Origin: Paludibacter sp.
GTDB taxonomy: Bacteria; Bacteroidota; Bacteroidia; Bacteroidales; Paludibacteraceae
Length of the DNA stretch: 64,000 bases
Assembly (NCBI GenBank): GCA_034928015.1
Contig: JAYFPF010000036.1
Span: 15,669-79,668, forward strand
Reading direction: 5' to 3'
The notes below the pieces were generated by a model. The model saw only the letters and a program-made list of their open reading frames with translations, searched no databases and was not told the DNA's origin. How positions within the stretch are numbered: the stretch's first letter is position 1; each line of letters opens with the position of its first letter. Positions 1-64,000 of the stretch are shown in pieces. Made by a program: the position numbers and the translations under genes.

Positions 1-2
1 CA

Positions 3-368
3 AATCCGTATTTATATGATGCCAACTCGGGGGGAGACTTACATGGAAAATTGAACGGTATCAAAGTTGATTACTGGACAATTGAAAACCCCTCGACTAC
101 AAATCCACGACCCAGAGACGCAACAATCAGTTATTTTTCATCTTTGTCATATCAGGATGCTTCTTATATACGCCTCCGGAATATTTCACTGGGCTACAGT
201 TTCCCTGAGAAGATGATTGAACCCTTAGGAATTAATAAGGTAAAAGTCTATGTTACGGCTACAAATTTATGGACAATGACAGATTATCTCTCTTACAGTC
301 CGGAGGTAAGTGCCGGAAGCTATCCGGAACCAAAAACCATTGTTGCCGGTCTGAATGTTACATTTTAA
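3..368 (+). CDS. susC: SusC-like TonB-dependent transporter, C-terminal part (5' end outside window)
   Basis: Frame is open from position 3. DASYIRLRNISLGYSFP and a C-terminal GLNVTF are typical SusC ends; it directly precedes a SusD. Confidence 0.93.
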   Translation, partial: NPYLYDANSGGDLHGKLNGIKVDYWTIENPSTTNPRPRDATISYFSSLSYQDASYIRLRNISLGYSFPEKMIEPLGINKVKVYVTATNLWTMTDYLSYSPEVSAGSYPEPKTIVAGLNVTF

Positions 369-402
369 AGTTTCTTGATTAACTATTTCAATTTTGTGAA
401 GA

Positions 403-2013
403 ATGAACACCATGAAAAAGATTTTATATAGCGTAGTTTTAGTGATGGTACTTATACTGTTATCATCATGTGAAGACTTTCTTCAGGAAAAAGTATATAC
501 AAAAGTTACCAGTGATTATATTGTATCAACTCCTTCAGGGATGGCCAGTGCGGTATTGGCTATGTACTATAAAGACAGGGAGCTGTTCCGTAATAACAAT
601 GATACGGAGACCACTGTATGGCTCAATATGCTGATGGGAGATGATATAACAGTTCCACGCGCCGGAGAAGGAATTCCCCAGTTTGGAAGGCTTTTAAATT
701 TACAGGGCTCGACTACGACTGTAGGTAGGATATGGCGCCACATGTATGCTGTTATCGGGTATGCAAATCTGGTGGTTGAGGCTTCAAATAAGGTTGATAT
801 GACTGATCCGGTCGCAGTTCAGGCGCTTGCCGAAGCAAAGGTGTTCCGTGCACATGCTTATTTTTGGTTGTTGCGGAAATATGACAGAATTTATCTGAAC
901 ACAAGGGTGACAACACCTGAAAATGTAAATGATTCTATAGTTTATTCTCCCGCCGATCCTGCCGATGTATATGAGTTAATCAACAGTGATTTGGATTATG
1001 CCATTGAGAATTTATCATGGACAACCAACCAACCCGGACGTTTTACTCAGGGAGCCGCACGCCACATCAAGGCAAAAGTGGCTGCATGTCAGCAAAACTG
1101 GCAGGAAGTGGCTAATCAGGTAAATGCCATCGATAAAAGTGGGGTTTATAGTCTGGTTGCATTGGATAATGTTTTTAACGGTCCTGACCTGAATCACAGT
1201 GAAGCTATCCTGGTATCACAATGGAGCAAAGGGAACGGAGGATGGTACATTAGTCCTTCTACGGGAAGCACCTCCGGTCATCGTTTGGCACTGCATTTTA
1301 CACCGTTGTATAATCAGGAACAGGGAATGTTAATTGATTTTGCATCCGGAGGTTATCCCTGGGGACGTTTATTCCCTAATAATCATTTGTTGAGTAAATA
1401 TAATAAATCGAAGGATAAACGATACAATGCATATTATAAACACGCCTGGACTTACAATAACGCAGCGGGTGTCCCCAGAGGTAAAAAAGTAGGAGACACC
1501 ATCGTGGCAGCCAATCAGGCTCAATATCTGAATCTGCATCCGGCATGTACAAAGTATAATGATTCATATACCAGAATCAGCCCCCAGGAAACGCAGTCAT
1601 TTAAAGACATCATCATTTACCGGTTGGCTGAAACCTATCTGATGGGAGCAGAAGCATATTATCATTTGGGTAAGAGTGACAGCTTGTCCTATTACTATAA
1701 TAAGACATGGGAGCGGGCCGGAAATACCAAATTTACCGGAGCCATTACATTGGATATGATTATCGATGAACATGCACGTGAATTAGCAATGGAGGGCGAT
1801 CGCTGGTTTTTCCTGAAAAGAAACGGAATTCTGATTGACAGAATCAAGAAATATGGTGGAGAATACATTAAAACCACTGCTAATGTGGTACTGATGAATG
1901 ATACAACTATCAGAGACAATGTACAGCCACATCATGTAAGATTGCCTATTCCTCAGGCGCAAATCGACATAATGGGAAAAGAAAACTTTCCTCAGAATGA
2001 GGGGTATAATTAG
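403..2013 (+). CDS. susD: SusD/RagB glycan-binding lipoprotein (start may be ATG 412)
   Basis: Lipoprotein signal ending LLSSC-EDFL; motifs AEAKVFRAHAYFWL, IYRLAETYL, DEHARELAMEGDRWFFLKR, LPIPQAQID. Confidence 0.95.
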   Translation: MNTMKKILYSVVLVMVLILLSSCEDFLQEKVYTKVTSDYIVSTPSGMASAVLAMYYKDRELFRNNNDTETTVWLNMLMGDDITVPRAGEGIPQFGRLLNLQGSTTTVGRIWRHMYAVIGYANLVVEASNKVDMTDPVAVQALAEAKVFRAHAYFWLLRKYDRIYLNTRVTTPENVNDSIVYSPADPADVYELINSDLDYAIENLSWTTNQPGRFTQGAARHIKAKVAACQQNWQEVANQVNAIDKSGVYSLVALDNVFNGPDLNHSEAILVSQWSKGNGGWYISPSTGSTSGHRLALHFTPLYNQEQGMLIDFASGGYPWGRLFPNNHLLSKYNKSKDKRYNAYYKHAWTYNNAAGVPRGKKVGDTIVAANQAQYLNLHPACTKYNDSYTRISPQETQSFKDIIIYRLAETYLMGAEAYYHLGKSDSLSYYYNKTWERAGNTKFTGAITLDMIIDEHARELAMEGDRWFFLKRNGILIDRIKKYGGEYIKTTANVVLMNDTTIRDNVQPHHVRLPIPQAQIDIMGKENFPQNEGYN

Positions 2014-2048
2014 TAGAGCGAATAGCTAATAACGAATAACTAATAGTG
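2014..2048 (+). repeat. degenerate 7-nt tandem array right after the susD stop
   Basis: tagagcg-aatagct-aataacg-aataact-aatagtg; a similar array overlaps the acd stop on the minus strand (22890-22937). Confidence 0.55.
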
Positions 2049-2063
2049 GTACATTATCAACGT

Positions 2064-3470
2064 ATGAAAGTTTTAATATATATTTTGCTGATTTGTTATG
2101 GGGGTGTTGTCGCACCTGCATTTTCCAGAACCTATACTCCTATCCGGGTAGAAGCAAAAAAATGGGTGAAGGGAGATAATAACCAACCCTGGCAATTTTT
2201 TGACACCAGGATTATTAATAATCTGCAAGGGTTTAAAAATACGGGAAATGATGAAGTCAATAAATACGGCAGTACAATTAATAAGAAAATAGCCGGTACT
2301 GGTTTCTATCGTGTCGAAAAAACAGGTGGCCGCTGGTGGGTAATAGATCCTGAGGGATATTGCAATATTCAAACCGTGATAAATGGTTTCAGGCAAGGTA
2401 CATCTCAAAAAAATCAGAAAGCATTCAGACAATTGTATAAATCTGAAGAAGACTGGGCAAACAAATCTGCTAAAGCGTTCGAGGAATATGGACTTAATGG
2501 CATAGGTTCATGGAGTAATTATCCTGTCGTACAGTCTTATAACAACAAAAGTCAGAAACACAAGCTTTCATATTCGGTTAATCTGAGTATGATGGCATCT
2601 TACGGAAAGAAAAGGGGAGGTACATACCAGTTACCCGGTAATATCGGTTTCCCGAATCAAACCATCTTTGTTTTTGACTCTGAATTTCCGGCATTTTGTG
2701 ATTCTTTGGCTAAAGTACAGATTAGCGGCTGGAAAAATGATCCGGATGTTTTCGGATATTTTTCTGATAACGAATTGCCATTCGGGATTAAAAATCTGGA
2801 AGGATACCTGACGCTTAAAAATCCGAAGGATCCGGGAAGGATGGCTGCGGAAAAATGGTTGAAAGAAAAACGTCTGACAGTTGATAAGATCACCGACAAG
2901 GAAAGAAGTGAGTTTGCCGGTCTGGTTGCTGAAAGATACTTCCGCATTGTATCGGAAGCTATTCGCAAGGCAGACCCGAACCACATGTATCTCGGAAGCC
3001 GTTTACATGGCTCGGCTAAATTCGTTTCTGAAATAATGCATGCTGCCGGAAAATACTGCGATGTGGTGTCGGTAAATTATTATGGAGTATGGACTCCGGT
3101 TAAGGAACATCTCGACAATTGGGCTGCATGGTCGGGAAAGCCGTTTATTATCACCGAGTTTTATACAAAAGCGATGGATTCAGGTTTGGCAAATACAACA
3201 GGAGCCGGCTATACGGTACATACACAGCGAGACAGAGGATATGCATATCAGGATTTTTGTCTGGCTTTGCTGGAGTCTAAAAACTGTGTAGGCTGGCATT
3301 ATTTCAAATATCAGGATAATGACCCGACAGCCAAAGGGGTAGATCCGTCGAATATTGACTCGAACAAAGGAATCATAGACAATGATTACAGATTTTATGA
3401 AGATTTAATGAACTCAATGCAGCAACTTAACCGACAGGTTTATTCGCTCATAGACTATTTTGACAGGTAA
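2064..3470 (+). CDS. GH50-like (agarase-annotated) clan GH-A glycoside hydrolase with SPI signal, no T9SS CTD
   Basis: GRWWVIDPEG, GYFSDNELPF (putative acid/base Glu), FIITEFY (putative nucleophile Glu), CVGWHYFKYQD. ATG 2064 gives a clean signal peptide; the ORF track starts at GTG 2046. Confidence 0.72.
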   Translation: MKVLIYILLICYGGVVAPAFSRTYTPIRVEAKKWVKGDNNQPWQFFDTRIINNLQGFKNTGNDEVNKYGSTINKKIAGTGFYRVEKTGGRWWVIDPEGYCNIQTVINGFRQGTSQKNQKAFRQLYKSEEDWANKSAKAFEEYGLNGIGSWSNYPVVQSYNNKSQKHKLSYSVNLSMMASYGKKRGGTYQLPGNIGFPNQTIFVFDSEFPAFCDSLAKVQISGWKNDPDVFGYFSDNELPFGIKNLEGYLTLKNPKDPGRMAAEKWLKEKRLTVDKITDKERSEFAGLVAERYFRIVSEAIRKADPNHMYLGSRLHGSAKFVSEIMHAAGKYCDVVSVNYYGVWTPVKEHLDNWAAWSGKPFIITEFYTKAMDSGLANTTGAGYTVHTQRDRGYAYQDFCLALLESKNCVGWHYFKYQDNDPTAKGVDPSNIDSNKGIIDNDYRFYEDLMNSMQQLNRQVYSLIDYFDR

Positions 3471-3502
3471 TTTTTATATTCAACTTTTAAATTAGATAAG
3501 TT

Positions 3503-4630
3503 ATGAAAAACAAGATTTTTACTTTAATTTTTATGATTGGATTAGCTGGTATTGCTAATCTGCAGGCACAGTTACTGCTGGAAGAAAATTTTGATTATGA
3601 TGCCAATCGTGTGTTGATTCTGGATGCAATTGCCAATTCTGATAATTTTGATGGTGTAACGGGATGGTCTACTCAGAGTAACAGCGCATCCGGGACTAAT
3701 TGTTTTAATATTGAGGATGGAGCTTTAACTTATAACGGTTATGCCGGTTCAGGAATTGGTAACTCACTAAAGTATAATGGTGATGCTGGACAAGGTGTTT
3801 TTAAACTTTTTTCAAAAAATGTACGGAACGATTCGGTTGTCTATGTTTCGTTTCTGATAAATTTTCCAAACACCGCAGTGTCAGGTGGCGATTATTTTGT
3901 CGGAATTAAAATGGAGCCTTCAGCGACCAGTACAAATTGGGGTGGCAGGTTGTTTGCCTCAGTCGATCCAACTTATCCGGGTGAAGAGGTGAGCCTCGGA
4001 ATCAACAAGATGAGCGGAGGAGCCACAACATGGGTCAATGCAGTGACTGGGCCGTTTCTTGCCGCAAACACAACTCACCTGCTTGTTGTAAAATATCATG
4101 TGGGCGTATTAAATGGTACCAGTGCAGCAGAGGAGGCCGGCAAGTTTGATGATGTTATGTCGCTTTATGTTAACCCAGCCCTGAACGGAAGTGAGCCTGT
4201 AACTCCCGATCTGATTCATCAGGATGCTAATCAGAATGATTTATATCGCTATACCCAGAGCGGACTGGTCTTTGGGGGAGCAAGAGGCTTGTACCTGCGT
4301 GCTTCAGCAGCAGGAAATGCTCCGGCATATACTATCGATGGCATTCGGGTCGGACTTACCTGGGAAGAAGTGTTACCGGCTCCAAACGGATTGAAGAATG
4401 CATCGGCAACAAACTTCTCGTATCGTATGGATGATAAACATATTGTTGTTACAGCATCAAATTTCAATTACGACAGGTTTGAACTGAATAGTTTGTCCGG
4501 TCAGTGCGTTTTATCCGGGTCGTTGGTTGAGAAAAATGGAAGAATCGATGCTTCTTCGCTACATCCGGGCGTATATATCCTGAGTTTACAGGGGAATCAG
4601 CGGGCGTCAGCCAAGATTATTATCCGTTGA
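3503..4630 (+). CDS. T9SS-sorted protein with one uncharacterised beta-rich domain
   Basis: Signal NLQA|Q; type-A CTD-like end GVYILSL...KIIIR; the domain resembles the N-terminus of 11312-14005. Confidence 0.8.
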   Translation: MKNKIFTLIFMIGLAGIANLQAQLLLEENFDYDANRVLILDAIANSDNFDGVTGWSTQSNSASGTNCFNIEDGALTYNGYAGSGIGNSLKYNGDAGQGVFKLFSKNVRNDSVVYVSFLINFPNTAVSGGDYFVGIKMEPSATSTNWGGRLFASVDPTYPGEEVSLGINKMSGGATTWVNAVTGPFLAANTTHLLVVKYHVGVLNGTSAAEEAGKFDDVMSLYVNPALNGSEPVTPDLIHQDANQNDLYRYTQSGLVFGGARGLYLRASAAGNAPAYTIDGIRVGLTWEEVLPAPNGLKNASATNFSYRMDDKHIVVTASNFNYDRFELNSLSGQCVLSGSLVEKNGRIDASSLHPGVYILSLQGNQRASAKIIIR

Positions 4631-4671
4631 TATTGATAGATTCAAATGTATTGATACAGAAAAAAAACGGT

Positions 4672-6783
4672 ATGAATAAGTTTCTTACATTCGTTTTATT
4701 TCTTTTTCTGATTGTTCAGGGAATCGGGGCAGAAGAAGTTGAACACCGGCTGATCCCGGTTGATGATACTTATACGTACAGTGATAATACCATCCGCGGG
4801 ATGGAGGATTTGCTGAAAACGTATCACTCAACTGCAGGAGCGCAATTTCGTCGGATTACTTTTCTTAAATTTGATATATCATCCTTGTCGCCATTTGCTC
4901 AGTCGGTTAAACTCCGGCTTTATACAAACGGGTTTCAGGCAGGTGGCGATAATGCACATCAGTTCGATTTGTATCCGGTAAAAATCAATACATGGTCGGA
5001 GGATGATATTACTTTTCTGAATTTTACAGAAAAGGCAGGAACCGATATGACTTCACCGGTTCTTGCTTCTTATATCGTACCTGCCGGTCAGGCTCTACCT
5101 GCCCAATATATTGAATTTTCCGGAGCAAATCTGACCAGATACATAACAGATTCACTGGCTGCAGGTAAACAATATGTTTCCATTCGCCTGCGGGAAAAGA
5201 ATGTTGTAAAGAATGGCGCTGCCGGTGTTATTGTCGAATTTCATTCGAAGGAGAACGAAAGCGGCTTTACACCAGAACTGATTGTTGTTGAAAAAGATGT
5301 AGAACTGCTGAGAGCTTCTGATATACGGGTAGATGGAGTACGGATTGAAGGATTTTCGGAATCTGTTTACCGCTATGTGTGCCGGCTGCCATATAATACA
5401 ACGGTTATTCCGGATGTGTCGGCTACAGCCAAGTATGGGGATACTTCAGTCTCTGTGACACAGGCAGCCGGTCTGACCGGAACAGAAGCCAGCCGAACAG
5501 CAAAAATCAGGATAAGCAAAGGTGAGGACATGCTTACTTATTCGATCGTGTTTGAACTTCTGCCGCCACCCAATGATGCCCGTTTGTCTGACATGTTGAT
5601 TAATGGGAAATCACTTGAGTTTTTTGATAAGGAGAAAACCGCTTATGTTGTTTATTTGCCTTATAGTGCCGAAGAAGTTCCGGAGATTACTGTCGTACCG
5701 AATGAGCCCGGAGCCGTAACCCGGATTGAAAATGCACTTTCTGTGGATAGTTCATCTCCGGAGTCTGAGCGCACGACAAACCTGTATGTAACTTCAGGAG
5801 ACAAAACGGAAACGCGTATTTACCGTGTTGAGTTCCGGCGTTTGCCCAAACTGGATATTATATTGGGAATAGGTCAGTCGAATATGGCCGGCCGGGCTGA
5901 TTTCTCAGCTTATACCGGAGCAATGCAGGATGTGTTTTTGCTAACTCCTGCCGGAGAATTTGAGAATGCATCGAATCCAATGAATAAGTACTCGAATATC
6001 CGGAAAGATATCAGTCTGCAAAAATTGGGACCATCTTATTCCTGCGCCCTGAAATTACAGGAATACATGCACAAACCTGTGGCTTTTGTTGTGAACGCGC
6101 AGGGGGGATCTTCGATTACAACCTGGTACCAACCCGGTAAATCAAATTATGATGCATCTGTTGTCCGGGCAAAAGAAGCACAACGTTTCGGCAGGATTCG
6201 TGGGGTAATCTGGCACCAGGGCGAAAGTGACAGTGGAAATGCAGGGACTTATATGGAGAAGTTAAAAACGATGGTCGAAAATTTGCGTAAAGATCTGAAT
6301 GAACCTGATTTATATTTTGTTGCCGGTGAGCTTGCTTACTGGCGTGGAGGAGGAACAGGTTCGACAGCCTTCAATACGATGATTCGTACCATAGCAGCTA
6401 ATATACCTAATAGCGACTGGATTTCGGCTGAAGGCTGTACACCGTTGATAGACAATTCAGATCCTCATTTTGATGCGCCAAGCGCCATTCTGTTGGGAGA
6501 ACGGTATGCTGAAAAATTAATCGGAGCAGTTTTTAATACAACAGCAACAGATCAGCCTGAGCAAATTAAGCTTCCGCTGTTGAAGCATCATGCCGGAGGT
6601 CTAACTGTTGTCACTCATCAAGACCCTGTTTGGTTAAAAATAACTGACTTAACCGGCAGGAGCGTTTATCAACACCTGCTACAGGCTCATCAATCCGTCG
6701 ATCTTAAAGTTAACAAAGGAATATATCTGCTCTCGTTCAGACAAAACGAGCAGCATTATACAAGAAAAATTATGATTCAATAA
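4672..6783 (+). CDS. T9SS cargo: DNRLRE/CBM96-like module + 2 cadherin-like beta-sandwiches + SGNH (SASA/CE6-like) acetylesterase + CTD
   Basis: PVDDTY...RRITFLKFDIS...EFHSKE...PELIV; esterase blocks GQSNMAG, WHQGESD, DPHF; CTD GIYLLS...KIMIQ. ATG 4672 chosen over TTG 4627. Confidence 0.82.
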   Translation: MNKFLTFVLFLFLIVQGIGAEEVEHRLIPVDDTYTYSDNTIRGMEDLLKTYHSTAGAQFRRITFLKFDISSLSPFAQSVKLRLYTNGFQAGGDNAHQFDLYPVKINTWSEDDITFLNFTEKAGTDMTSPVLASYIVPAGQALPAQYIEFSGANLTRYITDSLAAGKQYVSIRLREKNVVKNGAAGVIVEFHSKENESGFTPELIVVEKDVELLRASDIRVDGVRIEGFSESVYRYVCRLPYNTTVIPDVSATAKYGDTSVSVTQAAGLTGTEASRTAKIRISKGEDMLTYSIVFELLPPPNDARLSDMLINGKSLEFFDKEKTAYVVYLPYSAEEVPEITVVPNEPGAVTRIENALSVDSSSPESERTTNLYVTSGDKTETRIYRVEFRRLPKLDIILGIGQSNMAGRADFSAYTGAMQDVFLLTPAGEFENASNPMNKYSNIRKDISLQKLGPSYSCALKLQEYMHKPVAFVVNAQGGSSITTWYQPGKSNYDASVVRAKEAQRFGRIRGVIWHQGESDSGNAGTYMEKLKTMVENLRKDLNEPDLYFVAGELAYWRGGGTGSTAFNTMIRTIAANIPNSDWISAEGCTPLIDNSDPHFDAPSAILLGERYAEKLIGAVFNTTATDQPEQIKLPLLKHHAGGLTVVTHQDPVWLKITDLTGRSVYQHLLQAHQSVDLKVNKGIYLLSFRQNEQHYTRKIMIQ

Positions 6784-6811
6784 AATTATTCACATTAAAA
6801 AAGGAAATATT

Positions 6812-7675
6812 ATGAAAACAAATTACACAAAAAATGAAGAGAAAAGATATCTTACTTCATTGTCATTAATGATTACTTTTGCATTGTTCTTTATTGTAGG
6901 AATATCCACACAAAATATAAATGCTCAATCGGGTGCGGTTATTTATCCTACTGATGACGCTTATCAAAGATACACTAACGGAACTACTGTTTACGGACAA
7001 CAAGAAAGTTTACTTATTCAATTTCATACTGATGGTCAATGGAGAAGAGAAGCTTGGTTGAAATTTGAGATTGCCGGACTTGATGCTGAGCACTTTGACT
7101 CGGCAACTGTAATCTTGTCCCCTTTAAGTACGAATGCGAATATAATTTCTCCAATGCACACAATAAGAGAGACAACCACAAATTGGAGTGAGTTAACACT
7201 TGTTTCTGCAAAAAAGCCAACTCTTATCGATGTAGTATTAGATAGTAAAGAATATACACCAGGTACTCCGATTAAATTGGATGTAACAAACATACTTAAA
7301 ACACGTCTTGCAGAAGAGAAGGACACTATAAGTTTTAATATCAGACCTTCAAGTGTTGCAGGAGCATTGTATTTTCATTCAAAAGAATCAAGTCAATCGG
7401 AATTATGGCCGGTTTTACTTTTAAAAGGTACTACCGTAGGTCTAATCCATCAAGGTGATGAGGGAATTAGGTTTAAAGTAGCAAACAATAAACTAATAGT
7501 TTCAGGTCGAGAAAGTATTAAAACAACTATTTTTGATGTTACAGGTAAAGTTATATTGTCAAAACAAGAAGCACAGAATTCGTATTCAATTAATATTTCT
7601 GATTTGATTTCTGGTATCTACATAGTATCATTACAATATGAAACAGGTAATAAAATTGTAAAAATTATGCTATGA
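6812..7675 (+). CDS. T9SS cargo consisting only of a DNRLRE/CBM96-like module and CTD
   Basis: Signal NINA|Q; PTDDAY...RREAWLKFEI...WSELTL...LDVTN...FHSKE...PVLLL; CTD GIYIVSL...KIML; no catalytic domain seen. Confidence 0.78.
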   Translation: MKTNYTKNEEKRYLTSLSLMITFALFFIVGISTQNINAQSGAVIYPTDDAYQRYTNGTTVYGQQESLLIQFHTDGQWRREAWLKFEIAGLDAEHFDSATVILSPLSTNANIISPMHTIRETTTNWSELTLVSAKKPTLIDVVLDSKEYTPGTPIKLDVTNILKTRLAEEKDTISFNIRPSSVAGALYFHSKESSQSELWPVLLLKGTTVGLIHQGDEGIRFKVANNKLIVSGRESIKTTIFDVTGKVILSKQEAQNSYSINISDLISGIYIVSLQYETGNKIVKIML

Positions 7676-7676
7676 T

Positions 7677-7725
7677 TAAAAAACAGAAATATTTTTAACT
7701 TGTGTTGAAAGTATTTCTGTTTTTA
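7677..7725 (+). terminator. long AU-rich hairpin, terminator or RNA-stabilising stem
   Basis: AAAAACAGAAATATTTTTAAC-ttgt-GTTGAAAGTATTTCTGTTTTT, immediately after the 7675 stop. Confidence 0.6.
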
Positions 7726-7730
7726 ATTAA

Positions 7731-8759
7731 CGTGAGTTCGATATAAGAAAAATTGAAAAAGGTTAGCATAATTCCGAGATAATTATTATCTTTATAGTAT
7801 TGAAATACAAATAAATAACTAAATTCATCACTATGCTAACCACTGACGAAATTACTGAAATTTTTTATTTATGCGATGATTTTTCAAAAGAATTTGACAA
7901 ATCATACAAAAAACATATTTTGGTTGCCGAGAGCGGCAAAAAGACCAGAAACAAGCCAAACAGGCTGTCAAACAGTGAAATAATGACGATTTTGATCACT
8001 TTCCATCTGGGAGGATTCAGAAATCTGAAACATTACTATGTGTTTTATGTAAAGCAACATCTCAATGGGGAGTTTCCACGTTTGGTTTCCTATAATCGAT
8101 TTGTTGAGTTACAACAGCAAGCTGTTTTTCCTCTGGTTATTTTTCTTAAATTGTGTAGGATGGGTCAATGTACCGGAATCAGTTTTGTTGACTCAACCAC
8201 CATTAAAGCGTGTCATATCAAGAGAGAGAAAATGAATAAGGTTTTCTCTGGAATTGCCACAAAGGGCAAGGGAACTCTTGGTTGGTTTTTTGGTTTTAAA
8301 CTACACCTGATTATTAATGACAAAGGAGAAATTCTTAGCTTTGTTATTACTCAGGGAAATGTTGATGACCGGGAACCACTTCAATATGAATCGTTTATTG
8401 AAAAAGTGTCTGGAAAATTATATGCCGATAGGCGTTATATTTCACAGGCACTACGAGATATATTGTTTGTTGATGGAATTCATTTTGTTACCAAAATGAG
8501 AAATAATATGAAAGGTGGCGAAATACCTTTGCAGGACAGAATTTATCTGCGTAAAAGAGCCATCATTGAGACAGTCAATGATGAACTCAAAAATATTTGC
8601 CAGATAGAACACACAAGGCATCGGTCTTTTACCAATTTCATTTCAAATCTTGTGGCTGCACTGCTCGCTTACAGTTTTATGCCTAAGAAACCATCAATTA
8701 AGGTTGAATTTGTGGATCAAGATCAACTCGTTTTATTTTAATTTTATATCGAACTCACG
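7731..8759 (+). mobile_element. IS982-family insertion sequence
   Basis: Perfect terminal IRs CGTGAGTTCGATATAA (7731-7746) and TTATATCGAACTCACG (8744-8759), flanked by TTAATTAA at 7723-7730 and 8760-8767. The boundary is ambiguous by 1 bp (6-bp TAATTA alternative). Confidence 0.92.
7833..8741 (+). CDS. IS982-family DDE transposase
   Basis: SFVDSTTIKAC, WFFGFKLHLIINDKGE, NVDDR, LYADRRYIS, KRAIIETVNDELKN, EHTRHRS. Confidence 0.92.
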   Translation: MLTTDEITEIFYLCDDFSKEFDKSYKKHILVAESGKKTRNKPNRLSNSEIMTILITFHLGGFRNLKHYYVFYVKQHLNGEFPRLVSYNRFVELQQQAVFPLVIFLKLCRMGQCTGISFVDSTTIKACHIKREKMNKVFSGIATKGKGTLGWFFGFKLHLIINDKGEILSFVITQGNVDDREPLQYESFIEKVSGKLYADRRYISQALRDILFVDGIHFVTKMRNNMKGGEIPLQDRIYLRKRAIIETVNDELKNICQIEHTRHRSFTNFISNLVAALLAYSFMPKKPSIKVEFVDQDQLVLF

Positions 8760-8807
8760 TTAATTAACAAATAAAAATAACAAATAAAAACTATCGATTA
8801 ATACATC

Positions 8808-11243
8808 ATGAAAAAAACAAATAAAGTTACATTTTTCTCTTTAATTTGTCTATTGTTTGTTGCCTCCCTGTCAGCCCAAAAAACACCCAAGCCGGTCGTC
8901 TTCTATCTCCAGAACCTCCCTCAGGAGCGAATAGGAACAGAAACCGACGCGGTTATCATTGATAGTCTGCAAAAACAGAACTTTTGGGTGATCCCTGTAG
9001 ATTGCAGTAGTTTTCCAAAAACCTCACCAGAACTGGAAGACTATCTGGTCACATTCCATAAAGCCAGTCCGGCATTGTTGGCAACCTATGCTACTGCAAC
9101 AGAGGAGGCTGATTTGGATAATATCTATTATGTTCCGGAGGGTCATATACTACAACATAAAATTCCAATCTGGAACATTCTCGATCATGGAGTCGACGGA
9201 CTGATAAACCGCATCATGGATACATGGAATAAAGAAATTGTGGAAACATTCGGAGTGCAACCTGTTACCAGTCCCGAACAAATGTATGATAAACATGGAA
9301 ACCCGATTGATTACAACATGTATATGGATTTGGTTTATCCGAGTGGATCGCCGCTGAAAGATGTGCCGTTAGTCATTAATTTTTCCTCGAATTCACCCCG
9401 GCAAAAACCATTTAACCCTACAGGAACCAATGAAGTAGTATACCGCAATATATACCCGTTTGGTTTTCTGACAACCGGTTATGCATGGGCCAATGTGGAT
9501 CATTGTTATAATCCGTTGGCCAGAGCAGATGTTTGGACATATTTCGACAGGTATACACTTGAAGATTGGGCGGGTCACGCATTGGTTACTGCTTATGTGC
9601 GTTATATCAATACCCATCTGAATGACTATAATCTGAACGGAAAAATAGGAACTATGGGTATTTCGAAAGCATCGTACAGTTCTGTCCGTATTGCCAATAC
9701 TAAGAATGCTGATGGCAGAGAACATTTCTTGTACGGAGGGGTAGAAAATACAAAACCACAGCCCTGGCCGGGTGTGCCAAGCACGGTTGATGTAGCTTAT
9801 GCTGCTGCCGGTAATGGTACACGTCGTGTAAATACCTATGTAGATAAGTTTACGGTGCCTATGATTACTTCTGCGGGATCAAAAGATCAGTATAATCAAT
9901 GGGATGTATATCCTGAAGTTGTGAAAAGATTTAATGAACTTGATAATAAACACCTGGCATTCTGGATGGAAGACCTTGGACATACTTATCCTGGCCTTGG
10001 AACAGATCTGGCAACCGGTGAAAATCGTTATAAATTATTCAAAACATACTTTGATAATTATCTCAAAGCATCTGTAACGGATCCGCTGAAAGTGTTTTAT
10101 ATTTATCCGAAAGAGAACGCAACTGAAGTTGATACGGATGGTTTAACGCGTATCCTTATTCATGACGGTGTTTTACCTGCTGCCATGCTTGGCTTGACTC
10201 CGTATGCTCCGATTACGGTAAGATTCCTGTCAGAAATTGATTCAGTAGCTTTTGTCCAGCATGTGAAAATATATCATAAAGCATCGAATGTTGAGGTCGC
10301 AGGTACGTGGAAACCCAAAACGGGTAATACAACTTATGAATTTACGCCGGCATCGGATATGATAAAAAATGAGGTATACAGAATTGTTGTTTCCGCAGAA
10401 CTGCAAAATATATCCGGACAAAAAATGGAGAATGAGGTTGTACGTGATTTTACAATAACCAAAGAAGGACAGGAAGATGTTGAAACCGAAAGTTTAGTGA
10501 TTGCTCCCACGGATGATACTTACCAGAAGACATCTCTGGGGACGACTGCCTATGGCGCTCAGAATACCATGCGTGTACGCTACAGTCCCTATGGCGATTG
10601 GCGTTTCGATGGTTATATCAAATTTAATATTGCCGGGCTTGATGCAAGTAAAATTAAGTCGGCAAAGTTGAAACTGTCTTCCTCAACAACGCTTACGGGA
10701 GAGCCGGTTTCTCTGACTGTCTTTAAAACAACCACCGAATGGACGGAGTCGACCTTATTGTCGGCAAACAAACCAACGATTGTGGGGAGTGGATTGGATG
10801 TGGTAAATTTTACAGGTACTGAATTATGGACCAGTTTTGATGTGACTAATCAGTTGAAATCCGATATTGTTGATTCACAGACTGAGATTAGTTTTCTGAT
10901 ACGCGCGGCAACAGGAGGAAGTACTGAAAATGTTTACTTTAACACCAAGGAAGCTGAAAATGAAGTACTCAGGCCGGTGCTGGTTGTGGAGGAAATTGTA
11001 CCTGCAACAGCTGTTCCGCAGCAAGTCCCGGATGAGTTATATGTCACAGTCATGAATGAGAAGTTATATGTAACCAACGCCGGAGAGGCTGTTGTGACTA
11101 TTTTCTCATTATCAGGTAAAGCATTACTTTCTGAAACACTGTCAGGCAAATTATATGTCGATCTTTCAAATATTCCGGATGGAGTGTATATTGTGTCGGT
11201 AGCTAATGCCGGGCAGCGAAAGATGTTGAAAATTGTCCGCTGA
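8808..11243 (+). CDS. T9SS cargo: putative alpha/beta-hydrolase (esterase) + Ig-like (Big_5-type) + DNRLRE/CBM96-like + CTD
   Basis: Signal SLSA|Q; nucleophile-elbow-like GTMGISKAS, then AGSKDQY and DLGHTYP; Ig-like YPKENATEV...FTPASDM...YRIVV; PTDDTY...YIKFNI...FNTKE...PVLVV; CTD GVYIVSV...KIVR. Confidence 0.68.
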   Translation: MKKTNKVTFFSLICLLFVASLSAQKTPKPVVFYLQNLPQERIGTETDAVIIDSLQKQNFWVIPVDCSSFPKTSPELEDYLVTFHKASPALLATYATATEEADLDNIYYVPEGHILQHKIPIWNILDHGVDGLINRIMDTWNKEIVETFGVQPVTSPEQMYDKHGNPIDYNMYMDLVYPSGSPLKDVPLVINFSSNSPRQKPFNPTGTNEVVYRNIYPFGFLTTGYAWANVDHCYNPLARADVWTYFDRYTLEDWAGHALVTAYVRYINTHLNDYNLNGKIGTMGISKASYSSVRIANTKNADGREHFLYGGVENTKPQPWPGVPSTVDVAYAAAGNGTRRVNTYVDKFTVPMITSAGSKDQYNQWDVYPEVVKRFNELDNKHLAFWMEDLGHTYPGLGTDLATGENRYKLFKTYFDNYLKASVTDPLKVFYIYPKENATEVDTDGLTRILIHDGVLPAAMLGLTPYAPITVRFLSEIDSVAFVQHVKIYHKASNVEVAGTWKPKTGNTTYEFTPASDMIKNEVYRIVVSAELQNISGQKMENEVVRDFTITKEGQEDVETESLVIAPTDDTYQKTSLGTTAYGAQNTMRVRYSPYGDWRFDGYIKFNIAGLDASKIKSAKLKLSSSTTLTGEPVSLTVFKTTTEWTESTLLSANKPTIVGSGLDVVNFTGTELWTSFDVTNQLKSDIVDSQTEISFLIRAATGGSTENVYFNTKEAENEVLRPVLVVEEIVPATAVPQQVPDELYVTVMNEKLYVTNAGEAVVTIFSLSGKALLSETLSGKLYVDLSNIPDGVYIVSVANAGQRKMLKIVR

Positions 11244-11311
11244 AACACAGGAGAGGATTCAGGTCTATTGTAGTGAATTCCGGTTCTGCCGGGTAATTTT
11301 TAAATTGTTGT

Positions 11312-14005
11312 ATGAAGGCATTTTTTTATTTCAAAATAAAATTATTATTGGTTGTTTGCTTGATCGGGATATCCAATAATTTTTATGCTCAATCCACAGC
11401 TTTGTTGTTGGATGATAATTTCGACTATGCTGAAGACTCCGATTTAGTGGGACAGAATGGTTGGGTTTTGGGAACAGCCGGCACAAACAAAGTTACCATA
11501 TCAACAATGGGCTTAAGTTATCCGGGATATCCGGACTCGGATACAGGTCTGGCTGCCGCTTTTAATCCGTTGAGCGACCGTGTTCAGAAGAGTTTTACAG
11601 GAACCCTCAATAACAGCTATTTTTACGCTTTTCTGATTCGTGTAAATTCAGTTGGTACAGGTGATTTTTTCGCTGGCTTTTTTAGCGGAAATGCTTTCAG
11701 AGGAAGGGTTTATTTAAAAGCTGACGGAAATGGATTTCAGTTTGGGTTGGTTAAAACTACAACCGGAACGGTTACTTACACTACGGGTGCTCCTTTTTCG
11801 TTCGGAACAACCTATTTAGTGGTAGTGAAATATGATTTTATCGCAGGCAGTGGAAATGATGAGGTAAGTTTATTTATCAATCCTGATTTAAATGCAAATA
11901 ATCCGGGAAGTCCGGTCATTGGTCCTTTAACAGATACCGGAAATGATGTCTCTGCGAATGTTTTTGCAATTCAGGGAAGGACTAATGCAGGAAGTTTCAG
12001 CTTGGACGGTTTGCGGATTGCTACAACTTGGAATGCAATCAAAGGAACCGATTTCGAAAATCATTACCTGGAATTACCCCGGTTTATTAGTTCGGATATG
12101 GTAATTCAGCGTGACACTCCATTAAAACTGAGAGGTTGGGCTGTTGCCGGAGACACGGTGTTGGTTGAGTTTATAAGACAAAATAGGGTAGTTAAAGATT
12201 CGGTTGAGGTTAATGCAGATGGCCGGTGGGAAGTTCAACTTCCCGCTCAGGCCGTTTCTGTTGAGCCGTGTCGCCTGAAATTCAGCCTTAAAGGTTATCC
12301 GGAAACGTTTCAGCAACTTGAAAATATCCTGATTGGCGATGTGTGGTTAGCAGGAGGTCAGTCGAATATGGAGAAGAAAGTCAACCATCTGCTGGAAGCT
12401 GAAGATTATATCAGGGAAGCTGATGATTTTCCGAATATACGTGCTTTCAGAGCCAGCTATAATGCATTGGCAGAACCTTCGGAAAAGGTGAATGCGGGTT
12501 CTGCACCCTGGATTGTTTGTAATAGCCTGAAAGTAGCCGACAATGTATCGGCGGTAGCATACGTATTTGCCCGGGAGATTTATGAAAAAACAGGTATTCC
12601 TGTCGGCATTATGCAGGCATACCGGGGAGGAACCGAACTGGAAACATGGTTAAGTCCCTGGAAACTTGCCGAACCTGAGTATTGTAAAATTGCAGGAAGA
12701 AATGATTTTCTGGATGCGGGAAACAGTGCAAACGCACATTCAGTTAATTTTAACGGACAGGTTAATCCTCTGAAAGGTTTTCCCCTGAAAGGCTTTATCT
12801 GGTACCAGGGAGAAAGCAATACAAAGCGACCGAATGAATATCGCTATATGATGAAAATGCTCATAGAGGATTGGCGGACTTTATGGAATCAGGGAGATCT
12901 ACCGTTTTATTACGTTCAGATGTTTAATGTATCGGCGCCTGCTGTTTACGAAGAGGCGACATGGGCTGATTTGCGGGAACAACAAAACTTTTTGTTGTAT
13001 GATAAAACAGTGCCGAATACCGGTATGGCTGTAATTATCGACACGAACGAAGAAGCGCTTAATCCGGATGATGATATCCGCATGCATCCCAGGAATAAAA
13101 AAGTGGTTGGAATCAGGTTGGCAAATATTGCATTGAAGGATACCTACGGCTTTGAATTGCTGGCAGAAGGACCAGTGCTGAACAGGTACAGGATATCGAA
13201 TGACTCGGTTTACTTGTATTTTAAAAATACAGGTGAAGGATTGAAAATAAAAACCGGAGATGCTGAATTACAGGGATTTGTTGTAAGCGGTACAGATAAA
13301 AAATTTAAACCGACAGAAGCTACTATATTGAATGATAGTACAGTCGCATTAAGAAGTACACAGGTTTCTCAACCTGTTGCCGTAAGGTATGGGTGGGCAC
13401 GTAATCCGGTTTGCAATTTGTATAATGCTGTGGATATTCCTGCTACTCCTTTCAGAACTGACGGATGGAAACTGAGTTCATATACAGAGCCGCAATCCTC
13501 CTGCCCGGCGCAAACAGGCAATTCGAAACTGGTGGCTGTAATAATTAATGGTATGCCTTTGCAGGATTTTAATCCAGAACAGTTCACTTATAACATAGCC
13601 TCCGGCATAACTGCGGATAAAGCAGATGTTTTAGCAATAGCCGACAGTCCGTTTGCAGAGGTGTCGGTTTCCGGTCCGGAACAAGAGAATACAATTCTGA
13701 TTACTGTTACTTCCGAAGATGCCTCCCGGAGTGTGTATGAACTGACTTTCGACAGAAATACAGGTTTTTATGAAAATACAAAAGGAAAATGGACAATAAT
13801 GATGAGTGAAGAAGGGATGATTGTAAAAAATAACTCAGGAGAAGCATTATCTTTGAAAATGTTTAATCCGGCCGGACAATGTTTGTCGGTTGACCGTTTA
13901 GAAGGAAATGGAGAAAAAAAATATAATCTGCCGAAAGGTGTTGTTTTTCTTGATATAACTGATTCTTCAGGTAGGCCTCAAACGATAAAATATTTAATTA
14001 AATAA
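11312..14005 (+). CDS. T9SS cargo: uncharacterised N-terminal domain + sialate-O-acetylesterase-like SGNH esterase + cadherin-like + CTD
   Basis: SDMVIQRD, GDVWLAGGQSNME, FIWYQGESN, MHPRNKK, AVRYGW...NLYN...PATPFRTD; CTD-like end. Confidence 0.85.
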   Translation: MKAFFYFKIKLLLVVCLIGISNNFYAQSTALLLDDNFDYAEDSDLVGQNGWVLGTAGTNKVTISTMGLSYPGYPDSDTGLAAAFNPLSDRVQKSFTGTLNNSYFYAFLIRVNSVGTGDFFAGFFSGNAFRGRVYLKADGNGFQFGLVKTTTGTVTYTTGAPFSFGTTYLVVVKYDFIAGSGNDEVSLFINPDLNANNPGSPVIGPLTDTGNDVSANVFAIQGRTNAGSFSLDGLRIATTWNAIKGTDFENHYLELPRFISSDMVIQRDTPLKLRGWAVAGDTVLVEFIRQNRVVKDSVEVNADGRWEVQLPAQAVSVEPCRLKFSLKGYPETFQQLENILIGDVWLAGGQSNMEKKVNHLLEAEDYIREADDFPNIRAFRASYNALAEPSEKVNAGSAPWIVCNSLKVADNVSAVAYVFAREIYEKTGIPVGIMQAYRGGTELETWLSPWKLAEPEYCKIAGRNDFLDAGNSANAHSVNFNGQVNPLKGFPLKGFIWYQGESNTKRPNEYRYMMKMLIEDWRTLWNQGDLPFYYVQMFNVSAPAVYEEATWADLREQQNFLLYDKTVPNTGMAVIIDTNEEALNPDDDIRMHPRNKKVVGIRLANIALKDTYGFELLAEGPVLNRYRISNDSVYLYFKNTGEGLKIKTGDAELQGFVVSGTDKKFKPTEATILNDSTVALRSTQVSQPVAVRYGWARNPVCNLYNAVDIPATPFRTDGWKLSSYTEPQSSCPAQTGNSKLVAVIINGMPLQDFNPEQFTYNIASGITADKADVLAIADSPFAEVSVSGPEQENTILITVTSEDASRSVYELTFDRNTGFYENTKGKWTIMMSEEGMIVKNNSGEALSLKMFNPAGQCLSVDRLEGNGEKKYNLPKGVVFLDITDSSGRPQTIKYLIK

Positions 14006-14007
14006 AA

Positions 14008-16155
14008 ATGAATTGTACAAAAAAGAATTTAGTTGTAGTAGTATTTGGCTTTTTGTTCCCGGTTTTGTTGTCGGCACAAAATGATTATCAAACCATTCAG
14101 ACGAAGAGTTCCTATTCCGGTAGCTGGACTACCCGTCAGGCTAAATTAGTCGGCCTGGTTCCCGGTTTCGAAAGCAAGGCGGATGGAGCGGATGATTTTA
14201 CCCGGTATGGTACTTACAAATATCTGAGAACAGACTCGACGGGATTTTTCTATGTAAAGAAAATTGACGGCAGATGGTGGATGGTTGATCCTGAAGGTTA
14301 TGCCGGTATCAACATGGCTGTGACGAGTTTTAGCTCAGCGAATATACAAAACGATTATGATATTACCAGACGTTTGGGATATAATGGCTCCGGAAATTTC
14401 TTAGCCAGCGAGAGTCAGACTAAGTCAGGTTACAACCTTCAGAATTATGCGAACTTTTCTTTTACACGGCGACTTAATTTTTTCCTCAGTTATAAAAATG
14501 TAAGAAAGAATTACTATACGACACCAACGTCTGTACAGGGCAGCCTGGATCATATTCTTGTACTTGATCCGCAGTTTGAGATATACTGCGATAATCTGGC
14601 CAATACCAATGTAACTCCCTTTGCAGAAGAAAGAGATTTGCTTGGATGGTTTACCGACAATGAAATTAACTTCAACCAGGACCAGTTGCGCAATCTGGTT
14701 AAAGATTTACCGGCTGGAGATCCAAGCAGGAATGCAACCTTAGCATGGGCAGCTCAAAAGGGCCTCAGCGAATCGGATTGTATCAATTATACATCGAAAG
14801 TGACCGAAGCGTTGAAACAGGAGTTTGCCGCTTATCTCGCAGAACATTATTTTAAAGTTGTTGCGGCCGCTATCCGGAAATATGACCCAAACCATCTGAT
14901 TCTCGGAAGTCGCTTTCATGGTCGTCCGAGGGCTATTCCGGCAGTAGTGGCAGCATCTCATAGATATATGGACGTTACTTCCGTTAACTTTTACGACCGG
15001 TGGTCGCCAAATGAACAGATCGCGGCAACTTCCTGGACTGAGGATAAACCCTGTTTAGTGGGAGAATTCTATATTAAAGATATAAATACACAGCCGGGTA
15101 CGCAGTCGGGCGCCGGTTGGTATGTCAACTCTCAGGTACACAGAGGGTATTTTTATCAGAATACTTGTATTGAGTTGCTGAAAAATAAGAATTATATAGG
15201 TTGGCACTATTTCCGTTTCAAGGATGATGATGACGGTTCGAATAAAGGCATTGTGAGCAACGCGCTGGTTGAATATACAGATATGACCGGCTACATGGAA
15301 GAACTGAACAAACAGGTGTACAGGCTTATTGATCATTTTGACGGGATAAATCGCAGACCTGATGTGGAGACCAGAGCTTATACTGTTGAAGCGGTGGCCG
15401 ATACTTATGTAATTCCCGGTACTACGAATACGGCTAACTTTGCATCTTCAACAGAATTGGAAATCCGCCATCACGCAACAGAAGCAAATCGCCGTGAAGC
15501 GTTTCTGAAATTTGATTTATCATTATTGAGATCAAAACTCCCGAAGTTGAAAAATGCCCTTTTGGAGGTTAGCTGTATCCAGACAGATGAGTCGGCAAGG
15601 GCGCTATTCGCATCCGGAATCAGTGATGTGTCATGGGAAGAGTCGACATTGACGGGGGCAGTGCGTCAGACCAATAACGACTGGCGCCTCGGTTACAACA
15701 GGTTGTCGTTTCTGAAAGGAATAGTTCCTCAGGAGAAACTTGTATTCGACGTAACAGGATGGATTTATGATCAGCCATATCAGGAAAATGTATCATTTAA
15801 AATTCATGATCTGAATGCTACGGGTTCAGCCCTGAAAATTGCTTCCCGGGAGCATGCTGACGTTAATTTACATCCGAAACTGATACTGACATTTTGGGAT
15901 GATTCAACCGATATTCCGACTTTTAATGAAAAAAATAATGCATTCAGTTTTTTTCCTAATCCGGTGCGTGATGAACTTTATATCAGAGGAGATGATTTTG
16001 CAAAAGCTGAATTGTTAACAATAAAGGGAGAAAAACTGTTGAGTACACATGAAAGCAGGATCAATGTCTCGGGATTTCAGAACGGGATTTATTTGTTGAG
16101 TGTATTATGCAATAACGGAAAAACGTCTTTCTATAAACTGAGTATTGTTAATTAA
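14008..16155 (+). CDS. T9SS cargo: GH50-like hydrolase + DNRLRE/CBM96-like + CTD
   Basis: GRWWMVDPEG, GWFTDNEINF, CLVGEFY, GWHYFRFKDD; VADTYV...RREAFLKFDLS...IASRE...PKLIL; CTD FPNPVRDELYI...GIYLL. Confidence 0.8.
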   Translation: MNCTKKNLVVVVFGFLFPVLLSAQNDYQTIQTKSSYSGSWTTRQAKLVGLVPGFESKADGADDFTRYGTYKYLRTDSTGFFYVKKIDGRWWMVDPEGYAGINMAVTSFSSANIQNDYDITRRLGYNGSGNFLASESQTKSGYNLQNYANFSFTRRLNFFLSYKNVRKNYYTTPTSVQGSLDHILVLDPQFEIYCDNLANTNVTPFAEERDLLGWFTDNEINFNQDQLRNLVKDLPAGDPSRNATLAWAAQKGLSESDCINYTSKVTEALKQEFAAYLAEHYFKVVAAAIRKYDPNHLILGSRFHGRPRAIPAVVAASHRYMDVTSVNFYDRWSPNEQIAATSWTEDKPCLVGEFYIKDINTQPGTQSGAGWYVNSQVHRGYFYQNTCIELLKNKNYIGWHYFRFKDDDDGSNKGIVSNALVEYTDMTGYMEELNKQVYRLIDHFDGINRRPDVETRAYTVEAVADTYVIPGTTNTANFASSTELEIRHHATEANRREAFLKFDLSLLRSKLPKLKNALLEVSCIQTDESARALFASGISDVSWEESTLTGAVRQTNNDWRLGYNRLSFLKGIVPQEKLVFDVTGWIYDQPYQENVSFKIHDLNATGSALKIASREHADVNLHPKLILTFWDDSTDIPTFNEKNNAFSFFPNPVRDELYIRGDDFAKAELLTIKGEKLLSTHESRINVSGFQNGIYLLSVLCNNGKTSFYKLSIVN

Positions 16156-16166
16156 ACACAAATAGC

Positions 16167-17372
16167 ATGAGAAACAGCATTATAAGCTTGTTGATTATAG
16201 TATGCTCCTCTGTTGTCTCAGGTCAGGACACATTGCAGCTTCCTCCGCTTTTGAGATTTAATGACGGCTCAGAAGTGAAATCTGTACGTGATTGGGAGAA
16301 ACGTAGAAAAGAAATTCGTTCCATCTTTGAGAATGAGGTGTATGGAACAGCTCCGGTTGTACCAAAGAATATTAAGTTCAGGATAGTGCAGGAGGATAAA
16401 AATGCGTTGAATGGAAAAGCAACCAGAAGATTAGTCAACCTTTATTTGAACAAACTGTCCAATCCGGTTGAACTCCTGATTTATTATCCGAATAAACCAG
16501 GCAGAGTGCCGGCGTTTTTAGGATATAACTTTTGGGGAAACTATACGATAACCAACGAAAAAGAAGTGCCCCTTACATCTCTATGGGTTCCAGACCGGGA
16601 AAAAGAAACAGATAACAGAGCAAAAGAAACAATGCGGGGAATCAGGACAAATCGCTGGCCTGTGGAAATGATTGTTGATGCCGGATATGCGCTGGTAACT
16701 CTTTATAGCGGGGATATAGACCCAGATTATGATGATGGTTTCGACAATGGTGTACATGCAATTTATAAAAAAGAAAAATATACATGGGGGACAATTGCAG
16801 CCTGGTCGTGGGGACTCCGTTGTGTGATGGGCTATCTCGAAAAAGATGATAAAATTAACAGTGAAAAGGTGGCGGTTATAGGTCATTCCCGGTTGGGGAA
16901 AGCTGCTTTGTGGGCAGGAGCGACAGATGAAAGATTTGCGCTCGTTATTTCGAATAATTCAGGTTGTGGTGGTGCTGCTTTGTCACGTAGAAAGCAGGGC
17001 GAAACTTTTACGGCGATTAATACACGTTTTCCATATTGGTTCTGCAACAATTTTAAAAAGTATAACGACAAAGAAGAACTACTCCCTGTTGATCAGCATC
17101 AACTCATTGCTTTGATGGCTCCCCGGCCGGTTTATGTCGCCAGTGCCGATAAGGATGCCTGGGCTGATCCTGAAGGAGAATTTATGAGCGCCCTGCTGGC
17201 AGGAGATGTTTATCGCTTGTACGGATTAAAAGATATTGGGCAGAAGACAATGCCCGAGGTGGAGGTCCCTTTGCAGAACGGACATGTAGCGTATCACATC
17301 CGTTCCGGAAAACATGATATTACCCGGTACGACTGGCAACAATATATATTGTTTGCAAATAAACGGTTATAG
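16167..17372 (+). CDS. CE15 family (glucuronoyl-esterase-like) carbohydrate esterase
   Basis: CE15 signature VIGHSRLGK; SNNSGCGGAAL, LPVDQHQLIALMAPRP, WADPEGEF. Confidence 0.85.
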   Translation: MRNSIISLLIIVCSSVVSGQDTLQLPPLLRFNDGSEVKSVRDWEKRRKEIRSIFENEVYGTAPVVPKNIKFRIVQEDKNALNGKATRRLVNLYLNKLSNPVELLIYYPNKPGRVPAFLGYNFWGNYTITNEKEVPLTSLWVPDREKETDNRAKETMRGIRTNRWPVEMIVDAGYALVTLYSGDIDPDYDDGFDNGVHAIYKKEKYTWGTIAAWSWGLRCVMGYLEKDDKINSEKVAVIGHSRLGKAALWAGATDERFALVISNNSGCGGAALSRRKQGETFTAINTRFPYWFCNNFKKYNDKEELLPVDQHQLIALMAPRPVYVASADKDAWADPEGEFMSALLAGDVYRLYGLKDIGQKTMPEVEVPLQNGHVAYHIRSGKHDITRYDWQQYILFANKRL

Positions 17373-17374
17373 TC

Positions 17375-19729
17375 TTATTTTCGCAACGCTTTATCAGCCT
17401 TTAACTGTTCTCCTTTCCATGCCTTCTTATTTGTCCAGTCGGCAGGTTTTGCAGTCCAGAACTCATCGTCAGCCGATAAACCCAAAGGAAGAAAAACGGC
17501 TGAACACAAATACAGACTTCCCGTGGAGATATAGGACTCGGCCAGTTCCGGCTGATGTCCGGCAAAACCCAGTGTCAGCCATCCATGTTTGTCAAAAGTG
17601 CCTTTCTGACTGATTTGCTGTTTGATAACGGAAGTCAGAGCTGAACGTATCTGTACGGGACTCAGGTGATCAGGCAGTTTTTTCAGTAAAGTTGCCTGTG
17701 AAAGTGCATGAAAACAACCGAACCTGTAAACGAGCGATCTACCTATGGCCGGATAGGTCCCTTCCGGAGAAATCAGTCTCTCGAGCTGATCAGCATGCCT
17801 GCTCAGGCGTGTTGACTGAAGGTTAAATCTGGATTTGTAATCAGGAGAAATGTCTTTGATAACCGCAAGTACATCATACAACATCGGATGTATGACCAGG
17901 CTGTTATAATAATCAAAATGAAATGCCGGTCCGTCGCCGTACCAGGCATCTCCTTTGTACCAGTTTTCTAACTTTTCCAAAGCATAATCAATGGCTTCGA
18001 AATTACATTTGCCGGTGAAACGGAAAAGAAACGCCTCTACAGTTGCTGAAAATAGTACCCAGTTGTTTTCCAGTGGTTTGAAAGTTCTGGTCGCTATCAT
18101 GGAGTTAATCATCAATTCCTGCGTTTTTTTGTCTAAACCACCCCAAAGATTTTCAGGTGCACGCAGAAAACCCTGAGCGAGGAAAGCCGCGTCAACAAGA
18201 TTCTGCCTGTCGTTATTGAATCTGATAAAGTCGGGAGAAGTTGAGTCAACCGCATTTTTTAATGCAGCAAGTGTCATTGACAGGTATCTGGTGCGTAGCT
18301 TACTTTCTTTGCTGTCATCACTATCCAGCTCCAGCCAGGGAGCAATACCACATATCGTTCTGCCCAGCGCTTCGAGATGGGAAACCTGTTCACGCCCCCG
18401 TTTACTTCCCGCTTTGGTTGTTTCCACGGGCATTTGTTGCCTTAGTGTGCTGTTACTTAAATTAGCAAGAACAGGTTCGGTGATTTTTATCATATTTTCA
18501 ACCCAATACCGGCGGTCGGGATGTGTTTTGCTTGCTCTCGCAGTCTCAATTTTTCTGATTCTGAGCATAGCTTCAATGAAATAATAATCTGCATAGGTCA
18601 GGGGAGCGTCAACCTCACTGTTTTTAGCCATAAAACCCACACTGTGTTTGAGAATGAAATGCCCGTTTTCATCTTTCTTAGCCATATATGCCGGCGATGC
18701 CAGCGAACGAACCATTTGTTTCCCCAGGGAATAGTATTTTTTCGCCAGCTTTTTGTCGGTGAAAGTGCTTAGTTCAACAAGGGCAGAAGCCATGATTGCT
18801 CCGGCAGAAGCATCTCTGAGCGCATTGGGTATGTCTGGAGCGTTGAAATCCCAATAAGGAATCTTATCCTTGGGAAGGTTCTTGTGCCCTGCAATGTAAT
18901 CTGCTATTTTGATGGCCTGGTCAAGATAAATTTTCTTCTTGGTTTCGCGATACATCATAACGTAACCGTATAAACCCCAGGCTTGCCCTCTTGCCCAGGC
19001 TGATTCATTGTTAACTCCCTGATGCGTTACCCGTTCGACAAACCCTCCGTTAATCGTGTCGTAGCTTATTAAATGATACGAACTTCCATCCTTCCGGAAA
19101 TGGTATTTCAGGGTAGTGTCGGCATGAGAAACCGCAATTTTATAAAAACTGCTGTCTCCCGATATTTTCGTAGCTTGCGTAAGTAATTCCAGATTCATCA
19201 TGTTGTCGATGATAACAGGATATTGCCATTGTTTACTATCCCACGATCTGATTACACCTGTGTTTTCTTTGTATCGCGTAGAAAGAGAGCGTGCAGCAGT
19301 AATGATTACATGTTCTGAATTTTTGTTACCCGTCAGCCTCAGGGCATTGCCAAAACTACAAAATATCATAAATCCAACGTCATGATCATTGGTGGTATAT
19401 TGTTGTTTCCTGACCCTCTCTGTCATTTCAAGTGCAGCTTTCCTGAATTCCTCATCACCTGTAAATTCGTATAAATACCATAAACTGCCGGCAAAAAAAC
19501 CGCTTGTCCACCATTTGTCAGGTGAAGTTATAAGCTTTCCATTCCGGTCGATTGTCCGAGGTAGTCTGCCCGGAATTCCGGCCATTTTTTTGTATAATCC
19601 CATCATTTGATGAGCGGAAACAGATAAGGTTTCTTCGGTTAGTTGCATGATTTCCTTTTTCTCCGTGATTGCAAAAACGAAACTGGAGAATCCCAGAAAA
19701 AGAAATAGCAGGATAGATTTAATTCTCAT
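17375..19729 (-). CDS. GH88 unsaturated glucuronyl hydrolase fused to DUF2264/GH154 glucuronidase-like domain
   Basis: N-half: WWTSGFFAGSLW, HDVGFM, VIIDNMMNLELL, SAWARGQAWGLYG. C-half: SHLEALGRTICGIAPWLEL, NNWVLFSA, WYKGDAWYGDG, FDYYNS, YISTGSLYLC. Confidence 0.88.
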   Translation of the reverse strand: MRIKSILLFLFLGFSSFVFAITEKKEIMQLTEETLSVSAHQMMGLYKKMAGIPGRLPRTIDRNGKLITSPDKWWTSGFFAGSLWYLYEFTGDEEFRKAALEMTERVRKQQYTTNDHDVGFMIFCSFGNALRLTGNKNSEHVIITAARSLSTRYKENTGVIRSWDSKQWQYPVIIDNMMNLELLTQATKISGDSSFYKIAVSHADTTLKYHFRKDGSSYHLISYDTINGGFVERVTHQGVNNESAWARGQAWGLYGYVMMYRETKKKIYLDQAIKIADYIAGHKNLPKDKIPYWDFNAPDIPNALRDASAGAIMASALVELSTFTDKKLAKKYYSLGKQMVRSLASPAYMAKKDENGHFILKHSVGFMAKNSEVDAPLTYADYYFIEAMLRIRKIETARASKTHPDRRYWVENMIKITEPVLANLSNSTLRQQMPVETTKAGSKRGREQVSHLEALGRTICGIAPWLELDSDDSKESKLRTRYLSMTLAALKNAVDSTSPDFIRFNNDRQNLVDAAFLAQGFLRAPENLWGGLDKKTQELMINSMIATRTFKPLENNWVLFSATVEAFLFRFTGKCNFEAIDYALEKLENWYKGDAWYGDGPAFHFDYYNSLVIHPMLYDVLAVIKDISPDYKSRFNLQSTRLSRHADQLERLISPEGTYPAIGRSLVYRFGCFHALSQATLLKKLPDHLSPVQIRSALTSVIKQQISQKGTFDKHGWLTLGFAGHQPELAESYISTGSLYLCSAVFLPLGLSADDEFWTAKPADWTNKKAWKGEQLKADKALRK

Positions 19730-20008
19730 GATTTGATGACTTGTTCTTGTTAATTAAGATGCTAGAGTATAATAACAATGCGAATATCACCTTTTGATCT
19801 GAAATATCATAACAATATTGTCCATTTAAGTAAAAACTTTGTTCAGAAAGTAAATGTAATCATCATTATAACATTAATTGGTTTGATTTTAAACATACAA
19901 TCATGTGTTAATTCCGGCAATCAATTGTGTTTTCTTTAAATGGATGATTTTATCATTTCGCTGTCGATTTCTGGACTATTATTCAACTCGTAATATCTTA
20001 ATCAGTCT

Positions 20009-20016
20009 ATTTTTGC
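20009..20016 (+). promoter_or_regulatory. Bacteroidetes sigma -7 box for the GH2 gene
   Basis: TATTTTTG matches TAnnTTTG, 30 nt upstream of ATG 20047. Confidence 0.55.
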
Positions 20017-20046
20017 AGAAAACTTCTGAATAATAATTTTAAAAGT

Positions 20047-22722
20047 ATGAGAAAGTATTTTTTGCTGTTCTGGATAGTGTTGTTGACCGGGAATCTGATT
20101 TCATCTCCCCGCCTGAAGTATTCTATTAATGAAAACTGGCAATTTATCCGTCAGGATATTGCTGAAGCAAAGGATGGTAAGTGCGACGATCAGCAATGGC
20201 AAACGGTGAATCTGCCGCATACATGGAACGTGTCGGATGTGATGGATGACGAGCCGGGTTATTACAGGAATATAGCCTGGTACCGACGTTCAGTACCGAT
20301 TCCGGCCGGATTTTCAGAAAAGCAGATAACCATATACTTTGAAGGGGCAAACCAGGAAGTAGAGTTGTTTGTGAACGGGAAGAGCGCCGGTACGCACGTG
20401 GGTGGTTATACCCGTTTTAGTTTCGATATTACCTCTCTGATTAAAACCGGGCAAGATAATCTCTTTGCAATCAAGGTAAACAACTGTTACAATGAAGATA
20501 TTCCCCCTTTGACTGCTGATTTTACATTCTTTGGTGGCATCTACAGGGATGTCTTTCTTATCATTACCGGAAAGCAACACGTGTCGACAACACATTATGC
20601 TTCTGAAGGTGTTTATTTGAATACACCTGTGGTCAGGGAAGAGATGGCAAAGATTGAAGTTAAAACTATGTTGACAAATACAAGTGCTGCCGACAGTCGT
20701 GTAAGAATAGAACATACAATTATCCATCCCGATAAAAGCGAAGTAATTAGAGTTTCCAAAAAAATAAAACTTGCAAAGCAAACTTATAACCAGCAGGACT
20801 TGCAACAAGTGGAACTTAAGGCTCCGGCTTTGTGGAGTCCGGAATCTCCTTCATTGTATACTGTTCGTACCCGTATCTACGATGAAAAGTCAAAAGTGTT
20901 GCTGGATGAGATTCTTCAGCCACTGGGACTGCGTTGGTTTGAATTTTCAGCAGAGAAAGGTTTTCATCTGAACGGTAAACCTTATAAATTAATTGGCACG
21001 AATCGCCATCAGTGTTTTGATGGCTTGGGAAATGCATTGTCTGATGAGTTTCATGTGCGTGATGTTCTCATGTTGAAGGAGATGGGAGGGAACTTCCTCC
21101 GGGTATCACATTATCCACAGGACCCGGTGGTGATGGAAATGTGCGATAAACTCGGAATAATAACATCGGTCGAAATTCCAATTGTAAATGCGATTACTGA
21201 GAGTGAAGGGTTTTTTAAAAATTCGATTGAAATGGCACGTGAGATGGTGTTTCAGGATTACAACCGTCCATCGGTTCTGATTTGGGCTTATATGAATGAA
21301 GTATTGCTCAGACCTCCTTTTCGCGATGAATCACAGCGCCATGAAAACTATCTGAAATCAGTCGAGACGCTGGCGAAAGCGATCGAGAAACAAATCAGGG
21401 AAGATGATCCGTATCGATATACACTGATACCTTTTCACGGCAGTTTTGACACATATCATAATGCCGGTTTAACAAAAATATCAAAATTAATCGGGTGGAA
21501 TTTATACCAGGGATGGTATGGCGGTGTATTCAATGGTTTTGGCAAGTTTTTAGATGAATCACAGGAAAAACTGAAAGGTATTCCGTTTATTATTACCGAA
21601 TACGGAGCAGATGCAGATCCCCGCCTGCATGCATTTGATCCGGTACGTTTCGATTATACCCAGGAATGGGCAAATCTTTATCATGAGAATTACATCAAAG
21701 CCATCATGGAGCGTCCGTATGTGGTTGGCGCCAATATATGGAATCTGAATGATTTTCATTCTGAAGAACGAGGAAATGCCGTGCCTCACATCAATAGCAA
21801 GGGAATTACATCGACAGACCGCCAGGTAAAAGACACTTATTTACAGTATCAGGCACTGTTCAGAAAAGAGCCGGTTGTTAATATCGGAGGCAGAAACTGG
21901 ACTGTGAGAGGAGGAAATGCAGATGAGCATTATACTTGTTTGCAACCTGTGAAGGTATATTCAAATCTTGGCGAAATTGAATTTTTCCTGAATGGAGTCT
22001 CGATTGGAAAGCAGCAAACCGCTGATGCCATGGCAGAATTCAATGTTCCGTTTGTGTCTGGTGTGAATGTGCTGGAAGCTGTCGGTTATGCAGAAGGAGG
22101 GCGTACGGTGCGTGATCAGATAAAGGTTGATTTCAGGCTGGTTGCAGCGAATCTGAAAGATGAAAGATTACCGTTCGAATCCATTAATGTGATGCTTGGT
22201 AGTAAGCGTTATTTTGAAGAAAAGGATAAAGCGGTTATATGGCTGCCGGAAAAGCCATATACCCCCGGAAGCTGGGGATATGTCGGAGGTAAAAATTATG
22301 TAAAACGCACCCGGCACGGGCAACAACCGGCTTCAGATTTAAATATTCTGAATACGAATATAGATCCTGTATTTCAGACTATGCGTCACGGAATAGAAAG
22401 TTTTAAATTAGATGTGCCGGATGGTGAATATACTGTCAGTCTGTATTTTGCTGAACTGATGTCGAAAACATCTAAAGTGTTGGTTTATAATTTGGGCGAT
22501 GATGCGATTGCCGATGATATGGACGAAAGAATATTCAGTGTGGATATCAATGGCAACAGAGTAATACATGATTTGAATATTGCCAAAGAATTTGGAGAAC
22601 TGAATGCAGTAACAAAGAAATTTATTGTCAACGTTCAAAACGGTAAAGGAATCAGCGTTGATTTTGTGCCGGTAAAAGATGAAGCCATTTTAAACGCCAT
22701 CAGGGTGTATCGGAATTATTAG
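20047..22722 (+). CDS. GH2 beta-glycosidase (galactosidase/glucuronidase) with C-terminal malectin-like domain
   Basis: VNLPHTWN, IYFEGAN, GGIYRDV, GTNRHQ, RVSHYPQ, WAYMNE, ITEYGAD; malectin-like end YTVSLYFAEL...FSVDING. Confidence 0.92.
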   Translation: MRKYFLLFWIVLLTGNLISSPRLKYSINENWQFIRQDIAEAKDGKCDDQQWQTVNLPHTWNVSDVMDDEPGYYRNIAWYRRSVPIPAGFSEKQITIYFEGANQEVELFVNGKSAGTHVGGYTRFSFDITSLIKTGQDNLFAIKVNNCYNEDIPPLTADFTFFGGIYRDVFLIITGKQHVSTTHYASEGVYLNTPVVREEMAKIEVKTMLTNTSAADSRVRIEHTIIHPDKSEVIRVSKKIKLAKQTYNQQDLQQVELKAPALWSPESPSLYTVRTRIYDEKSKVLLDEILQPLGLRWFEFSAEKGFHLNGKPYKLIGTNRHQCFDGLGNALSDEFHVRDVLMLKEMGGNFLRVSHYPQDPVVMEMCDKLGIITSVEIPIVNAITESEGFFKNSIEMAREMVFQDYNRPSVLIWAYMNEVLLRPPFRDESQRHENYLKSVETLAKAIEKQIREDDPYRYTLIPFHGSFDTYHNAGLTKISKLIGWNLYQGWYGGVFNGFGKFLDESQEKLKGIPFIITEYGADADPRLHAFDPVRFDYTQEWANLYHENYIKAIMERPYVVGANIWNLNDFHSEERGNAVPHINSKGITSTDRQVKDTYLQYQALFRKEPVVNIGGRNWTVRGGNADEHYTCLQPVKVYSNLGEIEFFLNGVSIGKQQTADAMAEFNVPFVSGVNVLEAVGYAEGGRTVRDQIKVDFRLVAANLKDERLPFESINVMLGSKRYFEEKDKAVIWLPEKPYTPGSWGYVGGKNYVKRTRHGQQPASDLNILNTNIDPVFQTMRHGIESFKLDVPDGEYTVSLYFAELMSKTSKVLVYNLGDDAIADDMDERIFSVDINGNRVIHDLNIAKEFGELNAVTKKFIVNVQNGKGISVDFVPVKDEAILNAIRVYRNY

Positions 22723-22745
22723 AATAATACTTGTCATTTAACAAG

Positions 22746-22806
22746 AACCGTCAGAAACTCGTGTCGAAATCGTCTTGCGATTAAAACCACTTGTTTTCTG
22801 ACGGTT
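22746..22806. terminator. hairpin between the convergent GH2 and acd genes
   Basis: AACCGTCAGAAA (22746-22757) / TTTCTGACGGTT (22795-22806), with a 37-nt structured loop. Confidence 0.45.
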
Positions 22807-22927
22807 GTTGTGTTTATTTTAAAATTCAGCGGAAGCAGCACCAGTTTGAGTATTACCTGAATTTGTGCCTAACAAAACTATTTGTTTGTGTCTTTAGCTA
22901 TTCGCTTTTAGTTTTTCGCTCGCCGCT

Positions 22928-24634
22928 TTACGCTATCTTATACTTATCCACTTGCTCCACATCGAAATTCTTGATGAAAGTAGCATGTTTTCTGACTTCC
23001 ACTTCTGCATAACGTTGGTAAACCTCTGCTGATTTGCGGAACATGTCATCGCGGCTTGCATCGATGATGAGCAGGTAGGTCATGATGATGTGACCGGCCA
23101 TTTCAACCAAACGGCGCGCCTGAAAGTCGATATATTCCGGATTTTTTGTTTCTGTAACACGGTTTGTGGAATTCTCCAGCAAAGTAGTCATAGTAATCAG
23201 CTTCTTACGCAAAGAATGAAATTCCGGATTAATCGGTTGAGCCTCGTAATACCTGATTTGTTTGAGGTAATTGCCGGTGGTGACGTGGCGGATGGCCGCA
23301 ACAGTCTGCAACTGGGAAGTTCCCTCGTAAATTGTCAGGATACGGGCATCGCGATAGATGCGTTCGCAGGCATAGTCTTTCATGAAACCCGAACCTCCGT
23401 GTACCTGGATGCTGTCGTAGGCATTCTGGTTGGCAAATTCACTGGAGAACATTTTCAGAATCGGTGTAAAGGCATCGGCCAGTTTCTGATATTCTTTATA
23501 ATCAGCACGTTCTTCCGGTGTCAGCTTGCGTGTTGCTTCGATGGCTTCGTATGCTTTGTACACATCGACGAAACGGGTGGTTTCGTACAACAAGGCACGC
23601 GTAGCATCCAGTTTGGCCTTCATCAGAGAAATCATTTCATACACAGCCGGGAATTCGATGATGGCTTTCCCGAATTGTTTGCGTTCGCGGGCATACGCGA
23701 TGGCTTCGTCGTAAGCAGCCTGAGAAACACCAACCGATTGTGCGCCAACACCTAAACGGGCGCCGTTCATCAGCGACATCACATATTTAATCAGACCCAT
23801 GCGGCGGGTTCCTACCAATTTGGCCGGTGTGTTGGTAAATACCAGCTCGCAGGTTGGCGAACCTTTGATACCTAATTTATTTTCAATACGACGCACTTTA
23901 ATCGTGTGGTCAAAATTATTGTCCGCCACGAAATACGATAAACCACGTCCGTCAGTAGAACCTTCTTCCGAGCGGGCCAGTACCAGTTTGATTTGTGCAT
24001 CGCCGTTGGTAATGAAGCGTTTTACACCATTCAGGTACCATACTCCATCGTGCTCATTGTATGTAGCTTTGAGTTGTACAGCCTGTAAATCGGAGCCTGC
24101 ATCCGGCTCGGTCAGGTCCATTGAACAGGTTTCGCCCTGGCAAACACGAGGCAGGAATTCAGCTTTGATGCTTTCGTCCGCAAATTCAGCAATGGTTTCG
24201 GCGCAGTCCTGCAAGCCCCAGATATTGGCAAAACCCGCATCGGCGCGCGACACCATTTCACCACCCATGATGTAAGGAATCATGGAGAAATTAAGACCTC
24301 CATACTGACGTGGCAGCGACATACCGTATAGGCCTGCCTGAGCAAGCGCATCGTGGTTTTCCTGGGTGCCGCGGGCGTATTTTACACGGTTGTTGATTAC
24401 CTGCGGACCTTCATGATCCACGCTTTCAGCATTCGGAGCTATGATTTCGGCGCAAATTTCACCGATAATTTCTAATACTCTTTCGTAGTTGTCGATAGCA
24501 TCTTCAAAATCACGCGGTGCGTAATCATATTGATCCTTCTCAACAAAATTCTGCTCCTTAAGAGCAACAATCTTTTGCATCAACGGATGCGAAAGCTGGA
24601 ATCTTAATGCCGGATTATTATTGTAGTAGTTCAT
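22928..24634 (-). CDS. acyl-CoA dehydrogenase (Bacteroidales ETF-linked type)
   Basis: SMDLTEPDAGSDL, YLNGVKRFITNG, KLGIKGSPTCEL, IQVHGGSGF, RDARILTIYEGTSQLQ. Confidence 0.93.
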   Translation of the reverse strand: MNYYNNNPALRFQLSHPLMQKIVALKEQNFVEKDQYDYAPRDFEDAIDNYERVLEIIGEICAEIIAPNAESVDHEGPQVINNRVKYARGTQENHDALAQAGLYGMSLPRQYGGLNFSMIPYIMGGEMVSRADAGFANIWGLQDCAETIAEFADESIKAEFLPRVCQGETCSMDLTEPDAGSDLQAVQLKATYNEHDGVWYLNGVKRFITNGDAQIKLVLARSEEGSTDGRGLSYFVADNNFDHTIKVRRIENKLGIKGSPTCELVFTNTPAKLVGTRRMGLIKYVMSLMNGARLGVGAQSVGVSQAAYDEAIAYARERKQFGKAIIEFPAVYEMISLMKAKLDATRALLYETTRFVDVYKAYEAIEATRKLTPEERADYKEYQKLADAFTPILKMFSSEFANQNAYDSIQVHGGSGFMKDYACERIYRDARILTIYEGTSQLQTVAAIRHVTTGNYLKQIRYYEAQPINPEFHSLRKKLITMTTLLENSTNRVTETKNPEYIDFQARRLVEMAGHIIMTYLLIIDASRDDMFRKSAEVYQRYAEVEVRKHATFIKNFDVEQVDKYKIA

Positions 24635-24635
24635 C

Positions 24636-25655
24636 TTATTTGCTGTTTTTCTTGTAGTACTTAATCATTTTGGGGACAACTTCTTCCACGTTACCCGTAA
24701 TCACATAATCGGCTATGGCGTTAATGGGCGCATCCGGATCATTATTGATGGCGATGATCATGGCGCTTTCCTGCATCCCGGCAATGTGCTGGATCTGTCC
24801 GGAAATACCACAAGCGATATAGAGTTTCGGACGAACCGTGGTGCCGGTCTGACCGATTTGTCTTTCGTGTTCAGCCATTCCTGAGTCAACTGCTGCACGT
24901 GAAGCGCCTACTTCACCTCCCAGTACAGCTGCCAGATCATACAGCATTTTGAAGTTTTCTGCACTTCCCATACCGTAACCTCCGGCCACAATGATAGGAG
25001 CAGCTTTCAGGTTTACTTTCGATTTTTCCATGTGACGCTCAATAACCTCAATCACGAAATCGGTGTCGGAAACATATTTTGAAACGTCTAATTTTACTGT
25101 TTTGCCTACATGTTTCGCATTGCGGATTTCTTTCTTCATAACACCTTCGCGCACGGTTGCCATTTGCGGACGGCAATCCGGATTCACAATGGTAGCCACG
25201 ATATTGCCTCCGAAAGCCGGACGAATCTGATATAACAGATCGTTATAAACTTTACCTGCTTTCTTATCTTCATAAGTTCCGATTTCAAGGGCGGTACAGT
25301 CAGCAGTCAAACCACTGAACAAGGCTGATGAAACCCTCGGACCCAAATCACGTCCGATTGAAGTCGCACCCATCAGGGCAATCTGAGGTTTTTCTTCTTT
25401 GAAAAGATTTACCAAAATTGAAGTATGAGGCAATGTCGTATAAGGCGACAAGCGTTTGTCGTCGGCCAGATACAAAGTATCAACGCCATAAGGGAAAACC
25501 TGCTCTCCGATTTTATCCAGCTGATAACCTGCTGCAACAGCTTCCAGTTTGCATTGCTGCTTATCGGCCAGTGTGCGTCCTTTGGTCAGCAGCTCCAGAC
25601 TAACATCTGCTACGATGCCGTCTTCAATTTCTAAATATACAAATATGTTATTCAT
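24636..25655 (-). CDS. etfA: electron transfer flavoprotein alpha subunit
   Basis: IIVAGGYG, GASRAAVD, QIGQTGTTVRPKLYIACGISGQIQH. Confidence 0.95.
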   Translation of the reverse strand: MNNIFVYLEIEDGIVADVSLELLTKGRTLADKQQCKLEAVAAGYQLDKIGEQVFPYGVDTLYLADDKRLSPYTTLPHTSILVNLFKEEKPQIALMGATSIGRDLGPRVSSALFSGLTADCTALEIGTYEDKKAGKVYNDLLYQIRPAFGGNIVATIVNPDCRPQMATVREGVMKKEIRNAKHVGKTVKLDVSKYVSDTDFVIEVIERHMEKSKVNLKAAPIIVAGGYGMGSAENFKMLYDLAAVLGGEVGASRAAVDSGMAEHERQIGQTGTTVRPKLYIACGISGQIQHIAGMQESAMIIAINNDPDAPINAIADYVITGNVEEVVPKMIKYYKKNSK

Positions 25656-25666
25656 TTTTTTTTGAT

Positions 25667-25751
25667 GTCTGCGGTCTATAGTATCCAGTCTACGGTCTTG
25701 TTGTGCAGTACAGATCTTATGACTATTGACTGCCGACAGTAGACTGTTGAC
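25667..25751. repeat. inverted pair of 7-nt periodic arrays between etfB and etfA
   Basis: gtctgcg-gtctata-gtatcca-gtctacg-gtcttgt, 19-nt spacer, then gactatt-gactgcc-gacagta-gactgtt-gac. Confidence 0.72.
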
Positions 25752-25755
25752 TTAA

Positions 25756-26628
25756 TTAACCGATTGTGTGGTTAGCAATTAGTTCTTTGATTAACTCTTC
25801 GATTTCACCATCAGCAGGCGTTAGGCGCTTGCTTTCTTTGGCGGTAAACACAACACTTTCGATTTGTTTAACTTTGGTGGGCGAACCGGAAAGTCCGAGC
25901 CACTGTGGTTCGTGTTCAATATCGGAAGCCCCCCATTCAGCAATGTTGAGGTAGGGATGTGTTTCATACAAATCAGTATAATCGGTAGAAGAAGCCTGAC
26001 GCTCACTAACCGTTTTGGCATTTTTGTATTTCAGGGTGAGTTTGGCGTGACGAGGACGACAATTGGCAGCAGAACCATTTACGGTAATAACTGTGGGCAG
26101 AGCGCCTTTAACTACCTCAACTCCTCTTTCCAGACGACGTTTAACGGTAATTTTTCCTTTCGACAAGTCAAGAATTTCTTCCGCGTAGGTAATTTGTGAG
26201 AGTCCCAGTTTCTCTGCAACCTGCGGACCAACCTGAGCGGTATCACCATCGATCGCCTGACGACCGCAAATGATTACGTCCACTTTGCCGATTTTACGAA
26301 TGGCGGCGGCAAGGGCATAAGAAGTAGCGAGGGTATCCGAACCGGCAAACTCACGTCCGCTCAACAGATAGCCTCCATCGGCTCCACGATACATACTTTC
26401 ACGGATGATTTCGGCAGCACGGGCGGGTCCCATTGTCAGTACATGAACCTGTGCGCCTTCAACTTTAGATTTTAAACGAAGTGCCTGTTCGAGTGCGTTG
26501 AGATCCTCCGGATTATAGATGGCAGGAAGCGCGGCGCGGTTAACCGTTCCGTCGGCTTTCATGGCATCTTTCCCAACATTACGCGTATCGGGCACTTGTT
26601 TTGCAAGCACAACAATATTAAAACTCAT
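25756..26628 (-). CDS. etfB: electron transfer flavoprotein beta subunit
   Basis: VLAKQVPDT, YNPEDLNALEQA, GSDTLATS, GRQAIDGDTAQVGP. Confidence 0.95.
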   Translation of the reverse strand: MSFNIVVLAKQVPDTRNVGKDAMKADGTVNRAALPAIYNPEDLNALEQALRLKSKVEGAQVHVLTMGPARAAEIIRESMYRGADGGYLLSGREFAGSDTLATSYALAAAIRKIGKVDVIICGRQAIDGDTAQVGPQVAEKLGLSQITYAEEILDLSKGKITVKRRLERGVEVVKGALPTVITVNGSAANCRPRHAKLTLKYKNAKTVSERQASSTDYTDLYETHPYLNIAEWGASDIEHEPQWLGLSGSPTKVKQIESVVFTAKESKRLTPADGEIEELIKELIANHTIG

Positions 26629-26731
26629 TTTGCGTATTATTATGGTTAATAAATAAATTTATTTCATTTCAATGAACAGGCTCCGATTTCGCTCAAAAGG
26701 AGAGTGTTTACCGGCTTATAAAAAACCCGTA

Positions 26732-26768
26732 CAAAAATAGCAGTTTTTGTTGAACATGCAACAAAAAC
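26732..26768 (-). promoter_or_regulatory. etfB operon promoter with overlapping palindromic candidate operator
   Basis: Minus-strand -7 box TATTTTTG (26732-26739); palindrome GTTTTTGTTG-AACATG-CAACAAAAAC (26743-26768). Confidence 0.55.
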
Positions 26769-26964
26769 CTGCACAAAATTTTAATAATGTGCAGAAAAAG
26801 GGTGCTGTTACCACCAGAACCGCCGCTTCAGAATAAAAGATGTTTGTGAAAAAGATAGTCCGGCGGAATTGCTTCTTCTTGTATATAATTATGTCGTTCC
26901 GAGCGAGCGCAGAGAGGAATCTGGAGTGCAGTTGCAGTGAGTGATTAATAATTTCTATCAGCAG

Positions 26965-27002
26965 AAAAACAACGCGGGACTTTTCACAAAGTCCCGCGTT
27001 GT
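26965..27002 (-). terminator. intrinsic terminator
   Basis: ACAACGCGGGACTTT-tcac-AAAGTCCCGCGTTGT; U-tract on the minus strand. Confidence 0.85.
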
Positions 27003-27054
27003 AAATAGGTATTAGTTTTTTTAAGGTATAAAAAAGATTGTGTTGTTTAGTTAA
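26965..27054 (-). ncRNA. candidate ~90-nt intergenic sRNA
   Basis: Minus-strand promoter TTTG (27089-27092)-N20-TTTCTTTG (27061-27068), an ATG-free body, then a perfect 15-bp terminator stem and U-tract. Confidence 0.5.
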
Positions 27055-27191
27055 CGCTTGCAAAGAAAAGCTGAATTTTGTTTCAAAACAAATGAAAAAA
27101 CATGTTTTACAACCTGTTTTTTGCGTTTTATGCTCAAAAACATACTTTTTTTGATAAAAAACACTAAATATATATTTTTATAAAAAAGCTG

Positions 27192-27199
27192 TATCTTTG
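27192..27199 (+). promoter_or_regulatory. -7 box upstream of the glutaminyl cyclase gene
   Basis: TATCTTTG, 20 nt before ATG 27220. Confidence 0.6.
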
Positions 27200-27219
27200 T
27201 TCGTCAAAATGAATATGCA

Positions 27220-28191
27220 ATGATAAGAAAAATTTATGTATTACTGATAATCGCGTCGTTTTTTTCTTGTAAACAACAGGCAAAGCCGCTTGCTTCAAAT
27301 GAAAATGCAGTTAATATCCCGGTCTTTTCTGCTGATTCGGCATATCAATATATACAAAAACAGGTTGATTTTGGTCCGAGAGTTCCAAATGCGCCTGCGC
27401 ACAAGGCGTGTGCAGGGTATTTGGCCGCATCGCTCCGCAGTTTTGGGGCGGAAGTAACAGAGCAAAAGATAAAACTGACTGCTTTCAACGGCGATGTGCT
27501 GGATGCTGTTAATATTATAGGATCTTTCAATCCCGGCTCCTCACAGCGGATTTTACTTTTTGCGCACTGGGATAGTCGACCTTGGTCGGATCATGACCCC
27601 GACCCGAAAAATTATACCAAACCTGTGTCGGGAGCTAATGATGGGGCAAGTGGAGTAGGCGTGTTACTTGAAATAGCCAGACAAATGGGTTTGCAATCGC
27701 CCCGTTTAGGTGTGGATATAATATTTTTCGATGCGGAAGATTACGGAGCTCCTGAAAATTACAGGGGTGATGCGGTCGATTCATGGTGTCTGGGTTCACA
27801 GTACTGGGCGAAAAATCCGCATGTACAAGGTTATCGGGCTAAATTTGGAATTTTACTGGATATGGTAGGTGCAAGAGATGCCAAGTTTTATCGGGAACAT
27901 ATTTCTGATTATTACGCACGCAATGTAGTGGATAAAATCTGGAATACAGCTGCAAATCTGGGCTTTGATAAGTATTTTATCAATAAGTCAGGAGGCTCTG
28001 TAACAGATGACCATTTGTATGTGAATCAGATTGCCGGAATTCCCAGCGCTAATATTATACAGTATGACCCACTGAGTGAAAAAGGTTTTGGTGATTACTG
28101 GCATACGGTAAACGACAATATGAGCAATATTGATAAGGAAACTTTGTTTGCCGTTGGTACAACTGTGCTGCATGTGGTTTATAATGAATGA
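27220..28191 (+). CDS. M28-family glutaminyl cyclase lipoprotein (Bacteroidetes Q-rule enzyme)
   Basis: Lipobox FFSC; FGPRVPN, AHWDSRP, GANDGASGVGVLLE, FFDAEDYG, LLDMVG, DDH, YWHT. Confidence 0.85.
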   Translation: MIRKIYVLLIIASFFSCKQQAKPLASNENAVNIPVFSADSAYQYIQKQVDFGPRVPNAPAHKACAGYLAASLRSFGAEVTEQKIKLTAFNGDVLDAVNIIGSFNPGSSQRILLFAHWDSRPWSDHDPDPKNYTKPVSGANDGASGVGVLLEIARQMGLQSPRLGVDIIFFDAEDYGAPENYRGDAVDSWCLGSQYWAKNPHVQGYRAKFGILLDMVGARDAKFYREHISDYYARNVVDKIWNTAANLGFDKYFINKSGGSVTDDHLYVNQIAGIPSANIIQYDPLSEKGFGDYWHTVNDNMSNIDKETLFAVGTTVLHVVYNE

Positions 28192-28200
28192 TAATTTTTA

Positions 28201-28506
28201 ACCATATAAGTCAATTAAGTTACATATAAGCTTTTTATATAAATTATCACTATTGTCCGGAAAAAAATATTAGATTCTTCGCTATGCTCAGAATGACAGT
28301 TCTTTATATTGATTTATGCAAGAGAGGGATTAGCTGGAGGCAAAGCTGTCAGCTAACCCTCTCTAAAAGATAAATTCTCGATTGTCATTTCGACCGAAGG
28401 GAGAAATCTATGTTGTAAAATATTTACCGGACAACAATGAAAAATTATAAGGTGATAAGCAAAAACGCAATAATAACTTATATGTAACTTAATTGACTTA
28501 TATGGT
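28201..28506. repeat. palindromic element with perfect 30-bp inverted arms, interrupted by a MITE
   Basis: ACCATATAAGTCAATTAAGTTACATATAAG (28201-28230) is the exact reverse complement of 28477-28506. Confidence 0.9.
28248..28439. mobile_element. 192-bp MITE with ends of the IS4 element at 46514-47946
   Basis: Right end TTTACCGGACAACAATG is identical to the IS4 IRR; left end CACTATTGTCCGGAAAA matches its reverse complement at 14/17. Flanks ATAAATTAT / AAAAATTAT form an 8/9 target duplication. Confidence 0.82.
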
Positions 28507-28516
28507 ATATTTAAAT

Positions 28517-29593
28517 ATGAAATACAAAAAGATAGCAGTAAAGATAGGAAGCAATGTCCTGACCAGACCGGATGGAACACTGGATATCACCCGGATGTCG
28601 GCGTTGGTGGATCAGGTGGCTGCATTGCACAAAAAGGGAGTTGAAATCGTGTTGGTTTCATCCGGTGCTGTAGCTTCGGGGAGGAGTATTATGGGAGTGT
28701 CGAAGAAAATGGACGTGGTAGATCAACGTCAGCTTTTTTCGGCAGTAGGTCAGGCTAAACTGATTAACCATTACTGGGATTTGTTTCGGGAGCATGGGAT
28801 TACGGTAGGGCAGGTACTCACCATGAAAGAGAATTTCAGCAGCCGCCGGCATTATCTCAATCAGCGGAATTGCATGCAGGTGATGCTTGATAACAAAGTT
28901 ATTCCCGTTGTAAATGAGAATGATACTGTCTCTGTTTCGGAGCTGATGTTTACTGATAACGACGAATTGTCCGGACTGATTGCCTCGATGATGGATATGG
29001 AAGCATTGATTATCCTGAGCAATATTGACGGTATTTTCAATGGATCACCCGATGATCCCAATTCAAAGGTGATACGGGAAATCAGAAAAGGCGAAGATGT
29101 GTCTGATTTTATTCAATCTTCGAAATCATCTTTCGGGAGAGGAGGTATGGCAACCAAGACATCTATAGCGCGTAAAATTGCTGATGAAGGAATAGAAGTC
29201 TACATTGCCAACGGAAAGAAGGAAAGTATACTGATTCGGTTGTTGGATAAAAAATCGGACGTGGTATGCACACATTTCGTAGCGTCCTCGGATACCGTAT
29301 CTTCTGTAAAGAAGTGGATAGCCCATAGTGAGGGTTTTGCCAAAGGTGAGATACATGTGAATGAAAATGCCGCGAAAGCGCTGACAGGAGAAAAAGCAGT
29401 CAGTTTGCTTCCCATTGGAGTTACGGCAATCTCAGGAGAATTTGAAAAAGATGATATAGTAAAAATTATAGATGAAAGCGGGAAATTTCTGGGTGTTGGT
29501 AAAGTCCAGTACGACAGCGAAAAAGCCCGCGAACTAATCGGGAAAAAAAATCAAAAACCGATAGTACATTGTGATTATCTATATTTAGAATAA
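28517..29593 (+). CDS. proB: glutamate 5-kinase
   Basis: IAVKIGSNVL, LVSSGAVA, SAVGQ, NENDTVS, FTDNDELS, GRGGMATK, C-terminal PUA domain. ATG 28517 preferred over TTG 28493, which lies inside the repeat. Confidence 0.95.
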   Translation: MKYKKIAVKIGSNVLTRPDGTLDITRMSALVDQVAALHKKGVEIVLVSSGAVASGRSIMGVSKKMDVVDQRQLFSAVGQAKLINHYWDLFREHGITVGQVLTMKENFSSRRHYLNQRNCMQVMLDNKVIPVVNENDTVSVSELMFTDNDELSGLIASMMDMEALIILSNIDGIFNGSPDDPNSKVIREIRKGEDVSDFIQSSKSSFGRGGMATKTSIARKIADEGIEVYIANGKKESILIRLLDKKSDVVCTHFVASSDTVSSVKKWIAHSEGFAKGEIHVNENAAKALTGEKAVSLLPIGVTAISGEFEKDDIVKIIDESGKFLGVGKVQYDSEKARELIGKKNQKPIVHCDYLYLE

Positions 29594-29596
29594 ACT

Positions 29597-29624
29597 AATA
29601 TGTTACTTATATGACTTATATGGT
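29597..29624. repeat. solo right arm of the ACCATATAAG element
   Basis: aatatgttacttatatgacttatatggt between proB and proA. Confidence 0.75.
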
Positions 29625-29638
29625 TTAAATAAAGTATT

Positions 29639-30871
29639 ATGAACTGGAAACAAAACTCCCTCAACGCTTCGCGTACATTAAATTTAGTAACTGACGACAC
29701 CATTAATCAGGTATTACTGGATCTGGCTGATGCTGCCGTTGCCAATACTGGTCGTATCCTGACTGAAAACGTAAAGGATTTAGCCATGATGGATAAATCG
29801 AACCCGATGTACGATCGTTTGTTGTTAAGCAAAGAACGCATCGAAGGTATTGCTGCCGATATTCGCAATGTGGCGAGTCTGCCTTCTCCGATCGGTAGGG
29901 TGAAAATGGAAACTGATCGTCCTAATGGAATGAGAATTACGAAAGTTAGTGTGCCTTTCGGGGTGATTGGAATTATATATGAAGCCCGTCCGAATGTCAG
30001 TTTTGATGTATTTTCGCTTTGTCTCAAATCCGGGAATGCCTGTGTGCTAAAGGGTGGAACAGATGCTTATAACTCAAACAGAGCTATTGTGGGTCTGATT
30101 CAGGAAGTGTTGGTGAAGCATGGCCTGGATAAAAATATCGTGACCCTGCTTCCTGCCGGAAGAGAAGCCACAGCCGAATTGATGAACGCAGTGGGTTATG
30201 TGGATTTGATTATTCCGCGGGGAGGAAAAGGACTGATTGAATTTGTGCGAGATAACTCCCGAATCCCTGTGATTGAAACAGGTGCAGGCATTTGTCATAC
30301 TTATTTTGATGAATTCGGGGATATGGAAAAAGGTAAATCTATCATTTTTAATGCTAAAACCCGCCGGGTAAGTGTTTGTAATGCATTGGACTGTTTGGTG
30401 ATACATACATCCAGACTGAAGGATCTACCAGCTTTATGTGCAAAATTAGCAGAAAAAAAGGTGATTATTTATGCAGATGAACCTTCTTATGCTGTTTTAA
30501 AAGATAATTATCCATTTTTAGAGCATGCTGTTGCGGAAAGTTTCGGAACCGAGTTTTTAGACTATAAAATGTCGATTAAAACCATTTCGTCCGTTACCGA
30601 AGCTGTTGACCACATTTCAGTTAACAGTTCCAAACATAGCGAATGTATCATCAGTGAAAACGAACGAAATATTCGGTATTTTGAAAAAATGGTCGATGCA
30701 GCCTGCGTTTACACCAATGTTTCGACTGCTTTTACCGATGGTGCACAGTTTGGTCTCGGTGCTGAAATCGGCATCAGCACACAGAAAATGCATGCACGTG
30801 GCCCCATGGCATTAGAAGAGCTTTGCTCCTATAAATGGATTATAAAAGGTGACGGGCAAACGCGTTCTTAA
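29639..30871 (+). CDS. proA: gamma-glutamyl phosphate reductase
   Basis: [61 protein letters not shown]. Confidence 0.96.
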
Positions 30872-30922
30872 ATCCTTAAATATAACATTCACAGCTTTGT
30901 AATTAAAATATTTTTCGATTTT

Positions 30923-30954
30923 TTTGCATATTCGAAAATATTTGTTTTCCTTTG
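30923..30954 (+). promoter_or_regulatory. promoter for the RRM gene, implying a ~130-nt 5' UTR
   Basis: TTTG (30923-30926)-N20-TTCCTTTG (30947-30954). Confidence 0.55.
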
Positions 30955-31090
30955 TCGCTGAGAATGATGCGTAATATATCGCAAGGTTATTTCCGACTCT
31001 TACCTAAGGGCAGGTTTTGTTTTAACCAGAACGTTTGTTTATGCTGTTCTTAAAAGGTTTATTTTATTCATTTTATTTTTTTATTTTTTT

Positions 31091-31333
31091 ATGAACATTT
31101 ATGTAGGTAACTTAAGTTACAGAGTCCGTGAAAATGACCTGCAAGGGGTTATGGCCGAATACGGTCAGGTACAATCATGCAAAATCATCAAAGACCGTGA
31201 AACAAACAAATCAAAAGGTTTTGCTTTCGTAGAAATGGATGATGCAGGTGGCGAAAAAGCTATTGCAGAACTGAACGGAGCTGACCTGGACGGTCGTACC
31301 ATGGTAGTTAAAGAAGCCAGACCAAAAGCTTAA
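31091..31333 (+). CDS. RRM (RNP-1) RNA-binding protein
   Basis: RNP2 IYVGNL, RNP1 KGFAFVEM, LNG...GRTMVVKEARP. Confidence 0.93.
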   Translation: MNIYVGNLSYRVRENDLQGVMAEYGQVQSCKIIKDRETNKSKGFAFVEMDDAGGEKAIAELNGADLDGRTMVVKEARPKA

Positions 31334-31355
31334 CAAACTTTCTGATTCAGGAATT

Positions 31356-31392
31356 AAACTTCTGTTGTCCCAGGTGATAGCAGGAGTTTTTT
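31356..31392 (+). terminator. intrinsic terminator after the RRM gene
   Basis: aaacttctgttgtc-ccaggt-gatagcaggagttt followed by a T-run. Confidence 0.7.
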
Positions 31393-31463
31393 AGTTTTAT
31401 ATATATCAGGGTTTATATCGATTAATTATTTAATCACATAAGTAACAATAGTTAACATGATTT

Positions 31464-32339
31464 ATGAAGATTAAAGGCATTTTCGGCCATTCCGGCTTAG
31501 GTTCGAGAGTTCTCCAACTGGTAGGAGTTTCGTTGTTTTTTATGTTGTTGTTTTCTCTGATTTCGCTTTGGATAACAAACGGAAATCTGTCGGACATCAG
31601 TTCAATTAAGCTGGCTCAGTTTATGCAGTCAATGGGTTTGTTTGTCATCCCGCCATTTTTATTGGCTTACTTGTGGAGTGAAAAACCGCTTGAGTATCTT
31701 CAGGTCGATCGTAAACCTTCATCAAAGGACGTACTGGTGGCTATAATCATCATGCTTTCTGCTGTGCCGGCTATTAACTTGCTGGGAGAAATAAACCACG
31801 CTATTCATTTTCCGGATTCTTTGTCATGGCTTGAAAATCAACTGGTTGATATGGAGGAAAAAGCGGAGGACCTTACACTCAGGATGCTGGATGTCGATAC
31901 CCTGACCGGTTTACTGATTAACCTTGGGCTGATAGCCATTATTCCCGCTGTCGGCGAAGAACTTTTTTTCAGGGGAATCCTGCAGCAAATATTGCAAAAC
32001 AAATTCAAAACTCATGCTGCGGTATGGATTACCGCCATCATTTTCAGTGCCATTCACTTTCAGTTTTTTGGCTTTATTCCCCGTATGTTGATGGGAGCCT
32101 TGCTTGGGTATATGTTCCTCTGGACAGGTAATATCTGGGTGCCGGTGGCAGCACATTTTACCAACAATGCTGCTGCGGTATTGTATTATTACTTCAAAGG
32201 TGATGGCGCTCAACAAGCCATGGACCTCGAAAATATCGGGAAGTCGGAAACGTATTTTGCCGGAATTATCAGTATGATGTTGGTTTCGTTGCTGATTTAT
32301 TATTTCAGAAAGCACACAAAACGCTCTTCTGCAGTTTAG
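31464..32339 (+). CDS. CPBP/Abi (CAAX-type) intramembrane metalloprotease
   Basis: PAVGEELFFRG, FSAIHF, AHFTNN; multiple transmembrane segments. Confidence 0.92.
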   Translation: MKIKGIFGHSGLGSRVLQLVGVSLFFMLLFSLISLWITNGNLSDISSIKLAQFMQSMGLFVIPPFLLAYLWSEKPLEYLQVDRKPSSKDVLVAIIIMLSAVPAINLLGEINHAIHFPDSLSWLENQLVDMEEKAEDLTLRMLDVDTLTGLLINLGLIAIIPAVGEELFFRGILQQILQNKFKTHAAVWITAIIFSAIHFQFFGFIPRMLMGALLGYMFLWTGNIWVPVAAHFTNNAAAVLYYYFKGDGAQQAMDLENIGKSETYFAGIISMMLVSLLIYYFRKHTKRSSAV

Positions 32340-32342
32340 CGA

Positions 32343-32741
32343 TCAGACTTTAACTGTTCTTCTTTCCCTGACAATCATCAACGCTTCTTCTTTGATGTCT
32401 TCGGGAAGTTCTATTTTCCGGAGCTGCAAACTGCGCAGCCATCCGGCAACATCACTTTCTTTCAGGGTGTAAAAAACATCTGCAAGCTGATTCTTTTGAT
32501 TGTCCGTAAAAGAGGATGGGCTTACTCCGGATAGTTCATCCAGTTCCTCATCATCATAATACACGATGTCGCAATCCGGATTTAAAAGAGAGTCTTTATC
32601 GCATACCTCATGTGCGCCGCAACATTCTTCATCCATTTCGAATTTTATCTCAACCTCCTCTGTTTTCTTTTTCCGGTTAAGATAGGTGAACAGCATTAAC
32701 AGCCCTGCTCCGGCAACTAAAACTATGATAAGTACCCACAT
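32343..32741 (-). CDS. conserved Bacteroidales hypothetical membrane protein
   Basis: N-terminal TM helix, ECCGAHEVC, YYDDEELD, WLRSLQLR. Confidence 0.75.
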   Translation of the reverse strand: MWVLIIVLVAGAGLLMLFTYLNRKKKTEEVEIKFEMDEECCGAHEVCDKDSLLNPDCDIVYYDDEELDELSGVSPSSFTDNQKNQLADVFYTLKESDVAGWLRSLQLRKIELPEDIKEEALMIVRERRTVKV

Positions 32742-32756
32742 TTTTATAGATTCTTA

Positions 32757-32867
32757 AACCACAAAAGGAAATTCAAGAAGCAAATAACGAATAGTGAAAA
32801 TGTAAGTTAGCATAACATTTCCTTACAATCATTAATTTAAAATTTTTCTTTTGTGCCTTTTGTGGTT
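32757..32867. repeat. short inverted repeat pair (repeat-element remnant)
   Basis: AACCACAAAAGG (32757-32768) / CCTTTTGTGGTT (32856-32867). Confidence 0.5.
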
Positions 32868-32887
32868 ATATTAAATTAAATTCACCG

Positions 32888-32925
32888 CAAAATTACGCAA
32901 TTGTAGTTGAAATTAGCTATTTTTG
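32888..32925. promoter_or_regulatory. back-to-back -7 boxes of divergent promoters
   Basis: CAAAATTA (minus-strand TAATTTTG, 32888-32895) and TATTTTTG (32918-32925). The ORF-track TTG start at 32923 lies in the box, so it is probably not the real start. Confidence 0.6.
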
Positions 32926-33012
32926 TACGTTAAAAATACAATAGAAAAGCTATTTTTCAGTTTTAGAAGCATGTTAAACCAGGTTCCTGAAATTGGTAAA
33001 ATCAACTCAATT

Positions 33013-35805
33013 TTGAAGCAAAAACACCTGCATATTTACTGCATGCTGGCATTACTGCTCGTAATGTCGGGATGTTCCATGAATAAGAACACCTGGACCG
33101 CCCGGACTGTTCAGTCGGTGAATACACGCTTCAATGTTCATTTCAATGGAAAAGTTAGCTATGATGATGCTATCAAAGCCATTCGTGAAGCCAATAAAGA
33201 TGATTTCGGTCAGGTTATTCCGATGTATCCCATTAGTAATCATGAAAATGCAACTGCAGGAACCAGTCAGCTGAACAGAACCATTGAAAAATGCCGCAAA
33301 GCGATTAAGACCCGTTCAATTAAAGTTAAACCGGAATACAATCGTCGCAAAGCAGGTAAAAAAGGTTACAGAGAATTCATGAACAAGGAAGAATATAATC
33401 CCTTTATGCATGAAGTTTGGTTGTTGTTGGCAAAGGCCGAATTTCACAAAGCTGATTTTCTCGGTGCCGTGGGTACTTTCAATTACATTGCCCGTCATTT
33501 TAAAGAAAATGAAAATCTTGGGGTGACTTGTCAGTTGTGGGTAGTCCGTTCTTATGCTGAAATGGGATGGATATATGAAGCTGAAGATTTGTTGAGTAAG
33601 CTGAATCAAAAAAACTTAAGAGGCGATAATGTTGGGCTTTATGCGTCTGTATATGCCGATTTGTTGTTGAAAAAAACACAATACAGAGAAGCTATTCCAT
33701 TCCTGGAAATGGCCTTGGCGAGAGAAAAGGATAAAGCGCTGAAAACGCGGTTTTCTTATTTGCTCGCGCAGTTGTATGAACAAACCGGAGATAAAAGAAA
33801 AGCGCATGATGCTTATTCTGCACTGATAAAGAAAAATCCTCCTTATGAAATGGCTTTTAACGCGACCATCAGTAGAGCCGGATTATTCCTGGATAATATG
33901 CAGAACATTCGCCGAGATTTGTTGAAAATGACCAGGAATTTCAATAACAGGGATTACCTGGATCAACTGTATTACACAATCGGGAAGTCGTACCTGCATG
34001 AAAAAGATACGGTAAAAGCATTGGAGTATTTTCATGAAGCAGTTGAGAGCAGTACGCGTAATGGGATCGACAAGGCGGTTGCTTTGATATTGATGGGTGA
34101 CCTGTACTATGCAAAGAAAGAGTATGTGAAAGCGCAACCAAGTTATGATGAAGCTTCGAAAATAATTAGCCTCGATCATCCGGATTACCCCCGTGTATTC
34201 AAAAGGGCGGAAGTCCTTTCGGAGTTGGTTGTTCAGTATGATATCGTGGTGTTGCAGGACAGTTTGCAAAGACTTTCAGCCATGTCGGAAACAGACAGGC
34301 TGAAGAGTATCAATGCCTATATTGCCAGACTGGAACAGGAAGAAAAACTGGCTGCTGAAAAAGAGGAAAAAATGAGGCAATTGCAGGAGACAAATCAGGA
34401 GCGTGCCAGTCAGGTAGCTGCTATGCCCATGTTAGGTGGTGGAAATTTGCAGGGGGAATGGTATTTTTACAATCCGAATCTGATTCGCAGTGGACAAACG
34501 GAATTTCAGTCCCGTTGGGGAAGACGTAAACTGGAAGACAACTGGCGCCGCATCAATAAGTCTGCCGTGTTGTTTGGTGATGAGCCTGTCAATGGGCAAC
34601 CGGCAACCGGCGCTTTGCTTAACGATTCAATCCCTGTGGCTGATAGTGGAGAATTAGCTGAAGGCGATCCCCAACAGCAGGGTGAAGCACTTGCTGATAA
34701 TAAAAACCCGGCGTACTACCTCCGGCAGATACCGGTAACCCAAGAGCAGCTTGCCCGTTCGAGTCAGCTGTGGGCTGAAGCTTTGTTCAACATGGGAATG
34801 ATTTACAAAGATAAACTGGAAGATTTGCCATTGTCGATTGCCACTTTCAGGGAATATATGAACCGTTTCGGTGAATATGAGTTGGTTCCGGATGCATTGT
34901 ATCAGTCGTATCTGATGCACACCCGGTTGTTTCAGGTTACAGAAGCTGAATCTGTAAGAGAAAAGCTGATAGCAGATTATCCCGACAACCGGTATGCACA
35001 GTTGCTTGCGAATCCGAATTACATTGAAACGAAACAGCAAATGTTTGCCGAGCAGGATTCTATCTACCGGATTGCTTACGAAGCGTTCAATAAAAATGAT
35101 TTTGAAAAGGTCTTTGGTCAGGTTCAGTATGTGGAAGAAAAATACCCGATGAGTACCTTGATGCCTAAATTCCTTTTTCTGAGAGCGCTAAGTGTTGGTA
35201 AAACACAGCAGCCGGAACGATTTGAAAAAGCGCTTACTGAATTGCTGGATGCCTATCCAACCAGTGATGTGAGTTCTATTTCAAAGGATATGCTCGCTTT
35301 GATAAAGCAGGGCAGAGAGGCACAACAAGGTACAACCCACGGTACCATCCTGGCTCGCCGGGAAGTACAGGTGAAAGTAGAGAACGGAGATACCGTTACC
35401 AGGGCTTTCAGTCCGGATAAAGAAACTATGCACCGGGTTATGCTGATATCGTCGGAGCCTGAAGAGTCATTATATGCACTTCAGTTTCAACTGGCTGTGT
35501 TCAATTTTTCACGTTTTTTACTGAATGATTTTGAATTGAATATCAGTAAGGTTGATGTGTCGAGAAATGTGTTGTCGGTTTTCAATTTCGACAATTATGC
35601 TGATGCGGCGTGGTATTTGGAAGCCATCGCCGAGGATGCTGAAATTGTGAAGCTGATGAAGGATCTGAAAACATTTCCACTGGTAATTTCCGACCATAAT
35701 TATGCGCTGACAAAATCCGGATTTACATTGGATGACTACCTGACGTACCGGTCGTCTTTGGAATCTGCAAAAGAATCAAATAAAGAAAAAACAGATATAA
35801 GATGA
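33013..35805 (+). CDS. porW: T9SS TPR lipoprotein PorW/SprE
   Basis: TTG 33013 gives MKQKHLHIYCMLALLLVMSG-C; CSMNKNT...NTRFNVHFNG, many TPRs, WYFYN...WGRRKLEDNWRR; overlaps porX. Confidence 0.72.
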   Translation: MKQKHLHIYCMLALLLVMSGCSMNKNTWTARTVQSVNTRFNVHFNGKVSYDDAIKAIREANKDDFGQVIPMYPISNHENATAGTSQLNRTIEKCRKAIKTRSIKVKPEYNRRKAGKKGYREFMNKEEYNPFMHEVWLLLAKAEFHKADFLGAVGTFNYIARHFKENENLGVTCQLWVVRSYAEMGWIYEAEDLLSKLNQKNLRGDNVGLYASVYADLLLKKTQYREAIPFLEMALAREKDKALKTRFSYLLAQLYEQTGDKRKAHDAYSALIKKNPPYEMAFNATISRAGLFLDNMQNIRRDLLKMTRNFNNRDYLDQLYYTIGKSYLHEKDTVKALEYFHEAVESSTRNGIDKAVALILMGDLYYAKKEYVKAQPSYDEASKIISLDHPDYPRVFKRAEVLSELVVQYDIVVLQDSLQRLSAMSETDRLKSINAYIARLEQEEKLAAEKEEKMRQLQETNQERASQVAAMPMLGGGNLQGEWYFYNPNLIRSGQTEFQSRWGRRKLEDNWRRINKSAVLFGDEPVNGQPATGALLNDSIPVADSGELAEGDPQQQGEALADNKNPAYYLRQIPVTQEQLARSSQLWAEALFNMGMIYKDKLEDLPLSIATFREYMNRFGEYELVPDALYQSYLMHTRLFQVTEAESVREKLIADYPDNRYAQLLANPNYIETKQQMFAEQDSIYRIAYEAFNKNDFEKVFGQVQYVEEKYPMSTLMPKFLFLRALSVGKTQQPERFEKALTELLDAYPTSDVSSISKDMLALIKQGREAQQGTTHGTILARREVQVKVENGDTVTRAFSPDKETMHRVMLISSEPEESLYALQFQLAVFNFSRFLLNDFELNISKVDVSRNVLSVFNFDNYADAAWYLEAIAEDAEIVKLMKDLKTFPLVISDHNYALTKSGFTLDDYLTYRSSLESAKESNKEKTDIR

Positions 35806-37349
35806 AGAAAGACAGAATTTTATGGGCTGATGATGAAATTGACTTGCTGAAAGTCTATGTGCTTTTTCTGGAAGAAAAAGGATATGAGGTGGTTACGGCA
35901 TCCAATGGCAAAGATGCGGTGGATTTGTGTAAAAAAGAAAGTTTTGACATCATCTTCCTGGATGAAAACATGCCGGGTTTGAGCGGATTGGAAACCATTC
36001 CGCTGATTAAGGAAATTCATCCGAATGTGCCCCTGGTCATGATTACGAAAAGTGAGGAGGAAAATCTCATGAATATGGCTATTGGCAGCAAAATTGCCGA
36101 TTATCTCACCAAACCGGTAAATCCCAGTCAGATTTTGCTGACTTTGAAGAAAAATATTCATAAAAAAGAAATCCAGACTGAACATACCACTTCAACCTAT
36201 CGCTCTGAGTTCGGACGAATCGGGATGCAAATCAATGATTCATTAACTTATGATGATTGGGTGGAAGTGTATAAGAAGTTGGTTTACTGGGAATTGGAGT
36301 TGTCGGAAACAGACAGTGGCATGGACGAAATGCTGCGCATGCAGAAAACGGAAGCCAACAGTACTTTTAATAAATTCATCAAAAAGAATTATATCGACTG
36401 GTTTAAAAATCAGGCTAACAGACCCTTGTTAAGTCCGGATATTTTTAAAACCAAGGTTTTCCCTCTGTTGGATGAAGGTGAAAAAGTGTTCTTTGTGCTG
36501 ATTGATAACTTCCGTTTTGACCAATGGAAAATAATCCGTGAAATGTTGAATGAATATTACAATTTCACGGAAGAAGGACTGTATTCGAGTATTTTACCAA
36601 CTGCTACGCAGTATGCACGAAATGCAATTTTCTCAGGTCTGATGCCTGTTCAGATTCAGCAGATGTTCCCGGATTTATGGGTGGATGAAGAGGAAGAGGA
36701 AGGGAAAAATCTGAATGAGAAAGATTTGATTCAAACTCAATTGCAACGTTTCAGAAAAAATTATGCTTTTTCATACAATAAGGTAAATGAATCGTCTTAT
36801 TGTGAAAAATTGATCGAAAGATTGCCACAGCTGGAAAATAACCAATTGAATGTTTGTGTGTTAAATTTCATAGATATGCTTTCCCATTCACGTACGGAAT
36901 CCAAAATGATGCGTGAACTAGCCAACGATGAAAACGCCTATCGCTCATTGACAGTGTCGTGGTTCAGACATTCGGGTACACTTGAATTGCTGAAAGCCAT
37001 TGCCCGCAGAGGGTACAAAGTTATTCTGACTACCGACCACGGAACTATTCAGGTGAAAAATCCGATCAAGGTCATAGGAGATAAAAATACCAATGTGAAT
37101 TTGCGGTATAAAGTAGGTAAAAACCTGAGTTATAACCGGAAAGAAGTTTATGAGATATCCGATCCCAAACAAATCGGGTTGCCCAGTCCGAATGTAAGTT
37201 CAACCTATATTTTTGCCGGCAATGAAGATTTTTTTGCTTATCCGAATAATTACAATCATTACGTGAGTTATTATAAAAATACATTCCAGCATGGTGGCAT
37301 TTCGTTGGAAGAAATGTTGATTCCGCTGATTGTGATGCAACCGAAATAA
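35802..37349 (+). CDS. porX: T9SS response regulator PorX (receiver + PglZ domain)
   Basis: ILWADDEIDLL, FLDENMPG, IDNFRFDQW, SILPTATQYARNAIF, TTDHGTI, FQHGGISLEEM. Confidence 0.93.
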   Translation: MKKDRILWADDEIDLLKVYVLFLEEKGYEVVTASNGKDAVDLCKKESFDIIFLDENMPGLSGLETIPLIKEIHPNVPLVMITKSEEENLMNMAIGSKIADYLTKPVNPSQILLTLKKNIHKKEIQTEHTTSTYRSEFGRIGMQINDSLTYDDWVEVYKKLVYWELELSETDSGMDEMLRMQKTEANSTFNKFIKKNYIDWFKNQANRPLLSPDIFKTKVFPLLDEGEKVFFVLIDNFRFDQWKIIREMLNEYYNFTEEGLYSSILPTATQYARNAIFSGLMPVQIQQMFPDLWVDEEEEEGKNLNEKDLIQTQLQRFRKNYAFSYNKVNESSYCEKLIERLPQLENNQLNVCVLNFIDMLSHSRTESKMMRELANDENAYRSLTVSWFRHSGTLELLKAIARRGYKVILTTDHGTIQVKNPIKVIGDKNTNVNLRYKVGKNLSYNRKEVYEISDPKQIGLPSPNVSSTYIFAGNEDFFAYPNNYNHYVSYYKNTFQHGGISLEEMLIPLIVMQPK

Positions 37350-37357
37350 AGACAAAT

Positions 37358-37446
37358 GTCAAATTAAAGTCTAAAGTTTAAAGTTTAACGACAGTATTTA
37401 TCATTTATAACATCTGAAATCATACATTTGACTATAGACTTTAGAC
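37358..37446. repeat. inverted 7-nt periodic arrays between porX and argF'
   Basis: gtctaaa-gtttaaa-gtttaac ... atttgac-tatagac-tttagac. Confidence 0.65.
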
Positions 37447-37458
37447 CCCAAGTAGAAT

Positions 37459-38415
37459 ATGAAAACATACACCAACGTTAAAGACCTCGGCAATTTGCAA
37501 GATGCAATTAAAGAGGCATTGGAAATCAAGCAAAACCGTTACGCTTACAAGCACATCGGAGAAAATAAAACCCTGTTGATGGTATTCTTCAACTCGAGTT
37601 TACGTACGCGCCTGAGTACGCAGAAGGCCGGAATGAATCTGGGCATGAACACCATGGTGCTCGACATTAATCAGGGCGCCTGGAAACTGGAAACGGAGCG
37701 GGGAGTAGTGATGGATGGCGATAAACCGGAACACATTCTCGAAGCGATTCCGGTCATGGGCGCCTATTGTGATGTAATCGGAGTGAGAGCTTTCGCGCAA
37801 TTCGAAGACAAAGCTTTCGATTACAGTGAAACCATCATCAACCAGTTTATCAAATACTCAGGTAAACCTGTTTTCAGTATGGAAGCAGCAACAGCACATC
37901 CTTTGCAAGCTTTTGCCGATCTGATTACCATTGAAGAGTATAAAAAAACAGCTCGCCCGAAGGTCGTGCTGACCTGGGCGCCGCATCCGAGAGCATTGCC
38001 ACAAGCGGTGCCCAACTCTTTCGCCGATTTTATGAACGAAGCGGAGGTGGATTTTGTAATTACTCATCCTGAAGGATATGAACTGGCAGAGGAATTTGTA
38101 CGGGGTGCGAAGGTGGAATATAACCAGATGAAGGCTTTCGAAGGTGCTGATTTTATTTATGCTAAAAACTGGGCAGCTTATCAGGATCCCAATTATGGTA
38201 AGATATTGAGCACCGACCGTAACTGGACGGTAAGTGAGCGTCAGATGGCGGTTACCAATAATGCATATTTCATGCATTGCCTGCCGGTACGTCGTAATAT
38301 GATTGTGACCGATGATGTGATTGAGAGTCCGCAATCCATCGTGATACCCGAAGCCGCCAACCGTGAAATTTCAGCACAGGTTGTTATCAAAAGACTATTA
38401 GAGAATAGACTGTAA
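37459..38415 (+). CDS. argF: N-succinylornithine carbamoyltransferase (ArgF' type)
   Basis: FFNSSLRTRLS, DGDKPEH (Pro typical of the succinyl-specific enzyme), HPLQ, TWAPHP, HCLPVRRN. Confidence 0.9.
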   Translation: MKTYTNVKDLGNLQDAIKEALEIKQNRYAYKHIGENKTLLMVFFNSSLRTRLSTQKAGMNLGMNTMVLDINQGAWKLETERGVVMDGDKPEHILEAIPVMGAYCDVIGVRAFAQFEDKAFDYSETIINQFIKYSGKPVFSMEAATAHPLQAFADLITIEEYKKTARPKVVLTWAPHPRALPQAVPNSFADFMNEAEVDFVITHPEGYELAEEFVRGAKVEYNQMKAFEGADFIYAKNWAAYQDPNYGKILSTDRNWTVSERQMAVTNNAYFMHCLPVRRNMIVTDDVIESPQSIVIPEAANREISAQVVIKRLLENRL

Positions 38416-38438
38416 CAAACTAAAAATATTAAAATATA

Positions 38439-38537
38439 ACCATATAAGTCATATAAGCGACATATAAGTTGTATTTACTTTATTACAATTTACAATTTTA
38501 TTAAGAGCTTATATGTCGCTTATATGACTTATATGGT
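38439..38537. repeat. intact ACCATATAAG palindromic element
   Basis: Perfect 30-bp arms ACCATATAAGTCATATAAGCGACATATAAG (38439-38468) and its reverse complement (38508-38537), 39-bp spacer. Confidence 0.92.
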
Positions 38538-38551
38538 AAAAAAACAAAATT

Positions 38552-39076
38552 ATGAATATAGAAAAAGTTATTGCATCTATCAGAAATGTACCCGACTTCC
38601 CCAAACCGGGAATTTTATTTAAAGATATTACCACAGCAATGAAAGATCCGGAGGTTCTGCGTTTCATAGTGGATGAATTGTACGAGTACTACAAGGATAA
38701 AGGGATCACGAAGGTTGTAGGCGTGGAAAGCCGTGGTTTTGTGCTGGGAAGTATTCTGGCTTACAAGCTCGGTGCCGGTTTTGTGTTGTTGCGTAAGCCA
38801 GGAAAATTACCTGCCGATACATATAGATTGGCTTATGATCTGGAATACGGTCAGGATGCACTGGAAATTCACAAAGATGCGATTGAGCCAGGTGATGTTG
38901 TGTTATTGCATGACGATTTGCTGGCAACCGGCGGTAGTGCCGGAGCGGCATTAAAATTACTTGCCAATTTTGATATGAAAGCAGTTTATGTAAGTTTTCT
39001 GATCGAACTTGAATTCCTGAAGGGAAAAGAAAAACTCGAAAATGCTACGGACATTCATTCAATGATTCAATTCTGA
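38552..39076 (+). CDS. apt: adenine phosphoribosyltransferase
   Basis: VPDFPKPGILFKDIT, GVESRGF, LRKPGKLP, YDLEYG, DDLLATGG. Confidence 0.95.
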   Translation: MNIEKVIASIRNVPDFPKPGILFKDITTAMKDPEVLRFIVDELYEYYKDKGITKVVGVESRGFVLGSILAYKLGAGFVLLRKPGKLPADTYRLAYDLEYGQDALEIHKDAIEPGDVVLLHDDLLATGGSAGAALKLLANFDMKAVYVSFLIELEFLKGKEKLENATDIHSMIQF

Positions 39077-39849
39077 TGGAGAAGCTGACACTGATTAAAG
39101 TCGGAGGTAAAATTGTTGAAGAACCGGCTTCTTTACAACAACTCCTGACTGATTTCGCGAAGATAGAGGGGCATAAAGTGCTCGTGCATGGTGGCGGTCG
39201 CTCAGCTACAGCTATGGCTGCCCGGCTCGGAATCGAAAGTAAGATGGTGAATGGGCGCCGCATTACTGACGAGGAGACGCTGAAAGTGGTTACGATGGTT
39301 TATGGCGGATTGGTGAACAAACAAATTGTGGCTGGTTTGCAGGCGCTTGGTGTCAATGCTCTGGGGTTAACCGGTGCCGACCTGAATTACATGCGTTCTG
39401 AAAAACGTCCTGTAAAAGATGTAGATTATGGATTTGTAGGCGATGTGAAAGAAGTAAATGCTCCTATTTTGGCTGATCTGATTGCAAAGGATGTGGTTCC
39501 GGTGCTGGCGCCGCTTACCCATGATAAATCCGGCAATTTATTGAATACTAATGCGGATACCATAGCGGGTGAAGCTGCTAAAGCACTTGCGGCTTATTTT
39601 GATATAACGTTGATGTACTGTTTTGAGAAAAAAGGTGTGCTGAAAGATGAGAATGATGATGATAGTGTGATTGCAGAACTGACTCCTGCGCTCTTTGAAA
39701 GCTATGTTCAATCAGGTGTGATTCAGGGCGGGATGATACCAAAGCTCGAAAATGCCTTTGAGGCCTTGCAGGCCGGTGTGAAGAAAGTGGTAATTACCCG
39801 TGCTGATTTAATTGATAAAGAGGGCGGAACAATTATAATAAATCTGTAG
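39076..39849 (+). CDS. argB: acetylglutamate kinase
   Basis: IKVGG, VHGGG, NGRRITD, NTNADTIA, GGMIPKL. Confidence 0.93.
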   Translation: MEKLTLIKVGGKIVEEPASLQQLLTDFAKIEGHKVLVHGGGRSATAMAARLGIESKMVNGRRITDEETLKVVTMVYGGLVNKQIVAGLQALGVNALGLTGADLNYMRSEKRPVKDVDYGFVGDVKEVNAPILADLIAKDVVPVLAPLTHDKSGNLLNTNADTIAGEAAKALAAYFDITLMYCFEKKGVLKDENDDDSVIAELTPALFESYVQSGVIQGGMIPKLENAFEALQAGVKKVVITRADLIDKEGGTIIINL

Positions 39850-39874
39850 AGGCATTGTGTGCAATGTTTCTACA
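39845..39874. repeat. GTAG-type REP palindrome that supplies the argB stop codon
   Basis: tGTAGAGGCATTGTGTGCAATGTTTCTACa; the TAG at 39847-39849 ends argB. Confidence 0.78.
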
Positions 39875-39928
39875 AAAAACATCACAAAAAATATTATAAA
39901 ACGTCCCGAAAAAATAAATTATAATCGT

Positions 39929-40792
39929 ATGAAAACATCAACATTATTATTGACATTTATTTTCATGATGAATATTGTATATGCACAGGAAAAAATTCTG
40001 TTATATCCCGATGGAGCTGCAGAGTCAAACGGAATTACCGAAGAAGAGCAGTTTCTTCGGAAAGATTTTATGGTAAAGATATCAGAACCGCGGATGTATG
40101 TGTATCCGGCTCCTGCTGAGGTGAACACAGGAACAGCAGTACTAATTTGTCCGGGTGGCGGCTATACCGGTGTCTCTGTTATCAAGGAGGGGGAGGAAAT
40201 TGCGCAATGGTTTAATAAACTGGGCATAACTGCCTTTGTGCTTTATTATCGTATGCCGAACGGTCATCATGAGATTCCATTGAAAGATGCGAAAACGGCA
40301 CTTGAAATCATCCACAAACGTGCCAAAGAATGGAAAATTGACAAAACCAAGATCGGTATCATGGGTTTTTCGGCTGGGGGACATTTGGCTTCTACCGCAG
40401 GAACTCATCTGACTGCTAAAAATAGCCGTCCCGATTTCATGATCCTGGCTTATCCCGTGATCTCGATGCAGCCGGAAATTACACATCGAGGCTCGAAACA
40501 GAATTTGATAGGAAAAACACCTGATGAAGGCCTGGTGAAGTTGTATTCCAATGAATTGCAGGTGACGACAAAAACACCACCGACTTTCCTGTTTCATGCA
40601 GAAGACGATAAGTCAGTTCCTATTCAGAATACTTATTTATTTGCAGAAGCCTTGAAATTGAAAAAAGTACCGGTTGAAGTTTACACGTTTCCTGAGGGTG
40701 GTCACGGTATTGGTATGCGTCCTACAAATCCCGAAGCCGACAAATGGCCGGTGATGTTGGAAAATTGGATGAAAAAACAAAAATTGATTTAA
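39929..40792 (+). CDS. secreted alpha/beta hydrolase (BD-FAE/esterase-like)
   Basis: ATG 39929 gives signal IVYA|Q; ICPGGGY, GFSAGGHLA, HAEDD, GGHG. Confidence 0.87.
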   Translation: MKTSTLLLTFIFMMNIVYAQEKILLYPDGAAESNGITEEEQFLRKDFMVKISEPRMYVYPAPAEVNTGTAVLICPGGGYTGVSVIKEGEEIAQWFNKLGITAFVLYYRMPNGHHEIPLKDAKTALEIIHKRAKEWKIDKTKIGIMGFSAGGHLASTAGTHLTAKNSRPDFMILAYPVISMQPEITHRGSKQNLIGKTPDEGLVKLYSNELQVTTKTPPTFLFHAEDDKSVPIQNTYLFAEALKLKKVPVEVYTFPEGGHGIGMRPTNPEADKWPVMLENWMKKQKLI

Positions 40793-40800
40793 TGATAATC

Positions 40801-40828
40801 GTAGAGACATTGCATGCAATGTCTCTAT
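40801..40828. repeat. GTAG-type REP palindrome
   Basis: GTAGAGACATTGCATGCAATGTCTCTAT; same family as 39845-39874. Confidence 0.82.
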
Positions 40829-40875
40829 ATATTATAATTCATGCAATTTTTTTAGAAAAAACGAATTAAGAAATT

Positions 40876-41934
40876 ATGTATCAGGAATACACACAAGAAG
40901 CAACCATCTTGCTGAAAAATATCATCGCTATCCCTTCTTTCAGTAAGGAAGAGAGAAAAGTGGCAGATTTACTGGAGCGTTACATTGAGCTGCAGGGTTA
41001 CGCTGTGTCCCGCAAGGATAACAATATTTGGTTGATGAGTCCGGGTTTTGATCCTGCGCGACCGACCTTGCTGTTGTGTTCGCATATTGATACGGTTAAA
41101 CCGGTTGCAGGGTGGACACATGATCCTTTCCTGCCGGTGGTGGAAAATGGAAAATTGTTTGGTTTGGGCAGCAATGACGCGGGTGCTTCGGTAGTGACTC
41201 TATTGCAGGTTTTCTTTATTTTATCACAAAAAAAGCAAAACTACAACCTGATTTATGCTGCAGTGGCCGAGGAGGAAATCTCCGGAGAAAAAGGTGTCAG
41301 CAGCTTGTTGCAGGAACTTCCGCATATAGACTTTGCAGTTGTCGGCGAACCGACCGGTATGCATCTGGCTGTTGCTGAAAAAGGACTGATGGTTTTAGAT
41401 TGTGTAGCGTATGGTAAGTCAGGTCATGCCGCTCGCAATGAGGGAGATAACGCTATCTATAAAGCGTTGGAAGATATAATCTGGTTCAAAGAATTTATTT
41501 TCCCAGAGCAGACAGCGTTTCTGGGTCCGGTAAAAATGACTGTAACCCAGATTAATGCCGGCACACAGCACAATGTAGTGCCAGATCTGTGTTCTTTTGT
41601 GGTCGATGTTCGTTCCAATGAGATGTACAACAACCAGGAACTGCTCGAAATTATCATGCAAAAGGTAAATTGCACGGTTACCGCCCGTTCAACCCGCCTC
41701 AGCTCTACGGCTACACCGCTTGATCATCCCATTGTCGGACAGGGGAAAGTGCTGGGACGTAAATTGTTTGGCTCGCCTACTTTGTCCGATCAGGCGCTCC
41801 TTCCTTTTCCAAGCGTAAAAATTGGTCCGGGAGATTCTTCCCGTTCCCATACAGCTAATGAATATGTACTGCTGAAAGAAATTGAAGAGGCGATAGAAGT
41901 GTATGTGGAAATACTTGATGGTGTTCAAATGTGA
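40876..41934 (+). CDS. argE: M20 metallohydrolase, ArgE-like (acyl-ornithine/citrulline deacylase)
   Basis: SHIDTV, GSNDAGAS, EEE, GEPT, GHAA, HTANE; lies in an arg gene cluster. Confidence 0.75.
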   Translation: MYQEYTQEATILLKNIIAIPSFSKEERKVADLLERYIELQGYAVSRKDNNIWLMSPGFDPARPTLLLCSHIDTVKPVAGWTHDPFLPVVENGKLFGLGSNDAGASVVTLLQVFFILSQKKQNYNLIYAAVAEEEISGEKGVSSLLQELPHIDFAVVGEPTGMHLAVAEKGLMVLDCVAYGKSGHAARNEGDNAIYKALEDIIWFKEFIFPEQTAFLGPVKMTVTQINAGTQHNVVPDLCSFVVDVRSNEMYNNQELLEIIMQKVNCTVTARSTRLSSTATPLDHPIVGQGKVLGRKLFGSPTLSDQALLPFPSVKIGPGDSSRSHTANEYVLLKEIEEAIEVYVEILDGVQM

Positions 41935-41961
41935 AAATTTTCTATTCCCGTCGTAATTTTG

Positions 41962-41969
41962 TATTTTTG
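41962..41969 (+). promoter_or_regulatory. -7 box upstream of ruvB
   Basis: TATTTTTG. Confidence 0.55.
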
Positions 41970-42036
41970 CAATTAAGACAATCGAAAGACAATCCATTTA
42001 TCTGAACTGCCTCTGGAAAGCATTATACATTATATT

Positions 42037-43053
42037 ATGCAGGAAAATTTTGACATAAGAAACAATCGCAACGGAGAAAAAGAGTTTGAAAATTCTCTCC
42101 GGCCATTGACGTTTTCTGATTTCAGAGGACAAAGCAAGATTGTGGATAACCTGAAAATTTTTGTCCAGGCTGCCCGGATGCGCACGGAATCGCTGGATCA
42201 TGTGTTGTTGCATGGCCCTCCGGGACTAGGCAAAACGACCTTGTCGAATATTATTGCCAACGAGTTGAATGTCGGATTTAAAATAACTTCCGGACCGGTG
42301 CTTGATAAACCCGGTGATTTAGCCGGATTGCTAACAAGCCTGGAAACCAACGATGTACTCTTTATTGATGAGATACACCGACTTAGTCCGATTGTAGAGG
42401 AATACCTCTATTCGGCTATGGAAGATTACCGCATTGACATCATGATTGATAAAGGTCCGTCTGCACGCTCCATTCAACTCGAACTAAATCCGTTTACACT
42501 GATTGGAGCTACTACCCGGAGTGGGTTGTTGACAGCTCCTCTGCGTGCACGATTTGGTATCAATTGTCATTTCGAGTATTACGATATTGATGTGATTACC
42601 CATATTATCAAACGTTCAGCAGGTCTGTTACAGGTGCCTATTAAAGAAAACGCTGCCCGCGAAATCGGAGGAAGAAGTCGTGGTACGCCCCGTATTGCCA
42701 ACGCGCTGCTGCGTCGTGTACGTGATTTCGCGCAAGTCAAAGGATCTGGAGAAATAGACCTTGAAATTGCCCGTTATGCACTTGAAGCGCTGAATATTGA
42801 TAAATACGGTTTGGACGAAATAGATAATAAGATCCTGACCACTATCATCGATAAATTCAGTGGAGGACCCGTTGGATTGAATACCATAGCAACCGCTTTG
42901 GGCGAAGATCCTGGGACAATCGAAGAAGTCTATGAGCCTTTCCTCATCAAAGAAGGCTTTATGAAACGAACACCCCGGGGAAGGGAAGTCACAGATTTGG
43001 CATATAAACATTTAGGGAAAATTAAATTCGGAGAAACAGGAACATTGTTTTAA
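42037..43053 (+). CDS. ruvB: Holliday junction branch-migration helicase RuvB
   Basis: [49 protein letters not shown]. Confidence 0.98.
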
Positions 43054-43059
43054 ATCCTT

Positions 43060-44526
43060 ATGGAACATACATTATATATATACAACACATTAACCCGTAA
43101 AAAGGAGCAGTTTATCCCTATTCACGAACCCAATGTAGGACTTTATGTCTGCGGTCCGACTGTTTATGGCGATCCGCATCTGGGACATGCCCGTCCGGCA
43201 ATTACCTTCGATATCCTTTTCAGGTATCTCAAGCATCTGGGATATAAAGTTCGCTATGTCAGAAACATCACGGATGTAGGTCACCTCGAAAATGATGCTG
43301 ATGAAGGGGAAGATAAAGTTGCCAAAAAAGCCCGCCTCGACCAGTTGGAACCAATGGAAGTTGTGCAGTATTATCTGAATCGCTATCACAAAGCAATGGA
43401 AGCCCTGAATGTGTTGCCTCCCAGTATCGAACCGCATGCATCAGGACATATCATGGAGCAGATTGAGTTTACACAGAAAATTCTGGATGCAGGCTATGCT
43501 TATGAAAGTGAAGGTTCTGTTTATTTTGATGTGGAGAAGTATAACCGTGATTATCGATATGGAAAATTATCCGGCAGGAATATTGACGAAATGCTTGAAA
43601 CTACCCGTGATTTAGACGGACAGGGCGAAAAACGCCGCAGTGTAGATTTTGCTTTGTGGAAAAAAGCTTCTCCGGAACATATCATGCGCTGGAAAGCCCC
43701 CTGGAGTGAAGGTTTCCCAGGATGGCATATGGAGTGTTCTGCTATGGGAACGAAATACCTGGGAGAAGAATTCGATATTCATGGAGGTGGAATGGACCTG
43801 ATGTTCCCGCATCACGAATGTGAGATTGCCCAATCGTGTGCTGCTCTTGGTAAGGATTCGGTCAAATATTGGATGCATAACAACATGATTACCATCAACG
43901 GACAGAAAATGGGCAAGTCACTGGGGAATTTTATCACGCTTGAAGAATTCTTCACCGGCAATCATGCCCTGCTAACAAAGGCTTTTAGTCCGATGACCAT
44001 CCGGTTTTTTATCCTGCAGGCGCACTATCGTAGTACGGTCGATTTCAGCAGTGAAGCGCTTGAAGCTTCTGAAAAAGGGTTTGAAAGACTTATAGAAGGA
44101 TATGTGCGATTGCAAAAATTACAGGCATCAGCAACTTCTTCAGTAAATATCTCCGAAGTAAGAAGAAAATGTGAAGATGCCATGGCAGACGATCTGAATA
44201 CGCCGATGGTTATATCAGCCTTGTTCGATGCTTTGCGTTCCGTTAATCTGGTACATGATGGCAAAGAAACAATTAGTCAGGCTGACTTATTTGAATTGCA
44301 GTCTGTTTTCAAACTTTATATCGAAGATTTACTTGGATTGCAGTCAGAGTCGGCATCGGCAAACGGTACAGAAGCTTATCAAAAAGCGGTTGATTTATTA
44401 TTGAATATCCGCCTGGAAGCGAAAAAGAACAAAGATTGGGCAACCAGTGACAAAATACGAAATGAGTTAACCGCCATGGGCTTTGAAATCAAAGATACCA
44501 AAGATGGCTTTGAATGGAAGTTGTAA
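43060..44526 (+). CDS. cysS: cysteinyl-tRNA synthetase
   Basis: [12 protein letters not shown] (HIGH), PGWHMEC, HGGG.DL.FPHHECE, KMGKS. Confidence 0.98.
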
Positions 44527-44536
44527 TCTTACCGAT

Positions 44537-44573
44537 GAAAAAGCAATTTGCATTTTTTGCAAATTGCTTTTTC
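44537..44573. terminator. hairpin after cysS
   Basis: GAAAAAGCAATTTGCA-ttttt-TGCAAATTGCTTTTTC. Confidence 0.7.
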
Positions 44574-44619
44574 TGATAGTCAAGATATGTCAAGAAGATG
44601 TTTGAGGAACAGGAACTTA

Positions 44620-44858
44620 ACGGAAATTATACAAGCGCTATTTCAGATTCATTCAGGTTGGATATCGAAAAACACAATGCCCAATACGAGCTGGTTGAAG
44701 TGTGTGTATTTAAAGAATCACATGACAGATTTTTAATTATAGATCAGGATGTGGTATATCATATAGGCGCCTCGTTGAAAGACCTGGCGAAGAAATGGTT
44801 TGCATTTTCAAAAATGAAGTTAAATGCAAGCGAACTAATCAGTAAAATAAACAAATAA
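44620..44858 (+). pseudogene. C-terminal remnant of an ORF6N/RhuM-type DNA-binding protein
   Basis: LDIEKHNAQY...SHDRFLIID...YHIGASLKDLAKKWFAFSKM resembles the C-terminal domain of those families; no N-terminal domain is present. Confidence 0.6.
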
Positions 44859-44860
44859 AA

Positions 44861-45226
44861 ATGGAATCGAAAAGACAAGAGAAAATAGCCCGGATGCTTC
44901 AAAAGGAGTTGGGCGAAATTTTTATGCTTTATGCAAAAAAGTTACATGGAACGCTTATCAGTGTTACCAGGGTAAAGGTGAGTCCGGATTTGAGTGTAAC
45001 TCACATCAGTCTGAGTATATTTCCGGGTGATAAAACTTCAGAGGTTCTGGAACAGGTGAAACAGGATACTAAATCGATTCGTTTCGAACTGGGAAAAAGA
45101 GTTAGTAATCTGAGGATTATACCGGAGTTGAATTTCCACTTGGATGATTCTCTGGATTATCTGGAGAATATCGACCGGTTGTTAAAGAGTGATCCGCCGT
45201 CTCCAGTATCAGAAAAAGAAAATTGA
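44861..45226 (+). CDS. rbfA: ribosome-binding factor A
   Basis: RQEKI...VKVSPDLS...IRFELGKR...IPELNFHLDDSLDY. Confidence 0.95.
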   Translation: MESKRQEKIARMLQKELGEIFMLYAKKLHGTLISVTRVKVSPDLSVTHISLSIFPGDKTSEVLEQVKQDTKSIRFELGKRVSNLRIIPELNFHLDDSLDYLENIDRLLKSDPPSPVSEKEN

Positions 45227-46485
45227 AAGAAAAAACTAATATAGCAGTTCACGCAGGCCGATTGAAATTCGCGTTCAATATGGCCGGCCGTTATCTTTTT
45301 TCGAAGAAATCCCATAATGCCATTAATGTAATTTCCGGAATTTCTTCGGTGGGCGTGGCTGTTGGAACTATGGCGCTGGTTTTTGTCCTATCCATTTTCA
45401 ATGGCTTCGAATTGCTTTTTTCTGATTTATTTTCCGCATTCGACCCGGAACTGAAGATTACACTGAATGAAGGAAAACAATTCAAAGCAGATTCACCGGA
45501 ATTTGAGGCTGTCAGAAAACATCAGGCAGTAGCGGTTTTTACTGAAGTAATAGAGGAAAACGCTTTGTTGAGATTCAAAGAAAAGCAAATGCCTGCCATG
45601 ATTAAAGGGGTTTCTGAAGATTTCAAACAAATGACCCGTATCGACAGCATCATGTTCGATGGCGAATTTATACTGTTTGATGGAGCCTTTGAACGATCGG
45701 TGGCAGGAGCAGGAATTGCAGTAACGCTAGGATTAGGCGCACATTTCATAGATCCTTTGTATATTTATGCTCCAAAGCGGACATCCCGTATTAATCTGTT
45801 GCGGCCGGAACAAAGTTTTAATCAGTCGGCAACTTTTCTTTCCGGCGTGTTTTCCGTACAACAAAGTGAATACGATAATCAATATGTGTTGGTCTCGCTG
45901 AATCTGGCGCGGGAGCTTTTTGAATATGAGGATGCAGAAGTGACGGCTGTTGAATTGAAATTGACTCCTCAGGCCGATGGAAAGAAGATTCAGAAGGAAA
46001 TAAAACAAATATTGGGAGATGATTTCTCGGTGAAAAACAGGTATGAACAGCAGGAAAGCTATTTTAAAATCATGAAGATTGAGAAATGGATTACCTTTCT
46101 AATCCTGAGTTTTATCTTGTTAATAGCCAGTTTCAATATTATAGGTTCTCTATCGATGCTGATAATAGATAAAAAAGAAGACATCAACACATTACGTAAT
46201 TTGGGGGCGGATAACCGCCTTATTAAACAAATTTTTTTACTGGAAGGTTGGATGATCTCGTTGGTGGGAGCGGTTGCCGGAGTTATTATTGGTACAAGTT
46301 TTTCGCTTTTACAGGAAAAAATAGGTTTTATCAAACTGGGTGCCGGTTTTATTGTTGAGAATTATCCTTCGGTAACACAATTTTCCGATGTTTTTTTAGT
46401 TTTAATAACCGTACTGGTGATTGGTTTTATTGCCGCCTGGTACCCGGTCAGATACATCAAAACCGATATCAATAAAACAGCATAA
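45223..46485 (+). CDS. FtsX/LolC-E-like ABC permease (start may be ATG 45280)
   Basis: RYLFSKKSHNAINVIS, LSIFNGF, IASFNIIGSLSML...KKEDI..L..LGA, IFLLEG. Confidence 0.9.
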   Translation: MKEKTNIAVHAGRLKFAFNMAGRYLFSKKSHNAINVISGISSVGVAVGTMALVFVLSIFNGFELLFSDLFSAFDPELKITLNEGKQFKADSPEFEAVRKHQAVAVFTEVIEENALLRFKEKQMPAMIKGVSEDFKQMTRIDSIMFDGEFILFDGAFERSVAGAGIAVTLGLGAHFIDPLYIYAPKRTSRINLLRPEQSFNQSATFLSGVFSVQQSEYDNQYVLVSLNLARELFEYEDAEVTAVELKLTPQADGKKIQKEIKQILGDDFSVKNRYEQQESYFKIMKIEKWITFLILSFILLIASFNIIGSLSMLIIDKKEDINTLRNLGADNRLIKQIFLLEGWMISLVGAVAGVIIGTSFSLLQEKIGFIKLGAGFIVENYPSVTQFSDVFLVLITVLVIGFIAAWYPVRYIKTDINKTA

Positions 46486-46513
46486 TGCAGAAACAGTTTT
46501 ATGTATATTTTTT

Positions 46514-47946
46514 CATTAGTGTCCGGTAAAGATAAAAAGAAATAGCAAAAAAAAGAGGGAACCTCCGAAGAAATCCCCTCTGATGTTTTAATTTTGTTTT
46601 GCAACTCAAAATTAAACATCATGGGCAAAGATACAAATTTTATCGGACAGCCGATCTTGGGACAGTTATTAAGTTTTTTGGATAAAGGAAAAATAAGGAA
46701 AGCCTCCAAGGCGTTGAAGGCAGACAGATATGTAAAGCGATTTGATAGCTATACGCATGTAGTTGTGATGTTGTTTGCTGTTTTCGAGGGATACCATTCC
46801 ATACGCGACACAGTGTTGGGCTTGTTATCTAATACAGTAAAGCTGCAACATTTAGGGCTGGATTATGTTGTTCGTCGTTCAACCTTCTCAGATGCCAATC
46901 ATCGTCGGCCTCATAAGCTGTTTGAACAAGTGTATTATCAAACATACGATGCACATAAGCATGTTTTATCGGACAGCCAACTGAGCAAAAAGGATATGAG
47001 GCGTTTGTATATCATGGATTCAACCACCATTACCCTGTTCAAGGATATTCTTAAGGGTGTTGGACGGAATCCTGAGAACGGGAAGAAAAAGGGTGGTATC
47101 AAGGCACATACGATCATTAATTCACAGGACAGTATGCCGTGTTTTGTCCGTTATACCGAATCAGCCCGGCATGACCATGTATTATTGAAGGATGTAGATT
47201 TGCCTGAGCATTCGTTCATCTGCTTTGATAAGGGTTATGTTGACTATGCACAGTATGATGTGTTCACATCGCGAAAGATATGGTATGTAACCCGTTTGAA
47301 GGATAATGCACTTTATCAGGCAAAACAAGAATTTGACATTCCCGATGATGTCCACGCGGGTGTATTAAAAGATGAAGAGATAGAGTTGTTTTATGGTGAG
47401 AACAAGCAACAGATACACAGAGCCAGAAGAATTGCATTTTGGGATGATGAAAATAATCGGGTATTTGAGTTTATCACCAATAATTTTGAATTGTCAGCCG
47501 ATGAGATAGCGCTGATCTACAAGAAAAGATGGCAAATTGAACTTCTGTTTAAACAATTAAAGCAGAACTTTCCGTTGAAATATTTTTTCGGTGACAATGA
47601 AAATGCGATTATCATACAAATATGGTCGGCTATGATTGCCAATCTGCTGCTAACCATATTACGAAGTAAAATAAAGAAAAAATGGGCGTTTTCAAACATG
47701 ATGTCTATCGTAAGATATCAACTGATGAGTTATATTAACGTATATGCTTTCTTTGAAGATCCGGAAAAAGCCTGGAGAAAGAAAATTGCTGAAGAAAAGG
47801 AACGTGAGAAATACAGGCAGGCTGATCCACAGCAATCTCTTTTCCCTTTACAGGGGGCTTGCTTTTGAAAATTAAAGAAAAACGGGCATCAATTGCCCTG
47901 TTTATGTTAGAATAAAAATAAATACCGGTTTTACCGGACAACAATG
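46514..47946 (+). mobile_element. IS4-family insertion sequence with no target duplication
   Basis: IRL CATTAGTGTCCGGTAAA (46514-46530), IRR TTTACCGGACAACAATG (47930-47946), 15/17 match. Flanks ATATTTTTT and AAAAATAAT are not direct repeats. Confidence 0.92.
46621..47868 (+). CDS. IS4-family transposase (DUF4372 + DDE)
   Basis: MDSTTI, FDKGY, YKKRWQIELLFKQLKQ. ATG 46621 follows the hairpin GATGTTTTAATTTTG...CAAAATTAAACATC. Confidence 0.93.
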   Translation: MGKDTNFIGQPILGQLLSFLDKGKIRKASKALKADRYVKRFDSYTHVVVMLFAVFEGYHSIRDTVLGLLSNTVKLQHLGLDYVVRRSTFSDANHRRPHKLFEQVYYQTYDAHKHVLSDSQLSKKDMRRLYIMDSTTITLFKDILKGVGRNPENGKKKGGIKAHTIINSQDSMPCFVRYTESARHDHVLLKDVDLPEHSFICFDKGYVDYAQYDVFTSRKIWYVTRLKDNALYQAKQEFDIPDDVHAGVLKDEEIELFYGENKQQIHRARRIAFWDDENNRVFEFITNNFELSADEIALIYKKRWQIELLFKQLKQNFPLKYFFGDNENAIIIQIWSAMIANLLLTILRSKIKKKWAFSNMMSIVRYQLMSYINVYAFFEDPEKAWRKKIAEEKEREKYRQADPQQSLFPLQGACF

Positions 47947-48903
47947 AAAAATAATAAAAACATTTCTAATTTTCATCCAAACATTTCCTTGGCTACCGCC
48001 TAAAGGGATATACAGATAATCTCTAAACCATGTAGAAAGAGATATATGCCATCGTCTCCAGAATTCAGCAATATCTCTTGAGAAATAAGGAAAGTTAAAG
48101 TTCCTCATCAAATTAAATCCAAATAATCTAGCTGTCCCGATCGCAATATCTGAATAGCCCGAGAAATCTCCATATATCTGAAATGTAAAAAACAAAGCTC
48201 CTAATATTAACGTGCTTGAAGAATATGTGGAGGAATTATTAAATATTTGATTTGCATATTCAGCACAATTATCTGCAATTACAATCTTTTTAAATAGTCC
48301 CCACAATATTTGTCTTAAACCATTTACAGCTGATAAATAATTAAATTCCCTTTTATTTGCGAACTGCGGTAGAAGTAAGGTTGCTCTTTCAATTGGTCCG
48401 GCTACTAATTGCGGAAAGAAACTAACAAATGCAGCAAAAGAGATGAAATCTCTTGTGGGAGTCATTCTTTTTTTATAAACATCAATTGTATAACTTAAAG
48501 TCTGAAAGGTGTAAAAACTTATCCCAACAGGTAGAATTATATTCAACGAACTAGCCTTTATGTTTAATCCAAAAAATGTGAATGCTGTGATAAAATTTTC
48601 GAGAAAGAAATTATAATATTTAAATAGTCCTAGCAACCCCAAATTAACAATAACACTTGTATATAGGAGTAAAGTTCTTTTTCTTTTATTACTTTCTTTC
48701 CCTAAAAAAAAACCTATAGTGTAATCTATTATAGTACTAAAAAAAATAAGAGACAAAAACCTCCAGTCCCACCAACCATAAAACACATAGCTTGCAATTA
48801 CAATCAGATGATTTTGTAGTTTTATGTTGTTTTTAAATAAAAACCAATAAAGAAAAAACACAATGGGCAGAAATATCCCAAACTCTAAGGAATTAAATAA
48901 CAT
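47947..48903 (-). pseudogene. MBOAT polysaccharide O-acyltransferase (AlgI/DltB family), 3'-truncated by IS4
   Basis: LPVGISFYTFQ, FFPQLVAGPI, FSGYSDIA, EFWRRWHISLS...YIPLGGS. After NVFIIF the frame runs into the IS end (HCCPVK), so the usual catalytic WHG segment is absent. Confidence 0.9.
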
Positions 48904-48930
48904 AGTATTATTTACGTTTCAAGAATGACA

Positions 48931-50019
48931 CTAATGTTTAAATTGTATAAATAGCTCAAAGTACTTCTCAGACATTTTCTGTAGGGAAAAGTCTTTTCTT
49001 ACAATTTCACTTGCGTTATTACCAAGCCTTTCTCTGACATTCGTATTACTTAATAATTCAATAATTCTTGTTTTAAGTTGATCCACATTCTTATGCTCTA
49101 CAAGAAATCCGGTCTCAAGATCATTAACAATCTCAGGCGTCCCTCCTGTGTTCGTAGCAATAACAGGTTTAGCAAGTGCCATAGATTCTAATATAAAGTT
49201 TGATATTCCTTCTGACTCACTACATAACACACAAATATCAGACATCAGAATTATTTCTTCAACATTCTGTTTACAACCAATAAACTTAATAAATTGAGAA
49301 TCTTCAATTGACAATTGTGATTTATAGTAACTAATCATTGGGCCATCTCCAACGGCTAAAAATGTCACATCCTGCCTTTCTTTTAACACAAGTTTGGCAG
49401 CGTCAACAAAGGTTTGATAGTCTTTTGCTAGAGTAACTCTAGCTACCATAGTTATTATGAATCTTGTTTCAATGCCCATATCAGATTTGATAATTTCTTT
49501 TGCTCTCAGATTATGTAATCTATTAAAATCAAATCCATTATATATCAAGATAGATTTATCCTTAGGAATTCTATATGCTTCAAGTCCAACATTGGAATTA
49601 CCAATAATATAACTTGATGTAGTAAAGGACATTAATCTTGCTATATTCCCAATCGAAAAGAACTTTGGTCTATTTGTATTTGCAACATAGGCACTAAGGT
49701 AATTAAATTTCACAAACATTCTAATGAAATTCAGCCAAAAACTACTCATTAAAGACCAAGACAAGACTATATCAGGCTTAGTTTCTACCAATATTCTCAA
49801 CAGGCGCGTGAATACTTTAAAATCTTTGCGGTGCTTTCTATTTAGTTTGTGAAGAGTTATTTCTAAGTTAAAAAACTCAGGATATTCAATAATATCCTCA
49901 AAAATAACTACATGTATATTAAATTCGGCTAAAGAACCAAGACCTTTTATCAACTGAAGACATCTCCTCTCTTTTCCTCCTATCCCTAAAGAATCAATTA
50001 CAAATAACAGTTTCATCAA
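48931..50019 (-). CDS. GT4 glycosyltransferase
   Basis: GGKERR, IYNGFD, SEGISNFILESMALAKPVIATNTGGTPE. Confidence 0.9.
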   Translation of the reverse strand: MMKLLFVIDSLGIGGKERRCLQLIKGLGSLAEFNIHVVIFEDIIEYPEFFNLEITLHKLNRKHRKDFKVFTRLLRILVETKPDIVLSWSLMSSFWLNFIRMFVKFNYLSAYVANTNRPKFFSIGNIARLMSFTTSSYIIGNSNVGLEAYRIPKDKSILIYNGFDFNRLHNLRAKEIIKSDMGIETRFIITMVARVTLAKDYQTFVDAAKLVLKERQDVTFLAVGDGPMISYYKSQLSIEDSQFIKFIGCKQNVEEIILMSDICVLCSESEGISNFILESMALAKPVIATNTGGTPEIVNDLETGFLVEHKNVDQLKTRIIELLSNTNVRERLGNNASEIVRKDFSLQKMSEKYFELFIQFKH

Positions 50020-50051
50020 AATCTACTAATTTAACTAATCACACATCTGCT

Positions 50052-51308
50052 CTACTCTATTCTCTTAAGTTTACTTTTCGTCCTTACACCCTGAATATAA
50101 AAAAACGGGAGCAAATAAAAAGTGAAAAATATTGGTGATATAACGATTGAAAATCCAATAGATATTGAGACAATAATCATTAACCAGACTATAGACGTTT
50201 TCGTAAATTTGTATCTGTTTTTAAAAAAGAGCGAGGACTTCCTTACTCCTATAAACCATAAAATAAATCCAAAAAGGCCATATTGAGCTAACAAATTTCC
50301 AACCCCTGACACTGGACGAATATCTGCTCCAAACTGATTCGTCCATCTCAAATCAGCATTTGCGCCATAACCCAGCAAAGGTCTTTTAATAAAGTCCATA
50401 TATGTGATCTTAAACGATGCAAAACGTCCTGGTGCGTATGAACCGCGAGACTGAATTGACAGGTCAACAAGTTCATCAATTTCATCAGATTGATTTATGT
50501 CCTCAATTATTTTAGTTCTGAGAAAACTAACATTTATAAATAAAAATACAACCAACGCTACAAAAAAAGGAAGCGTTATCAATAAAGCTTTCTTTGCAAT
50601 TGGATTATTCAACATTATCCATACTAATACAAAGAAAAAAGCTATAACAGCAGTTGTTGATTGTGTAGAAATTAGACCCAGTAATAAAACAAAAAAGACA
50701 TAATTATTTCTTAACCTAAACTGCGTCCGTAACATGTTAAAAAATATTGCTACGACAATAAATGATCCAAAAGGTCCTGGCTCCCATGTAAAACCGCAAT
50801 TTCTTGGAATACCCCAAGAATCCATATGATTTACACTATAAATACCAATACTATATCTAATTCGGCTTCCCACATTTATGTCATTGTATTTATTTATATT
50901 AAATATATCCATAAAACGATAAAATGAGCTTACATCAAATATATGCCATAACATAAAGATAAAACTAATCAATGTTAAGTAATATATAATTTTCTCATAC
51001 TTAATAAAGATATCAATTCCATAAATTTTAATTGCTACATAAGCAGCAAAAAACATGATGGGGTAATAGAAAAATAATGATGGGTAAAACGAGGATATAG
51101 CTATAGTGTTTAAAAAGGCATATACAATCCAAATAAAAACTAAAGTAAAAAATGTTTTTGAGATATAAACTTTGTAAACACGAAAGTAAATTAAAGAAAT
51201 TATTAACACAAGAATCGAAGAATCTGAATTTCTAAAGGCAAAGATACCTAAACCAGAAAAGATTATTAAAAAGAAGATGTAGAAATTCTTTACGTAATTT
51301 TTCATCAA
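50052..51308 (-). CDS. wzy: Wzy-like polysaccharide polymerase
   Basis: Multiple TM segments; RNCGFTWEPG, STQSTTA, RFAS...PLLGYG. Confidence 0.7.
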   Translation of the reverse strand: MMKNYVKNFYIFFLIIFSGLGIFAFRNSDSSILVLIISLIYFRVYKVYISKTFFTLVFIWIVYAFLNTIAISSFYPSLFFYYPIMFFAAYVAIKIYGIDIFIKYEKIIYYLTLISFIFMLWHIFDVSSFYRFMDIFNINKYNDINVGSRIRYSIGIYSVNHMDSWGIPRNCGFTWEPGPFGSFIVVAIFFNMLRTQFRLRNNYVFFVLLLGLISTQSTTAVIAFFFVLVWIMLNNPIAKKALLITLPFFVALVVFLFINVSFLRTKIIEDINQSDEIDELVDLSIQSRGSYAPGRFASFKITYMDFIKRPLLGYGANADLRWTNQFGADIRPVSGVGNLLAQYGLFGFILWFIGVRKSSLFFKNRYKFTKTSIVWLMIIVSISIGFSIVISPIFFTFYLLPFFYIQGVRTKSKLKRIE

Positions 51309-51314
51309 TTGATT

Positions 51315-52559
51315 TCAATTAACTAAATCATTTAGTCTTTGTTTATTTATATATTTTATGTAACAAATATACATATAGCCAAAATAGGTTACTGATGTTA
51401 TTATCTTTGTCCCAATTGCACCATAGATACCCCATAAATATACTAAAACAACATTTCCTATCACTAATACTCCACCTGAAACAAAGGCACTATTTCTTAG
51501 CATTTTACCCTGCCCTTTTGCAGCAAGAAATCTGTTAATCATATCACCAAATCCGTGAAAAGCCATTCCTATAGCCAGAACTGAGGCATACTTTGCAACA
51601 ACAAAATATTCTCTGCTATATAAAATACTTACCAATGGTTCGATTAAAACAATAAAAGCGAAAAGGCTTATCAAGGTCATAACGAATGTCCCATAAAAAA
51701 TTTTTTTATCAATTTTTTTATCTAAAGCAAATCTTTTATAATAGGTCGTCCCTATAATAGTTGGGAGAATTGCCAATGGCATTGAGATGGTCAGTGCTAA
51801 TGTATAAAACCCGACGAGTGTATTATCTGTGTTAAAAAGTCCCAAGGTTATTCCTGCAAGATAATTTAAAGATACACCAGCTAAAGATCCCAAATAAACA
51901 TGTAAACCATATTTTTTATTCTCTCTTTTCAAATCGCCATATGACTCTTTCAGATTTGAAAACATAGGCTTACTAAGTGCTATAATTATTCCCAGCATAA
52001 TTAGACTTATACCATTCTGAAGCATAATTACTCTTTCTGATGTCGCCCCAAAGTATCGATATATATAATATCCTATAATTAAATAGACAAGTGATGGAAG
52101 TAATCTTGCCATTGATATGCTGAATATCTTATTGTCTCCCTGAGCTGTGGTGTTAATATAATTTAGCAACAATGGAGATGCACTTACAAATGCTCCCAAA
52201 ACAAACAGATTAGATATTTCACTCTTCAAAAAACTTTTATGTATTAAAGACGAGAATTGCATGAAAAGGAACATCAACAGAATAGACACGATCAAAATCA
52301 GTATCATGACTCCTTTATATTTTGCTGTTTTTTGCGGGCTATCTGACACTGCCATCAACCTACAACCAGAAACAAAAAATCCAAATGTAAGCAAGCCGGA
52401 AAGAAATAACATAATATTACTTACGTATTTCACATCTCCATAATCTGAAGGCGATAAGCTTCGGGTATTCAATACTGAGACCAAAATACCTAAGACAAGC
52501 CCTATTACAGTAGAACTATATAGTAATAAAACCTGTTTATGTTGTTTATCAACTCTCAT
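51315..52559 (-). CDS. wzx: Wzx-like flippase
   Basis: About 12 TM segments; TRSLSPSDYG, VGFYTLAL, WGIYGA. Confidence 0.8.
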   Translation of the reverse strand: MRVDKQHKQVLLLYSSTVIGLVLGILVSVLNTRSLSPSDYGDVKYVSNIMLFLSGLLTFGFFVSGCRLMAVSDSPQKTAKYKGVMILILIVSILLMFLFMQFSSLIHKSFLKSEISNLFVLGAFVSASPLLLNYINTTAQGDNKIFSISMARLLPSLVYLIIGYYIYRYFGATSERVIMLQNGISLIMLGIIIALSKPMFSNLKESYGDLKRENKKYGLHVYLGSLAGVSLNYLAGITLGLFNTDNTLVGFYTLALTISMPLAILPTIIGTTYYKRFALDKKIDKKIFYGTFVMTLISLFAFIVLIEPLVSILYSREYFVVAKYASVLAIGMAFHGFGDMINRFLAAKGQGKMLRNSAFVSGGVLVIGNVVLVYLWGIYGAIGTKIITSVTYFGYMYICYIKYINKQRLNDLVN

Positions 52560-52701
52560 TTAATATGTAAAATATCTTCACTATGTGTCACTTTCAAATC
52601 TGCTTTTATCTAAATAAACAAAATCCAAATTGTTTTTTTGTGACCATTCAAGTAATTTCAGGGCAAATCATTGATTCTCTTGAACATGGTCATTGACTCT
52701 C

Positions 52702-53901
52702 TTATTGAAGAAAATGATTTAATTTGTCCGAATAATTTAAGTAATTAAAATGTTCAACTGCTGTTTGATATGCGTTTTCAGAAATTTTCCTATAATGATC
52801 TTCGCTTTGATTAATGATAAATAGTAATTTGTTAAAAAAATCATCACTTGTATATCCATCAACCATATAGCAATTGTAATTATCCTTGAAATAATCACCC
52901 ACAACTCCTGTATTTGTCATCAAAATAGGAGTTCCTGAAACGGCATACTCCGCAAGTTTTGTTGAAAAACCATAATAATTCTGAAGGGTGTTTTTTCGGG
53001 GTAGTACCAACAAAGTTGCTTTGCGCTGTAGTTCTACAACTTCTTTATTTGTCAATTCACCCAAATAAGTGACACGTAAGTTTAAATTATTTTCATTTAT
53101 AAATTCTTCAACAATCAACTTATCATACAATTCTACTTTACCACACAAAATAAACTCCCAATCAAGTTTCGTTTCTGTATTCAATCTTTGTAAAGCTCTT
53201 AAAAAAACATCGATATTTTCTTTTCTAACACTAATATATCCAGAATATAGAATTGTAAATTTGCTGTTGTGTTTAGGGGTGAAAGTAAAAGTCTTATTTA
53301 CTTCAGATAAGATGGGAATGACTATAATATTGTTATTTATTTTCTTCACATACGTGGCAATATTTTGTGATATACAAATTAAACCCTGTGAATAGGCCCA
53401 AATACTTTCATATACATGGATTTTTATTTTAATGTAATGATGTAAAATAAATCCCTTTATTGATACAATCGGTTTATCCAAGAGATACCTTCTTATTTCA
53501 TTTACTTCAAAAAACAATTTGTTATATCTCTTAATTTTCAGAAGCAAAAAAACAATGAAAGTAAAGCTTAAACTAAGAGAAGGATATATAAGGAATACTT
53601 TATATGCATTATGACTTGTGATTGTTTTTTCGAATTGTATTGCAAACTTTATATTCCCAATAATCCTTTTAACATTACCTTTATATCCTTTTGAATTTAC
53701 CTCATTAGCATGAGTATAGATGTTTTTTTCAACTTCTACAAATTCTTTTCTTATATGGTAATTCTGAACTGAAACCAAATACACCCTAACATCATCACCC
53801 CCACTAACCAATGCTTTTGAGTAAAGATTCATTCTACTTACAGCAGCAGTATTACCGTACCAAAGATTGTGATCAGATATAATATAAAGATTTCTTTGCA
53901 T
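52702..53901 (-). CDS. GT4 glycosyltransferase
   Basis: ILYSGY...KENID, YLG, GFSTKLAEYAVSGTPIL. Confidence 0.85.
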   Translation of the reverse strand: MQRNLYIISDHNLWYGNTAAVSRMNLYSKALVSGGDDVRVYLVSVQNYHIRKEFVEVEKNIYTHANEVNSKGYKGNVKRIIGNIKFAIQFEKTITSHNAYKVFLIYPSLSLSFTFIVFLLLKIKRYNKLFFEVNEIRRYLLDKPIVSIKGFILHHYIKIKIHVYESIWAYSQGLICISQNIATYVKKINNNIIVIPILSEVNKTFTFTPKHNSKFTILYSGYISVRKENIDVFLRALQRLNTETKLDWEFILCGKVELYDKLIVEEFINENNLNLRVTYLGELTNKEVVELQRKATLLVLPRKNTLQNYYGFSTKLAEYAVSGTPILMTNTGVVGDYFKDNYNCYMVDGYTSDDFFNKLLFIINQSEDHYRKISENAYQTAVEHFNYLNYSDKLNHFLQ

Positions 53902-53921
53902 GAACTTTTAAATAGAAGTCA

Positions 53922-55190
53922 TCACAACCTTCCATCAATCAAACCTAAACTCAGCATCCCCTTCACATCAAACACCACCTTTTCCCCATTTATCACCGGA
54001 CTTAAATCAAGCTGTTTAAACTCATCATGTGCCACTGCCAGCACCACCCCATCAAATTTCTTCCCGGGTAATTCATTCAACACCTTCACACCATACTCAT
54101 GCATCACTTCATCAGGATTTGCCCAGGGATCATAGATGGTTACCTGCACATCATAGTCCTGCAACTCTTTCACGATATCGATTACCTTGGTGTTGCGCAC
54201 ATCCGGACAGTTTTCCTTGAACGTAAATCCGAGGACAAGTACTTCGGAATCGAGTACCTGAATGCCTTTTTTCAACATCAGTTTAACAACCTGGTTCGCG
54301 ACATAAGCTCCCATGCCATCATTCATCCGGCGGCCGGCCAGGATGATTTCGGGGTTGTAGCCATAACGCTGAGCTGCCTGCGCCAAATAATAAGGGTCAA
54401 CACCAATGCAATGTCCACCTACCAGCCCGGGTTTAAATGGCAGGAAATTCCATTTGGTTCCGGCTGCTGCCAGTACATCCTGGGTATCGATACCCATTTT
54501 ATTGAATATTTTGGATAATTCGTTTACGAAAGCAATGTTGATATCGCGCTGCGCATTCTCGATAACCTTTGCAGCTTCAGCCACTTTCATGGTTGGAGCT
54601 AAATGGGTACCCGCGGTAATTACAGAAGCATAAACTTCATTCACTTTTTGAGCAACTTCAGGCGTAGAACCGGAAGTAACTTTCTTTATTTTCTCAACGG
54701 TATGCAGTTTGTCGCCGGGGTTAATACGCTCCGGGCTATAGCCAGCAAAGAAATCCACATTAAATTTCAATCCGGATATTTTTTCCACCACAGGCAGACA
54801 TTCATCTTCTGTAACACCCGGGTAAACGGTAGATTCATATACCACAACATCACCTTTCCCGATAACCTTTCCAACCGTCTCACTGGCTTTGTATAAAGGG
54901 GTCAGATCCGGATTGTTATTTTTATCCACCGGAGTAGGTACTGTGACCACATAAAAATTGCAGTCGCGTATCTTTTCCAATTCACTGGTACAAATAAAGC
55001 CATTCCGGATGGCTTCCTGTAACAATGTATCTTCTACTTCCAGTGTGGCATCACGCCCCGACATCAATTCGTCCACACGTTTCTGGTTTATATCGAAACC
55101 AATAGTTTTGTATTTTGTTGAAAATAAACGGGCTAAAGGTAATCCTACATAACCTAAGCCGATAACGGCAATTTTTGTTTCGTTTTGCAT
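53922..55190 (-). CDS. UDP-N-acetylhexosamine 6-dehydrogenase (TviB/WbpO-like)
   Basis: IAVIGLGYVGLPLA, VVYESTVYPG, SPERINPGD, GLVGGHCIGVDPYYL, GFTFKENCPD. Confidence 0.92.
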   Translation of the reverse strand: MQNETKIAVIGLGYVGLPLARLFSTKYKTIGFDINQKRVDELMSGRDATLEVEDTLLQEAIRNGFICTSELEKIRDCNFYVVTVPTPVDKNNNPDLTPLYKASETVGKVIGKGDVVVYESTVYPGVTEDECLPVVEKISGLKFNVDFFAGYSPERINPGDKLHTVEKIKKVTSGSTPEVAQKVNEVYASVITAGTHLAPTMKVAEAAKVIENAQRDINIAFVNELSKIFNKMGIDTQDVLAAAGTKWNFLPFKPGLVGGHCIGVDPYYLAQAAQRYGYNPEIILAGRRMNDGMGAYVANQVVKLMLKKGIQVLDSEVLVLGFTFKENCPDVRNTKVIDIVKELQDYDVQVTIYDPWANPDEVMHEYGVKVLNELPGKKFDGVVLAVAHDEFKQLDLSPVINGEKVVFDVKGMLSLGLIDGRL

Positions 55191-55240
55191 TTTATATTAT
55201 GTCTAAAGTCTAAAGTCGTTTGGTATAATTTTTATAATGT

Positions 55241-55257
55241 GTCGTCCCTACGAGACT
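55241..55257. repeat. short REP-like palindrome
   Basis: GTCGTCCCTACGAGACT (AGTCTCGTAGGGACGAC on the minus strand). Confidence 0.45.
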
Positions 55258-55282
55258 ATTTACATGATTAATCATTTCAGTT

Positions 55283-56030
55283 TCATTTTATCAGCCAATA
55301 ACCACCAGTTTTGAATGCTCCCTTAAATACTATTTTCTGTTCATCTCTCAAATATTTCAGCCATCTTTCTACGGTTCTTTGAGATACATTTAATTTTTCT
55401 CTCAATTCTGCAGACTTAATGCCCGGGTAATCTTCTACAAGCTTCAATAAGGTGTTTACTCCGACATTTACTCCGACATTTACTCCGACATTTTCAGTAA
55501 CATGATCAGTTGGTTTGGTTGAAATCTTTTGTTTTTCATATTGAAGTTCTACAAGAAAGCCACTCCCTACTTCTTTGTATTTCATTGTCATTGTGGGATA
55601 TGACAGAATTTCCTTTCTTATTCGGATATAACCACTGCCGTACTTTTCAATGTCTTTGGTAAGATAAAAAGCCTCTGCAATTAATTTGTTTCGCATATGC
55701 GATTGATATGTATCAGTACTAAGCTCTTCAATGGTAAGATTGCCAAAAAGTTTACCAGGGTTGAAAAAACTGATACTTTGATCAAATATCTTTATTTGAA
55801 TATCAACAGGACTTGTATAATCCCGGTGAATGATGGCACATAGTTTCCTGCCCAACTGTTACACCGACAAATTTACCGTTGTCGTCAATGCCAATAAATA
55901 CAGAACCTCCTGAAGTGTTTGAAAACGCAACAACAGTTTCGATGGCTTCGTCATTGAAACTAAGTTTAAACTCAATTGTATCCGATTCTCCGGCTTGAAT
56001 GAGTTTTTGTATGTTTGTTCCGCTTCCCAT
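55283..56030 (-). pseudogene. AlbA_2/Schlafen + HATPase-like + HTH protein with internal deletion and frameshift
   Basis: N-terminal frame GESDTIEFK...VAFSNTSGG...IGIDD joins the C-terminal frame AIIHRDY...RNKLIA...EKYGSG near 55841. A 12-bp unit TTTACTCCGACA x3 (55455-55490) lies in the C-terminal part. Confidence 0.8.
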
Positions 56031-56040
56031 TTTCGGTTCT

Positions 56041-57015
56041 TTACAGATTTTCCCAGTACCACTTCACGGCTTCTTTCAATCCATCACGCAATGAATATAG
56101 GGGATGATAACCCAGTAATTCCTTTGCTTTGTCGATTGAGGCTAGTGAATGAGGAATGTCACCGATCCGGTTTGGACCATGTTTTATTTCAATACTATTG
56201 ATTTCCGGATCAAATTCCGATAAAAACTCTTTCAGATAACCTGTTAGTTGAATCAGGGTGTTTCGTTCTCCATAAGCCGTATTATAAACTGTGTTTACCG
56301 CCTCAGGATTAGTGGTGGAGATAGCTAATAGATTCATCTGAATCACGTTGTCAACATAGGTAAAGTCACGGGAGTATTCACCATCACCATTGATTACCGG
56401 AGACTCATGTTGCATCAGTTTCTTCACGAAGAGAGGAATTACAGCAGCATAAGCGCCATGCGGATCCTGTCTGCGTCCGAACACATTAAAATAACGTAAA
56501 CCTATGCATTCCATTCCGTAGGTTTTGGAAAAAACATCCGCGTATAATTCATTTACATACTTGGTGATGGCATAAGGAGAAAGAGGTTTCCCAATCACAT
56601 CTTCCACTTTCGGTAAAGATGCTGAGTCGCCATAAGTTGAAGAACTGGCGGCATAAATGAAACGTTTTACACCTGCATCGCGTGCAGCTACCAACATATT
56701 AAGGAAACCCGACACATTCACCTCGTTGGAGGTAATGGGGTCATTAATGGAACGAGGAACAGAACCTAAAGCTGCTTCATGCAACACGTAATCAATACCA
56801 TCGACCGCTTTACGGCAAGTTTCCATATCTCTGATGTCACCTTCTATCAGGCTAAAATTATCATTTAATAGAAATTTATCTATGTTTTTGCGGTGCCCCG
56901 TTGAAAAATTATCAAGGCAAACTACTTTATGCCCCAGATTCAACAAGGTTTCACACAAATTTGAACCTATAAAACCGGCTCCTCCTGTTACAAGTATATT
57001 AAAATTCTTTATCAT
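56041..57015 (-). CDS. UDP-HexNAc(A) 4-epimerase (WbpP/TviC-like SDR)
   Basis: LVTGGAGFIGSNL, HEAALGSVPRS, AASSSTYG, SPYAITK, LRYFNVFG. Confidence 0.92.
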   Translation of the reverse strand: MIKNFNILVTGGAGFIGSNLCETLLNLGHKVVCLDNFSTGHRKNIDKFLLNDNFSLIEGDIRDMETCRKAVDGIDYVLHEAALGSVPRSINDPITSNEVNVSGFLNMLVAARDAGVKRFIYAASSSTYGDSASLPKVEDVIGKPLSPYAITKYVNELYADVFSKTYGMECIGLRYFNVFGRRQDPHGAYAAVIPLFVKKLMQHESPVINGDGEYSRDFTYVDNVIQMNLLAISTTNPEAVNTVYNTAYGERNTLIQLTGYLKEFLSEFDPEINSIEIKHGPNRIGDIPHSLASIDKAKELLGYHPLYSLRDGLKEAVKWYWENL

Positions 57016-57191
57016 TTTATAATTGTCTAACGACGAATGTCTAACGTCCTTTTTTTGTTATTTTATTACGCCCTTGGGGGGCTGACTGGTGACCGGCGAC
57101 TGGTGACATTTTCCACGGCAAAGCCCCGCCAGTCCCGTCTCGAACCAACTAATCCACTCATATACAACAACTCTCCTTTAATTCAGGAGAG

Positions 57192-57707
57192 TCACAATTT
57201 CTTCACTACGGCATCCAATGCCACCTGCACTTGCAAGCCTAACTTGTCGAGCAGTAACACGGCATATTTCTTTCCGATTTTAATCACCCTGCCTCCTGCA
57301 TCTTTCATCGGTCCAACTGCAACCCTTACTTCATCATCCAACTCTAAACTGCAGGATTTACCATTGGCACATTCCAAAAATTGCCGGATAGCCCTGATTT
57401 CCTGTGGTCGTACCACTGCCGGTTCTCCTTCAAAATAAACAATCCGCACCAAACCGGGAACACGAACCAAATCATACAAATCCGATTTCCGGGTTAAAAC
57501 AAAGAGATAAGACGGAAACAAGGGCATTTCTACCATTTTTATCCGGTCCGACCATTTACGGGGTGTCAAATGCAAAGGAAGAAAAACCTCGAACCCCTGA
57601 TTTATCAAACGTTGCTCTACCTGCTTTTCGGCTTTTGGAGCCGTATATACAACATACCATGCATGGCTTTGTTCAACAGTTTTTATATCTTTCGTTATCT
57701 CCCCCAT
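57192..57707 (-). CDS. upxY: UpxY/NusG-like transcription antiterminator
   Basis: WYVVYTAPKAEKQV, FLPL....RKWSDR....PLFPSYLFV, KOW-like GPMKDAGG. Confidence 0.9.
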   Translation of the reverse strand: MGEITKDIKTVEQSHAWYVVYTAPKAEKQVEQRLINQGFEVFLPLHLTPRKWSDRIKMVEMPLFPSYLFVLTRKSDLYDLVRVPGLVRIVYFEGEPAVVRPQEIRAIRQFLECANGKSCSLELDDEVRVAVGPMKDAGGRVIKIGKKYAVLLLDKLGLQVQVALDAVVKKL

Positions 57708-57819
57708 TAGTATTTAATCATCCTCAAATTTATCGTCCACAAATTTCGGTTATTGAACCGGATAAAACAAATTTTTTTATACTAAATAATCGTTTATTGA
57801 GCGAAACAATGTAACAAAC

Positions 57820-57847
57820 CGTCATTGCGAACGAAGCGAAGCAATCC
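57820..57847. repeat. CGTC-type REP
   Basis: CGTCATTGCGAACGAAGCGAAGCAATCC. Confidence 0.8.
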
Positions 57848-57868
57848 CCTCGCACCCGCACTTAGTTA

Positions 57869-58939
57869 TTACCCTTCCATAAACTCTTCCACCTGCCCTA
57901 AACTAAATCGCTGCATATTTGCACCCCGCTCCCTTGCCTGATACCACTCGATGGTCTTCCTGAGCGCCATTTCCGCATCCCACCGGGGCGTCCAGCCGAC
58001 AACAGGCACGTAACCCGCTGTCGTATCTCCGGCATAAGAAACTTCGCCGTTCAATTGCTTCTGTTCTGTTTTCAGGGCAGTTCCGGGGGTACCCCACAGT
58101 TCGCGAAAAGTTTGAGCTACCCATTTCTCATCTTTAAAAAACGATCCCTCCGGATAGATTCTGCTATCGCAAACAGAATCGGACATCTCACCAAGGTAAA
58201 AATTCCGGGTAGCTGTCAACACACCCGTAAGCATATCCAACACATGCAACATGAATCGAATATTATCGGGACGAACTTTAATTTGCTTCTGGTTAGACAA
58301 CATCGCCTGAACATATTCCTGTATCAGGTTATTTTTCGACCAGTCACCACCGCCAACAGGAGGAAATGTTTTAATATTAGCTACACTTTTAGGGAATGCC
58401 GGAGAATTGTTCGCATGAAAATATGCATTGCGGTATCCGGTAGTTAAAAATTCGGTCGATCTGAAGCTTCCGGTCACCAAATCCAATTCTCCCTGATTAT
58501 TCTTACCACAACTTTTCAGCATCATCGTACCCGAATAGTCCGGGACTAAATTAACGAAAACTCTTGTGTGAGCCGATTGCCGACACACTTCAAGTGCGTT
58601 TAATGAGCCCAGCAGGTTGATGGTATACAACTCTTTCGGCTCAACACTATCGATATAGCCACAAACAGAAGAAAGATGGATGACAATCTCAGGTTGCTGA
58701 AGTTGGTTAATGGTGTTGAAACGTTCGAAGTCCCGCACATCACCAATATACGAATGAATCAATTCATGTAAATCGGTTTCCTCATAAAAATTCGGATATA
58801 CGGGAGGTTTAATGGAAAATCCGCTGAGTTTCGCACCATAACTATGCAGCAAAAGCGTTAGCCATGATCCTATAAATGTGGTATGACCAATAATAAGTAT
58901 TTTCTTATCGTTGTAAAATTTTATCAAATCAGTTTGCAT
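57869..58939 (-). CDS. full-length RfbG (CDP-glucose 4,6-dehydratase) homolog with degenerate active site
   Basis: Collinear with RfbG (GSWL, GDVRD, GGGDW, HVL, GWTPRW). GHTGFKG has become GHTTFIG, TSDK has become VPDY, and YxxxK has become VTGSF. Confidence 0.78.
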   Translation of the reverse strand: MQTDLIKFYNDKKILIIGHTTFIGSWLTLLLHSYGAKLSGFSIKPPVYPNFYEETDLHELIHSYIGDVRDFERFNTINQLQQPEIVIHLSSVCGYIDSVEPKELYTINLLGSLNALEVCRQSAHTRVFVNLVPDYSGTMMLKSCGKNNQGELDLVTGSFRSTEFLTTGYRNAYFHANNSPAFPKSVANIKTFPPVGGGDWSKNNLIQEYVQAMLSNQKQIKVRPDNIRFMLHVLDMLTGVLTATRNFYLGEMSDSVCDSRIYPEGSFFKDEKWVAQTFRELWGTPGTALKTEQKQLNGEVSYAGDTTAGYVPVVGWTPRWDAEMALRKTIEWYQARERGANMQRFSLGQVEEFMEG

Positions 58940-58983
58940 GCATTCATCAAGGGGTTAAAGAATCTGGTATTTTCTGAGTTCGT

Positions 58984-61347
58984 CTATTTGCGTTTTTTCT
59001 TCCCGTAACCGTACCCATAACCATAAGCATATTTTCCTCCATACTTTTTGGACTCAATATCAACATCATTCACAATCAGATAAATTTGCTTGAGAGAATT
59101 CTCCTTGTGAATACGTTCTATAAATTCTAGATTACGTTTGTCGGAGAAATTAGCCCGGCAGACATAGAGTGTCAGATTAGACACACGATTAATCAGGAAC
59201 GTATCCGACACAGCTCCCACCGGAGCGGAGTCTATCAGAATATAGTCATACTGTTCGCGTAGCTCCGAAATAAGCTGATCAAAACGCTCACTGAGGATCA
59301 ATTCATTCGGGTTTGGGGGTATGATTCCTCCCGGCAATATATACAAATTCGGAAATTCTGATGAATGATGAATGAGTTTACGGTAATCATTCTCCATTCC
59401 CGACAAATAAGATGAAATACCTTCCTGCTCGACAATCCCGAAATGATTAGCCAGCATAGGTTTGCGCAGGTCCATCCCGATTAACAACACTTTCTTTCCG
59501 GTCAGTGAAATCGAAACTGCTAAGTTGATACTGACAAAAGTTTTTCCTTCACCCGACTCCGTCGATGTAATCAACAACAACCTGTCTTTGGGCCGGTTCA
59601 TGATAAACTGGAGTTTGCTTCGCAACAAGCGGAGCAGTTCCGCGTTGGCGCTGGCATTAGTGCCATGATCAATTACAACATCCGGACTGTTTTGGTGTGC
59701 AAGTTCAGCAATAATAGGGACACTTGTCAGACTTTCCACCTCTTTTCGATCGTTGAAGGTTGTAGTGAAAGTAAATTTGAGATACAGGAATCCAACCGGC
59801 AATAATAACCCGAGTAACAAAGAAGCAGCCAGGGTCATCGGAAGTTTGGGAGCTGTTTTATCTGCTGTATCAGCCGCATCGAGCAAACGTGCTTTCGGAA
59901 TGGTTACAGCCATACTTAAGGAAGCTTCTTCCCTTTTTTGCAACAGGAACATATACAGAGATGCCTTGATTTCCTGCTGTCTCTTTATTTCCAGGAATTC
60001 CCGTTCTTGTTGGGGAATCTTTTTTAACTGGGATGTCAGGAAAGCATTTTGGTTTTCCAACTCCCGAATGCTGATTTGCAATCCTTTTCGTGAGGTGGCA
60101 ATGCTGTTTTGAATTGACATCCGGCTCGATTGAATCTGCAATTCAAGACTTTGCAAGGTAGGATTGTTGCTTGATGAGCCACTCGCTACCCGATCACGGG
60201 ATACAAGCAATTTATTGTATTCCTGAATCACGGCAACCAATCCCACATCAGTTAAACCCAAATTAGGAATCAACGCGTATTTGTTGACAGGGTCTTTCAG
60301 AAACTCTTCGATATATTTTATCAATTGCAACTGAATCTCAGATTCGTTCATTTTCTGATCATATAAATTGCTTCTTTGCAGGTATATTTCTGCATCTGCA
60401 TCTATATTGGTAAGTTTATTGGTTTGTTTGTATTTTTGCAGATTTTGCTCTACATCCGTAAGTTCATCGGTCAACAAGTCCAAGCGACTGTCGATAAACA
60501 AGGCTGTAAAATTGGCCGATTTATTGATCTGATCGATGGCATCCTGGTTATACAAATCAATGAGCTTCTGAAGAAAGTCCTTCCCTTTTTGAATGTTTCT
60601 TTCTCTGAATGTGATGTTAACGAGATCTCCATCTTTGGGTACCTCTGTTGACAAAGCCGACTCCTGATAAGATTTAACGACAGAAAGCGGATTATGTATC
60701 TTAACATAAATTTTATCCTCGGGAACTGATTTCGGATCTTTCAACAAGACATGTATCTTACCGGCGGTTGTTTCAATAGTCGCAGGAAGTTGTGTCAATT
60801 TATACTCAAACTTATCGGTTTGAAAAGCTTTTTTATATTTTCCCGAAATTCGGTAAAGACCATCTGTGTCATATTCAACAGAAAATTCAAGTTTCCCGGC
60901 TATACGCAACAGATCTTCGTAACCCATATCAACTTCTATCGGACTGCTCGTATAAAGTTCGACGGGTTTCAGAAAAGATATTTTGGTGTAAACAGCATAC
61001 AATTTCAGGTCATTCACCACCTTTTTGATTAGTTCTTTCGAATGAACTACTTGTTTTTCATTGTAAATATTCGATGACCCGGTCGACATCCCGAAAGCAT
61101 CCAACTGCTTCAGTATGGACATCTGACTCACCTGCCCTGAAGAATTATCGGCAATGAGCAGGGTGGATTTAAACTGATACTGGTCCGGCTGAACCCGGTA
61201 ATAAACCAGTCCGGCAAGAAGCACGACTATAACAGAAAACAGTATCCATTTCCAGTACGCCAGGTATTTTTCAATCAACTCCCTCCAGTCGATAGGCTTC
61301 TCGACCATCAGTTGCTCTAATTCATCTACGTTTATATTCTTGTTCAT
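58984..61347 (-). CDS. wzc: Wzc/GumC tyrosine kinase chain-length regulator
   Basis: Two TMs, Walker A TSTESGEGKT, DLRKP, DSAPVG, C-terminal Tyr cluster KYAYGYGYGYG. Confidence 0.95.
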   Translation of the reverse strand: MNKNINVDELEQLMVEKPIDWRELIEKYLAYWKWILFSVIVVLLAGLVYYRVQPDQYQFKSTLLIADNSSGQVSQMSILKQLDAFGMSTGSSNIYNEKQVVHSKELIKKVVNDLKLYAVYTKISFLKPVELYTSSPIEVDMGYEDLLRIAGKLEFSVEYDTDGLYRISGKYKKAFQTDKFEYKLTQLPATIETTAGKIHVLLKDPKSVPEDKIYVKIHNPLSVVKSYQESALSTEVPKDGDLVNITFRERNIQKGKDFLQKLIDLYNQDAIDQINKSANFTALFIDSRLDLLTDELTDVEQNLQKYKQTNKLTNIDADAEIYLQRSNLYDQKMNESEIQLQLIKYIEEFLKDPVNKYALIPNLGLTDVGLVAVIQEYNKLLVSRDRVASGSSSNNPTLQSLELQIQSSRMSIQNSIATSRKGLQISIRELENQNAFLTSQLKKIPQQEREFLEIKRQQEIKASLYMFLLQKREEASLSMAVTIPKARLLDAADTADKTAPKLPMTLAASLLLGLLLPVGFLYLKFTFTTTFNDRKEVESLTSVPIIAELAHQNSPDVVIDHGTNASANAELLRLLRSKLQFIMNRPKDRLLLITSTESGEGKTFVSINLAVSISLTGKKVLLIGMDLRKPMLANHFGIVEQEGISSYLSGMENDYRKLIHHSSEFPNLYILPGGIIPPNPNELILSERFDQLISELREQYDYILIDSAPVGAVSDTFLINRVSNLTLYVCRANFSDKRNLEFIERIHKENSLKQIYLIVNDVDIESKKYGGKYAYGYGYGYGKKKRK

Positions 61348-61357
61348 CCGAATTAAT

Positions 61358-62167
61358 TTATCTTAATATATTAATAATCAATGTTGCAATCGAGATTAAA
61401 GTCCCTACGACCGATATAGAAAGTGATTCAGCCGTACTGATAGCCGAAGCACGTGCTCTGGAGTCGTTGGGTTCAACGTAAAGCACATCATTCTGTTGCA
61501 AATAGAAGTAGGGGGAGTTAACCAAGTTCTTATCCCGGATATCAATACGCACTGTTTCGCGATTTCCGTTATTTTCCCGTACCAACAACACACTTTCCCT
61601 GCGACCGTAAATGGTCATATCGCCTGCCATGGCCAGAGCTTCCAGAATAGATACTTTCTCATTATCAATCAGAAAAGATCCCGGTCGCATCACTTCACCC
61701 AAAACAGATACTTTAAAATTGGCATAACGAATCAGGATGATAGGCTCTTCTGTAATATACTGTGGATATATGGTTTTCTTTATTTGCTCGGCAAGGGCAG
61801 CTTTTGTCATACCAGCAACCCGCATTTTTCCGATGACCGGAAAAACTAAATTACCTTCCATATCTACCAGATAATTTTGCATACTCAATCCATATGAAAT
61901 ATAACTCCCGTTTCCGCCGCTATAACTCCTTGAAGACTCTCCGGCCGGGATTAAAGGAAGATTAAATGGCATTGCTGCTTCCGGAGTGTTTGTGTTAACC
62001 GTTATCATCAACACATCTCCAACTTTAATGACCGGATCCGGAACCGGAGTCTGAACAGAATCAGACAAGATTGCTTGTGTTCCTGCCTGTTGAAGATAAG
62101 CTACTTTCTGGTAGGCATTACAACCTGTCAACAGCGCTATAAACAACAGAAAAACTATTTTTCTCAT
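61358..62167 (-). CDS. wza: Wza-like polysaccharide export lipoprotein
   Basis: ATG 62167 gives lipobox LLTGC; IKVGDVL, VLGEVMRPG, LEALAMAGD, LQQNDVLYVEPN. Confidence 0.92.
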   Translation of the reverse strand: MRKIVFLLFIALLTGCNAYQKVAYLQQAGTQAILSDSVQTPVPDPVIKVGDVLMITVNTNTPEAAMPFNLPLIPAGESSRSYSGGNGSYISYGLSMQNYLVDMEGNLVFPVIGKMRVAGMTKAALAEQIKKTIYPQYITEEPIILIRYANFKVSVLGEVMRPGSFLIDNEKVSILEALAMAGDMTIYGRRESVLLVRENNGNRETVRIDIRDKNLVNSPYFYLQQNDVLYVEPNDSRARASAISTAESLSISVVGTLISIATLIINILR

Positions 62168-62239
62168 TACTCGAATCATATATTACAATTAAATATTTTT
62201 ATCCAAATTACCAACGAATTTTATTTGTCTTTATTGCCC

Positions 62240-62267
62240 CGTCATTGCGAGCGAAGCGAAGCAACCC
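62240..62267. repeat. CGTC-type REP
   Basis: CGTCATTGCGAGCGAAGCGAAGCAACCC. Confidence 0.8.
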
Positions 62268-62284
62268 CCTGCACCAAACAGTTA

Positions 62285-63670
62285 CTATCTCGCATTCATA
62301 AAGGCCTTTAAATCAAATATCGTTTTCCACACAATCACGATATCCCAATCCAATGACCAGTTATTAATATACTCCTTGTCCATTTCCACCCGTTTTTCCA
62401 TCTTCCACAACTGGTCCGTTTCACCACGGAAACCATTGATTTGCGCCCAACCGGTTATTCCCGGTTTCACATAATGCCGCACCAGATAATCATTAACCAG
62501 CGCCGAATATTTTTCGGTATGTGCCAGCATGTGTGGTCGCGGTCCCACTACCGACATATCTCCTTTAAATACATTAAAGAATTGCGGCAGTTCATCCAGG
62601 TTCGTGCGACGAATAAACTTACCGATTTTGGTTATACGCGGATCATCCTCGGTAGCCTGTTTGAAATCGGCCTCGGCATTCATTCGCATACTGCGGAATT
62701 TGTAGCAGTTAAAGGTAATCTTATTGATGCCTGTACGTTGCTGAGTGAACAAGACCGGCCCCTTAGAACTCAACTTGATTAGCATTGCCAGAATCGGGTA
62801 CAACCACGATAGCAAAAAGAGTATCACCATGCCCGAGAAAACCAGATCGAAAATTCTCTTCTTGATTTGATTTTCAATATGATCCATCGGTATCTTTTGC
62901 GGATTAATAACAGTAATACCATTCAGCTGGTCGGTATCATAATGCTTGGTTTCTATTTTTTCATTCACAGGTACAAAAAACAAACGCACACCCAACTGGT
63001 TACAGGTATGCAGCAAATCTTTGTTGATATCGCAATATGGTATGAGTTCCTGCTGACTCGTGATGGCAACAAATACCACATGAATCTGATGTTCTTCCAC
63101 TATTTTCCTGAGCTCATCGCGGGTTCCCAGCACGTGTTTACCCGGAGTATCGTCGAGATACCCGACAAACATATATTTCAGTATGGGGTTAACCTTAATG
63201 ATACGTTTCACTTTGTGCATGGTCTCGTTTTTACCCACGAGCAACACCCTTTTTACCCGACTGCTTTTCAAGTGATAATACTTAACAAGCCTGTAATATA
63301 AGTAATTGGCCAGCAACTTACCGAACACAAAGAAGATACTGGTAACAAGAATATACAGCCATAAGTATTCAATTATAGAAATAAAAGGCAGAAAAAAAAG
63401 GCCTTCTAACAGCAAGAAGACAATCGCTCGCCTGGTCATCCTGAAAAAACGAGTTCGGAATCCCTTTTTAACATACAACATGCGCTTCCTGACAAAGATG
63501 AAAGCCATCACCCAGGAAAAATTAGCCAGCAACAGACATAAATATATGTCCATGCTATGTTCAAAATGAAAACGATAAAGGATAAAAGCAAAAAACAAAA
63601 AGGAAAGATTCAGCAACAGCAAATCTAACACAACAGAAATAAATTGCAATTCATTTTCACGGGTTTTCAT
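62285..63670 (-). CDS. undecaprenyl-phosphate sugar-1-phosphate transferase (WcaJ-like)
   Basis: KRIFDLVFS, FNCYKFRSM, RRTNLDELPQFFNV, SVVGPRP, KPGITGWAQ. ATG 63670 preferred because TTG 63736 falls in the promoter. Confidence 0.93.
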   Translation of the reverse strand: MKTRENELQFISVVLDLLLLNLSFLFFAFILYRFHFEHSMDIYLCLLLANFSWVMAFIFVRKRMLYVKKGFRTRFFRMTRRAIVFLLLEGLFFLPFISIIEYLWLYILVTSIFFVFGKLLANYLYYRLVKYYHLKSSRVKRVLLVGKNETMHKVKRIIKVNPILKYMFVGYLDDTPGKHVLGTRDELRKIVEEHQIHVVFVAITSQQELIPYCDINKDLLHTCNQLGVRLFFVPVNEKIETKHYDTDQLNGITVINPQKIPMDHIENQIKKRIFDLVFSGMVILFLLSWLYPILAMLIKLSSKGPVLFTQQRTGINKITFNCYKFRSMRMNAEADFKQATEDDPRITKIGKFIRRTNLDELPQFFNVFKGDMSVVGPRPHMLAHTEKYSALVNDYLVRHYVKPGITGWAQINGFRGETDQLWKMEKRVEMDKEYINNWSLDWDIVIVWKTIFDLKAFMNAR

Positions 63671-63733
63671 ACAAGCAATCAGTAGGTATATGTTGTTAAA
63701 CCTGTGTAGTCTAACTTTTTTATTTAAACCGTG

Positions 63734-63741
63734 CAAAGTTA
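63734..63741 (-). promoter_or_regulatory. -7 box of the polysaccharide locus promoter
   Basis: Minus-strand TAACTTTG. Confidence 0.6.
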
Positions 63742-63858
63742 AGATTTTTTTGGAATGTTTACAATGTTATTGATAATTTAATGGTTAAAATTGAAAGTTT
63801 TTGTTATTTTTGTCACGTCGCTACGCTACAGTCTAACTTCATTGGTCGTTTCGCTCCC

Positions 63859-63930
63859 GTCTAAAGCCTAAAGACTGCAGACACTGGACTAAAGCCGTTG
63901 ACCACTAGTTTTTTACATTTGACATTTGAC
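63859..63930. repeat. 7-nt periodic arrays upstream of a gene starting at the window edge
   Basis: gtctaaa-gcctaaa-gactgca-gacactg-gactaaa ... atttgac-atttgac; an open frame MKTTAIYHNLSFAEAKT starts at 63950. Confidence 0.55.
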
Positions 63931-64000
63931 ATAAAAAAGAGATGAAAATATGAAAACAACTGCAATTTATCACAACCTCAGCTTCGCAGAAGCTAAAACT

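Follow-up and report, generated by a model that had tools for sequence, protein, structure and literature searches.

The locus examined here, from a Paludibacter-like anaerobe, is a genuine sugar-harvesting gene cluster. We favor, with some confidence, a reading in which it is an HTCS-regulated SusC/SusD PUL that employs T9SS cargo in place of surface lipoproteins and whose target is most likely an O-acetylated, β-D-glucuronate-rich polysaccharide. The locus sits at one end of the window, the 64,000-nucleotide stretch of DNA that was analysed, and proteins are referred to below by the window position at which their genes begin. It is a useful orphan locus and no new type of system, its layout being routine in the same genome.

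At the head of the locus is a SusC-like TonB-dependent transporter with Plug and CarboxypepD_reg domains, the C-terminal end of which is encoded on the plus strand at positions 3-368; the complete SusC has 1002 aa, and its gene begins before the window does, at contig position 13028 (C84:13028). After a gap of only 35 bp, the plus strand encodes a SusD-like protein (403-2013; PF07980, 100 bits; PF14322, 44 bits) whose signal ends in LLSSC and which is the sole clear lipoprotein in the locus. An HTCS regulator containing Reg_prop, Y_Y_Y, HisKA, HATPase_c, Response_reg and HTH_AraC domains is encoded divergently, directly upstream of SusC and just outside the window (C84:8675-12688, minus strand). 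The adjacent SusC/SusD pair that marks a PUL is accompanied by this regulator of its own and by CAZymes comprising two GH50 proteins, a GH2, a GH88-GH154 protein, a CE15 and two SASA proteins. The preliminary description of this DNA, every named open reading frame of which is present at the coordinates given, had proposed a SusC/SusD PUL with T9SS type-A cargo as its exported layer, and the domain and CTD matches support this.

T9SS cargo accounts for half of the locus (six of 12 genes). All six cargo genes lie on the same strand, and five of their products reach a curated CTD cut-off (23 bits for TIGR04183 and 27 bits for the Pfam tail model). The type-A CTDs of 3503, 4672, 6812 and 8808 score 29.5, 27.7, 34.7 and 31.3 bits, respectively, against TIGR04183, while 14008 scores 21.2 bits as a whole protein, 26.0 bits as a tail alone and 29.7 bits against Por_Secre_tail of Pfam. 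The sixth protein, 11312, falls short of the TIGR04183 cut-off, with 18.2 bits for the tail (E = 0.0018) and no match at E ≤ 0.01 for the whole protein. In four related genomes, however, the tail of the 11312 orthologue scores 30.4-38.9 bits, and on these grounds the 11312 tail can be regarded as a CTD that has diverged. The earlier picture of six consecutive CTD-bearing open reading frames thus holds for their common strand and for five of the tails, but the run is broken by an IS982 open reading frame between 6812 and 8808. The GH50-like protein 2046, the CE15, the GH88-GH154 protein and the GH2 have no CTD, as had been stated. The genome encodes T9SS machinery, with SprA (TIGR04189) matched at 2758 bits and GldM (TIGR03517) at 407 bits, and from this and the CTD tails we infer that the six cargo proteins leave the cell via the T9SS, to be either anchored on the surface, as the earlier word 'displayed' would have it, or released.

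Calling this arrangement a hybrid implies something out of the ordinary and overstates the case. About 124 CTD matches were found across the genome, and CTD cargo is encoded within 20 kb downstream of 22 of its 39 SusC-like genes, several of which have four to seven such genes in tandem, so the design is the norm in this genome. In addition, T9SS-linked PULs have been published (PMC5127042, PMC5831590).

The cargo proteins combine putative binding functions with several esterases. The first (3503-4630, plus strand) consists of a ConA-like β-jelly-roll (approximately residues 23-295) and the CTD and looks non-catalytic. Its model (pLDDT 90.6) adopts a lectin or jelly-roll-lyase fold (TMt 0.46-0.58), and its matches among PDB sequences are confined to the CTD (8glk_D and 8glj_D). 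The same jelly-roll family forms the N-terminus of 11312 (28% identity, E = 1e-14), which continues with a sialate-O-acetylesterase-like SASA domain, a cadherin-like domain and the diverged CTD (11312-14005, plus strand); its esterase (SASA, 62.8 bits) carries a GQSNM motif and matches 9ega, 9h4u and 7kmm in the PDB at 233-253 bits. A GQSNM motif is also found in 4672 (4672-6783, plus strand), in which CBM96 and one or more cadherin-like β-sandwiches (25.4 bits) are joined to a CE6-like SASA/SGNH acetylesterase (SASA, 157.7 bits; PDB relative 1zmb, 71 bits) and a CTD. The third enzyme of this kind (8808-11243, plus strand) is an unclassified α/β-hydrolase followed by a Big_5 Ig-like domain (26.2 bits), CBM96 and a CTD. 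Its hydrolase domain had no Pfam or NCBIfam family and no sequence match in the PDB, but Ser286, Asp360 and His392 are invariant in 52 sequences, the domain has 119 homologue clusters whose distant members bear BD-FAE or Peptidase_S9 domains, and the model (pLDDT 91.5) resembles the carbohydrate esterases 6xyc, 6tkx, 6mly and 6a6o. The N-terminal domain of 8808 is accordingly put forward as a candidate carbohydrate esterase of a new α/β-hydrolase family, and the O-acetyl-type esterases of the locus number three to four. A further cargo protein (6812-7675, plus strand; 287 aa) is a stand-alone CBM96 with a CTD, is 36% identical to the C-terminal half of 8808 and is a candidate for a glycan-binding protein delivered by the T9SS.

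That four proteins of the locus carry a CBM96-like module was proposed previously, and all four modules exceed both curated cut-offs (26 bits for PF24517 of Pfam and 34 bits for NF033679 of NCBIfam), scoring 54.7 and 44.5 bits in 4672, 72.5 and 57.5 bits in 6812, 92.4 and 79.9 bits in 8808, and 65.9 and 46.8 bits in 14008. As the 3.42-Mb genome holds only seven CBM96 matches, the presence of four in one locus is a clustering far beyond chance. The further idea that they serve as one common targeting module stands with regard to the family, but the four copies share only 23-42% pairwise identity, which leaves a single ligand unproven, and members of the family bind polymers as different as alginate (7vbo) and chondroitin sulfate (8wab). 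The predicted fold of the 8808 module, the one modelled, agrees with 8wab (TMt 0.86) and 7vbo (TMt 0.74), and the 6812 module matches 8wab in sequence (E = 2e-7). The founding CBM96, TM6-N4 of the alginate lyase Dp0100 (7vbo), binds its ligand through a basic groove (PMC9971899); in the copies of the locus acidic residues slightly outnumber basic ones. Although TM6-N4 (PMC9971899) and 8wab resemble the modules described here in HMM family and fold, and both bind uronate-containing polymers, identity to the locus modules is only about 19-22%, and the locus modules are joined to esterases and a GH50 rather than to lyases.

The two GH50 proteins differ in their likely location. GH50a (2046-3470, plus strand) is a short, single-domain GH50-like glycosidase that has a signal peptide but lacks a CTD, and it is presumed to be periplasmic. 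It has no model match in Pfam or NCBIfam, and its nearest solved relative is 5t3b, a 481-aa GH50 deposited merely as 'Glycoside Hydrolase', which it matches at 298 bits versus 86-109 bits for GH50 β-agarases. GH50b (14008-16155, plus strand) carries CBM96 and the CTD behind a catalytic domain that matches 5t3b at 164.7 bits, and is a candidate exported backbone-cleaving enzyme. Both glutamate motifs of 5t3b (DNE and GEF) are matched in the GH50b alignment, and inspection of GH50a by eye revealed DNE and (T/G)EF motifs. Against the agarases 4bq2 and 4bq4 the two proteins score 82-109 bits; β-agarase activity is the function classically assigned to GH50, but no agar-related machinery was found in the locus. 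GH50 includes two enzymes of approximately 54 kDa that are active on pNP-β-GlcA, but the family is polyspecific and also contains agarases, β-1,3-glucanases and β-galactosidases. The backbone could therefore be a galactan or glucan that bears GlcA only as a substituent.

The remaining enzymes point to glucuronate. A CE15 glucuronoyl esterase with a signal peptide and no CTD (16167-17372, plus strand; GCE_fung, PF22244, 114 bits) matches the solved bacterial CE15 enzymes 8q6s, 6gry, 6ehn and OtCE15A at 357-387 bits and has the nucleophile motif G-x-S-R-x-G in the form GHSRLG. On the minus strand, positions 17375-19729 encode a fusion, likewise equipped with a signal peptide but not with a CTD, of an N-terminal GH88 unsaturated glucuronyl hydrolase (residues 52-395; 364 bits to 3wiw and 184 bits to 1vd5) and a C-terminal GH154/DUF2264 (PF10022, 383 bits) that matches the solved glucuronate dehydratases 9o4u and 9nwf at 372-375 bits over residues 404-779. 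GH154 enzymes, including the founder BT_3677, which acts on methyl β-glucuronide, dehydrate terminal β-GlcA for GH88 (PMC12269599). Fused in this locus, GH88 and GH154 are separate neighboring genes in the related genomes L009-L012 and L023, which argues that the two are functionally coupled. The last gene (20047-22722, plus strand) encodes a protein with a signal peptide, N-terminal, middle and C-terminal GH2 domains, DUF4982 and a C-terminal malectin domain (CBM57, 67 bits), and no CTD. Over its full length it matches 6d50 and 5uj6, which we take to be BuGUS-2 of Bacteroides uniformis, at 715 bits. It reached no NCBIfam equivalog, the best being β-glucuronidase LacZ4 (469.6 bits; cut-off, 950), so despite the match to 5uj6 and 6d50 it is named here a candidate BuGUS-2-like β-glucuronidase and not a proven GUS.

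A pairing of GH154 with GH88 is known from the chondroitin pathway of Bacteroides caccae PUL25, which employs BcPL35, BcGH88, BcGDH/GH154 and BcGH109 and in which the GH154 β-glucuronate dehydratase primes terminal GlcA for GH88 (PMC12269599). This likeness, together with the chondroitin-sulfate-binding 8wab being the best structural match of CBM96, might suggest that the locus targets a glycosaminoglycan-like polymer of the chondroitin, hyaluronan or heparosan type, an option raised in the preliminary description. We consider this very unlikely. Neither the locus nor its relatives hold a PL8, PL35, PL12 or PL15 lyase, a GH20, GH84 or GH109 hexosaminidase, or a sulfatase, and the three to four O-acetyl-type esterases would have no substrate on glycosaminoglycans. 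Moreover, the related genomes have their origin in metagenomes of biofilms, lakes and the like, and none is from a host. In contrast to PUL25, the locus has GH88 and GH154 in one polypeptide and is rich in esterases and dependent on the T9SS.

How might such a set of proteins act on a glucuronate-rich glycan? On the strength of the domain identities, the T9SS machinery and the synteny, we propose an order of action in which T9SS type-A cargo does the work that lipoprotein enzymes and binding proteins at the cell surface do in a classical PUL. The exported CE6-like SASA, the sialate-O-acetylesterase-like SASA and the new α/β-hydrolase would strip O-acyl groups, and exported GH50b would cut the glycan. 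Meanwhile, the jelly-roll-CTD (3503) and CBM96-CTD (6812) proteins, which have no recognizable catalytic domain, would hold the glycan, as would the CBM96 modules on three enzymes. Fragments may then enter through SusCD and be broken down completely by a periplasmic layer made up of the proteins with a signal peptide and no CTD. In this layer GH50a and the BuGUS-2-like GH2 would remove β-glucuronate, CE15 would take esters off the glucuronate carboxyl group, and GH154 would turn terminal saturated β-GlcA into the 4,5-unsaturated form for release by the fused GH88. No polysaccharide lyase would be needed, because GH154-GH88 would first dehydrate and then free terminal GlcA.

The enzyme mix agrees with the O-acylated, uronic-acid-containing glycan originally suggested as the target, and the BuGUS-2-like GH2, the GH154 feeding GH88, CE15 and the short GH50s sharpen the predicted uronate to β-D-glucuronate. 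Since the recognizable activities are all aimed at GlcA or esters, with no other sugar-specific glycosidase in the locus, the most economical candidate judged from the gene content would be an acetylated β-glucuronan-type polyuronate or an exopolymer, microbial or algal, in which GlcA dominates.

An alternative is that the locus acts on plant glucuronate-bearing hemicellulose or arabinogalactan-protein fragments, that is, acetylated glucuronoxylan or type II arabinogalactan with terminal β-GlcA or 4-O-Me-GlcA, with the GH50s serving as β-galactanases or β-galactosidases. Xylan-type PULs typically contain CE15, CE6-like and sialate-O-acetylesterase-like esterases, β-galactosidases occur in GH50, and the GH154 founder active on methyl β-glucuronide, BT_3677, comes from an arabinogalactan PUL. 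Paludibacter was, furthermore, isolated from plant residue. We nevertheless regard a plant target as unlikely. No GH10, GH30, GH43, GH51, GH67, GH115, GH16, arabinofuranosidase or rhamnosidase was found in the locus or its conserved relatives, and the GlcA of xylan is α-linked whereas the GH2 GUS and GH154 act on β-GlcA. In addition, CE15 is dispensable in the closest complete genome (L023), where a third GH50 takes its place, which makes CE15 a non-core member of the set.

The preference for a β-glucuronate-rich target applies to a gene set that several genomes of Paludibacter or Bacteroidales (L004, L005, L010 and L023, one of them complete) retain with 53-79% identity, which suggests that it forms one functional unit. 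The preliminary description had recognized no PUL with this enzyme mix. The closest described relative, B. ovatus predicted PUL39, does share the gene families of the core, namely HTCS, SusC/SusD, two short GH50s and a GH2-malectin/CBM57, but is itself an orphan as to substrate, although its GH2-CBM57 is active on pNP-β-GlcA. The locus goes beyond PUL39 in its six T9SS cargo proteins, three to four esterases, CBM96, CE15 and GH88-GH154 fusion, and in that one of its GH50s bears CBM96 and a CTD. For single proteins, the solved relatives are BuGUS-2 for GH2 and 5t3b for GH50a. Among T9SS-linked systems, the chitin utilization locus of Flavobacterium johnsoniae, with its T9SS-secreted ChiA (PMC5127042), and the multi-modular T9SS cellulases of 'Candidatus Paraporphyromonas polyenzymogenes' (PMC5831590) show the same union of SusC/SusD import with CAZymes bearing both a T9SS C-terminal sorting domain and appended CBMs. 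Their targets are chitin or cellulose, and the enzymes they export belong to known GH families. In the present locus, in contrast, half of the genes encode cargo, two cargo proteins are without a recognizable catalytic domain, the common module is CBM96, and the target is apparently a glucuronate-rich acetylated glycan.

Overlooked in the preliminary description was an IS982-family insertion sequence between 6812 and 8808 (about 7724-8768, plus strand), with a transposase open reading frame at 7833-8741 (DDE_Tnp_1_3, 228.8 bits; NF033520, 250.8 bits) and terminal inverted repeats at about 7724-7747 and 8745-8768. The element has one copy in the assembly and is missing from L023. It follows a hairpin (7679-7724), is separated by 40 bp from the start codon of 8808 downstream, and might interfere with the transcription of the final four genes on the plus strand. 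It is conceivable that the distal genes, from 8808 to CE15, were uncoupled or silenced when the element inserted, that the diverged CTD of 11312, at 18.2 bits against 30-39 bits in orthologues, marks the onset of decay, and that the array is no single working unit. The 6812 gene next to the element was not found in the related genomes, where its slot holds an unrelated CTD protein of 364-370 aa. We find such decay quite unlikely, however, as IS elements often have outward-reading promoters, all open reading frames are intact and full length relative to their orthologues, and the catalytic motifs are kept.

The locus is an orphan T9SS-linked PUL, which is a known kind of system, and it extends from a hybrid two-component regulator (HTCS) to a GH2 gene. 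The window (C84:15669-79668 of a 3.42-Mb genome in 98 contigs) begins within the terminal part of the SusC-like transporter gene (3-368, plus strand); the remainder of SusC (1002 aa at full length) is upstream of the window and is preceded by a divergent gene for a 1337-aa HTCS. These boundaries follow from the position of the HTCS upstream and from the housekeeping genes past 22722 (acyl-CoA dehydrogenase, ETF and proline synthesis). The plus-strand array (3-17372) is tightly packed, with most intergenic gaps being 3-69 bp and the one exception being occupied by an IS982-family element (approximately 7724-8768; transposase, 7833-8741; terminal inverted repeats of about 24 bp). The element is inserted 40 bp before the start codon of the gene at 8808, just past a hairpin, and it could impair the distal genes. 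The assembly holds a single copy of it, and the syntenic locus of a related complete genome (L023) lacks it. The preliminary description had missed this element, which splits the run of cargo genes, as well as the regulator and most of SusC outside the window. A scan against shuffled sequence defined transcription units by neither promoter-like nor terminator-like sites: the former numbered 64 versus a shuffle mean of 53.1 (SD 7.5; within about 1.5 SD) with a sigma-70 consensus that is unfit for Bacteroidota promoters, and the latter numbered 24 versus 15.8 (SD 4.1; about 2 SD higher).

Six tandem T9SS cargo proteins had been proposed to follow SusC and the SusD lipoprotein (403-2013, plus strand), and five of the six exceed the cut-off of the type-A sorting domain (CTD) model TIGR04183 (23 bits) or of Pfam. 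These are the products of plus-strand genes for a 375-aa protein (3503-4630; 29.5 bits), a CBM96-SASA-CTD protein (4672-6783; 27.7 bits), a CBM96-CTD protein (6812-7675; 34.7 bits), an 811-aa CBM96-CTD protein (8808-11243; 31.3 bits) and the GH50-CBM96-CTD protein GH50b (14008-16155; 26.0 bits for the tail alone and 29.7 bits with Pfam). The tail of the sixth protein, an 897-aa SASA protein (11312-14005, plus strand), scores 18.2 bits with TIGR04183, but we regard it as a diverged CTD, since its orthologues in four related genomes have homologous tails with scores of 30-39 bits. Among solved structures, the CTDs of PDB entries 8glk and 8glj are matched by the 3503 family profile, and chain 8glj_D is deposited as a 'Por secretion system C-terminal sorting domain-containing protein'. 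By eye, Gln is directly past the predicted signal-peptidase site in five of the six cargo proteins and in the CE15 protein, which is a habit of Bacteroidota. The genome encodes SprA and GldM, and about 124 CTD matches were found genome-wide.

T9SS cargo behind SusCD is habitual in the source organism and not a peculiarity of this locus: of the 39 SusC-like genes, 22 are followed within 20 kb by one or more CTD proteins, and another PUL built in this way is present at C26:44000-78000. Together with runs of four to seven CTD proteins on several contigs, these observations rule out a design unique to the window locus. The C26 PUL encodes SusC/SusD, a fasciclin-CBM96 lipoprotein, an HTCS, a CTD protein with a NAGPA domain, a 3-keto-disaccharide hydrolase, two jelly-roll-type 'ETTVF..DDF' CTD proteins of 350-360 aa and two beta-helix proteins, with a weak CTD match in the one checked. 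It also encodes paralogues of the window SASA proteins (a 950-aa CBM96-SASA-CTD protein, 60% identity, and a SASA-CTD protein, 57% identity) and a GH88 protein with 73% identity to the corresponding half of the window GH88-GH154 fusion. It is already established that CAZymes secreted by the T9SS can be encoded in or next to PULs, with F. johnsoniae ChiA (PMC5127042) and Ca. Paraporphyromonas (PMC5831590) as examples. The present genome bears on PUL variation outside gut models, as T9SS cargo is routine where Bacteroides PULs use surface lipoproteins.

What is the glycan that these proteins act upon? The GH2 protein, which carries a malectin domain (20047-22722, plus strand), aligns along its whole length with 5uj6/6d50 (715 bits), which we take to be B. 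uniformis BuGUS-2, and its best NCBIfam model is beta-glucuronidase, with a score below the cut-off. The fusion (17375-19729, minus strand), which converges on the plus-strand array, matches GH88 unsaturated glucuronyl hydrolases in its N-terminal half and two solved "beta-D-glucuronic acid dehydratases" in its C-terminal half (372-375 bits). GH154 proteins do not act as glycosidases, and this holds for the founding member as well: they convert a saturated terminal beta-GlcA into its 4,5-unsaturated counterpart by dehydration, and GH88 then removes the product (PMC12269599). GH154 dehydration would supply unsaturated GlcA and thus explain how GH88 can be present where lyases are absent, and the same dehydratase/GH88 cycle operates in B. 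caccae PUL25. The two domains are fused in the source genome and three related loci (L004, L006 and L008) and are encoded by adjacent separate genes in five others (L009-L012 and L023); genome-wide, there are eight GH88 homologues versus one GH154 domain. The CE15 protein (16167-17372, plus strand) is by sequence a typical bacterial glucuronoyl esterase. GH50b and the GH50-like protein GH50a (2046-3470, plus strand) share 33% identity, and the closest structure for both is the 481-aa GH50 5t3b; the two catalytic glutamate motifs of GH50 are aligned in GH50b and readable in the GH50a sequence. A 2026 preprint describes GH50 as polyspecific, with two enzymes of ~54 kDa being active on pNP-beta-GlcA; known beta-glucuronidases of GH50 are GAF03325.1 and ANW96656.1. 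Elsewhere in the genome are a third GH50 protein (C82:16578-18755), a 726-aa GH50-CBM96-CTD protein with a catalytic domain 37% identical to GH50a, and a fourth GH50-like gene (C51:66642-68153).

Esters are the other apparent target. One of the two SASA domains is CE6-like (1zmb), and the other resembles sialate O-acetylesterases (9ega, 9h4u and 7kmm). For the first 430 residues of the 8808 protein, Pfam and NCBIfam gave no family assignment and the PDB no sequence match, yet the confident model (pLDDT 91.5) shows an alpha/beta hydrolase akin to carbohydrate esterases. Its family comprises about 119 sequence clusters, includes distant members with BD-FAE or Peptidase_S9 domains, and has invariant S286, D360 and H392. 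A further domain occurs in the 3503 protein and again at the N-terminus of the 11312 protein (28% identity, E 1e-14) and is modelled in the former as a ConA-like jelly roll (pLDDT 90.6). Its structural neighbours are moderate (structural-match score, TMt, 0.46-0.58) and include lectins and jelly-roll lyases, among them PL36 and the PL20 glucuronan lyase, and matches at this level are too weak to decide between binding and catalysis; by sequence, no link to solved proteins was found outside the CTD.

All four CBM96/DNRLRE modules score above both the Pfam and the NCBIfam curated cut-off, and the window holds four of the seven CBM96 modules of the whole genome. The modules had been portrayed as one common targeting module, which overstates their uniformity given pairwise identities of 23-42%, and these values also rule out recent copying of a single module. 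The modelled module of the 8808 protein superposes best on 8wab (TMt 0.86), a chondroitin-sulfate-binding CBM deposited as a DNRLRE-domain protein, and then on 7vbo (TMt 0.74), the alginate-binding CBM96 founder. Among the relatives compared, the stand-alone CBM96-CTD gene at 6812-7675 is specific to the source genome, and its product is 36% identical to the C-terminal half of the 8808 protein. The slot filled by this gene and the IS982 element contains an unrelated 364-370-aa CTD protein in L023 (8814-9908) and L004 (~18200-19550). No similarity was detectable between the 'ETTVFADDF' domain that occupies the slot in relatives and the 3503 domain.

With compartments assigned from the presence or absence of a CTD, we infer an order of action in which three T9SS esterases would deacylate the glycan outside the cell, the CBM96 modules and two proteins without a recognisable catalytic domain would bind it, and GH50b would cut it. 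SusCD would take up the fragments, which GH50a, GH2, CE15 and the dehydratase-GH88 fusion would degrade from the non-reducing end in the periplasm. We favor as the target an O-acetylated glucuronate-dominated polymer, either a glucuronan-type polyuronate or a GlcA-rich exopolymer, since all assignable activities aim at beta-glucuronate or esters and the locus lacks glycosidases for other sugars. Because this branch of GH50 may have another specificity, the main rival is a backbone of galactan or glucan that only carries GlcA. A GAG target is unlikely, as lyase, hexosaminidase and sulfatase are all absent. In a more novel reading, which we consider improbable, the products of the locus would degrade an O-acetylated beta-glucuronan-type polyuronate by a lyase-independent route. 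Here, T9SS-exported esterases would strip acetyl groups from the polymer, GH50 would be the first hydrolytic 'glucuronanase' (alternatively, the jelly-roll domain would be a new lyase family), the CBM96 modules would bind polyglucuronate, CTD-anchored non-catalytic proteins would stand in for SGBP lipoproteins, and chain ends would be cleared by the GH154-GH88 fusion and not by a classical glucuronidase alone.

The closest relatives of the source genome are Paludibacter sp. MAGs, and the suggested search of MAGs for the gene set recovered it, with rearrangements, at 53-79% identity in L004, L005, L010, L021 and the complete, congeneric 3.74-Mb genome L023. L023 differs from the window in that SusD is followed by an additional gene for a 279-aa BD-FAE/COesterase (L023:3240-4079) and the CE15 position is taken by a third GH50 gene (L023:14719-16032), whose product is 63% identical to GH50b and has neither CBM nor CTD. 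The locus is patchy, with a close GH50b homologue in 3 of 121 family genomes and 2 of 33 genera.

The enzyme mix had been said to match no recognised PUL. In the literature that we searched, no characterised PUL combining GH50, GH154, GH88 and CE15 was found, but the core (HTCS, SusCD, two GH50 and GH2-CBM57) resembles B. ovatus predicted PUL39 by gene set. The GH2-CBM57 of PUL39 hydrolyses pNP-beta-GlcA, the substrate of that PUL is listed as undetermined, and GH50 is paired with a GH2 glucuronidase in F. johnsoniae as well. The preliminary description was therefore essentially right in what it observed and pointed in the right direction in its interpretation, with the rarity of the architecture being overstated. 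Because the context points to a single chemical theme, beta-glucuronate and O-acetyl groups, the locus is a practical entry to the substrate of the orphan GH50/GH2-CBM57 PUL type that also occurs in B. ovatus. It is likewise a lead for several uncharacterised CAZyme branches, namely the short GH50 branch that gut Bacteroides commonly have too, the unclassified family of alpha/beta-hydrolase esterases (~120 sequence clusters), the jelly-roll domain, four divergent CBM96 modules and the naturally occurring fusion of GH88 to glucuronate dehydratase, an enzyme discovered only recently, and it offers a test of CBM96 as a general polyuronate binder.

Elsewhere in the window, an M28-family protein is encoded at 27220-28191, 4.5 kb downstream of the PUL. 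The stretch at 48000-54000 has a G+C content of 0.30-0.31, versus about 0.40-0.44 elsewhere, and a reversed GC skew, and could be a foreign or surface-polysaccharide island.

Follow-up and report, generated by a model that had tools for sequence, protein, structure and literature searches.

A conserved pair of GH50-like paralogs in a PUL with glucuronate-related genes of a Paludibacter-like bacterium

A single PUL of a Paludibacter-like bacterium encodes two GH50-like paralogs, A and B, which group with BpGH50 of Bacteroides plebeius in a branch routinely misnamed 'agarase'. Judged from their sequences, both are GH50-type clan GH-A enzymes that keep the catalytic glutamates. We think it probable that they are retaining β-glycanases and the backbone cutters of this PUL, with B acting outside the cell and A trimming the imported fragments of an acetylated, GlcA-containing glycan. 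The BpGH50 subfamily itself is already known, having been described in 2017, and what is new is the context of the A/B pair and of the locus. The pair may have a new specificity, as the preliminary description had suggested.

Gene content of the locus

The PUL extends across the start of the window (the whole stretch of 64,000 nucleotides that was analyzed), and the upstream DNA was annotated as well (L167, contig C84:1-15668; 15.7 kb before the window). An HTCS gene and adjacent SusC and SusD genes are followed by 11 co-located genes up to the end of the GH2 gene at 22722 (Table 1). Four of the encoded proteins are CBM96/T9SS proteins. The IS982 transposase gene is missing from syntenic relatives and is not part of the PUL system.

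Table 1. Features of the PUL (window coordinates unless preceded by C84)
Feature	Coordinates	Strand	Remarks
HTCS sensor	C84:8675-12688	-	divergent from SusC; upstream of the window
SusC-like TonB-dependent transporter	from C84:13028; end at window 3-368	+	
SusD-like lipoprotein	403-2013	+	
GH50-like paralog A	2064..3470	+	BpGH50 clade, A-type; signal peptide only
T9SS cargo, concanavalin-A-like jelly roll + CTD	3503..4630	+	conserved; lectin or lyase role both possible
CBM96 + cadherin-like + SASA-type O-acetylesterase + T9SS CTD	4627..6783	+	predicted extracellular deacetylase
Stand-alone CBM96 + T9SS CTD protein	6812..7675	+	
IS982-family transposase	7833..8741	+	insertion within the PUL
~420 aa unassigned N-terminal domain + Ig-like + CBM96 + T9SS CTD	8808..11243	+	
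Jelly roll (akin to that of 3503-4630) + SASA-type esterase, without CTD	11312..14005	+	
GH50-like paralog B	14008..16155	+	B-type subclade; signal peptide + catalytic domain + CBM96 + T9SS sorting domain
CE15 glucuronoyl esterase	16167..17372	+	PF22244 E 1e-32; syntenic in L082-L084
GH88 (~52-395) + 'GH154' β-D-glucuronate dehydratase (~404-783) fusion	17375..19729	-	
GH2 β-glucuronidase, BuGUS-2 type + C-terminal malectin-type module	20047..22722	+	

The GH2 enzyme matches the β-glucuronidase (GUS) of B. uniformis (PDB 5UJ6; PMC6351562) and PDB 6D50 at E 1e-213, and it has the invariant NxKG carboxylate-binding motif (N583, K585), a GUS signature (PMC6712278). The GH88-dehydratase fusion matches PDB 9O4U/9NWF (E 1e-110) and 3WIW (E 1e-107); its two parts are separate genes in the related loci L081, L082 and L085 and are fused in L083, L084 and L100. 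Together, such a dehydratase and GH88 take off saturated non-reducing-end β-GlcA in two steps, without a lyase (PMC12269599).

Several of the remaining genes have conserved positions. A gene like that of the jelly-roll cargo protein lies directly after the A-type gene in 16 related loci; the model of this protein (pLDDT 82) most resembles lectin domains and the PL36 alginate lyase, with TM values of 0.53 at best. The type of gene that precedes the second jelly-roll gene is kept a short way upstream of the B-type gene in Paludibacter-like loci, and a sequence search of the PDB with its product gave no match. The jelly-roll/esterase gene has its stop codon 2 bp ahead of the start of B.

With all PUL genes annotated, no further GH, PL or backbone enzyme was found between the HTCS and GH2 genes, and no agarolytic partner (GH16, GH86, GH117) is present among the annotated PUL genes, including the 15.7 kb upstream. 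For GH117, of which the libraries hold no dedicated profile, the absence from the PUL rests on other assignments for all genes. The contig of the window encodes no sulfatase, the five sulfatases of the genome being located on contigs C44 and C48. The preliminary description had noted a lack of red-algal galactan machinery next to uronic-acid enzymes, and the full annotation, with the CE15, GH88-dehydratase and GUS-type GH2 genes, agrees on both points.

Sequence features and phylogenetic placement of the paralogs

Protein A has 468 residues if translated from the ATG at 2064 (MKVLIY...), which agrees with the N-termini of its orthologues, and 474 residues from the GTG at 2046, where the residue numbering used here starts. 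B consists of 715 residues, with a catalytic domain at ~36-448. The two proteins share 33% identity over 435 residues (BLASTP, E 1e-82) and are true paralogs. The motifs that had drawn attention to them are present in both open reading frames: DNELPF (E243) and ITEFY (E371) in A, where E243 is the predicted acid/base and E371 the predicted nucleophile, and DNEINF (E219) and VGEFY (E353) in B, where the putative catalytic equivalents E219 and E353 are assigned by alignment only. In alignment with Aga50D, the DNE glutamate of A falls on the position at which entries 4BQ2 and 4BQ4 differ by an E-to-Q exchange, and its EF glutamate matches the IIGEF segment. In the AF2 model of A (pLDDT 90.9), D241-N242-E243 closes strand 235-243 and E371 closes strand 367-372. 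Both proteins also contain two clade-specific lysines, K375 and K441 in A and K357 and K413 in B.

The domain organization differs between the paralogs as the preliminary description stated. The CBM96 of B (residues 458-628) is recognized by PF24517 (E 5e-18, 65.9 bits; cut-off 26), and the region also matches the NF033679 DNRLRE domain and PDB 7VBO (E 0.0066). The founding member of CBM96, the sole one characterized, binds a polyuronate, alginate (PMC9971899), and the fold is also mentioned for a PHB hydrolase (PMC12278694). The type A CTD of B (residues 649-712) scores 29.7 bits with PF18962 (cut-off 27) and 21.2 bits with TIGR04183, slightly below the cut-off of 23. The N-terminus of B is an SPI signal peptide (...VLLSA/QND), and SPI-type signals are also found in the A-type orthologues of paired loci. 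Because the CTD and CBM96 are on B, A has an SPI-type signal, and GldM/PorM is encoded in the same genome (contig C73), B is predicted to be secreted or located on the cell surface and A to be periplasmic, which lends support to the outside/inside pair proposed earlier.

Both proteins fall within GH50, with 5T3B (BpGH50) as the closer match. A matches 5T3B at E 9e-88 over residues 49-474, and agarases at E 2e-30 to 2e-23 in partial alignments; for B, the values are E 3e-47 and E 6e-23 to 6e-16, respectively. The model of A is a (β/α)8 fold with TM 0.85 to 5T3B (38% identity) and ~0.70 to Aga50D. After the GH50 entries, the closest fold matches are GH2 glucuronidases and galacturonidases, and a GH158 β-1,3-glucanase is also among the matches. 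The architecture of the GH50_1 agarases was not found in either protein: A aligns from its residue 73 onward with 4BQ2 from chain residue 246, and the extra modules of B are C-terminal.

In the phylogenetic tree, A, B and 5T3B are located in one clade of 115 sequences, nearly all from Bacteroidota (SH-aLRT 100, stem 0.8), within which the position of 5T3B is uncertain owing to its long branch (1.08). The B-type subclade comprises 23 sequences (SH-aLRT 100, stem length 0.82). The agarase clade was recognized through L156 (E 3e-231 to 4BQ2), and monophyly of A and B with the agarases is rejected by the AU test (delta lnL 876, p 2e-5). The phylogeny thus separates the pair from characterized agarases and places it with 5T3B. 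The idea of a mis-annotated agarase subfamily is therefore right, and the subfamily is not new, since this branch was recognized in 2017.

A, B, 5T3B and the two further GH50-like paralogs of the genome all have the invariant residues of the BpGH50 clade, EFYxK, NKG, GAG, W359 and P351, whereas the agarase clade has EFHxG and N[I/V]G in place of EFYxK and NKG. K441 is nearly invariant in the BpGH50 clade (N-K-G), where the two remaining GH50 clades have N-[I/V]-G. All four GH50-like paralogs of the genome keep K375 and K441; one of them lies beside GH10 and GH3 genes and another beside a GH3 gene. The branch is large and widespread, one search having yielded 2,462 homologues (E<=1e-5) from gut, freshwater, soil and sludge Bacteroidota, and a crystal structure has existed since 2016.

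Conservation of the pair and possible substrates

The A-type and B-type genes occur together in 14 loci, always with 31-37% identity between the two, and the pair is old and conserved. Paludibacter-like genomes keep the gene order SusCD-A-jelly roll-SASA-...-B-CE15-GH88/GDH-GH2. Across the BpGH50 clade, a GUS-type GH2 is found in 21 of 69 loci and a SASA esterase in 26 of 69, compared to none of the 41 loci of other GH50 clades in either case; GUS, SASA, GH88 and GDH are all missing from the 11 agarase-clade loci. Among 80 A-type genes, SASA is fused in 9 and adjacent in 11. Minimal PULs with the order HTCS-SusCD-SASA-GH2-GH50A exist in Bacteroides sp. and Leadbetterella, while GH88/GDH and CE15 are common in Paludibacter-type loci only. 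The A-type proteins of Leadbetterella and Parapedobacter share 56-59% identity with A and carry fused GH16_3 modules of laminarinase type, as judged from their nearest structures (3ILN, E 2e-78); they are encoded in minimal PULs together with GH2 and SASA. The relatives are non-marine, namely Paludibacter MAGs from biofilm, sludge and lake, and other Bacteroidales.

A possible pathway can be outlined, for which we infer the cellular locations, order of action and substrate. B would be exported by the T9SS and kept on the substrate by its CBM96, where it would fragment an O-acetylated polysaccharide containing β-D-glucuronate, with secreted SASA acetylesterases and the other CBM96 proteins acting beside it extracellularly. 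SusC/SusD would import the fragments. Further cutting by A would take place in the periplasm, where CE15 would remove uronate esters and the second SASA esterase acetyl groups. Either the BuGUS-2-like GH2 or the dehydratase-GH88 fusion would then take off terminal β-GlcA.

A uronic-acid glycan is suggested as the target because of the neighboring CE15, GH88-dehydratase and GUS-type GH2 genes; this reading of the substrate rests wholly on gene context, since no member of the BpGH50 clade has a reported activity. As the likeliest single guess, though with less than even odds, the bond cut by A and B would be β-glucuronosidic, with GlcA in subsite -1, and the pair would be endo/exo β-glucuronanases of an acetylated, glucuronan-like chain; failing that, a β-Glc or β-Gal bond adjoining GlcA would be cut. 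K441, the GUS-like fold matches and the founding member of CBM96 are hints of a uronate in subsite -1. In a profile-profile alignment whose nucleophiles are correctly matched, K441-G falls opposite the K-G of the GUS NxKG motif, but the alignment is weak (hhalign probability 12%, E 0.0024). With two exo-routes for β-GlcA already in the PUL, there is no evident need for a third glucuronidase, although there would be for an endo-acting one. Alternatively, the real endo-enzyme could be the conserved jelly-roll T9SS protein, as an unrecognized lyase.

The GH3- and GH10-side paralogs that have both lysines, and the GH16_3 fusions of A-type enzymes, speak against a glucuronate reading; neutral β-glucan or xylan chemistry is at least equally indicated by them. 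That GH88/GDH and CE15 are common in Paludibacter-type loci only is a further point against it. A and B could be β-1,3(4)-glucanases like those of GH50_2/GH50_3, acting on a glucan with acetyl and GlcA decorations or with alternating Glc/GlcA, the GUS and the GH88-dehydratase fusion merely clearing uronate residues. This is conceivable but unlikely. Two GH50 β-1,3-glucanases, PaBglu50A and Fsa16295Glu, have been characterized (PMC11079163), and the laminarinase-type fusions in minimal PULs with GH2 and SASA, the GH3 and GH10 neighbors and the GH158 fold match all fit a glucanase. However, the PUL lacks GH3, GH16, GH17 or any other β-glucosidase for finishing a glucan, all of its assignable accessory enzymes aim at glucuronate or esters, and the characterized glucanases are placed in other branches by the literature (PMC11079163), not by the present tree.

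An activity on glucuronogalactan (type II arabinogalactan, gum-like polymers), with A and B as β-galactanases or β-galactosidases and the GUS, GH88-dehydratase fusion and CE15 stripping β-GlcA/4-O-methyl-GlcA caps from side chains, appears distinctly improbable. The consistent association with O-acetylesterases would be surprising for arabinogalactan proteins, and arabinofuranosidase, rhamnosidase, GH43 and GH35 genes are absent from the PUL. Although the -1 sugar in GH50 agarases is β-D-galactose and a GH50 β-galactosidase, VadG925, exists (PMC11079163), VadG925-like Lentisphaerota sequences form part of a third clade without K375 and K441. That the pair are genuine β-agarases or porphyranases, as the NCBI label 'agarase' on many close homologues would have it, can be regarded as extremely improbable and was rejected, even though about 25 of 30 characterized GH50 members are agarases (PMC11079163) and BpGH50 is located in a porphyran PUL. 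A and B are outside the agarase clade by the AU test, they have EFYxK instead of the agarase-invariant EFHxG, and the N-terminal ~240 residues of the ~750-aa agarases are missing from both; the relatives live in non-marine habitats, the locus has no sulfatase, GH16, GH86 or GH117 partner, and BpGH50 was twice found inactive on agarose and neoagarotetraose (PMC8260779).

Extending the glucuronate reading to the whole BpGH50 clade (>2,000 Bacteroidota sequences, human gut species included) gives a rather doubtful but consequential proposal: its members would be β-glucuronan-active endo/exo hydrolases in which K441, as the counterpart in position of the GUS NxKG lysine, reads the carboxylate, on acetylated glucuronans or GlcA-rich glycans from bacteria, fungi or algae. 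If true, this would be a new GH50 activity, would explain the inactivity of BpGH50 on agar, and would define a lyase-independent polyglucuronate route, with an endo-cut by GH50 followed by GUS or dehydratase plus GH88. Pharmacologically interesting GUS enzymes of the gut (BuGUS-2 type) would also gain a native glycan pathway. Should the enzymes be merely another β-glucanase or galactanase, the result would be useful annotation hygiene and unsurprising. The co-travel with O-acetylesterases, often fused, and BuGUS-2-type GUS narrows the substrate search for the branch, and Paludibacter-like genomes add CE15 to its context, along with the glucuronate dehydratase/GH88 pair that was discovered recently.

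Comparison with known systems

B. caccae PUL25 (BcGDH and BcGH88) follows the same logic, in which saturated β-GlcA is taken off the chain end with no glucuronidase involved; here the two activities reside on one polypeptide. PUL25 targets chondroitin, with a PL35 lyase and GH109, whereas the present PUL has GH50 enzymes instead of a recognizable lyase or hexosaminidase. GH2 GUS and clan GH-A endo-β-glucuronidases such as GH79 heparanase share the clan and the retaining mechanism with A and B and belong to other families. In the weak alignment of the GUS motif with A, the Asn is shifted by one position (S-N-K-G versus N-x-K-G).

Within GH50, non-agarase activities include one β-galactosidase and β-1,3-glucanases (PMC11079163). 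PaBglu50A, Fsa16295Glu (GH50_2/GH50_3) and VadG925, which show that the family extends beyond agarose, represent separate lineages in the literature (Pseudomonas, Fervidibacteria/archaea and Victivallis) and were compared by description (PMC11079163). The GH50_1 agarases (Aga50D 4BQ2, AgWH50C 5Z6P, PfGH50B 6XJ9) have the same family, fold, and DNE and E-F motifs as A and B; they differ in their ~21% identity, greater length and other clade, and have other genomic partners.

BpGH50 (BACPLE_01683) is most similar to A, as a single (β/α)8 domain of ~470 aa in the same clade, with the same catalytic Glu pair and clade-specific Y/K/K (5T3B K393, K448). Its subfamily is reportedly enriched in human gut Bacteroidetes (Giles, Pluvinage & Boraston 2017). 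The 'agarase'-annotated non-agarase branch centered on it was defined by Giles et al. 2017, as cited in PMC11079163. The B. plebeius GH50 gene adjoins GH105/GH154, and both are co-deleted in some strains (PMC12316285). Unlike the marine-derived porphyran PUL of BpGH50, the PUL described here is a glucuronate/acetyl-directed one of a non-marine Paludibacter-like bacterium, with a conserved A/B pair; compared to BpGH50, B carries CBM96 and a T9SS sorting domain in addition and belongs to a long-branch subclade of its own.

GH50-like paralogs A and B and their placement in the family

The co-oriented GH50-like genes A and B encode paralogs that share 33% identity over 435 residues (E 1e-82). No Pfam or NCBIfam model matched their catalytic domains, and their family assignment therefore comes from sequence and fold matches to the PDB. 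For both, the best match among solved structures is BpGH50 of Bacteroides plebeius (PDB 5T3B; E 9e-88 for A and 3e-47 for B), whereas the GH50 beta-agarases Aga50D, AgWH50C and PfGH50B match much more weakly (E 1e-30 to 1e-16), with alignments lying mainly in the barrel's C-terminal half. In the alignments, the glutamate of the DNE motif pairs with the sole E/Q difference between the Aga50D entries 4BQ2 and 4BQ4, and that of the EF motif pairs with the glutamate of IIGEF in Aga50D. The structure of A modeled with AlphaFold (pLDDT 90.9) superimposes on 5T3B with a TM-score of 0.85, and on the agarases with scores of ~0.70; it puts each glutamate at a beta-strand C-terminus, the position demanded by clan GH-A. 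Ranked next after the GH50 entries are, nearly throughout, GH2 glucuronidases and galacturonidases, a list that may partly be an effect of PDB entry numbers. B additionally carries a CBM96 module at residues 458–628 (PF24517, E 5e-18) and a type-A T9SS sorting domain (CTD; PF18962, 29.7 bits). The preliminary description of a GH50-like pair with both catalytic motifs, in which B has a CBM96 and a CTD and A a signal peptide alone, is thus borne out. A sub-threshold Pfam hit to an ETF domain in B (residues 263–322; E 4e-5, 23.8 bits with the cut-off at 26.7) was judged to be noise.

Two scans of contigs, with one genome per species, yielded 160 loci, from which 190 GH50 catalytic domains were extracted. 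An IQ-TREE phylogeny was computed for 179 distinct sequences, among them A, B and 5T3B but not the characterized PaBglu50A, Fsa16295Glu and VadG925, and was rooted on the Pseudomonadota (14 sequences). A, B and 5T3B share one clade of 115 sequences, nearly all from Bacteroidota (SH-aLRT 100, stem 0.8), referred to here as the BpGH50 clade. The Pseudomonadota clade is that of the characterized agarases, with a Microbulbifer agarilyticus member matching Aga50D at E 3e-231, and a third clade (39 sequences) comprises marine flavobacteria, Verrucomicrobiota, Kiritimatiellota and Lentisphaerota. A tree uniting A and B with the agarases was rejected (AU test, delta lnL 876, p 2e-5); the phylogenetic check proposed earlier thus places neither protein inside the characterized agarase clade. 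BpGH50 itself is inactive on agarose and neoagarotetraose (PMC8260779). We consider it very unlikely that A and B are agarases, and the tree, the AU test and the inactivity of BpGH50 together support the earlier view of a mis-annotated, non-agarase subfamily. This view is already in the literature: the clade was described by Giles et al. 2017, according to the passage of PMC11079163 that cites them, and GH50 also includes one beta-galactosidase and two beta-1,3-glucanases (PMC11079163).

The BpGH50 clade contains an 81-sequence group with A and, separate from it, a long-stemmed group of 23 with B (SH-aLRT 100, stem 0.82). Paralogs were counted per locus with a strict catalytic-domain coverage filter, which keeps out SASA (O-acetylesterase-type) and GH16 partners linked by fusion proteins. 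Two GH50-like genes within 10 kb are present in 19 of 79 A-centered loci, and 14 of these 19 combine homologues of A (A-type) and of B (B-type). Partners within each A/B pair are 31–37% identical, whereas each is 44–83% identical to its counterpart in the window, indicating an old duplication whose products have stayed paired. Gene order is kept in Paludibacter-like genomes (SusC-SusD-A-jelly roll-CBM96/SASA-...-B-CE15-GH88/dehydratase-GH2), with the GH88/dehydratase unit either fused or split in two genes. The B catalytic domain was matched in only 7 of 24 same-genus genomes (E ≤ 1e-10), and the locus is therefore accessory. All B-type proteins have SPI signals, and most full-length ones share the length of B (about 710–726 aa). 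SPI signals are also found in the A-type orthologues of paired loci, while in lineages that lack B, many of the A-types are lipoproteins. GldM/PorM was found in the genome. Judged from sequence, these features fit a division of labor between a CBM-anchored B that would be exported and an A that would act in the periplasm.

Organization of the locus and its partner enzymes

Upstream, the 15.7 kb that precede the window contain a divergently transcribed HTCS gene and the start of SusC, and nothing else; downstream of position 22.9 kb lie housekeeping genes, followed by a capsule/EPS synthesis cluster. The PUL is therefore complete from HTCS to GH2-malectin.

Features of the PUL, flanking elements and further GH50-like paralogs of the genome (window positions unless a contig or locus is named)
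PUL order	Feature	Position	Strand	Remarks
1	HTCS, SusC, SusD
2	GH50-A	2046/2064-3470	co-oriented with B	DNELPF (E243), ITEFY (E371); signal peptide only
3	Jelly-roll T9SS protein	3503-4630
4	CBM96-SASA esterase-CTD
5	CBM96-CTD
6	IS982 insertion	7833-8741
7	Unassigned domain-Ig-CBM96-CTD	8808-11243		N-terminal domain, 8808-10070
8	Jelly roll-SASA esterase	11312-14005	+	jelly roll, 11312-12300
9	GH50-B	14008-16155	co-oriented with A	DNEINF (E219), VGEFY (E353); rejected ETF hit, 14794-14973
10	CE15
11	GH88-'GH154' fusion	17375-19729	- (opposite strand)
12	GH2-malectin
	IS4-type transposase	46594-47868
	Capsule/EPS cluster	47902-63736	-
	Third GH50-like paralog	C82:16576-18822 (L168:8576-10822)	-	748 aa, 39% identical to A, with CBM96
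	Fourth GH50-like paralog	C51, L169:9337-10860		507 aa

The GH2 enzyme matches beta-glucuronidase (GUS) structures of B. uniformis, 5UJ6 (PMC6351562) and 6D50, at E 1e-213. It contains the NxKG motif (N583, K585), invariant among 17 orthologues, through which GUS enzymes bind the glucuronate carboxylate (PMC6712278). The N-terminal half of the GH88-'GH154' fusion matches the GH88 structure 3WIW (E 1e-107), and the C-terminal half matches the 'beta-D-glucuronic acid dehydratase' entries 9O4U and 9NWF (E 1e-110). 'GH154' proteins were shown in 2025 to be dehydratases: from a saturated beta-GlcA at the non-reducing end they form a delta-4,5-uronate, which is then removed by GH88 or GH105 (PMC12269599). 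A dehydratase supplying delta-4,5-uronate for GH88 explains both the fusion and the missing lyase. The two are encoded by a single fused gene in the window and in the related loci L083, L084 and L100, and by two adjoining genes in L081, L082 and L085; the fusion looks like a recent joining of two enzymes acting in sequence.

With GUS, dehydratase/GH88 and CE15, the PUL thus holds three separate beta-glucuronate-directed devices, along with at least two predicted enzymes for O-acetyl removal. The genome has five sulfatases, all on other contigs and none on that of the PUL, in agreement with the earlier observation of uronic-acid enzymes without a sulfatase. Besides the enzymes listed, the PUL contains no further glycosidases or recognizable lyases, which leaves A and B as the sole backbone-cutting candidates, with the jelly-roll protein as the one alternative. 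The window has two copies of the concanavalin-A-like jelly roll, one accompanied solely by a T9SS tail and the other joined to a SASA esterase, and a jelly-roll gene comes after GH50A in 16 related loci. A model of the jelly-roll T9SS protein gave generic fold matches only, to lectin domains and a PL36 alginate lyase (TM ≤0.53), and the domain could be a binding module (lectin) or an unrecognized lyase.

Several other features of the window were observed. The IS982-family transposase lies between the CBM96-CTD gene and the Ig-CBM96-CTD gene and is missing from syntenic relatives. The locus has been rearranged, since the jelly roll-SASA gene lies upstream of GH50B on the plus strand here but downstream on the opposite strand in relatives. 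The Ig-CBM96-CTD protein starts with a domain of ~420 aa that matches neither Pfam nor any PDB sequence but is conserved immediately ahead of GH50B in Paludibacter-like loci. The capsule/EPS cluster encodes an MBOAT acyltransferase, GT4 glycosyltransferases, Wzy, a flippase, a UDP-glucose dehydrogenase family protein, a Wzz/tyrosine kinase and an initiating sugar transferase. Its GC content falls to 0.305 at ~48–52 kb, an IS4-type transposase lies at its edge, and it may have been horizontally acquired.

Genomic context and specific residues of the BpGH50 clade

When loci spanning 12 kb or more were compared, the BpGH50 clade had a GUS-type GH2 gene in 21 of its 69 loci and a SASA esterase in 26; neither occurs in any of the 41 loci from the other two clades of GH50. 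The A-type enzyme is fused to SASA in 9/80 cases and directly adjacent to it in 11/80; fusions with BD-FAE-type acetylesterases are also seen. A compact PUL (HTCS-SusC-SusD-SASA-GH2(malectin)-GH50A), in which GH2 ends 1–3 bp ahead of the GH50 start, recurs in Bacteroides sp. (loci L163/L164), Leadbetterella byssophila CP002305 (L165) and locus L162. In B. plebeius, the GH50 gene adjoins a GH105/GH154 gene (GH105|GH154), and the two are jointly lost in some strains (PMC12316285). The BpGH50 clade is tied by its gene company to O-acetylated, glucuronate-bearing substrates.

Columns with 90% or higher conservation in the BpGH50 clade were compared with the same columns of the other clades. The nucleophile region reads E-F-Y-x-K in the BpGH50 clade but E-F-H-x-G in agarases, and the segment after strand 8 reads N-K-G instead of the N-[I/V]-G of the other clades; a few further positions likewise differ. 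These residues, lysines included, are kept in all four GH50 paralogs of the genome. The placement of K375 and K441 was judged from secondary-structure position and hhalign. The profile-profile alignment of the BpGH50 clade with its GUS-type GH2 partners is weak overall (hhalign probability 12%, E 0.0024); it pairs the nucleophiles and strand-8 segments correctly and aligns K441-G442 with K585-G586, part of the NxKG motif of GUS. CBM96 modules are present on B and three neighboring proteins, and the founding CBM96 is an alginate-binding module with a groove lined by lysine and arginine (PMC9971899). Taken together, the lysine columns, the hhalign result, the fold matches and CBM96 make a −1 subsite that accepts uronate plausible, but no more.

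Possible substrates

The most likely reading, to which we give somewhat better than even weight, is that the PUL targets a glycan that is O-acetylated and contains beta-glucuronate, whose backbone B would hydrolyze outside and A inside. Within this reading, a beta-glucuronosidic linkage is our best single guess for the bond cut, though a tentative one. Counting against the acetyl/glucuronate link are GH50 enzymes fused to a laminarinase-type GH16 (3ILN, E 2e-78) in Leadbetterella, Parapedobacter and Lacihabitans, and the settings of other relatives. The third paralog belongs to a separate PUL with a GH10 xylanase-family gene, GH3, SusC/SusD and HTCS, the fourth lies beside GH3 and a beta-helix protein, and other A-type loci contain PL10-type pectate lyase, GH88 or sulfatase genes. 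Specificity is probably not uniform across the clade, and for A and B themselves, specificities of beta-1,3(4)-glucan type or beta-galactan type are the live alternatives to a beta-glucuronosidic one.

A glucuronoxylan target is raised by CE15, SASA and the paralog beside GH10, but the PUL lacks a xylanase, a xylosidase and an alpha-glucuronidase, and for this reason it was set aside. Chondroitin or another glycosaminoglycan was likewise set aside, since hexosaminidase, lyase and sulfatase are all missing. Both proteins add new members to the BpGH50 branch of GH50, which is known but functionally orphan, and they represent a good lead towards de-orphaning a large enzyme clade rather than a new kind of system.

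Follow-up and report, generated by a model that had tools for sequence, protein, structure and literature searches.

Two proteins encoded in the window, i.e., the whole stretch of 64,000 nucleotides of Paludibacter sp. DNA analyzed here, share a homologous domain, which we call X. Our best reading is that X forms a family of accessory modules, as yet unclassified, with a ConA-like beta-sandwich fold. In the locus of the two proteins, P0001 and P0002, we think it fairly probable that X is a non-catalytic distal binding module, with glycans as its likely ligands. Because X is unnamed in Pfam, NCBIfam, and the PDB, thousands of surface proteins that leave the cell via the type IX secretion system (T9SS) are annotated by their sorting tail alone.

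A domain in common to two proteins of the locus

P0001 (375 aa; ORF at 3503-4630, + strand) is made of a signal peptide (residues 1-23, MKNKIFTLIFMIGLAGIANLQAQ; 3503..3571), the X module (residues ~24-292; 3572..4378), and a T9SS type A C-terminal sorting domain, or CTD (residues ~306-375; 4418..4627). The signal peptide, with its putative cleavage site, was read from the translation and corresponds to a helix at residues 2-17, of low pLDDT, in the AlphaFold (AF2) model. It has no Cys, and P0001 is therefore not a lipoprotein. The tail scores 29.5 bits against TIGR04183 (cut-off of 23; residues 315-375) and matches PF18962 (E=8.6e-5), while the profile of the broad X alignment matches the CTD structures 8glk and 8glj of the PDB. 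The combination of a Sec signal with TIGR04183/PF18962 identifies P0001 as T9SS cargo.

P0002 (897 aa; ORF at 11312-14005, also on the + strand) starts with a signal peptide (residues 1-26; 11312..11389; read from the translation, with a putative cleavage site), followed by X (residues 27-245; 11390..12046) and by an Ig-like linker with an SGNH/SASA-type carbohydrate O-acetylesterase (residues ~256-719; 12077..13468; PF03629 SASA, E=4.5e-17). A cadherin-like beta-sandwich (residues 749-815; weak match to PF12733, E=0.017) and a CTD-like tail (residues ~820-897) occupy 13556..14002. The tail of P0002 itself is below threshold; its orthologues P0257 and P0267 bear PF18962. The first-pass annotation had placed the second copy of the domain on an O-acetylesterase, and the esterase region does match PDB entries 9ega (3.8e-74), 9h4u ('carbohydrate esterase FI8', 1e-72), and 7kmm (7e-68).

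The same annotation had proposed a domain of ~230-270 aa present twice, which depended on a significant alignment between the two regions. In a single BLASTP comparison, residues 1-290 of P0001 and 7-243 of P0002 align with 28% identity (81/293; 62.4 bits, E=1e-14), and the domain spans ~220 aa in P0002 and ~270 aa, with insertions, in P0001. The P0001 module belongs to a divergent, insertion-bearing sub-family (BLASTP, family HMM, AF2, and Foldseek), and that of P0002 is a canonical member (phmmer, AF2, and Foldseek), with phmmer E-values of 1e-30 to 1e-44 against the collected family members. A whole-genome scan with the family HMM, in which both sequences were included, gave E=1.7e-80 for P0001 and E=5.8e-79 for P0002.

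To describe the family, we computed a signature from 158 non-redundant instances of X. Conserved positions are F11 (96%), Y13 (91%), W25 (93%), L42 (91%), Y78 (97%), T141 (96%), K147 (91%), Y148 (97%), D157 (95%), P165 (91%), D206 (91%), R209 (89%), and W214 (97%). They agree with the motif noted earlier from the two proteins, LLL[ED][ED]NFDY..GW..L.Y.GY..S..G..Y..FLI..GR..G..K..L.VVKY..D..SL..NP..P..[IL]DG.R..TW. Only the conservation of the few basic positions is suggestive of an anionic ligand, and we draw no conclusion from the net charge of the module, which is acidic overall (median pI of 4.66).

The earlier impression that no family is recognizable was confirmed by the searches in Pfam, NCBIfam, and PDB sequences, none of which covers X. 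Pfam identified only the T9SS tail in P0001 and, in P0002, SASA plus a Laminin_G_3 (PF13385) match below threshold. We rejected membership of PF13385: the match has 16.4 bits (E=0.01; gathering threshold of 27.6) over residues 100-211 only, and P0001 and ten canonical members of the family have none even at E<=1. These ten have no Pfam match of any kind on the X domain at E<=1. No 'choice-of-anchor'-type or other curated domain model of NCBIfam matched X, even at E<=1, and neither a single-sequence search nor two different profiles found a relative with a solved structure in the PDB. Two candidates from the same genome were also discarded using hhalign, namely the CBM96 (PF24517) of neighboring proteins (probability of 0.4% against four local CBM96 domains; no PF24517 match in P0001 or P0002 with Pfam) and a PF14099 lyase-like protein (0.5%).

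Predicted fold and structural neighbors

The AF2 models of X are confident, with a pLDDT of 89.6 for P0001 (mostly >90 over residues 21-290) and of 93.8 for the domain-only model of the P0002 module (pTM of 0.91). They predict an all-beta, two-sheet antiparallel ConA-like jelly-roll, or beta-sandwich. Foldseek matched them to the ConA-like lectin/glucanase superfamily with a probability of 1.0 and TM of 0.45-0.59 (calreticulin, legume lectin, AbnA domain 4, PL36, GH131, and TtX122). For P0001, the matches are ConA-like only, and for P0002 the best TMq to ConA-like domains is <=0.59. The AlphaFold and Foldseek analysis suggested in the first-pass annotation thus supports the jelly-roll fold. 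TM values of 0.5-0.6 indicate a relationship at the level of the superfamily, not of the family.

Most of the closest structural matches are binding domains without catalytic activity, i.e., the lectin domains of calreticulin, the sugar-binding domain 4 of AbnA, the CBM2 of a phage Dit, a legume lectin, an accessory domain of BT_1020, and the lectin-like Hc-N subdomain of neurotoxin/NTNH. This favors a non-catalytic X. ConA-like accessory domains (LamG/Laminin_G_3-type; AbnA domain 4 of Geobacillus, PDB 5hon; calreticulin, 3o0v/3pos) have the same beta-sandwich of ~220 residues (probability of 1.0, TM of 0.48-0.56), and are attached to carbohydrate-active enzymes as non-catalytic modules, as X would be. 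In X, the N- and C-terminal strands of the sandwich bear the family motifs. There is no relation at the sequence level, since PF13385 is sub-threshold, in P0002 only, and PDB profile searches were empty. Among the best domain-level matches are also TtX122A/B of Teredinibacter turnerae (PDB 8q28, 8q29, and 8q2a; 'X122' in CAZy; TMq of 0.55-0.58). Like X, they are beta-jelly-roll accessory modules of large secreted multidomain proteins and belong to no CBM, GH, or PL family. Unlike X, with which they share 10-11% identity and no profile match, they occur in redox proteins of a gammaproteobacterium. Published screens of TtX122 gave no clear binding or activity (PMC10916295).

Enzymes occur at similar TM among the Foldseek matches (PL36 Aly36B, PL14 vAL-1, GH131, and a GH16-like protein). 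One might thus have expected X, or at least the insertion-bearing sub-family of P0001, to be a new jelly-roll lyase or hydrolase that performs endo cleavage at the surface for the polysaccharide utilization locus (PUL), since its size and fold match those of such small jelly-roll enzymes. We consider this quite improbable. Aly36B (PDB 6kcw/6kzk) and vAL-1 (3a0n), which act on uronate polymers, have the general fold and a similar size (TMq of 0.49-0.57), but share only 10-16% identity with X, with no sequence or profile match and no catalytic motif identified in common. More generally, sequence and profile searches of the PDB showed no similarity between X and jelly-roll lyases (PL7, PL14, PL18, PL36, and similar), nor with any solved lyase or hydrolase, and hhalign showed none with the PF14099 lyase-like protein. 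K147-Y148, R106, and R209 are conserved in the family, but P0002 departs from it at several polar or aromatic positions that are among the most conserved (F for Y78, R for D64, N for E171, and I for R194), and D64 is a G in P0001.

Distribution and partners of the X family

The X family comprises 550 clusters at 50% identity and was found in 62 of the 301 sampled Bacteroidota genomes, about a fifth. Among the 283 collected proteins, 281 have X, with one copy in 253, two in 18, and three in 3. In ~91% of these 281 proteins (256), the first copy begins no more than 60 residues from the N-terminus, after the signal peptide. In the 40 long members, the partners include the T9SS CTD (19/40), DUF5018, CHB_HEX_C_1, Fn3_assoc, FG-GAP, LTD, Big_5, Sulfatase, SASA, CBM96, and HL_N-beta; IPTL-CTERM and DUF6383 are other sorting tails of X proteins. 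Fusions to carbohydrate-active enzymes concern the SASA esterase of P0002, a BD-FAE esterase (L018 12441-15329), a GH50-like protein (P0250), and a sulfatase (P0099). Together with the domain-only pTM of 0.91, they make X a discrete, independently folding module of such enzymes, in the sense of CAZy.

In P0250, from a Prevotella MAG, an X module 69% identical to that of P0002 precedes an orthologue of the GH50b-CBM96-CTD protein of the window (68% identity over 677 aa, from residue 250 of P0250). Unlike this orthologue, the GH50b of the window has no X, which makes the module optional on GH50b. This, the tandem copies, and the many unrelated partners argue for an accessory or binding module. 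They are atypical of a catalytic domain, as are non-CAZyme partners and mostly non-PUL contexts, and tandem copies and optional presence are unlike the behavior of the PL36 and PL14 lyases. The closest relative of the P0001 module (58% identity) is preceded by a sulfatase in the same protein, whose gene adjoins one for a CBM96-SASA esterase. All five X genes of the genome fall in two SusC/D PULs encoding uronate-processing enzymes, where X is on two esterase families (SASA and BD-FAE), on an fn3 protein, or stands alone. In the second of these PULs, the recognized lyases (three PL6 and one PL5) have genes of their own, next to those of the X-bearing proteins.

The association with PULs does not extend to the whole family. 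We tallied 72 genes that flank X genes at 19 loci of the phylum, taken from different genomes. SusC/SusD and CAZyme catalytic families are absent from the 25 commonest families; the recurring neighbors are other T9SS cargo (8), DUF5689 (4), CBM9_1 (2), and Exo_endo_phos (2). Since X is mostly not PUL-associated across the phylum, its general ligand need not be a polysaccharide. The distal module might then act in adhesion (to cells, proteins, eDNA, or its own envelope) or as a structural element or spacer for T9SS cargo, rather than on a dietary or environmental polysaccharide, and its presence in PUL proteins would reflect general surface display and not substrate targeting. We hold this to be possible, if rather unlikely. 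It would suit the housekeeping, T9SS cargo, and DUF5689/Exo_endo_phos genes that mainly flank X in the 19 loci, the many adhesin-type partners (FG-GAP, LTD, Ig-like, and DUF5018), the strict N-terminal place, as in an adhesin tip, and the fact that TtX122 bound no tested glycan (PMC10916295). Against it, X occurs in this genome and in relatives on glycan-acting enzymes (two esterase families, sulfatase, and GH50-like) and is exchanged between enzymes of one locus type, as substrate-targeting modules are. The strict synteny of P0001 orthologues with SusC/D (see below) is also what is expected of such modules.

The PUL of P0001 and P0002

The window opens with the end of a SusC gene (3-368), followed on the same + strand by SusD (403-2013; PF07980, PF14322), the GH50-like hydrolase GH50a (2046-3470; PDB 5t3b, E=9e-88), and, immediately downstream, P0001. 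Orthologues of P0001 were found in 17 of 17 related loci, straight after SusC-SusD in 6 and after GH50a in 11; SusD is visible in 15 of them, the contigs of the other two ending before it. Hence, P0001 orthologues hold the position after SusC/SusD of a surface glycan-binding protein (SGBP), which favors binding as the function of P0001. The proximity to SusC/D is also compatible with an enzyme, because surface endo-enzymes are often encoded there too and P0001 is a stand-alone domain. Many polar residues are invariant across its orthologues, among them S46-D47-N48, K136, R149, E162, K197, E211, D246, R249, and R266. The sub-family of P0001 could then be the first of a new family of jelly-roll carbohydrate-active enzymes, lyases or hydrolases, that opens an acidic, acetylated polymer at the cell surface, the canonical X on esterases being its non-catalytic relatives, which we regard as quite improbable too.

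Canonical SGBPs are lipid-anchored and usually comprise several Ig-like or CBM-like domains. P0001 resembles SusE/SusF and SGBP-B in being a beta-sandwich protein that does not look like an enzyme and is encoded directly downstream of susC/susD, with conserved synteny, but it has a Sec signal without the lipobox Cys of signal peptidase II substrates and only one domain, followed by a T9SS type A tail, and so differs from outer-membrane lipoproteins of this class. SGBP-Bs are described as mutually non-homologous and recognizable mainly by position and fold (PMC12016534).

Downstream of P0001, the + strand encodes a CBM96-cadherin-like-SASA esterase-CTD protein (4627-6783; Pfam), a CBM96-CTD protein (6812-7675; Pfam), and, after P0002, the GH50b-CBM96-CTD protein (14008..16155; PDB 5t3b, E=3e-47). 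CBM96, borne by four neighboring proteins, resembles X in being an accessory beta-sandwich on the T9SS-exported enzymes of the locus. The two have catalytic partners in common (SASA esterase and GH50b), and P0250 bears both. They differ in that CBM96 has ~165 aa and is internal or C-terminal, whereas X has 220-270 aa, is N-terminal, and is unrelated to it by profile comparison. The founding member of CBM96 (PF24517) is specific to alginate.

The first-pass annotation had taken the presence of a GH88 without a lyase as a case for a catalytic X. This argument fails. The GH88 unsaturated glucuronyl hydrolase (residues 52-395) is naturally fused to a GH154/DUF2264 beta-D-glucuronate dehydratase (residues 404-779) in a gene on the - strand (17375..19729). 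The fusion matches PDB 3wiw (1e-107), the dehydratases 9o4u (7.8e-111) and 9nwf (5.5e-110), and Pfam DUF2264 (1.5e-114). Dehydratases of the GH154 type produce the delta-4,5-unsaturated uronates on which GH88 acts, with no lyase involved (PMC12269599). Hence, the GH88 can be explained without a lyase, and a GH88 that lacks one should no longer be taken as evidence for a hidden lyase. No recognizable endo-acting enzyme for a uronate polymer was found in the window, which would leave a role for a catalytic X, but the two GH50-like enzymes could supply endo or exo cleavage. Of the earlier alternative between a new CBM and a jelly-roll catalytic domain, the fold thus holds and the accessory reading is favored, the lyase argument is lost, and the CBM is what we infer.

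In the non-catalytic reading that we favor, X would form the N-terminal part of T9SS-exported surface proteins, and this end would point away from the cell, as its most distant part, after anchoring through the C-terminal sorting domain. In the PUL, it would bind, as CBMs do, the presumably acidic, acetylated glycan degraded by the locus. P0001, with only a signal peptide, X, and the T9SS tail, and in a SusE/F-type gene position, would capture the polymer at the surface by SusC/SusD, and the X of P0002 would target the SGNH/SASA O-acetylesterase to it. Confirmed binding would make X a new CBM family and P0001 a surface glycan-binding protein of a PUL displayed via type IX secretion instead of a lipid anchor. 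This would help to annotate the PULs of Paludibacter and other environmental Bacteroidales (digesters, sludge, and sediments). Some points speak against binding: enzymes have this fold too, TtX122 showed no binding (PMC10916295), X is mostly outside PULs across the phylum, and P0001 is not a lipoprotein.

In the literature, we found no paper on a PUL of the GH50, CE15, and GH88 type; the papers on BpGH50 concern agarose and porphyran.

The domain X family and its predicted fold

P0001 (3503-4630, plus strand; 375 aa, comprising a signal peptide, domain X and a T9SS tail) and P0002 (11312-14005, plus strand; 897 aa, domain X and a SASA esterase) have in common an unannotated beta-sandwich domain of around 220-270 aa, which we call X. 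Comparison of the translated ORFs aligned residues 1-290 of P0001 with residues 7-243 of P0002 at 28% identity (E=1e-14), which bears out the common domain proposed in the first-pass annotation. The motif on which that proposal was based does mark a genuine family: across 158 non-redundant instances of X, each of the positions F11, Y13, W25, L42, Y78, T141, K147, Y148, D157, P165, D206, R209, and W214 shows 89-97% conservation. In P0002 numbering, conserved positions of the family are W51, Y70, Y73, R132, K173, Y174, D183, D232, R235, and W240. It also holds that no family is recognizable, as X has no Pfam, NCBIfam, or PDB sequence match. In Pfam, P0001 matches only the T9SS tail, and P0002 matches SASA together with weak sub-threshold families including Laminin_G_3 (E=0.01). 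Ten canonical members gave zero Pfam matches on the domain at E<=1, no NCBIfam model covers the region, and PDB searches with single sequences and two profiles returned nothing for it. By profile comparison, X is related neither to the neighboring CBM96 modules nor to a PF14099 lyase-like protein encoded in this genome.

A word-indexed search gave 95 relatives of P0001, the named ones being Paludibacter and Prevotella MAG proteins, and the N-terminal part is unannotated in all of them. An exhaustive phmmer search with X alone identified, among 50% identity representatives, 550 clusters at E<=1e-3, falling to 160 at E<=1e-10, with X-bearing matches ranging from 80 to 2,627 aa. The X of P0002 is a canonical member (many representatives match it at E=1e-30 to 1e-44), and that of P0001 represents a divergent sub-family bearing three insertions. 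We found X in 281 of the 283 collected proteins (one copy in 253, two in 18, three in 3), with the first copy starting at most 60 residues from the N-terminus in 256 of these 281. A profile search detected it in 62 of 301 Bacteroidota genomes and 49 of 144 genera. Its partners in 40 long representatives are very mixed: the T9SS C-terminal sorting domain (CTD; 19/40), DUF5018, CHB_HEX_C_1, Fn3_assoc, FG-GAP, LTD, Big_5, a sulfatase, SASA, CBM96, and HL_N-beta. The sorting tails vary as well, IPTL-CTERM and DUF6383 being among them. Some relatives of P0001 (P0063-P0085, P0088/P0093) lack the PF18962 tail and carry a short C-terminal motif instead, NGQL.I.R.G..Y.V.G..L, which Prevotella-like Bacteroidales may use as a short sorting signal in place of that tail; P0189, an X-family protein, has a weak DUF6383 match.

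AlphaFold2 gave confident all-beta models of full-length P0001 (pLDDT 89.6) and of residues 27-250 of P0002 (pLDDT 93.8, pTM 0.91). Foldseek matched them in the PDB to ConA-like lectin/glucanase-fold proteins only, at 8-20% identity and TM of about 0.45-0.59. They comprise calreticulin lectin domains, the lectin-like Hc-N subdomain of clostridial neurotoxins and NTNH, TtX122A/B, the sugar-binding domain 4 of AbnA, a phage Dit CBM, a legume lectin, and the BT_1020 accessory domain, as well as the enzymes PL36 Aly36B, PL14 vAL-1, GH131, and a GH16-like protein. One of the nearest structural neighbors, TtX122, showed neither binding nor activity in published screens (PMC10916295). The models thus settle the fold class of X as ConA-like, in line with the jelly-roll type anticipated from the sequence, and this fold cannot by itself choose between binding and catalysis. 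We conclude that X constitutes a genuine sequence family, widespread and unannotated, whose fold is known.

Genomic contexts of X and its putative role

The window carries a co-directional block of genes. At the start of the window lies the terminal part of a SusC gene, followed by SusD (403-2013), a GH50-like enzyme (GH50a, 2046-3470; PDB 5t3b, 9e-88), and, directly after it, P0001. Then come an esterase of CBM96-cadherin-SASA-CTD architecture, a CBM96-CTD protein, an IS element with a DDE transposase (7833-8741; PF13612, 3.9e-68) lying between two genes of the PUL, an 811-aa protein (8808-11243) made of an unannotated 420-aa head, Big_5, CBM96, and CTD, P0002, a second GH50-like enzyme with CBM96 and CTD (GH50b, 14008-16155), a CE15 glucuronoyl esterase, a GH88/DUF2264 protein (17375-19729, minus strand), and a GH2 with a malectin domain. 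Since tblastn found no counterpart of the IS element in any of 17 related loci, the element probably inserted into this genome recently.

These 17 loci, from Paludibacter and other Bacteroidales MAGs, harbor P0001 orthologues at 44-81% identity. The orthologue follows SusC-SusD in 17/17, directly in L007, L010, L011, L013, L014, and L015, and with GH50a in between in the remaining eleven; SusD itself is visible in 15 of the 17, as two short contigs end before its position. Such a gene position is typical of SusE/F-type surface glycan-binding proteins (SGBPs), which are mutually non-homologous and known mainly by context and fold (PMC12016534). Unlike them, P0001 has no lipobox Cys and carries a T9SS type A tail. 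Cargo of this type is exported by Sec, transits through the T9SS, loses its C-terminal domain, and ends up either anchored on the outer surface or released from it. The N-terminal X would then be the most distal part after export, which suits a ligand-binding tip. P0001 is most likely an SGBP-like protein displayed via T9SS, and it would hold the polymer near SusC/D; the X of P0002 would place the acetylesterase on the polymer.

The P0250 protein of a Prevotella MAG has a P0002-type X (69% identity) ahead of a GH50b-CBM96-CTD orthologue (68% identity over 677 aa), and its gene adjoins that of P0249, an orthologue of P0002. The window's own GH50b has no X. X therefore moves between enzymes within a single locus type, and the enzyme can do without it. 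The X most similar to the P0001 domain (58% identity) is C-terminal to a sulfatase, and its gene adjoins a CBM96-SASA gene. The genome has exactly five X genes: P0001, P0002, and three within a second SusC/D PUL on contig C64 (C64:19000-38999, with C64:16942-18772). These three encode X with fn3 and a BD-FAE esterase, X at the head of an fn3 protein, and a stand-alone 346-aa protein. The same PUL encodes three PL6 (Chondroitinase_B), a PL5 alginate lyase, a PF14099-like protein with a T9SS tail, and a GH88 about 50% identical to the GH88 part of the window protein. As the PL6 and PL5 genes are distinct from the X genes, recognized lyases coexist with X as separate genes there.

The first-pass annotation had proposed either a new CBM or a jelly-roll catalytic domain. 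Catalysis, especially in the P0001 sub-family, would fit the fold and size of X and the many invariant polar residues of the P0001 orthologue group. However, X has no catalytic motif in common with any PL or GH, several of its top-conserved positions are substituted in P0002, and its behavior is modular, which makes a catalytic X quite improbable. This modularity favors the first option, and X is most likely a new, putative CBM-like module. With a median pI of 4.66 the domain is acidic, and the few basic positions in it (R106, K147, R209) rank with the best-conserved ones. An anionic ligand would be in keeping with this pattern, which is nonetheless no evidence for one.

Across the phylum, we scanned two flanking genes per side in 19 X loci of different genomes (72 proteins). 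None of the 25 most frequent families of these proteins was SusC/SusD or a CAZyme catalytic family, and the only recurrent ones were Por_Secre_tail (8), DUF5689 (4), CBM9_1 (2), Exo_endo_phos (2), and assorted housekeeping genes. Hence, taken overall, X is a module found generally at the N-terminus of T9SS surface proteins, and its tie to glycan degradation belongs to the sub-families of this genome and related ones. These contexts speak for a structural role or for binding of something other than glycans, which we regard as possible if somewhat doubtful. In the same loci, LTD, CHB_HEX_C_1, and Fn3_assoc recur inside X proteins, and DUF5689, Exo_endo_phos, and CBM9_1 beside X genes. For part of the family, this recurrence hints at a surface system of another kind, possibly related to nucleases or phosphatases.

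The GH88-dehydratase fusion and other features of the locus

The presence of a GH88 without a recognizable lyase had been taken as a hint that X might be a hidden lyase. This argument fails for this locus, because the 784-aa protein at 17375-19729 (minus strand) fuses its GH88 part (residues 52-395; PDB 3wiw, 1e-107) to a match of the GH154/DUF2264 beta-D-glucuronate dehydratase (residues 404-779; solved structures 9o4u/9nwf, about 1e-110). GH154 was recently shown to dehydrate beta-GlcA at the non-reducing end; the product is the delta-4,5-unsaturated uronate on which GH88 acts, so that a lyase is bypassed (PMC12269599). Orthologous fusions are found in three of the related loci (L009, L011, L012). 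In the published B. caccae system, the GH88 and the dehydratase are separate but co-localized proteins, whereas here they form one polypeptide; the fusion is thus natural support for the coupling of the two.

Our guess is that the PUL substrate is probably an acetylated, glucuronate-containing polymer, because of the CE15, the GH88-dehydratase fusion, the two SGNH/SASA esterases, the GH2, and the CBM96 modules. The founding member of CBM96 is specific to alginate (PMC9971899). GH50a and GH50b are paralogues of about 33% identity, both closest to PDB 5t3b; the former is bare, the latter has CBM96 and a T9SS tail, and related MAGs retain both alongside the PUL. The annotated genes included no other red-algal galactan genes.

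The first 420 residues of the 811-aa protein (8808-10067) are 52-78% identical in syntenic L001, L006, L009, and L012, and gave zero Pfam matches (E<=1) and zero PDB sequence matches. This head is a candidate uncharacterized catalytic domain of the PUL. Further along the window, at around 48000-54000, the G+C content falls sharply to about 30%, against about 41% elsewhere, and the GC skew is reversed; the minus strand of this segment carries five or six ORFs, each 330-420 aa long.
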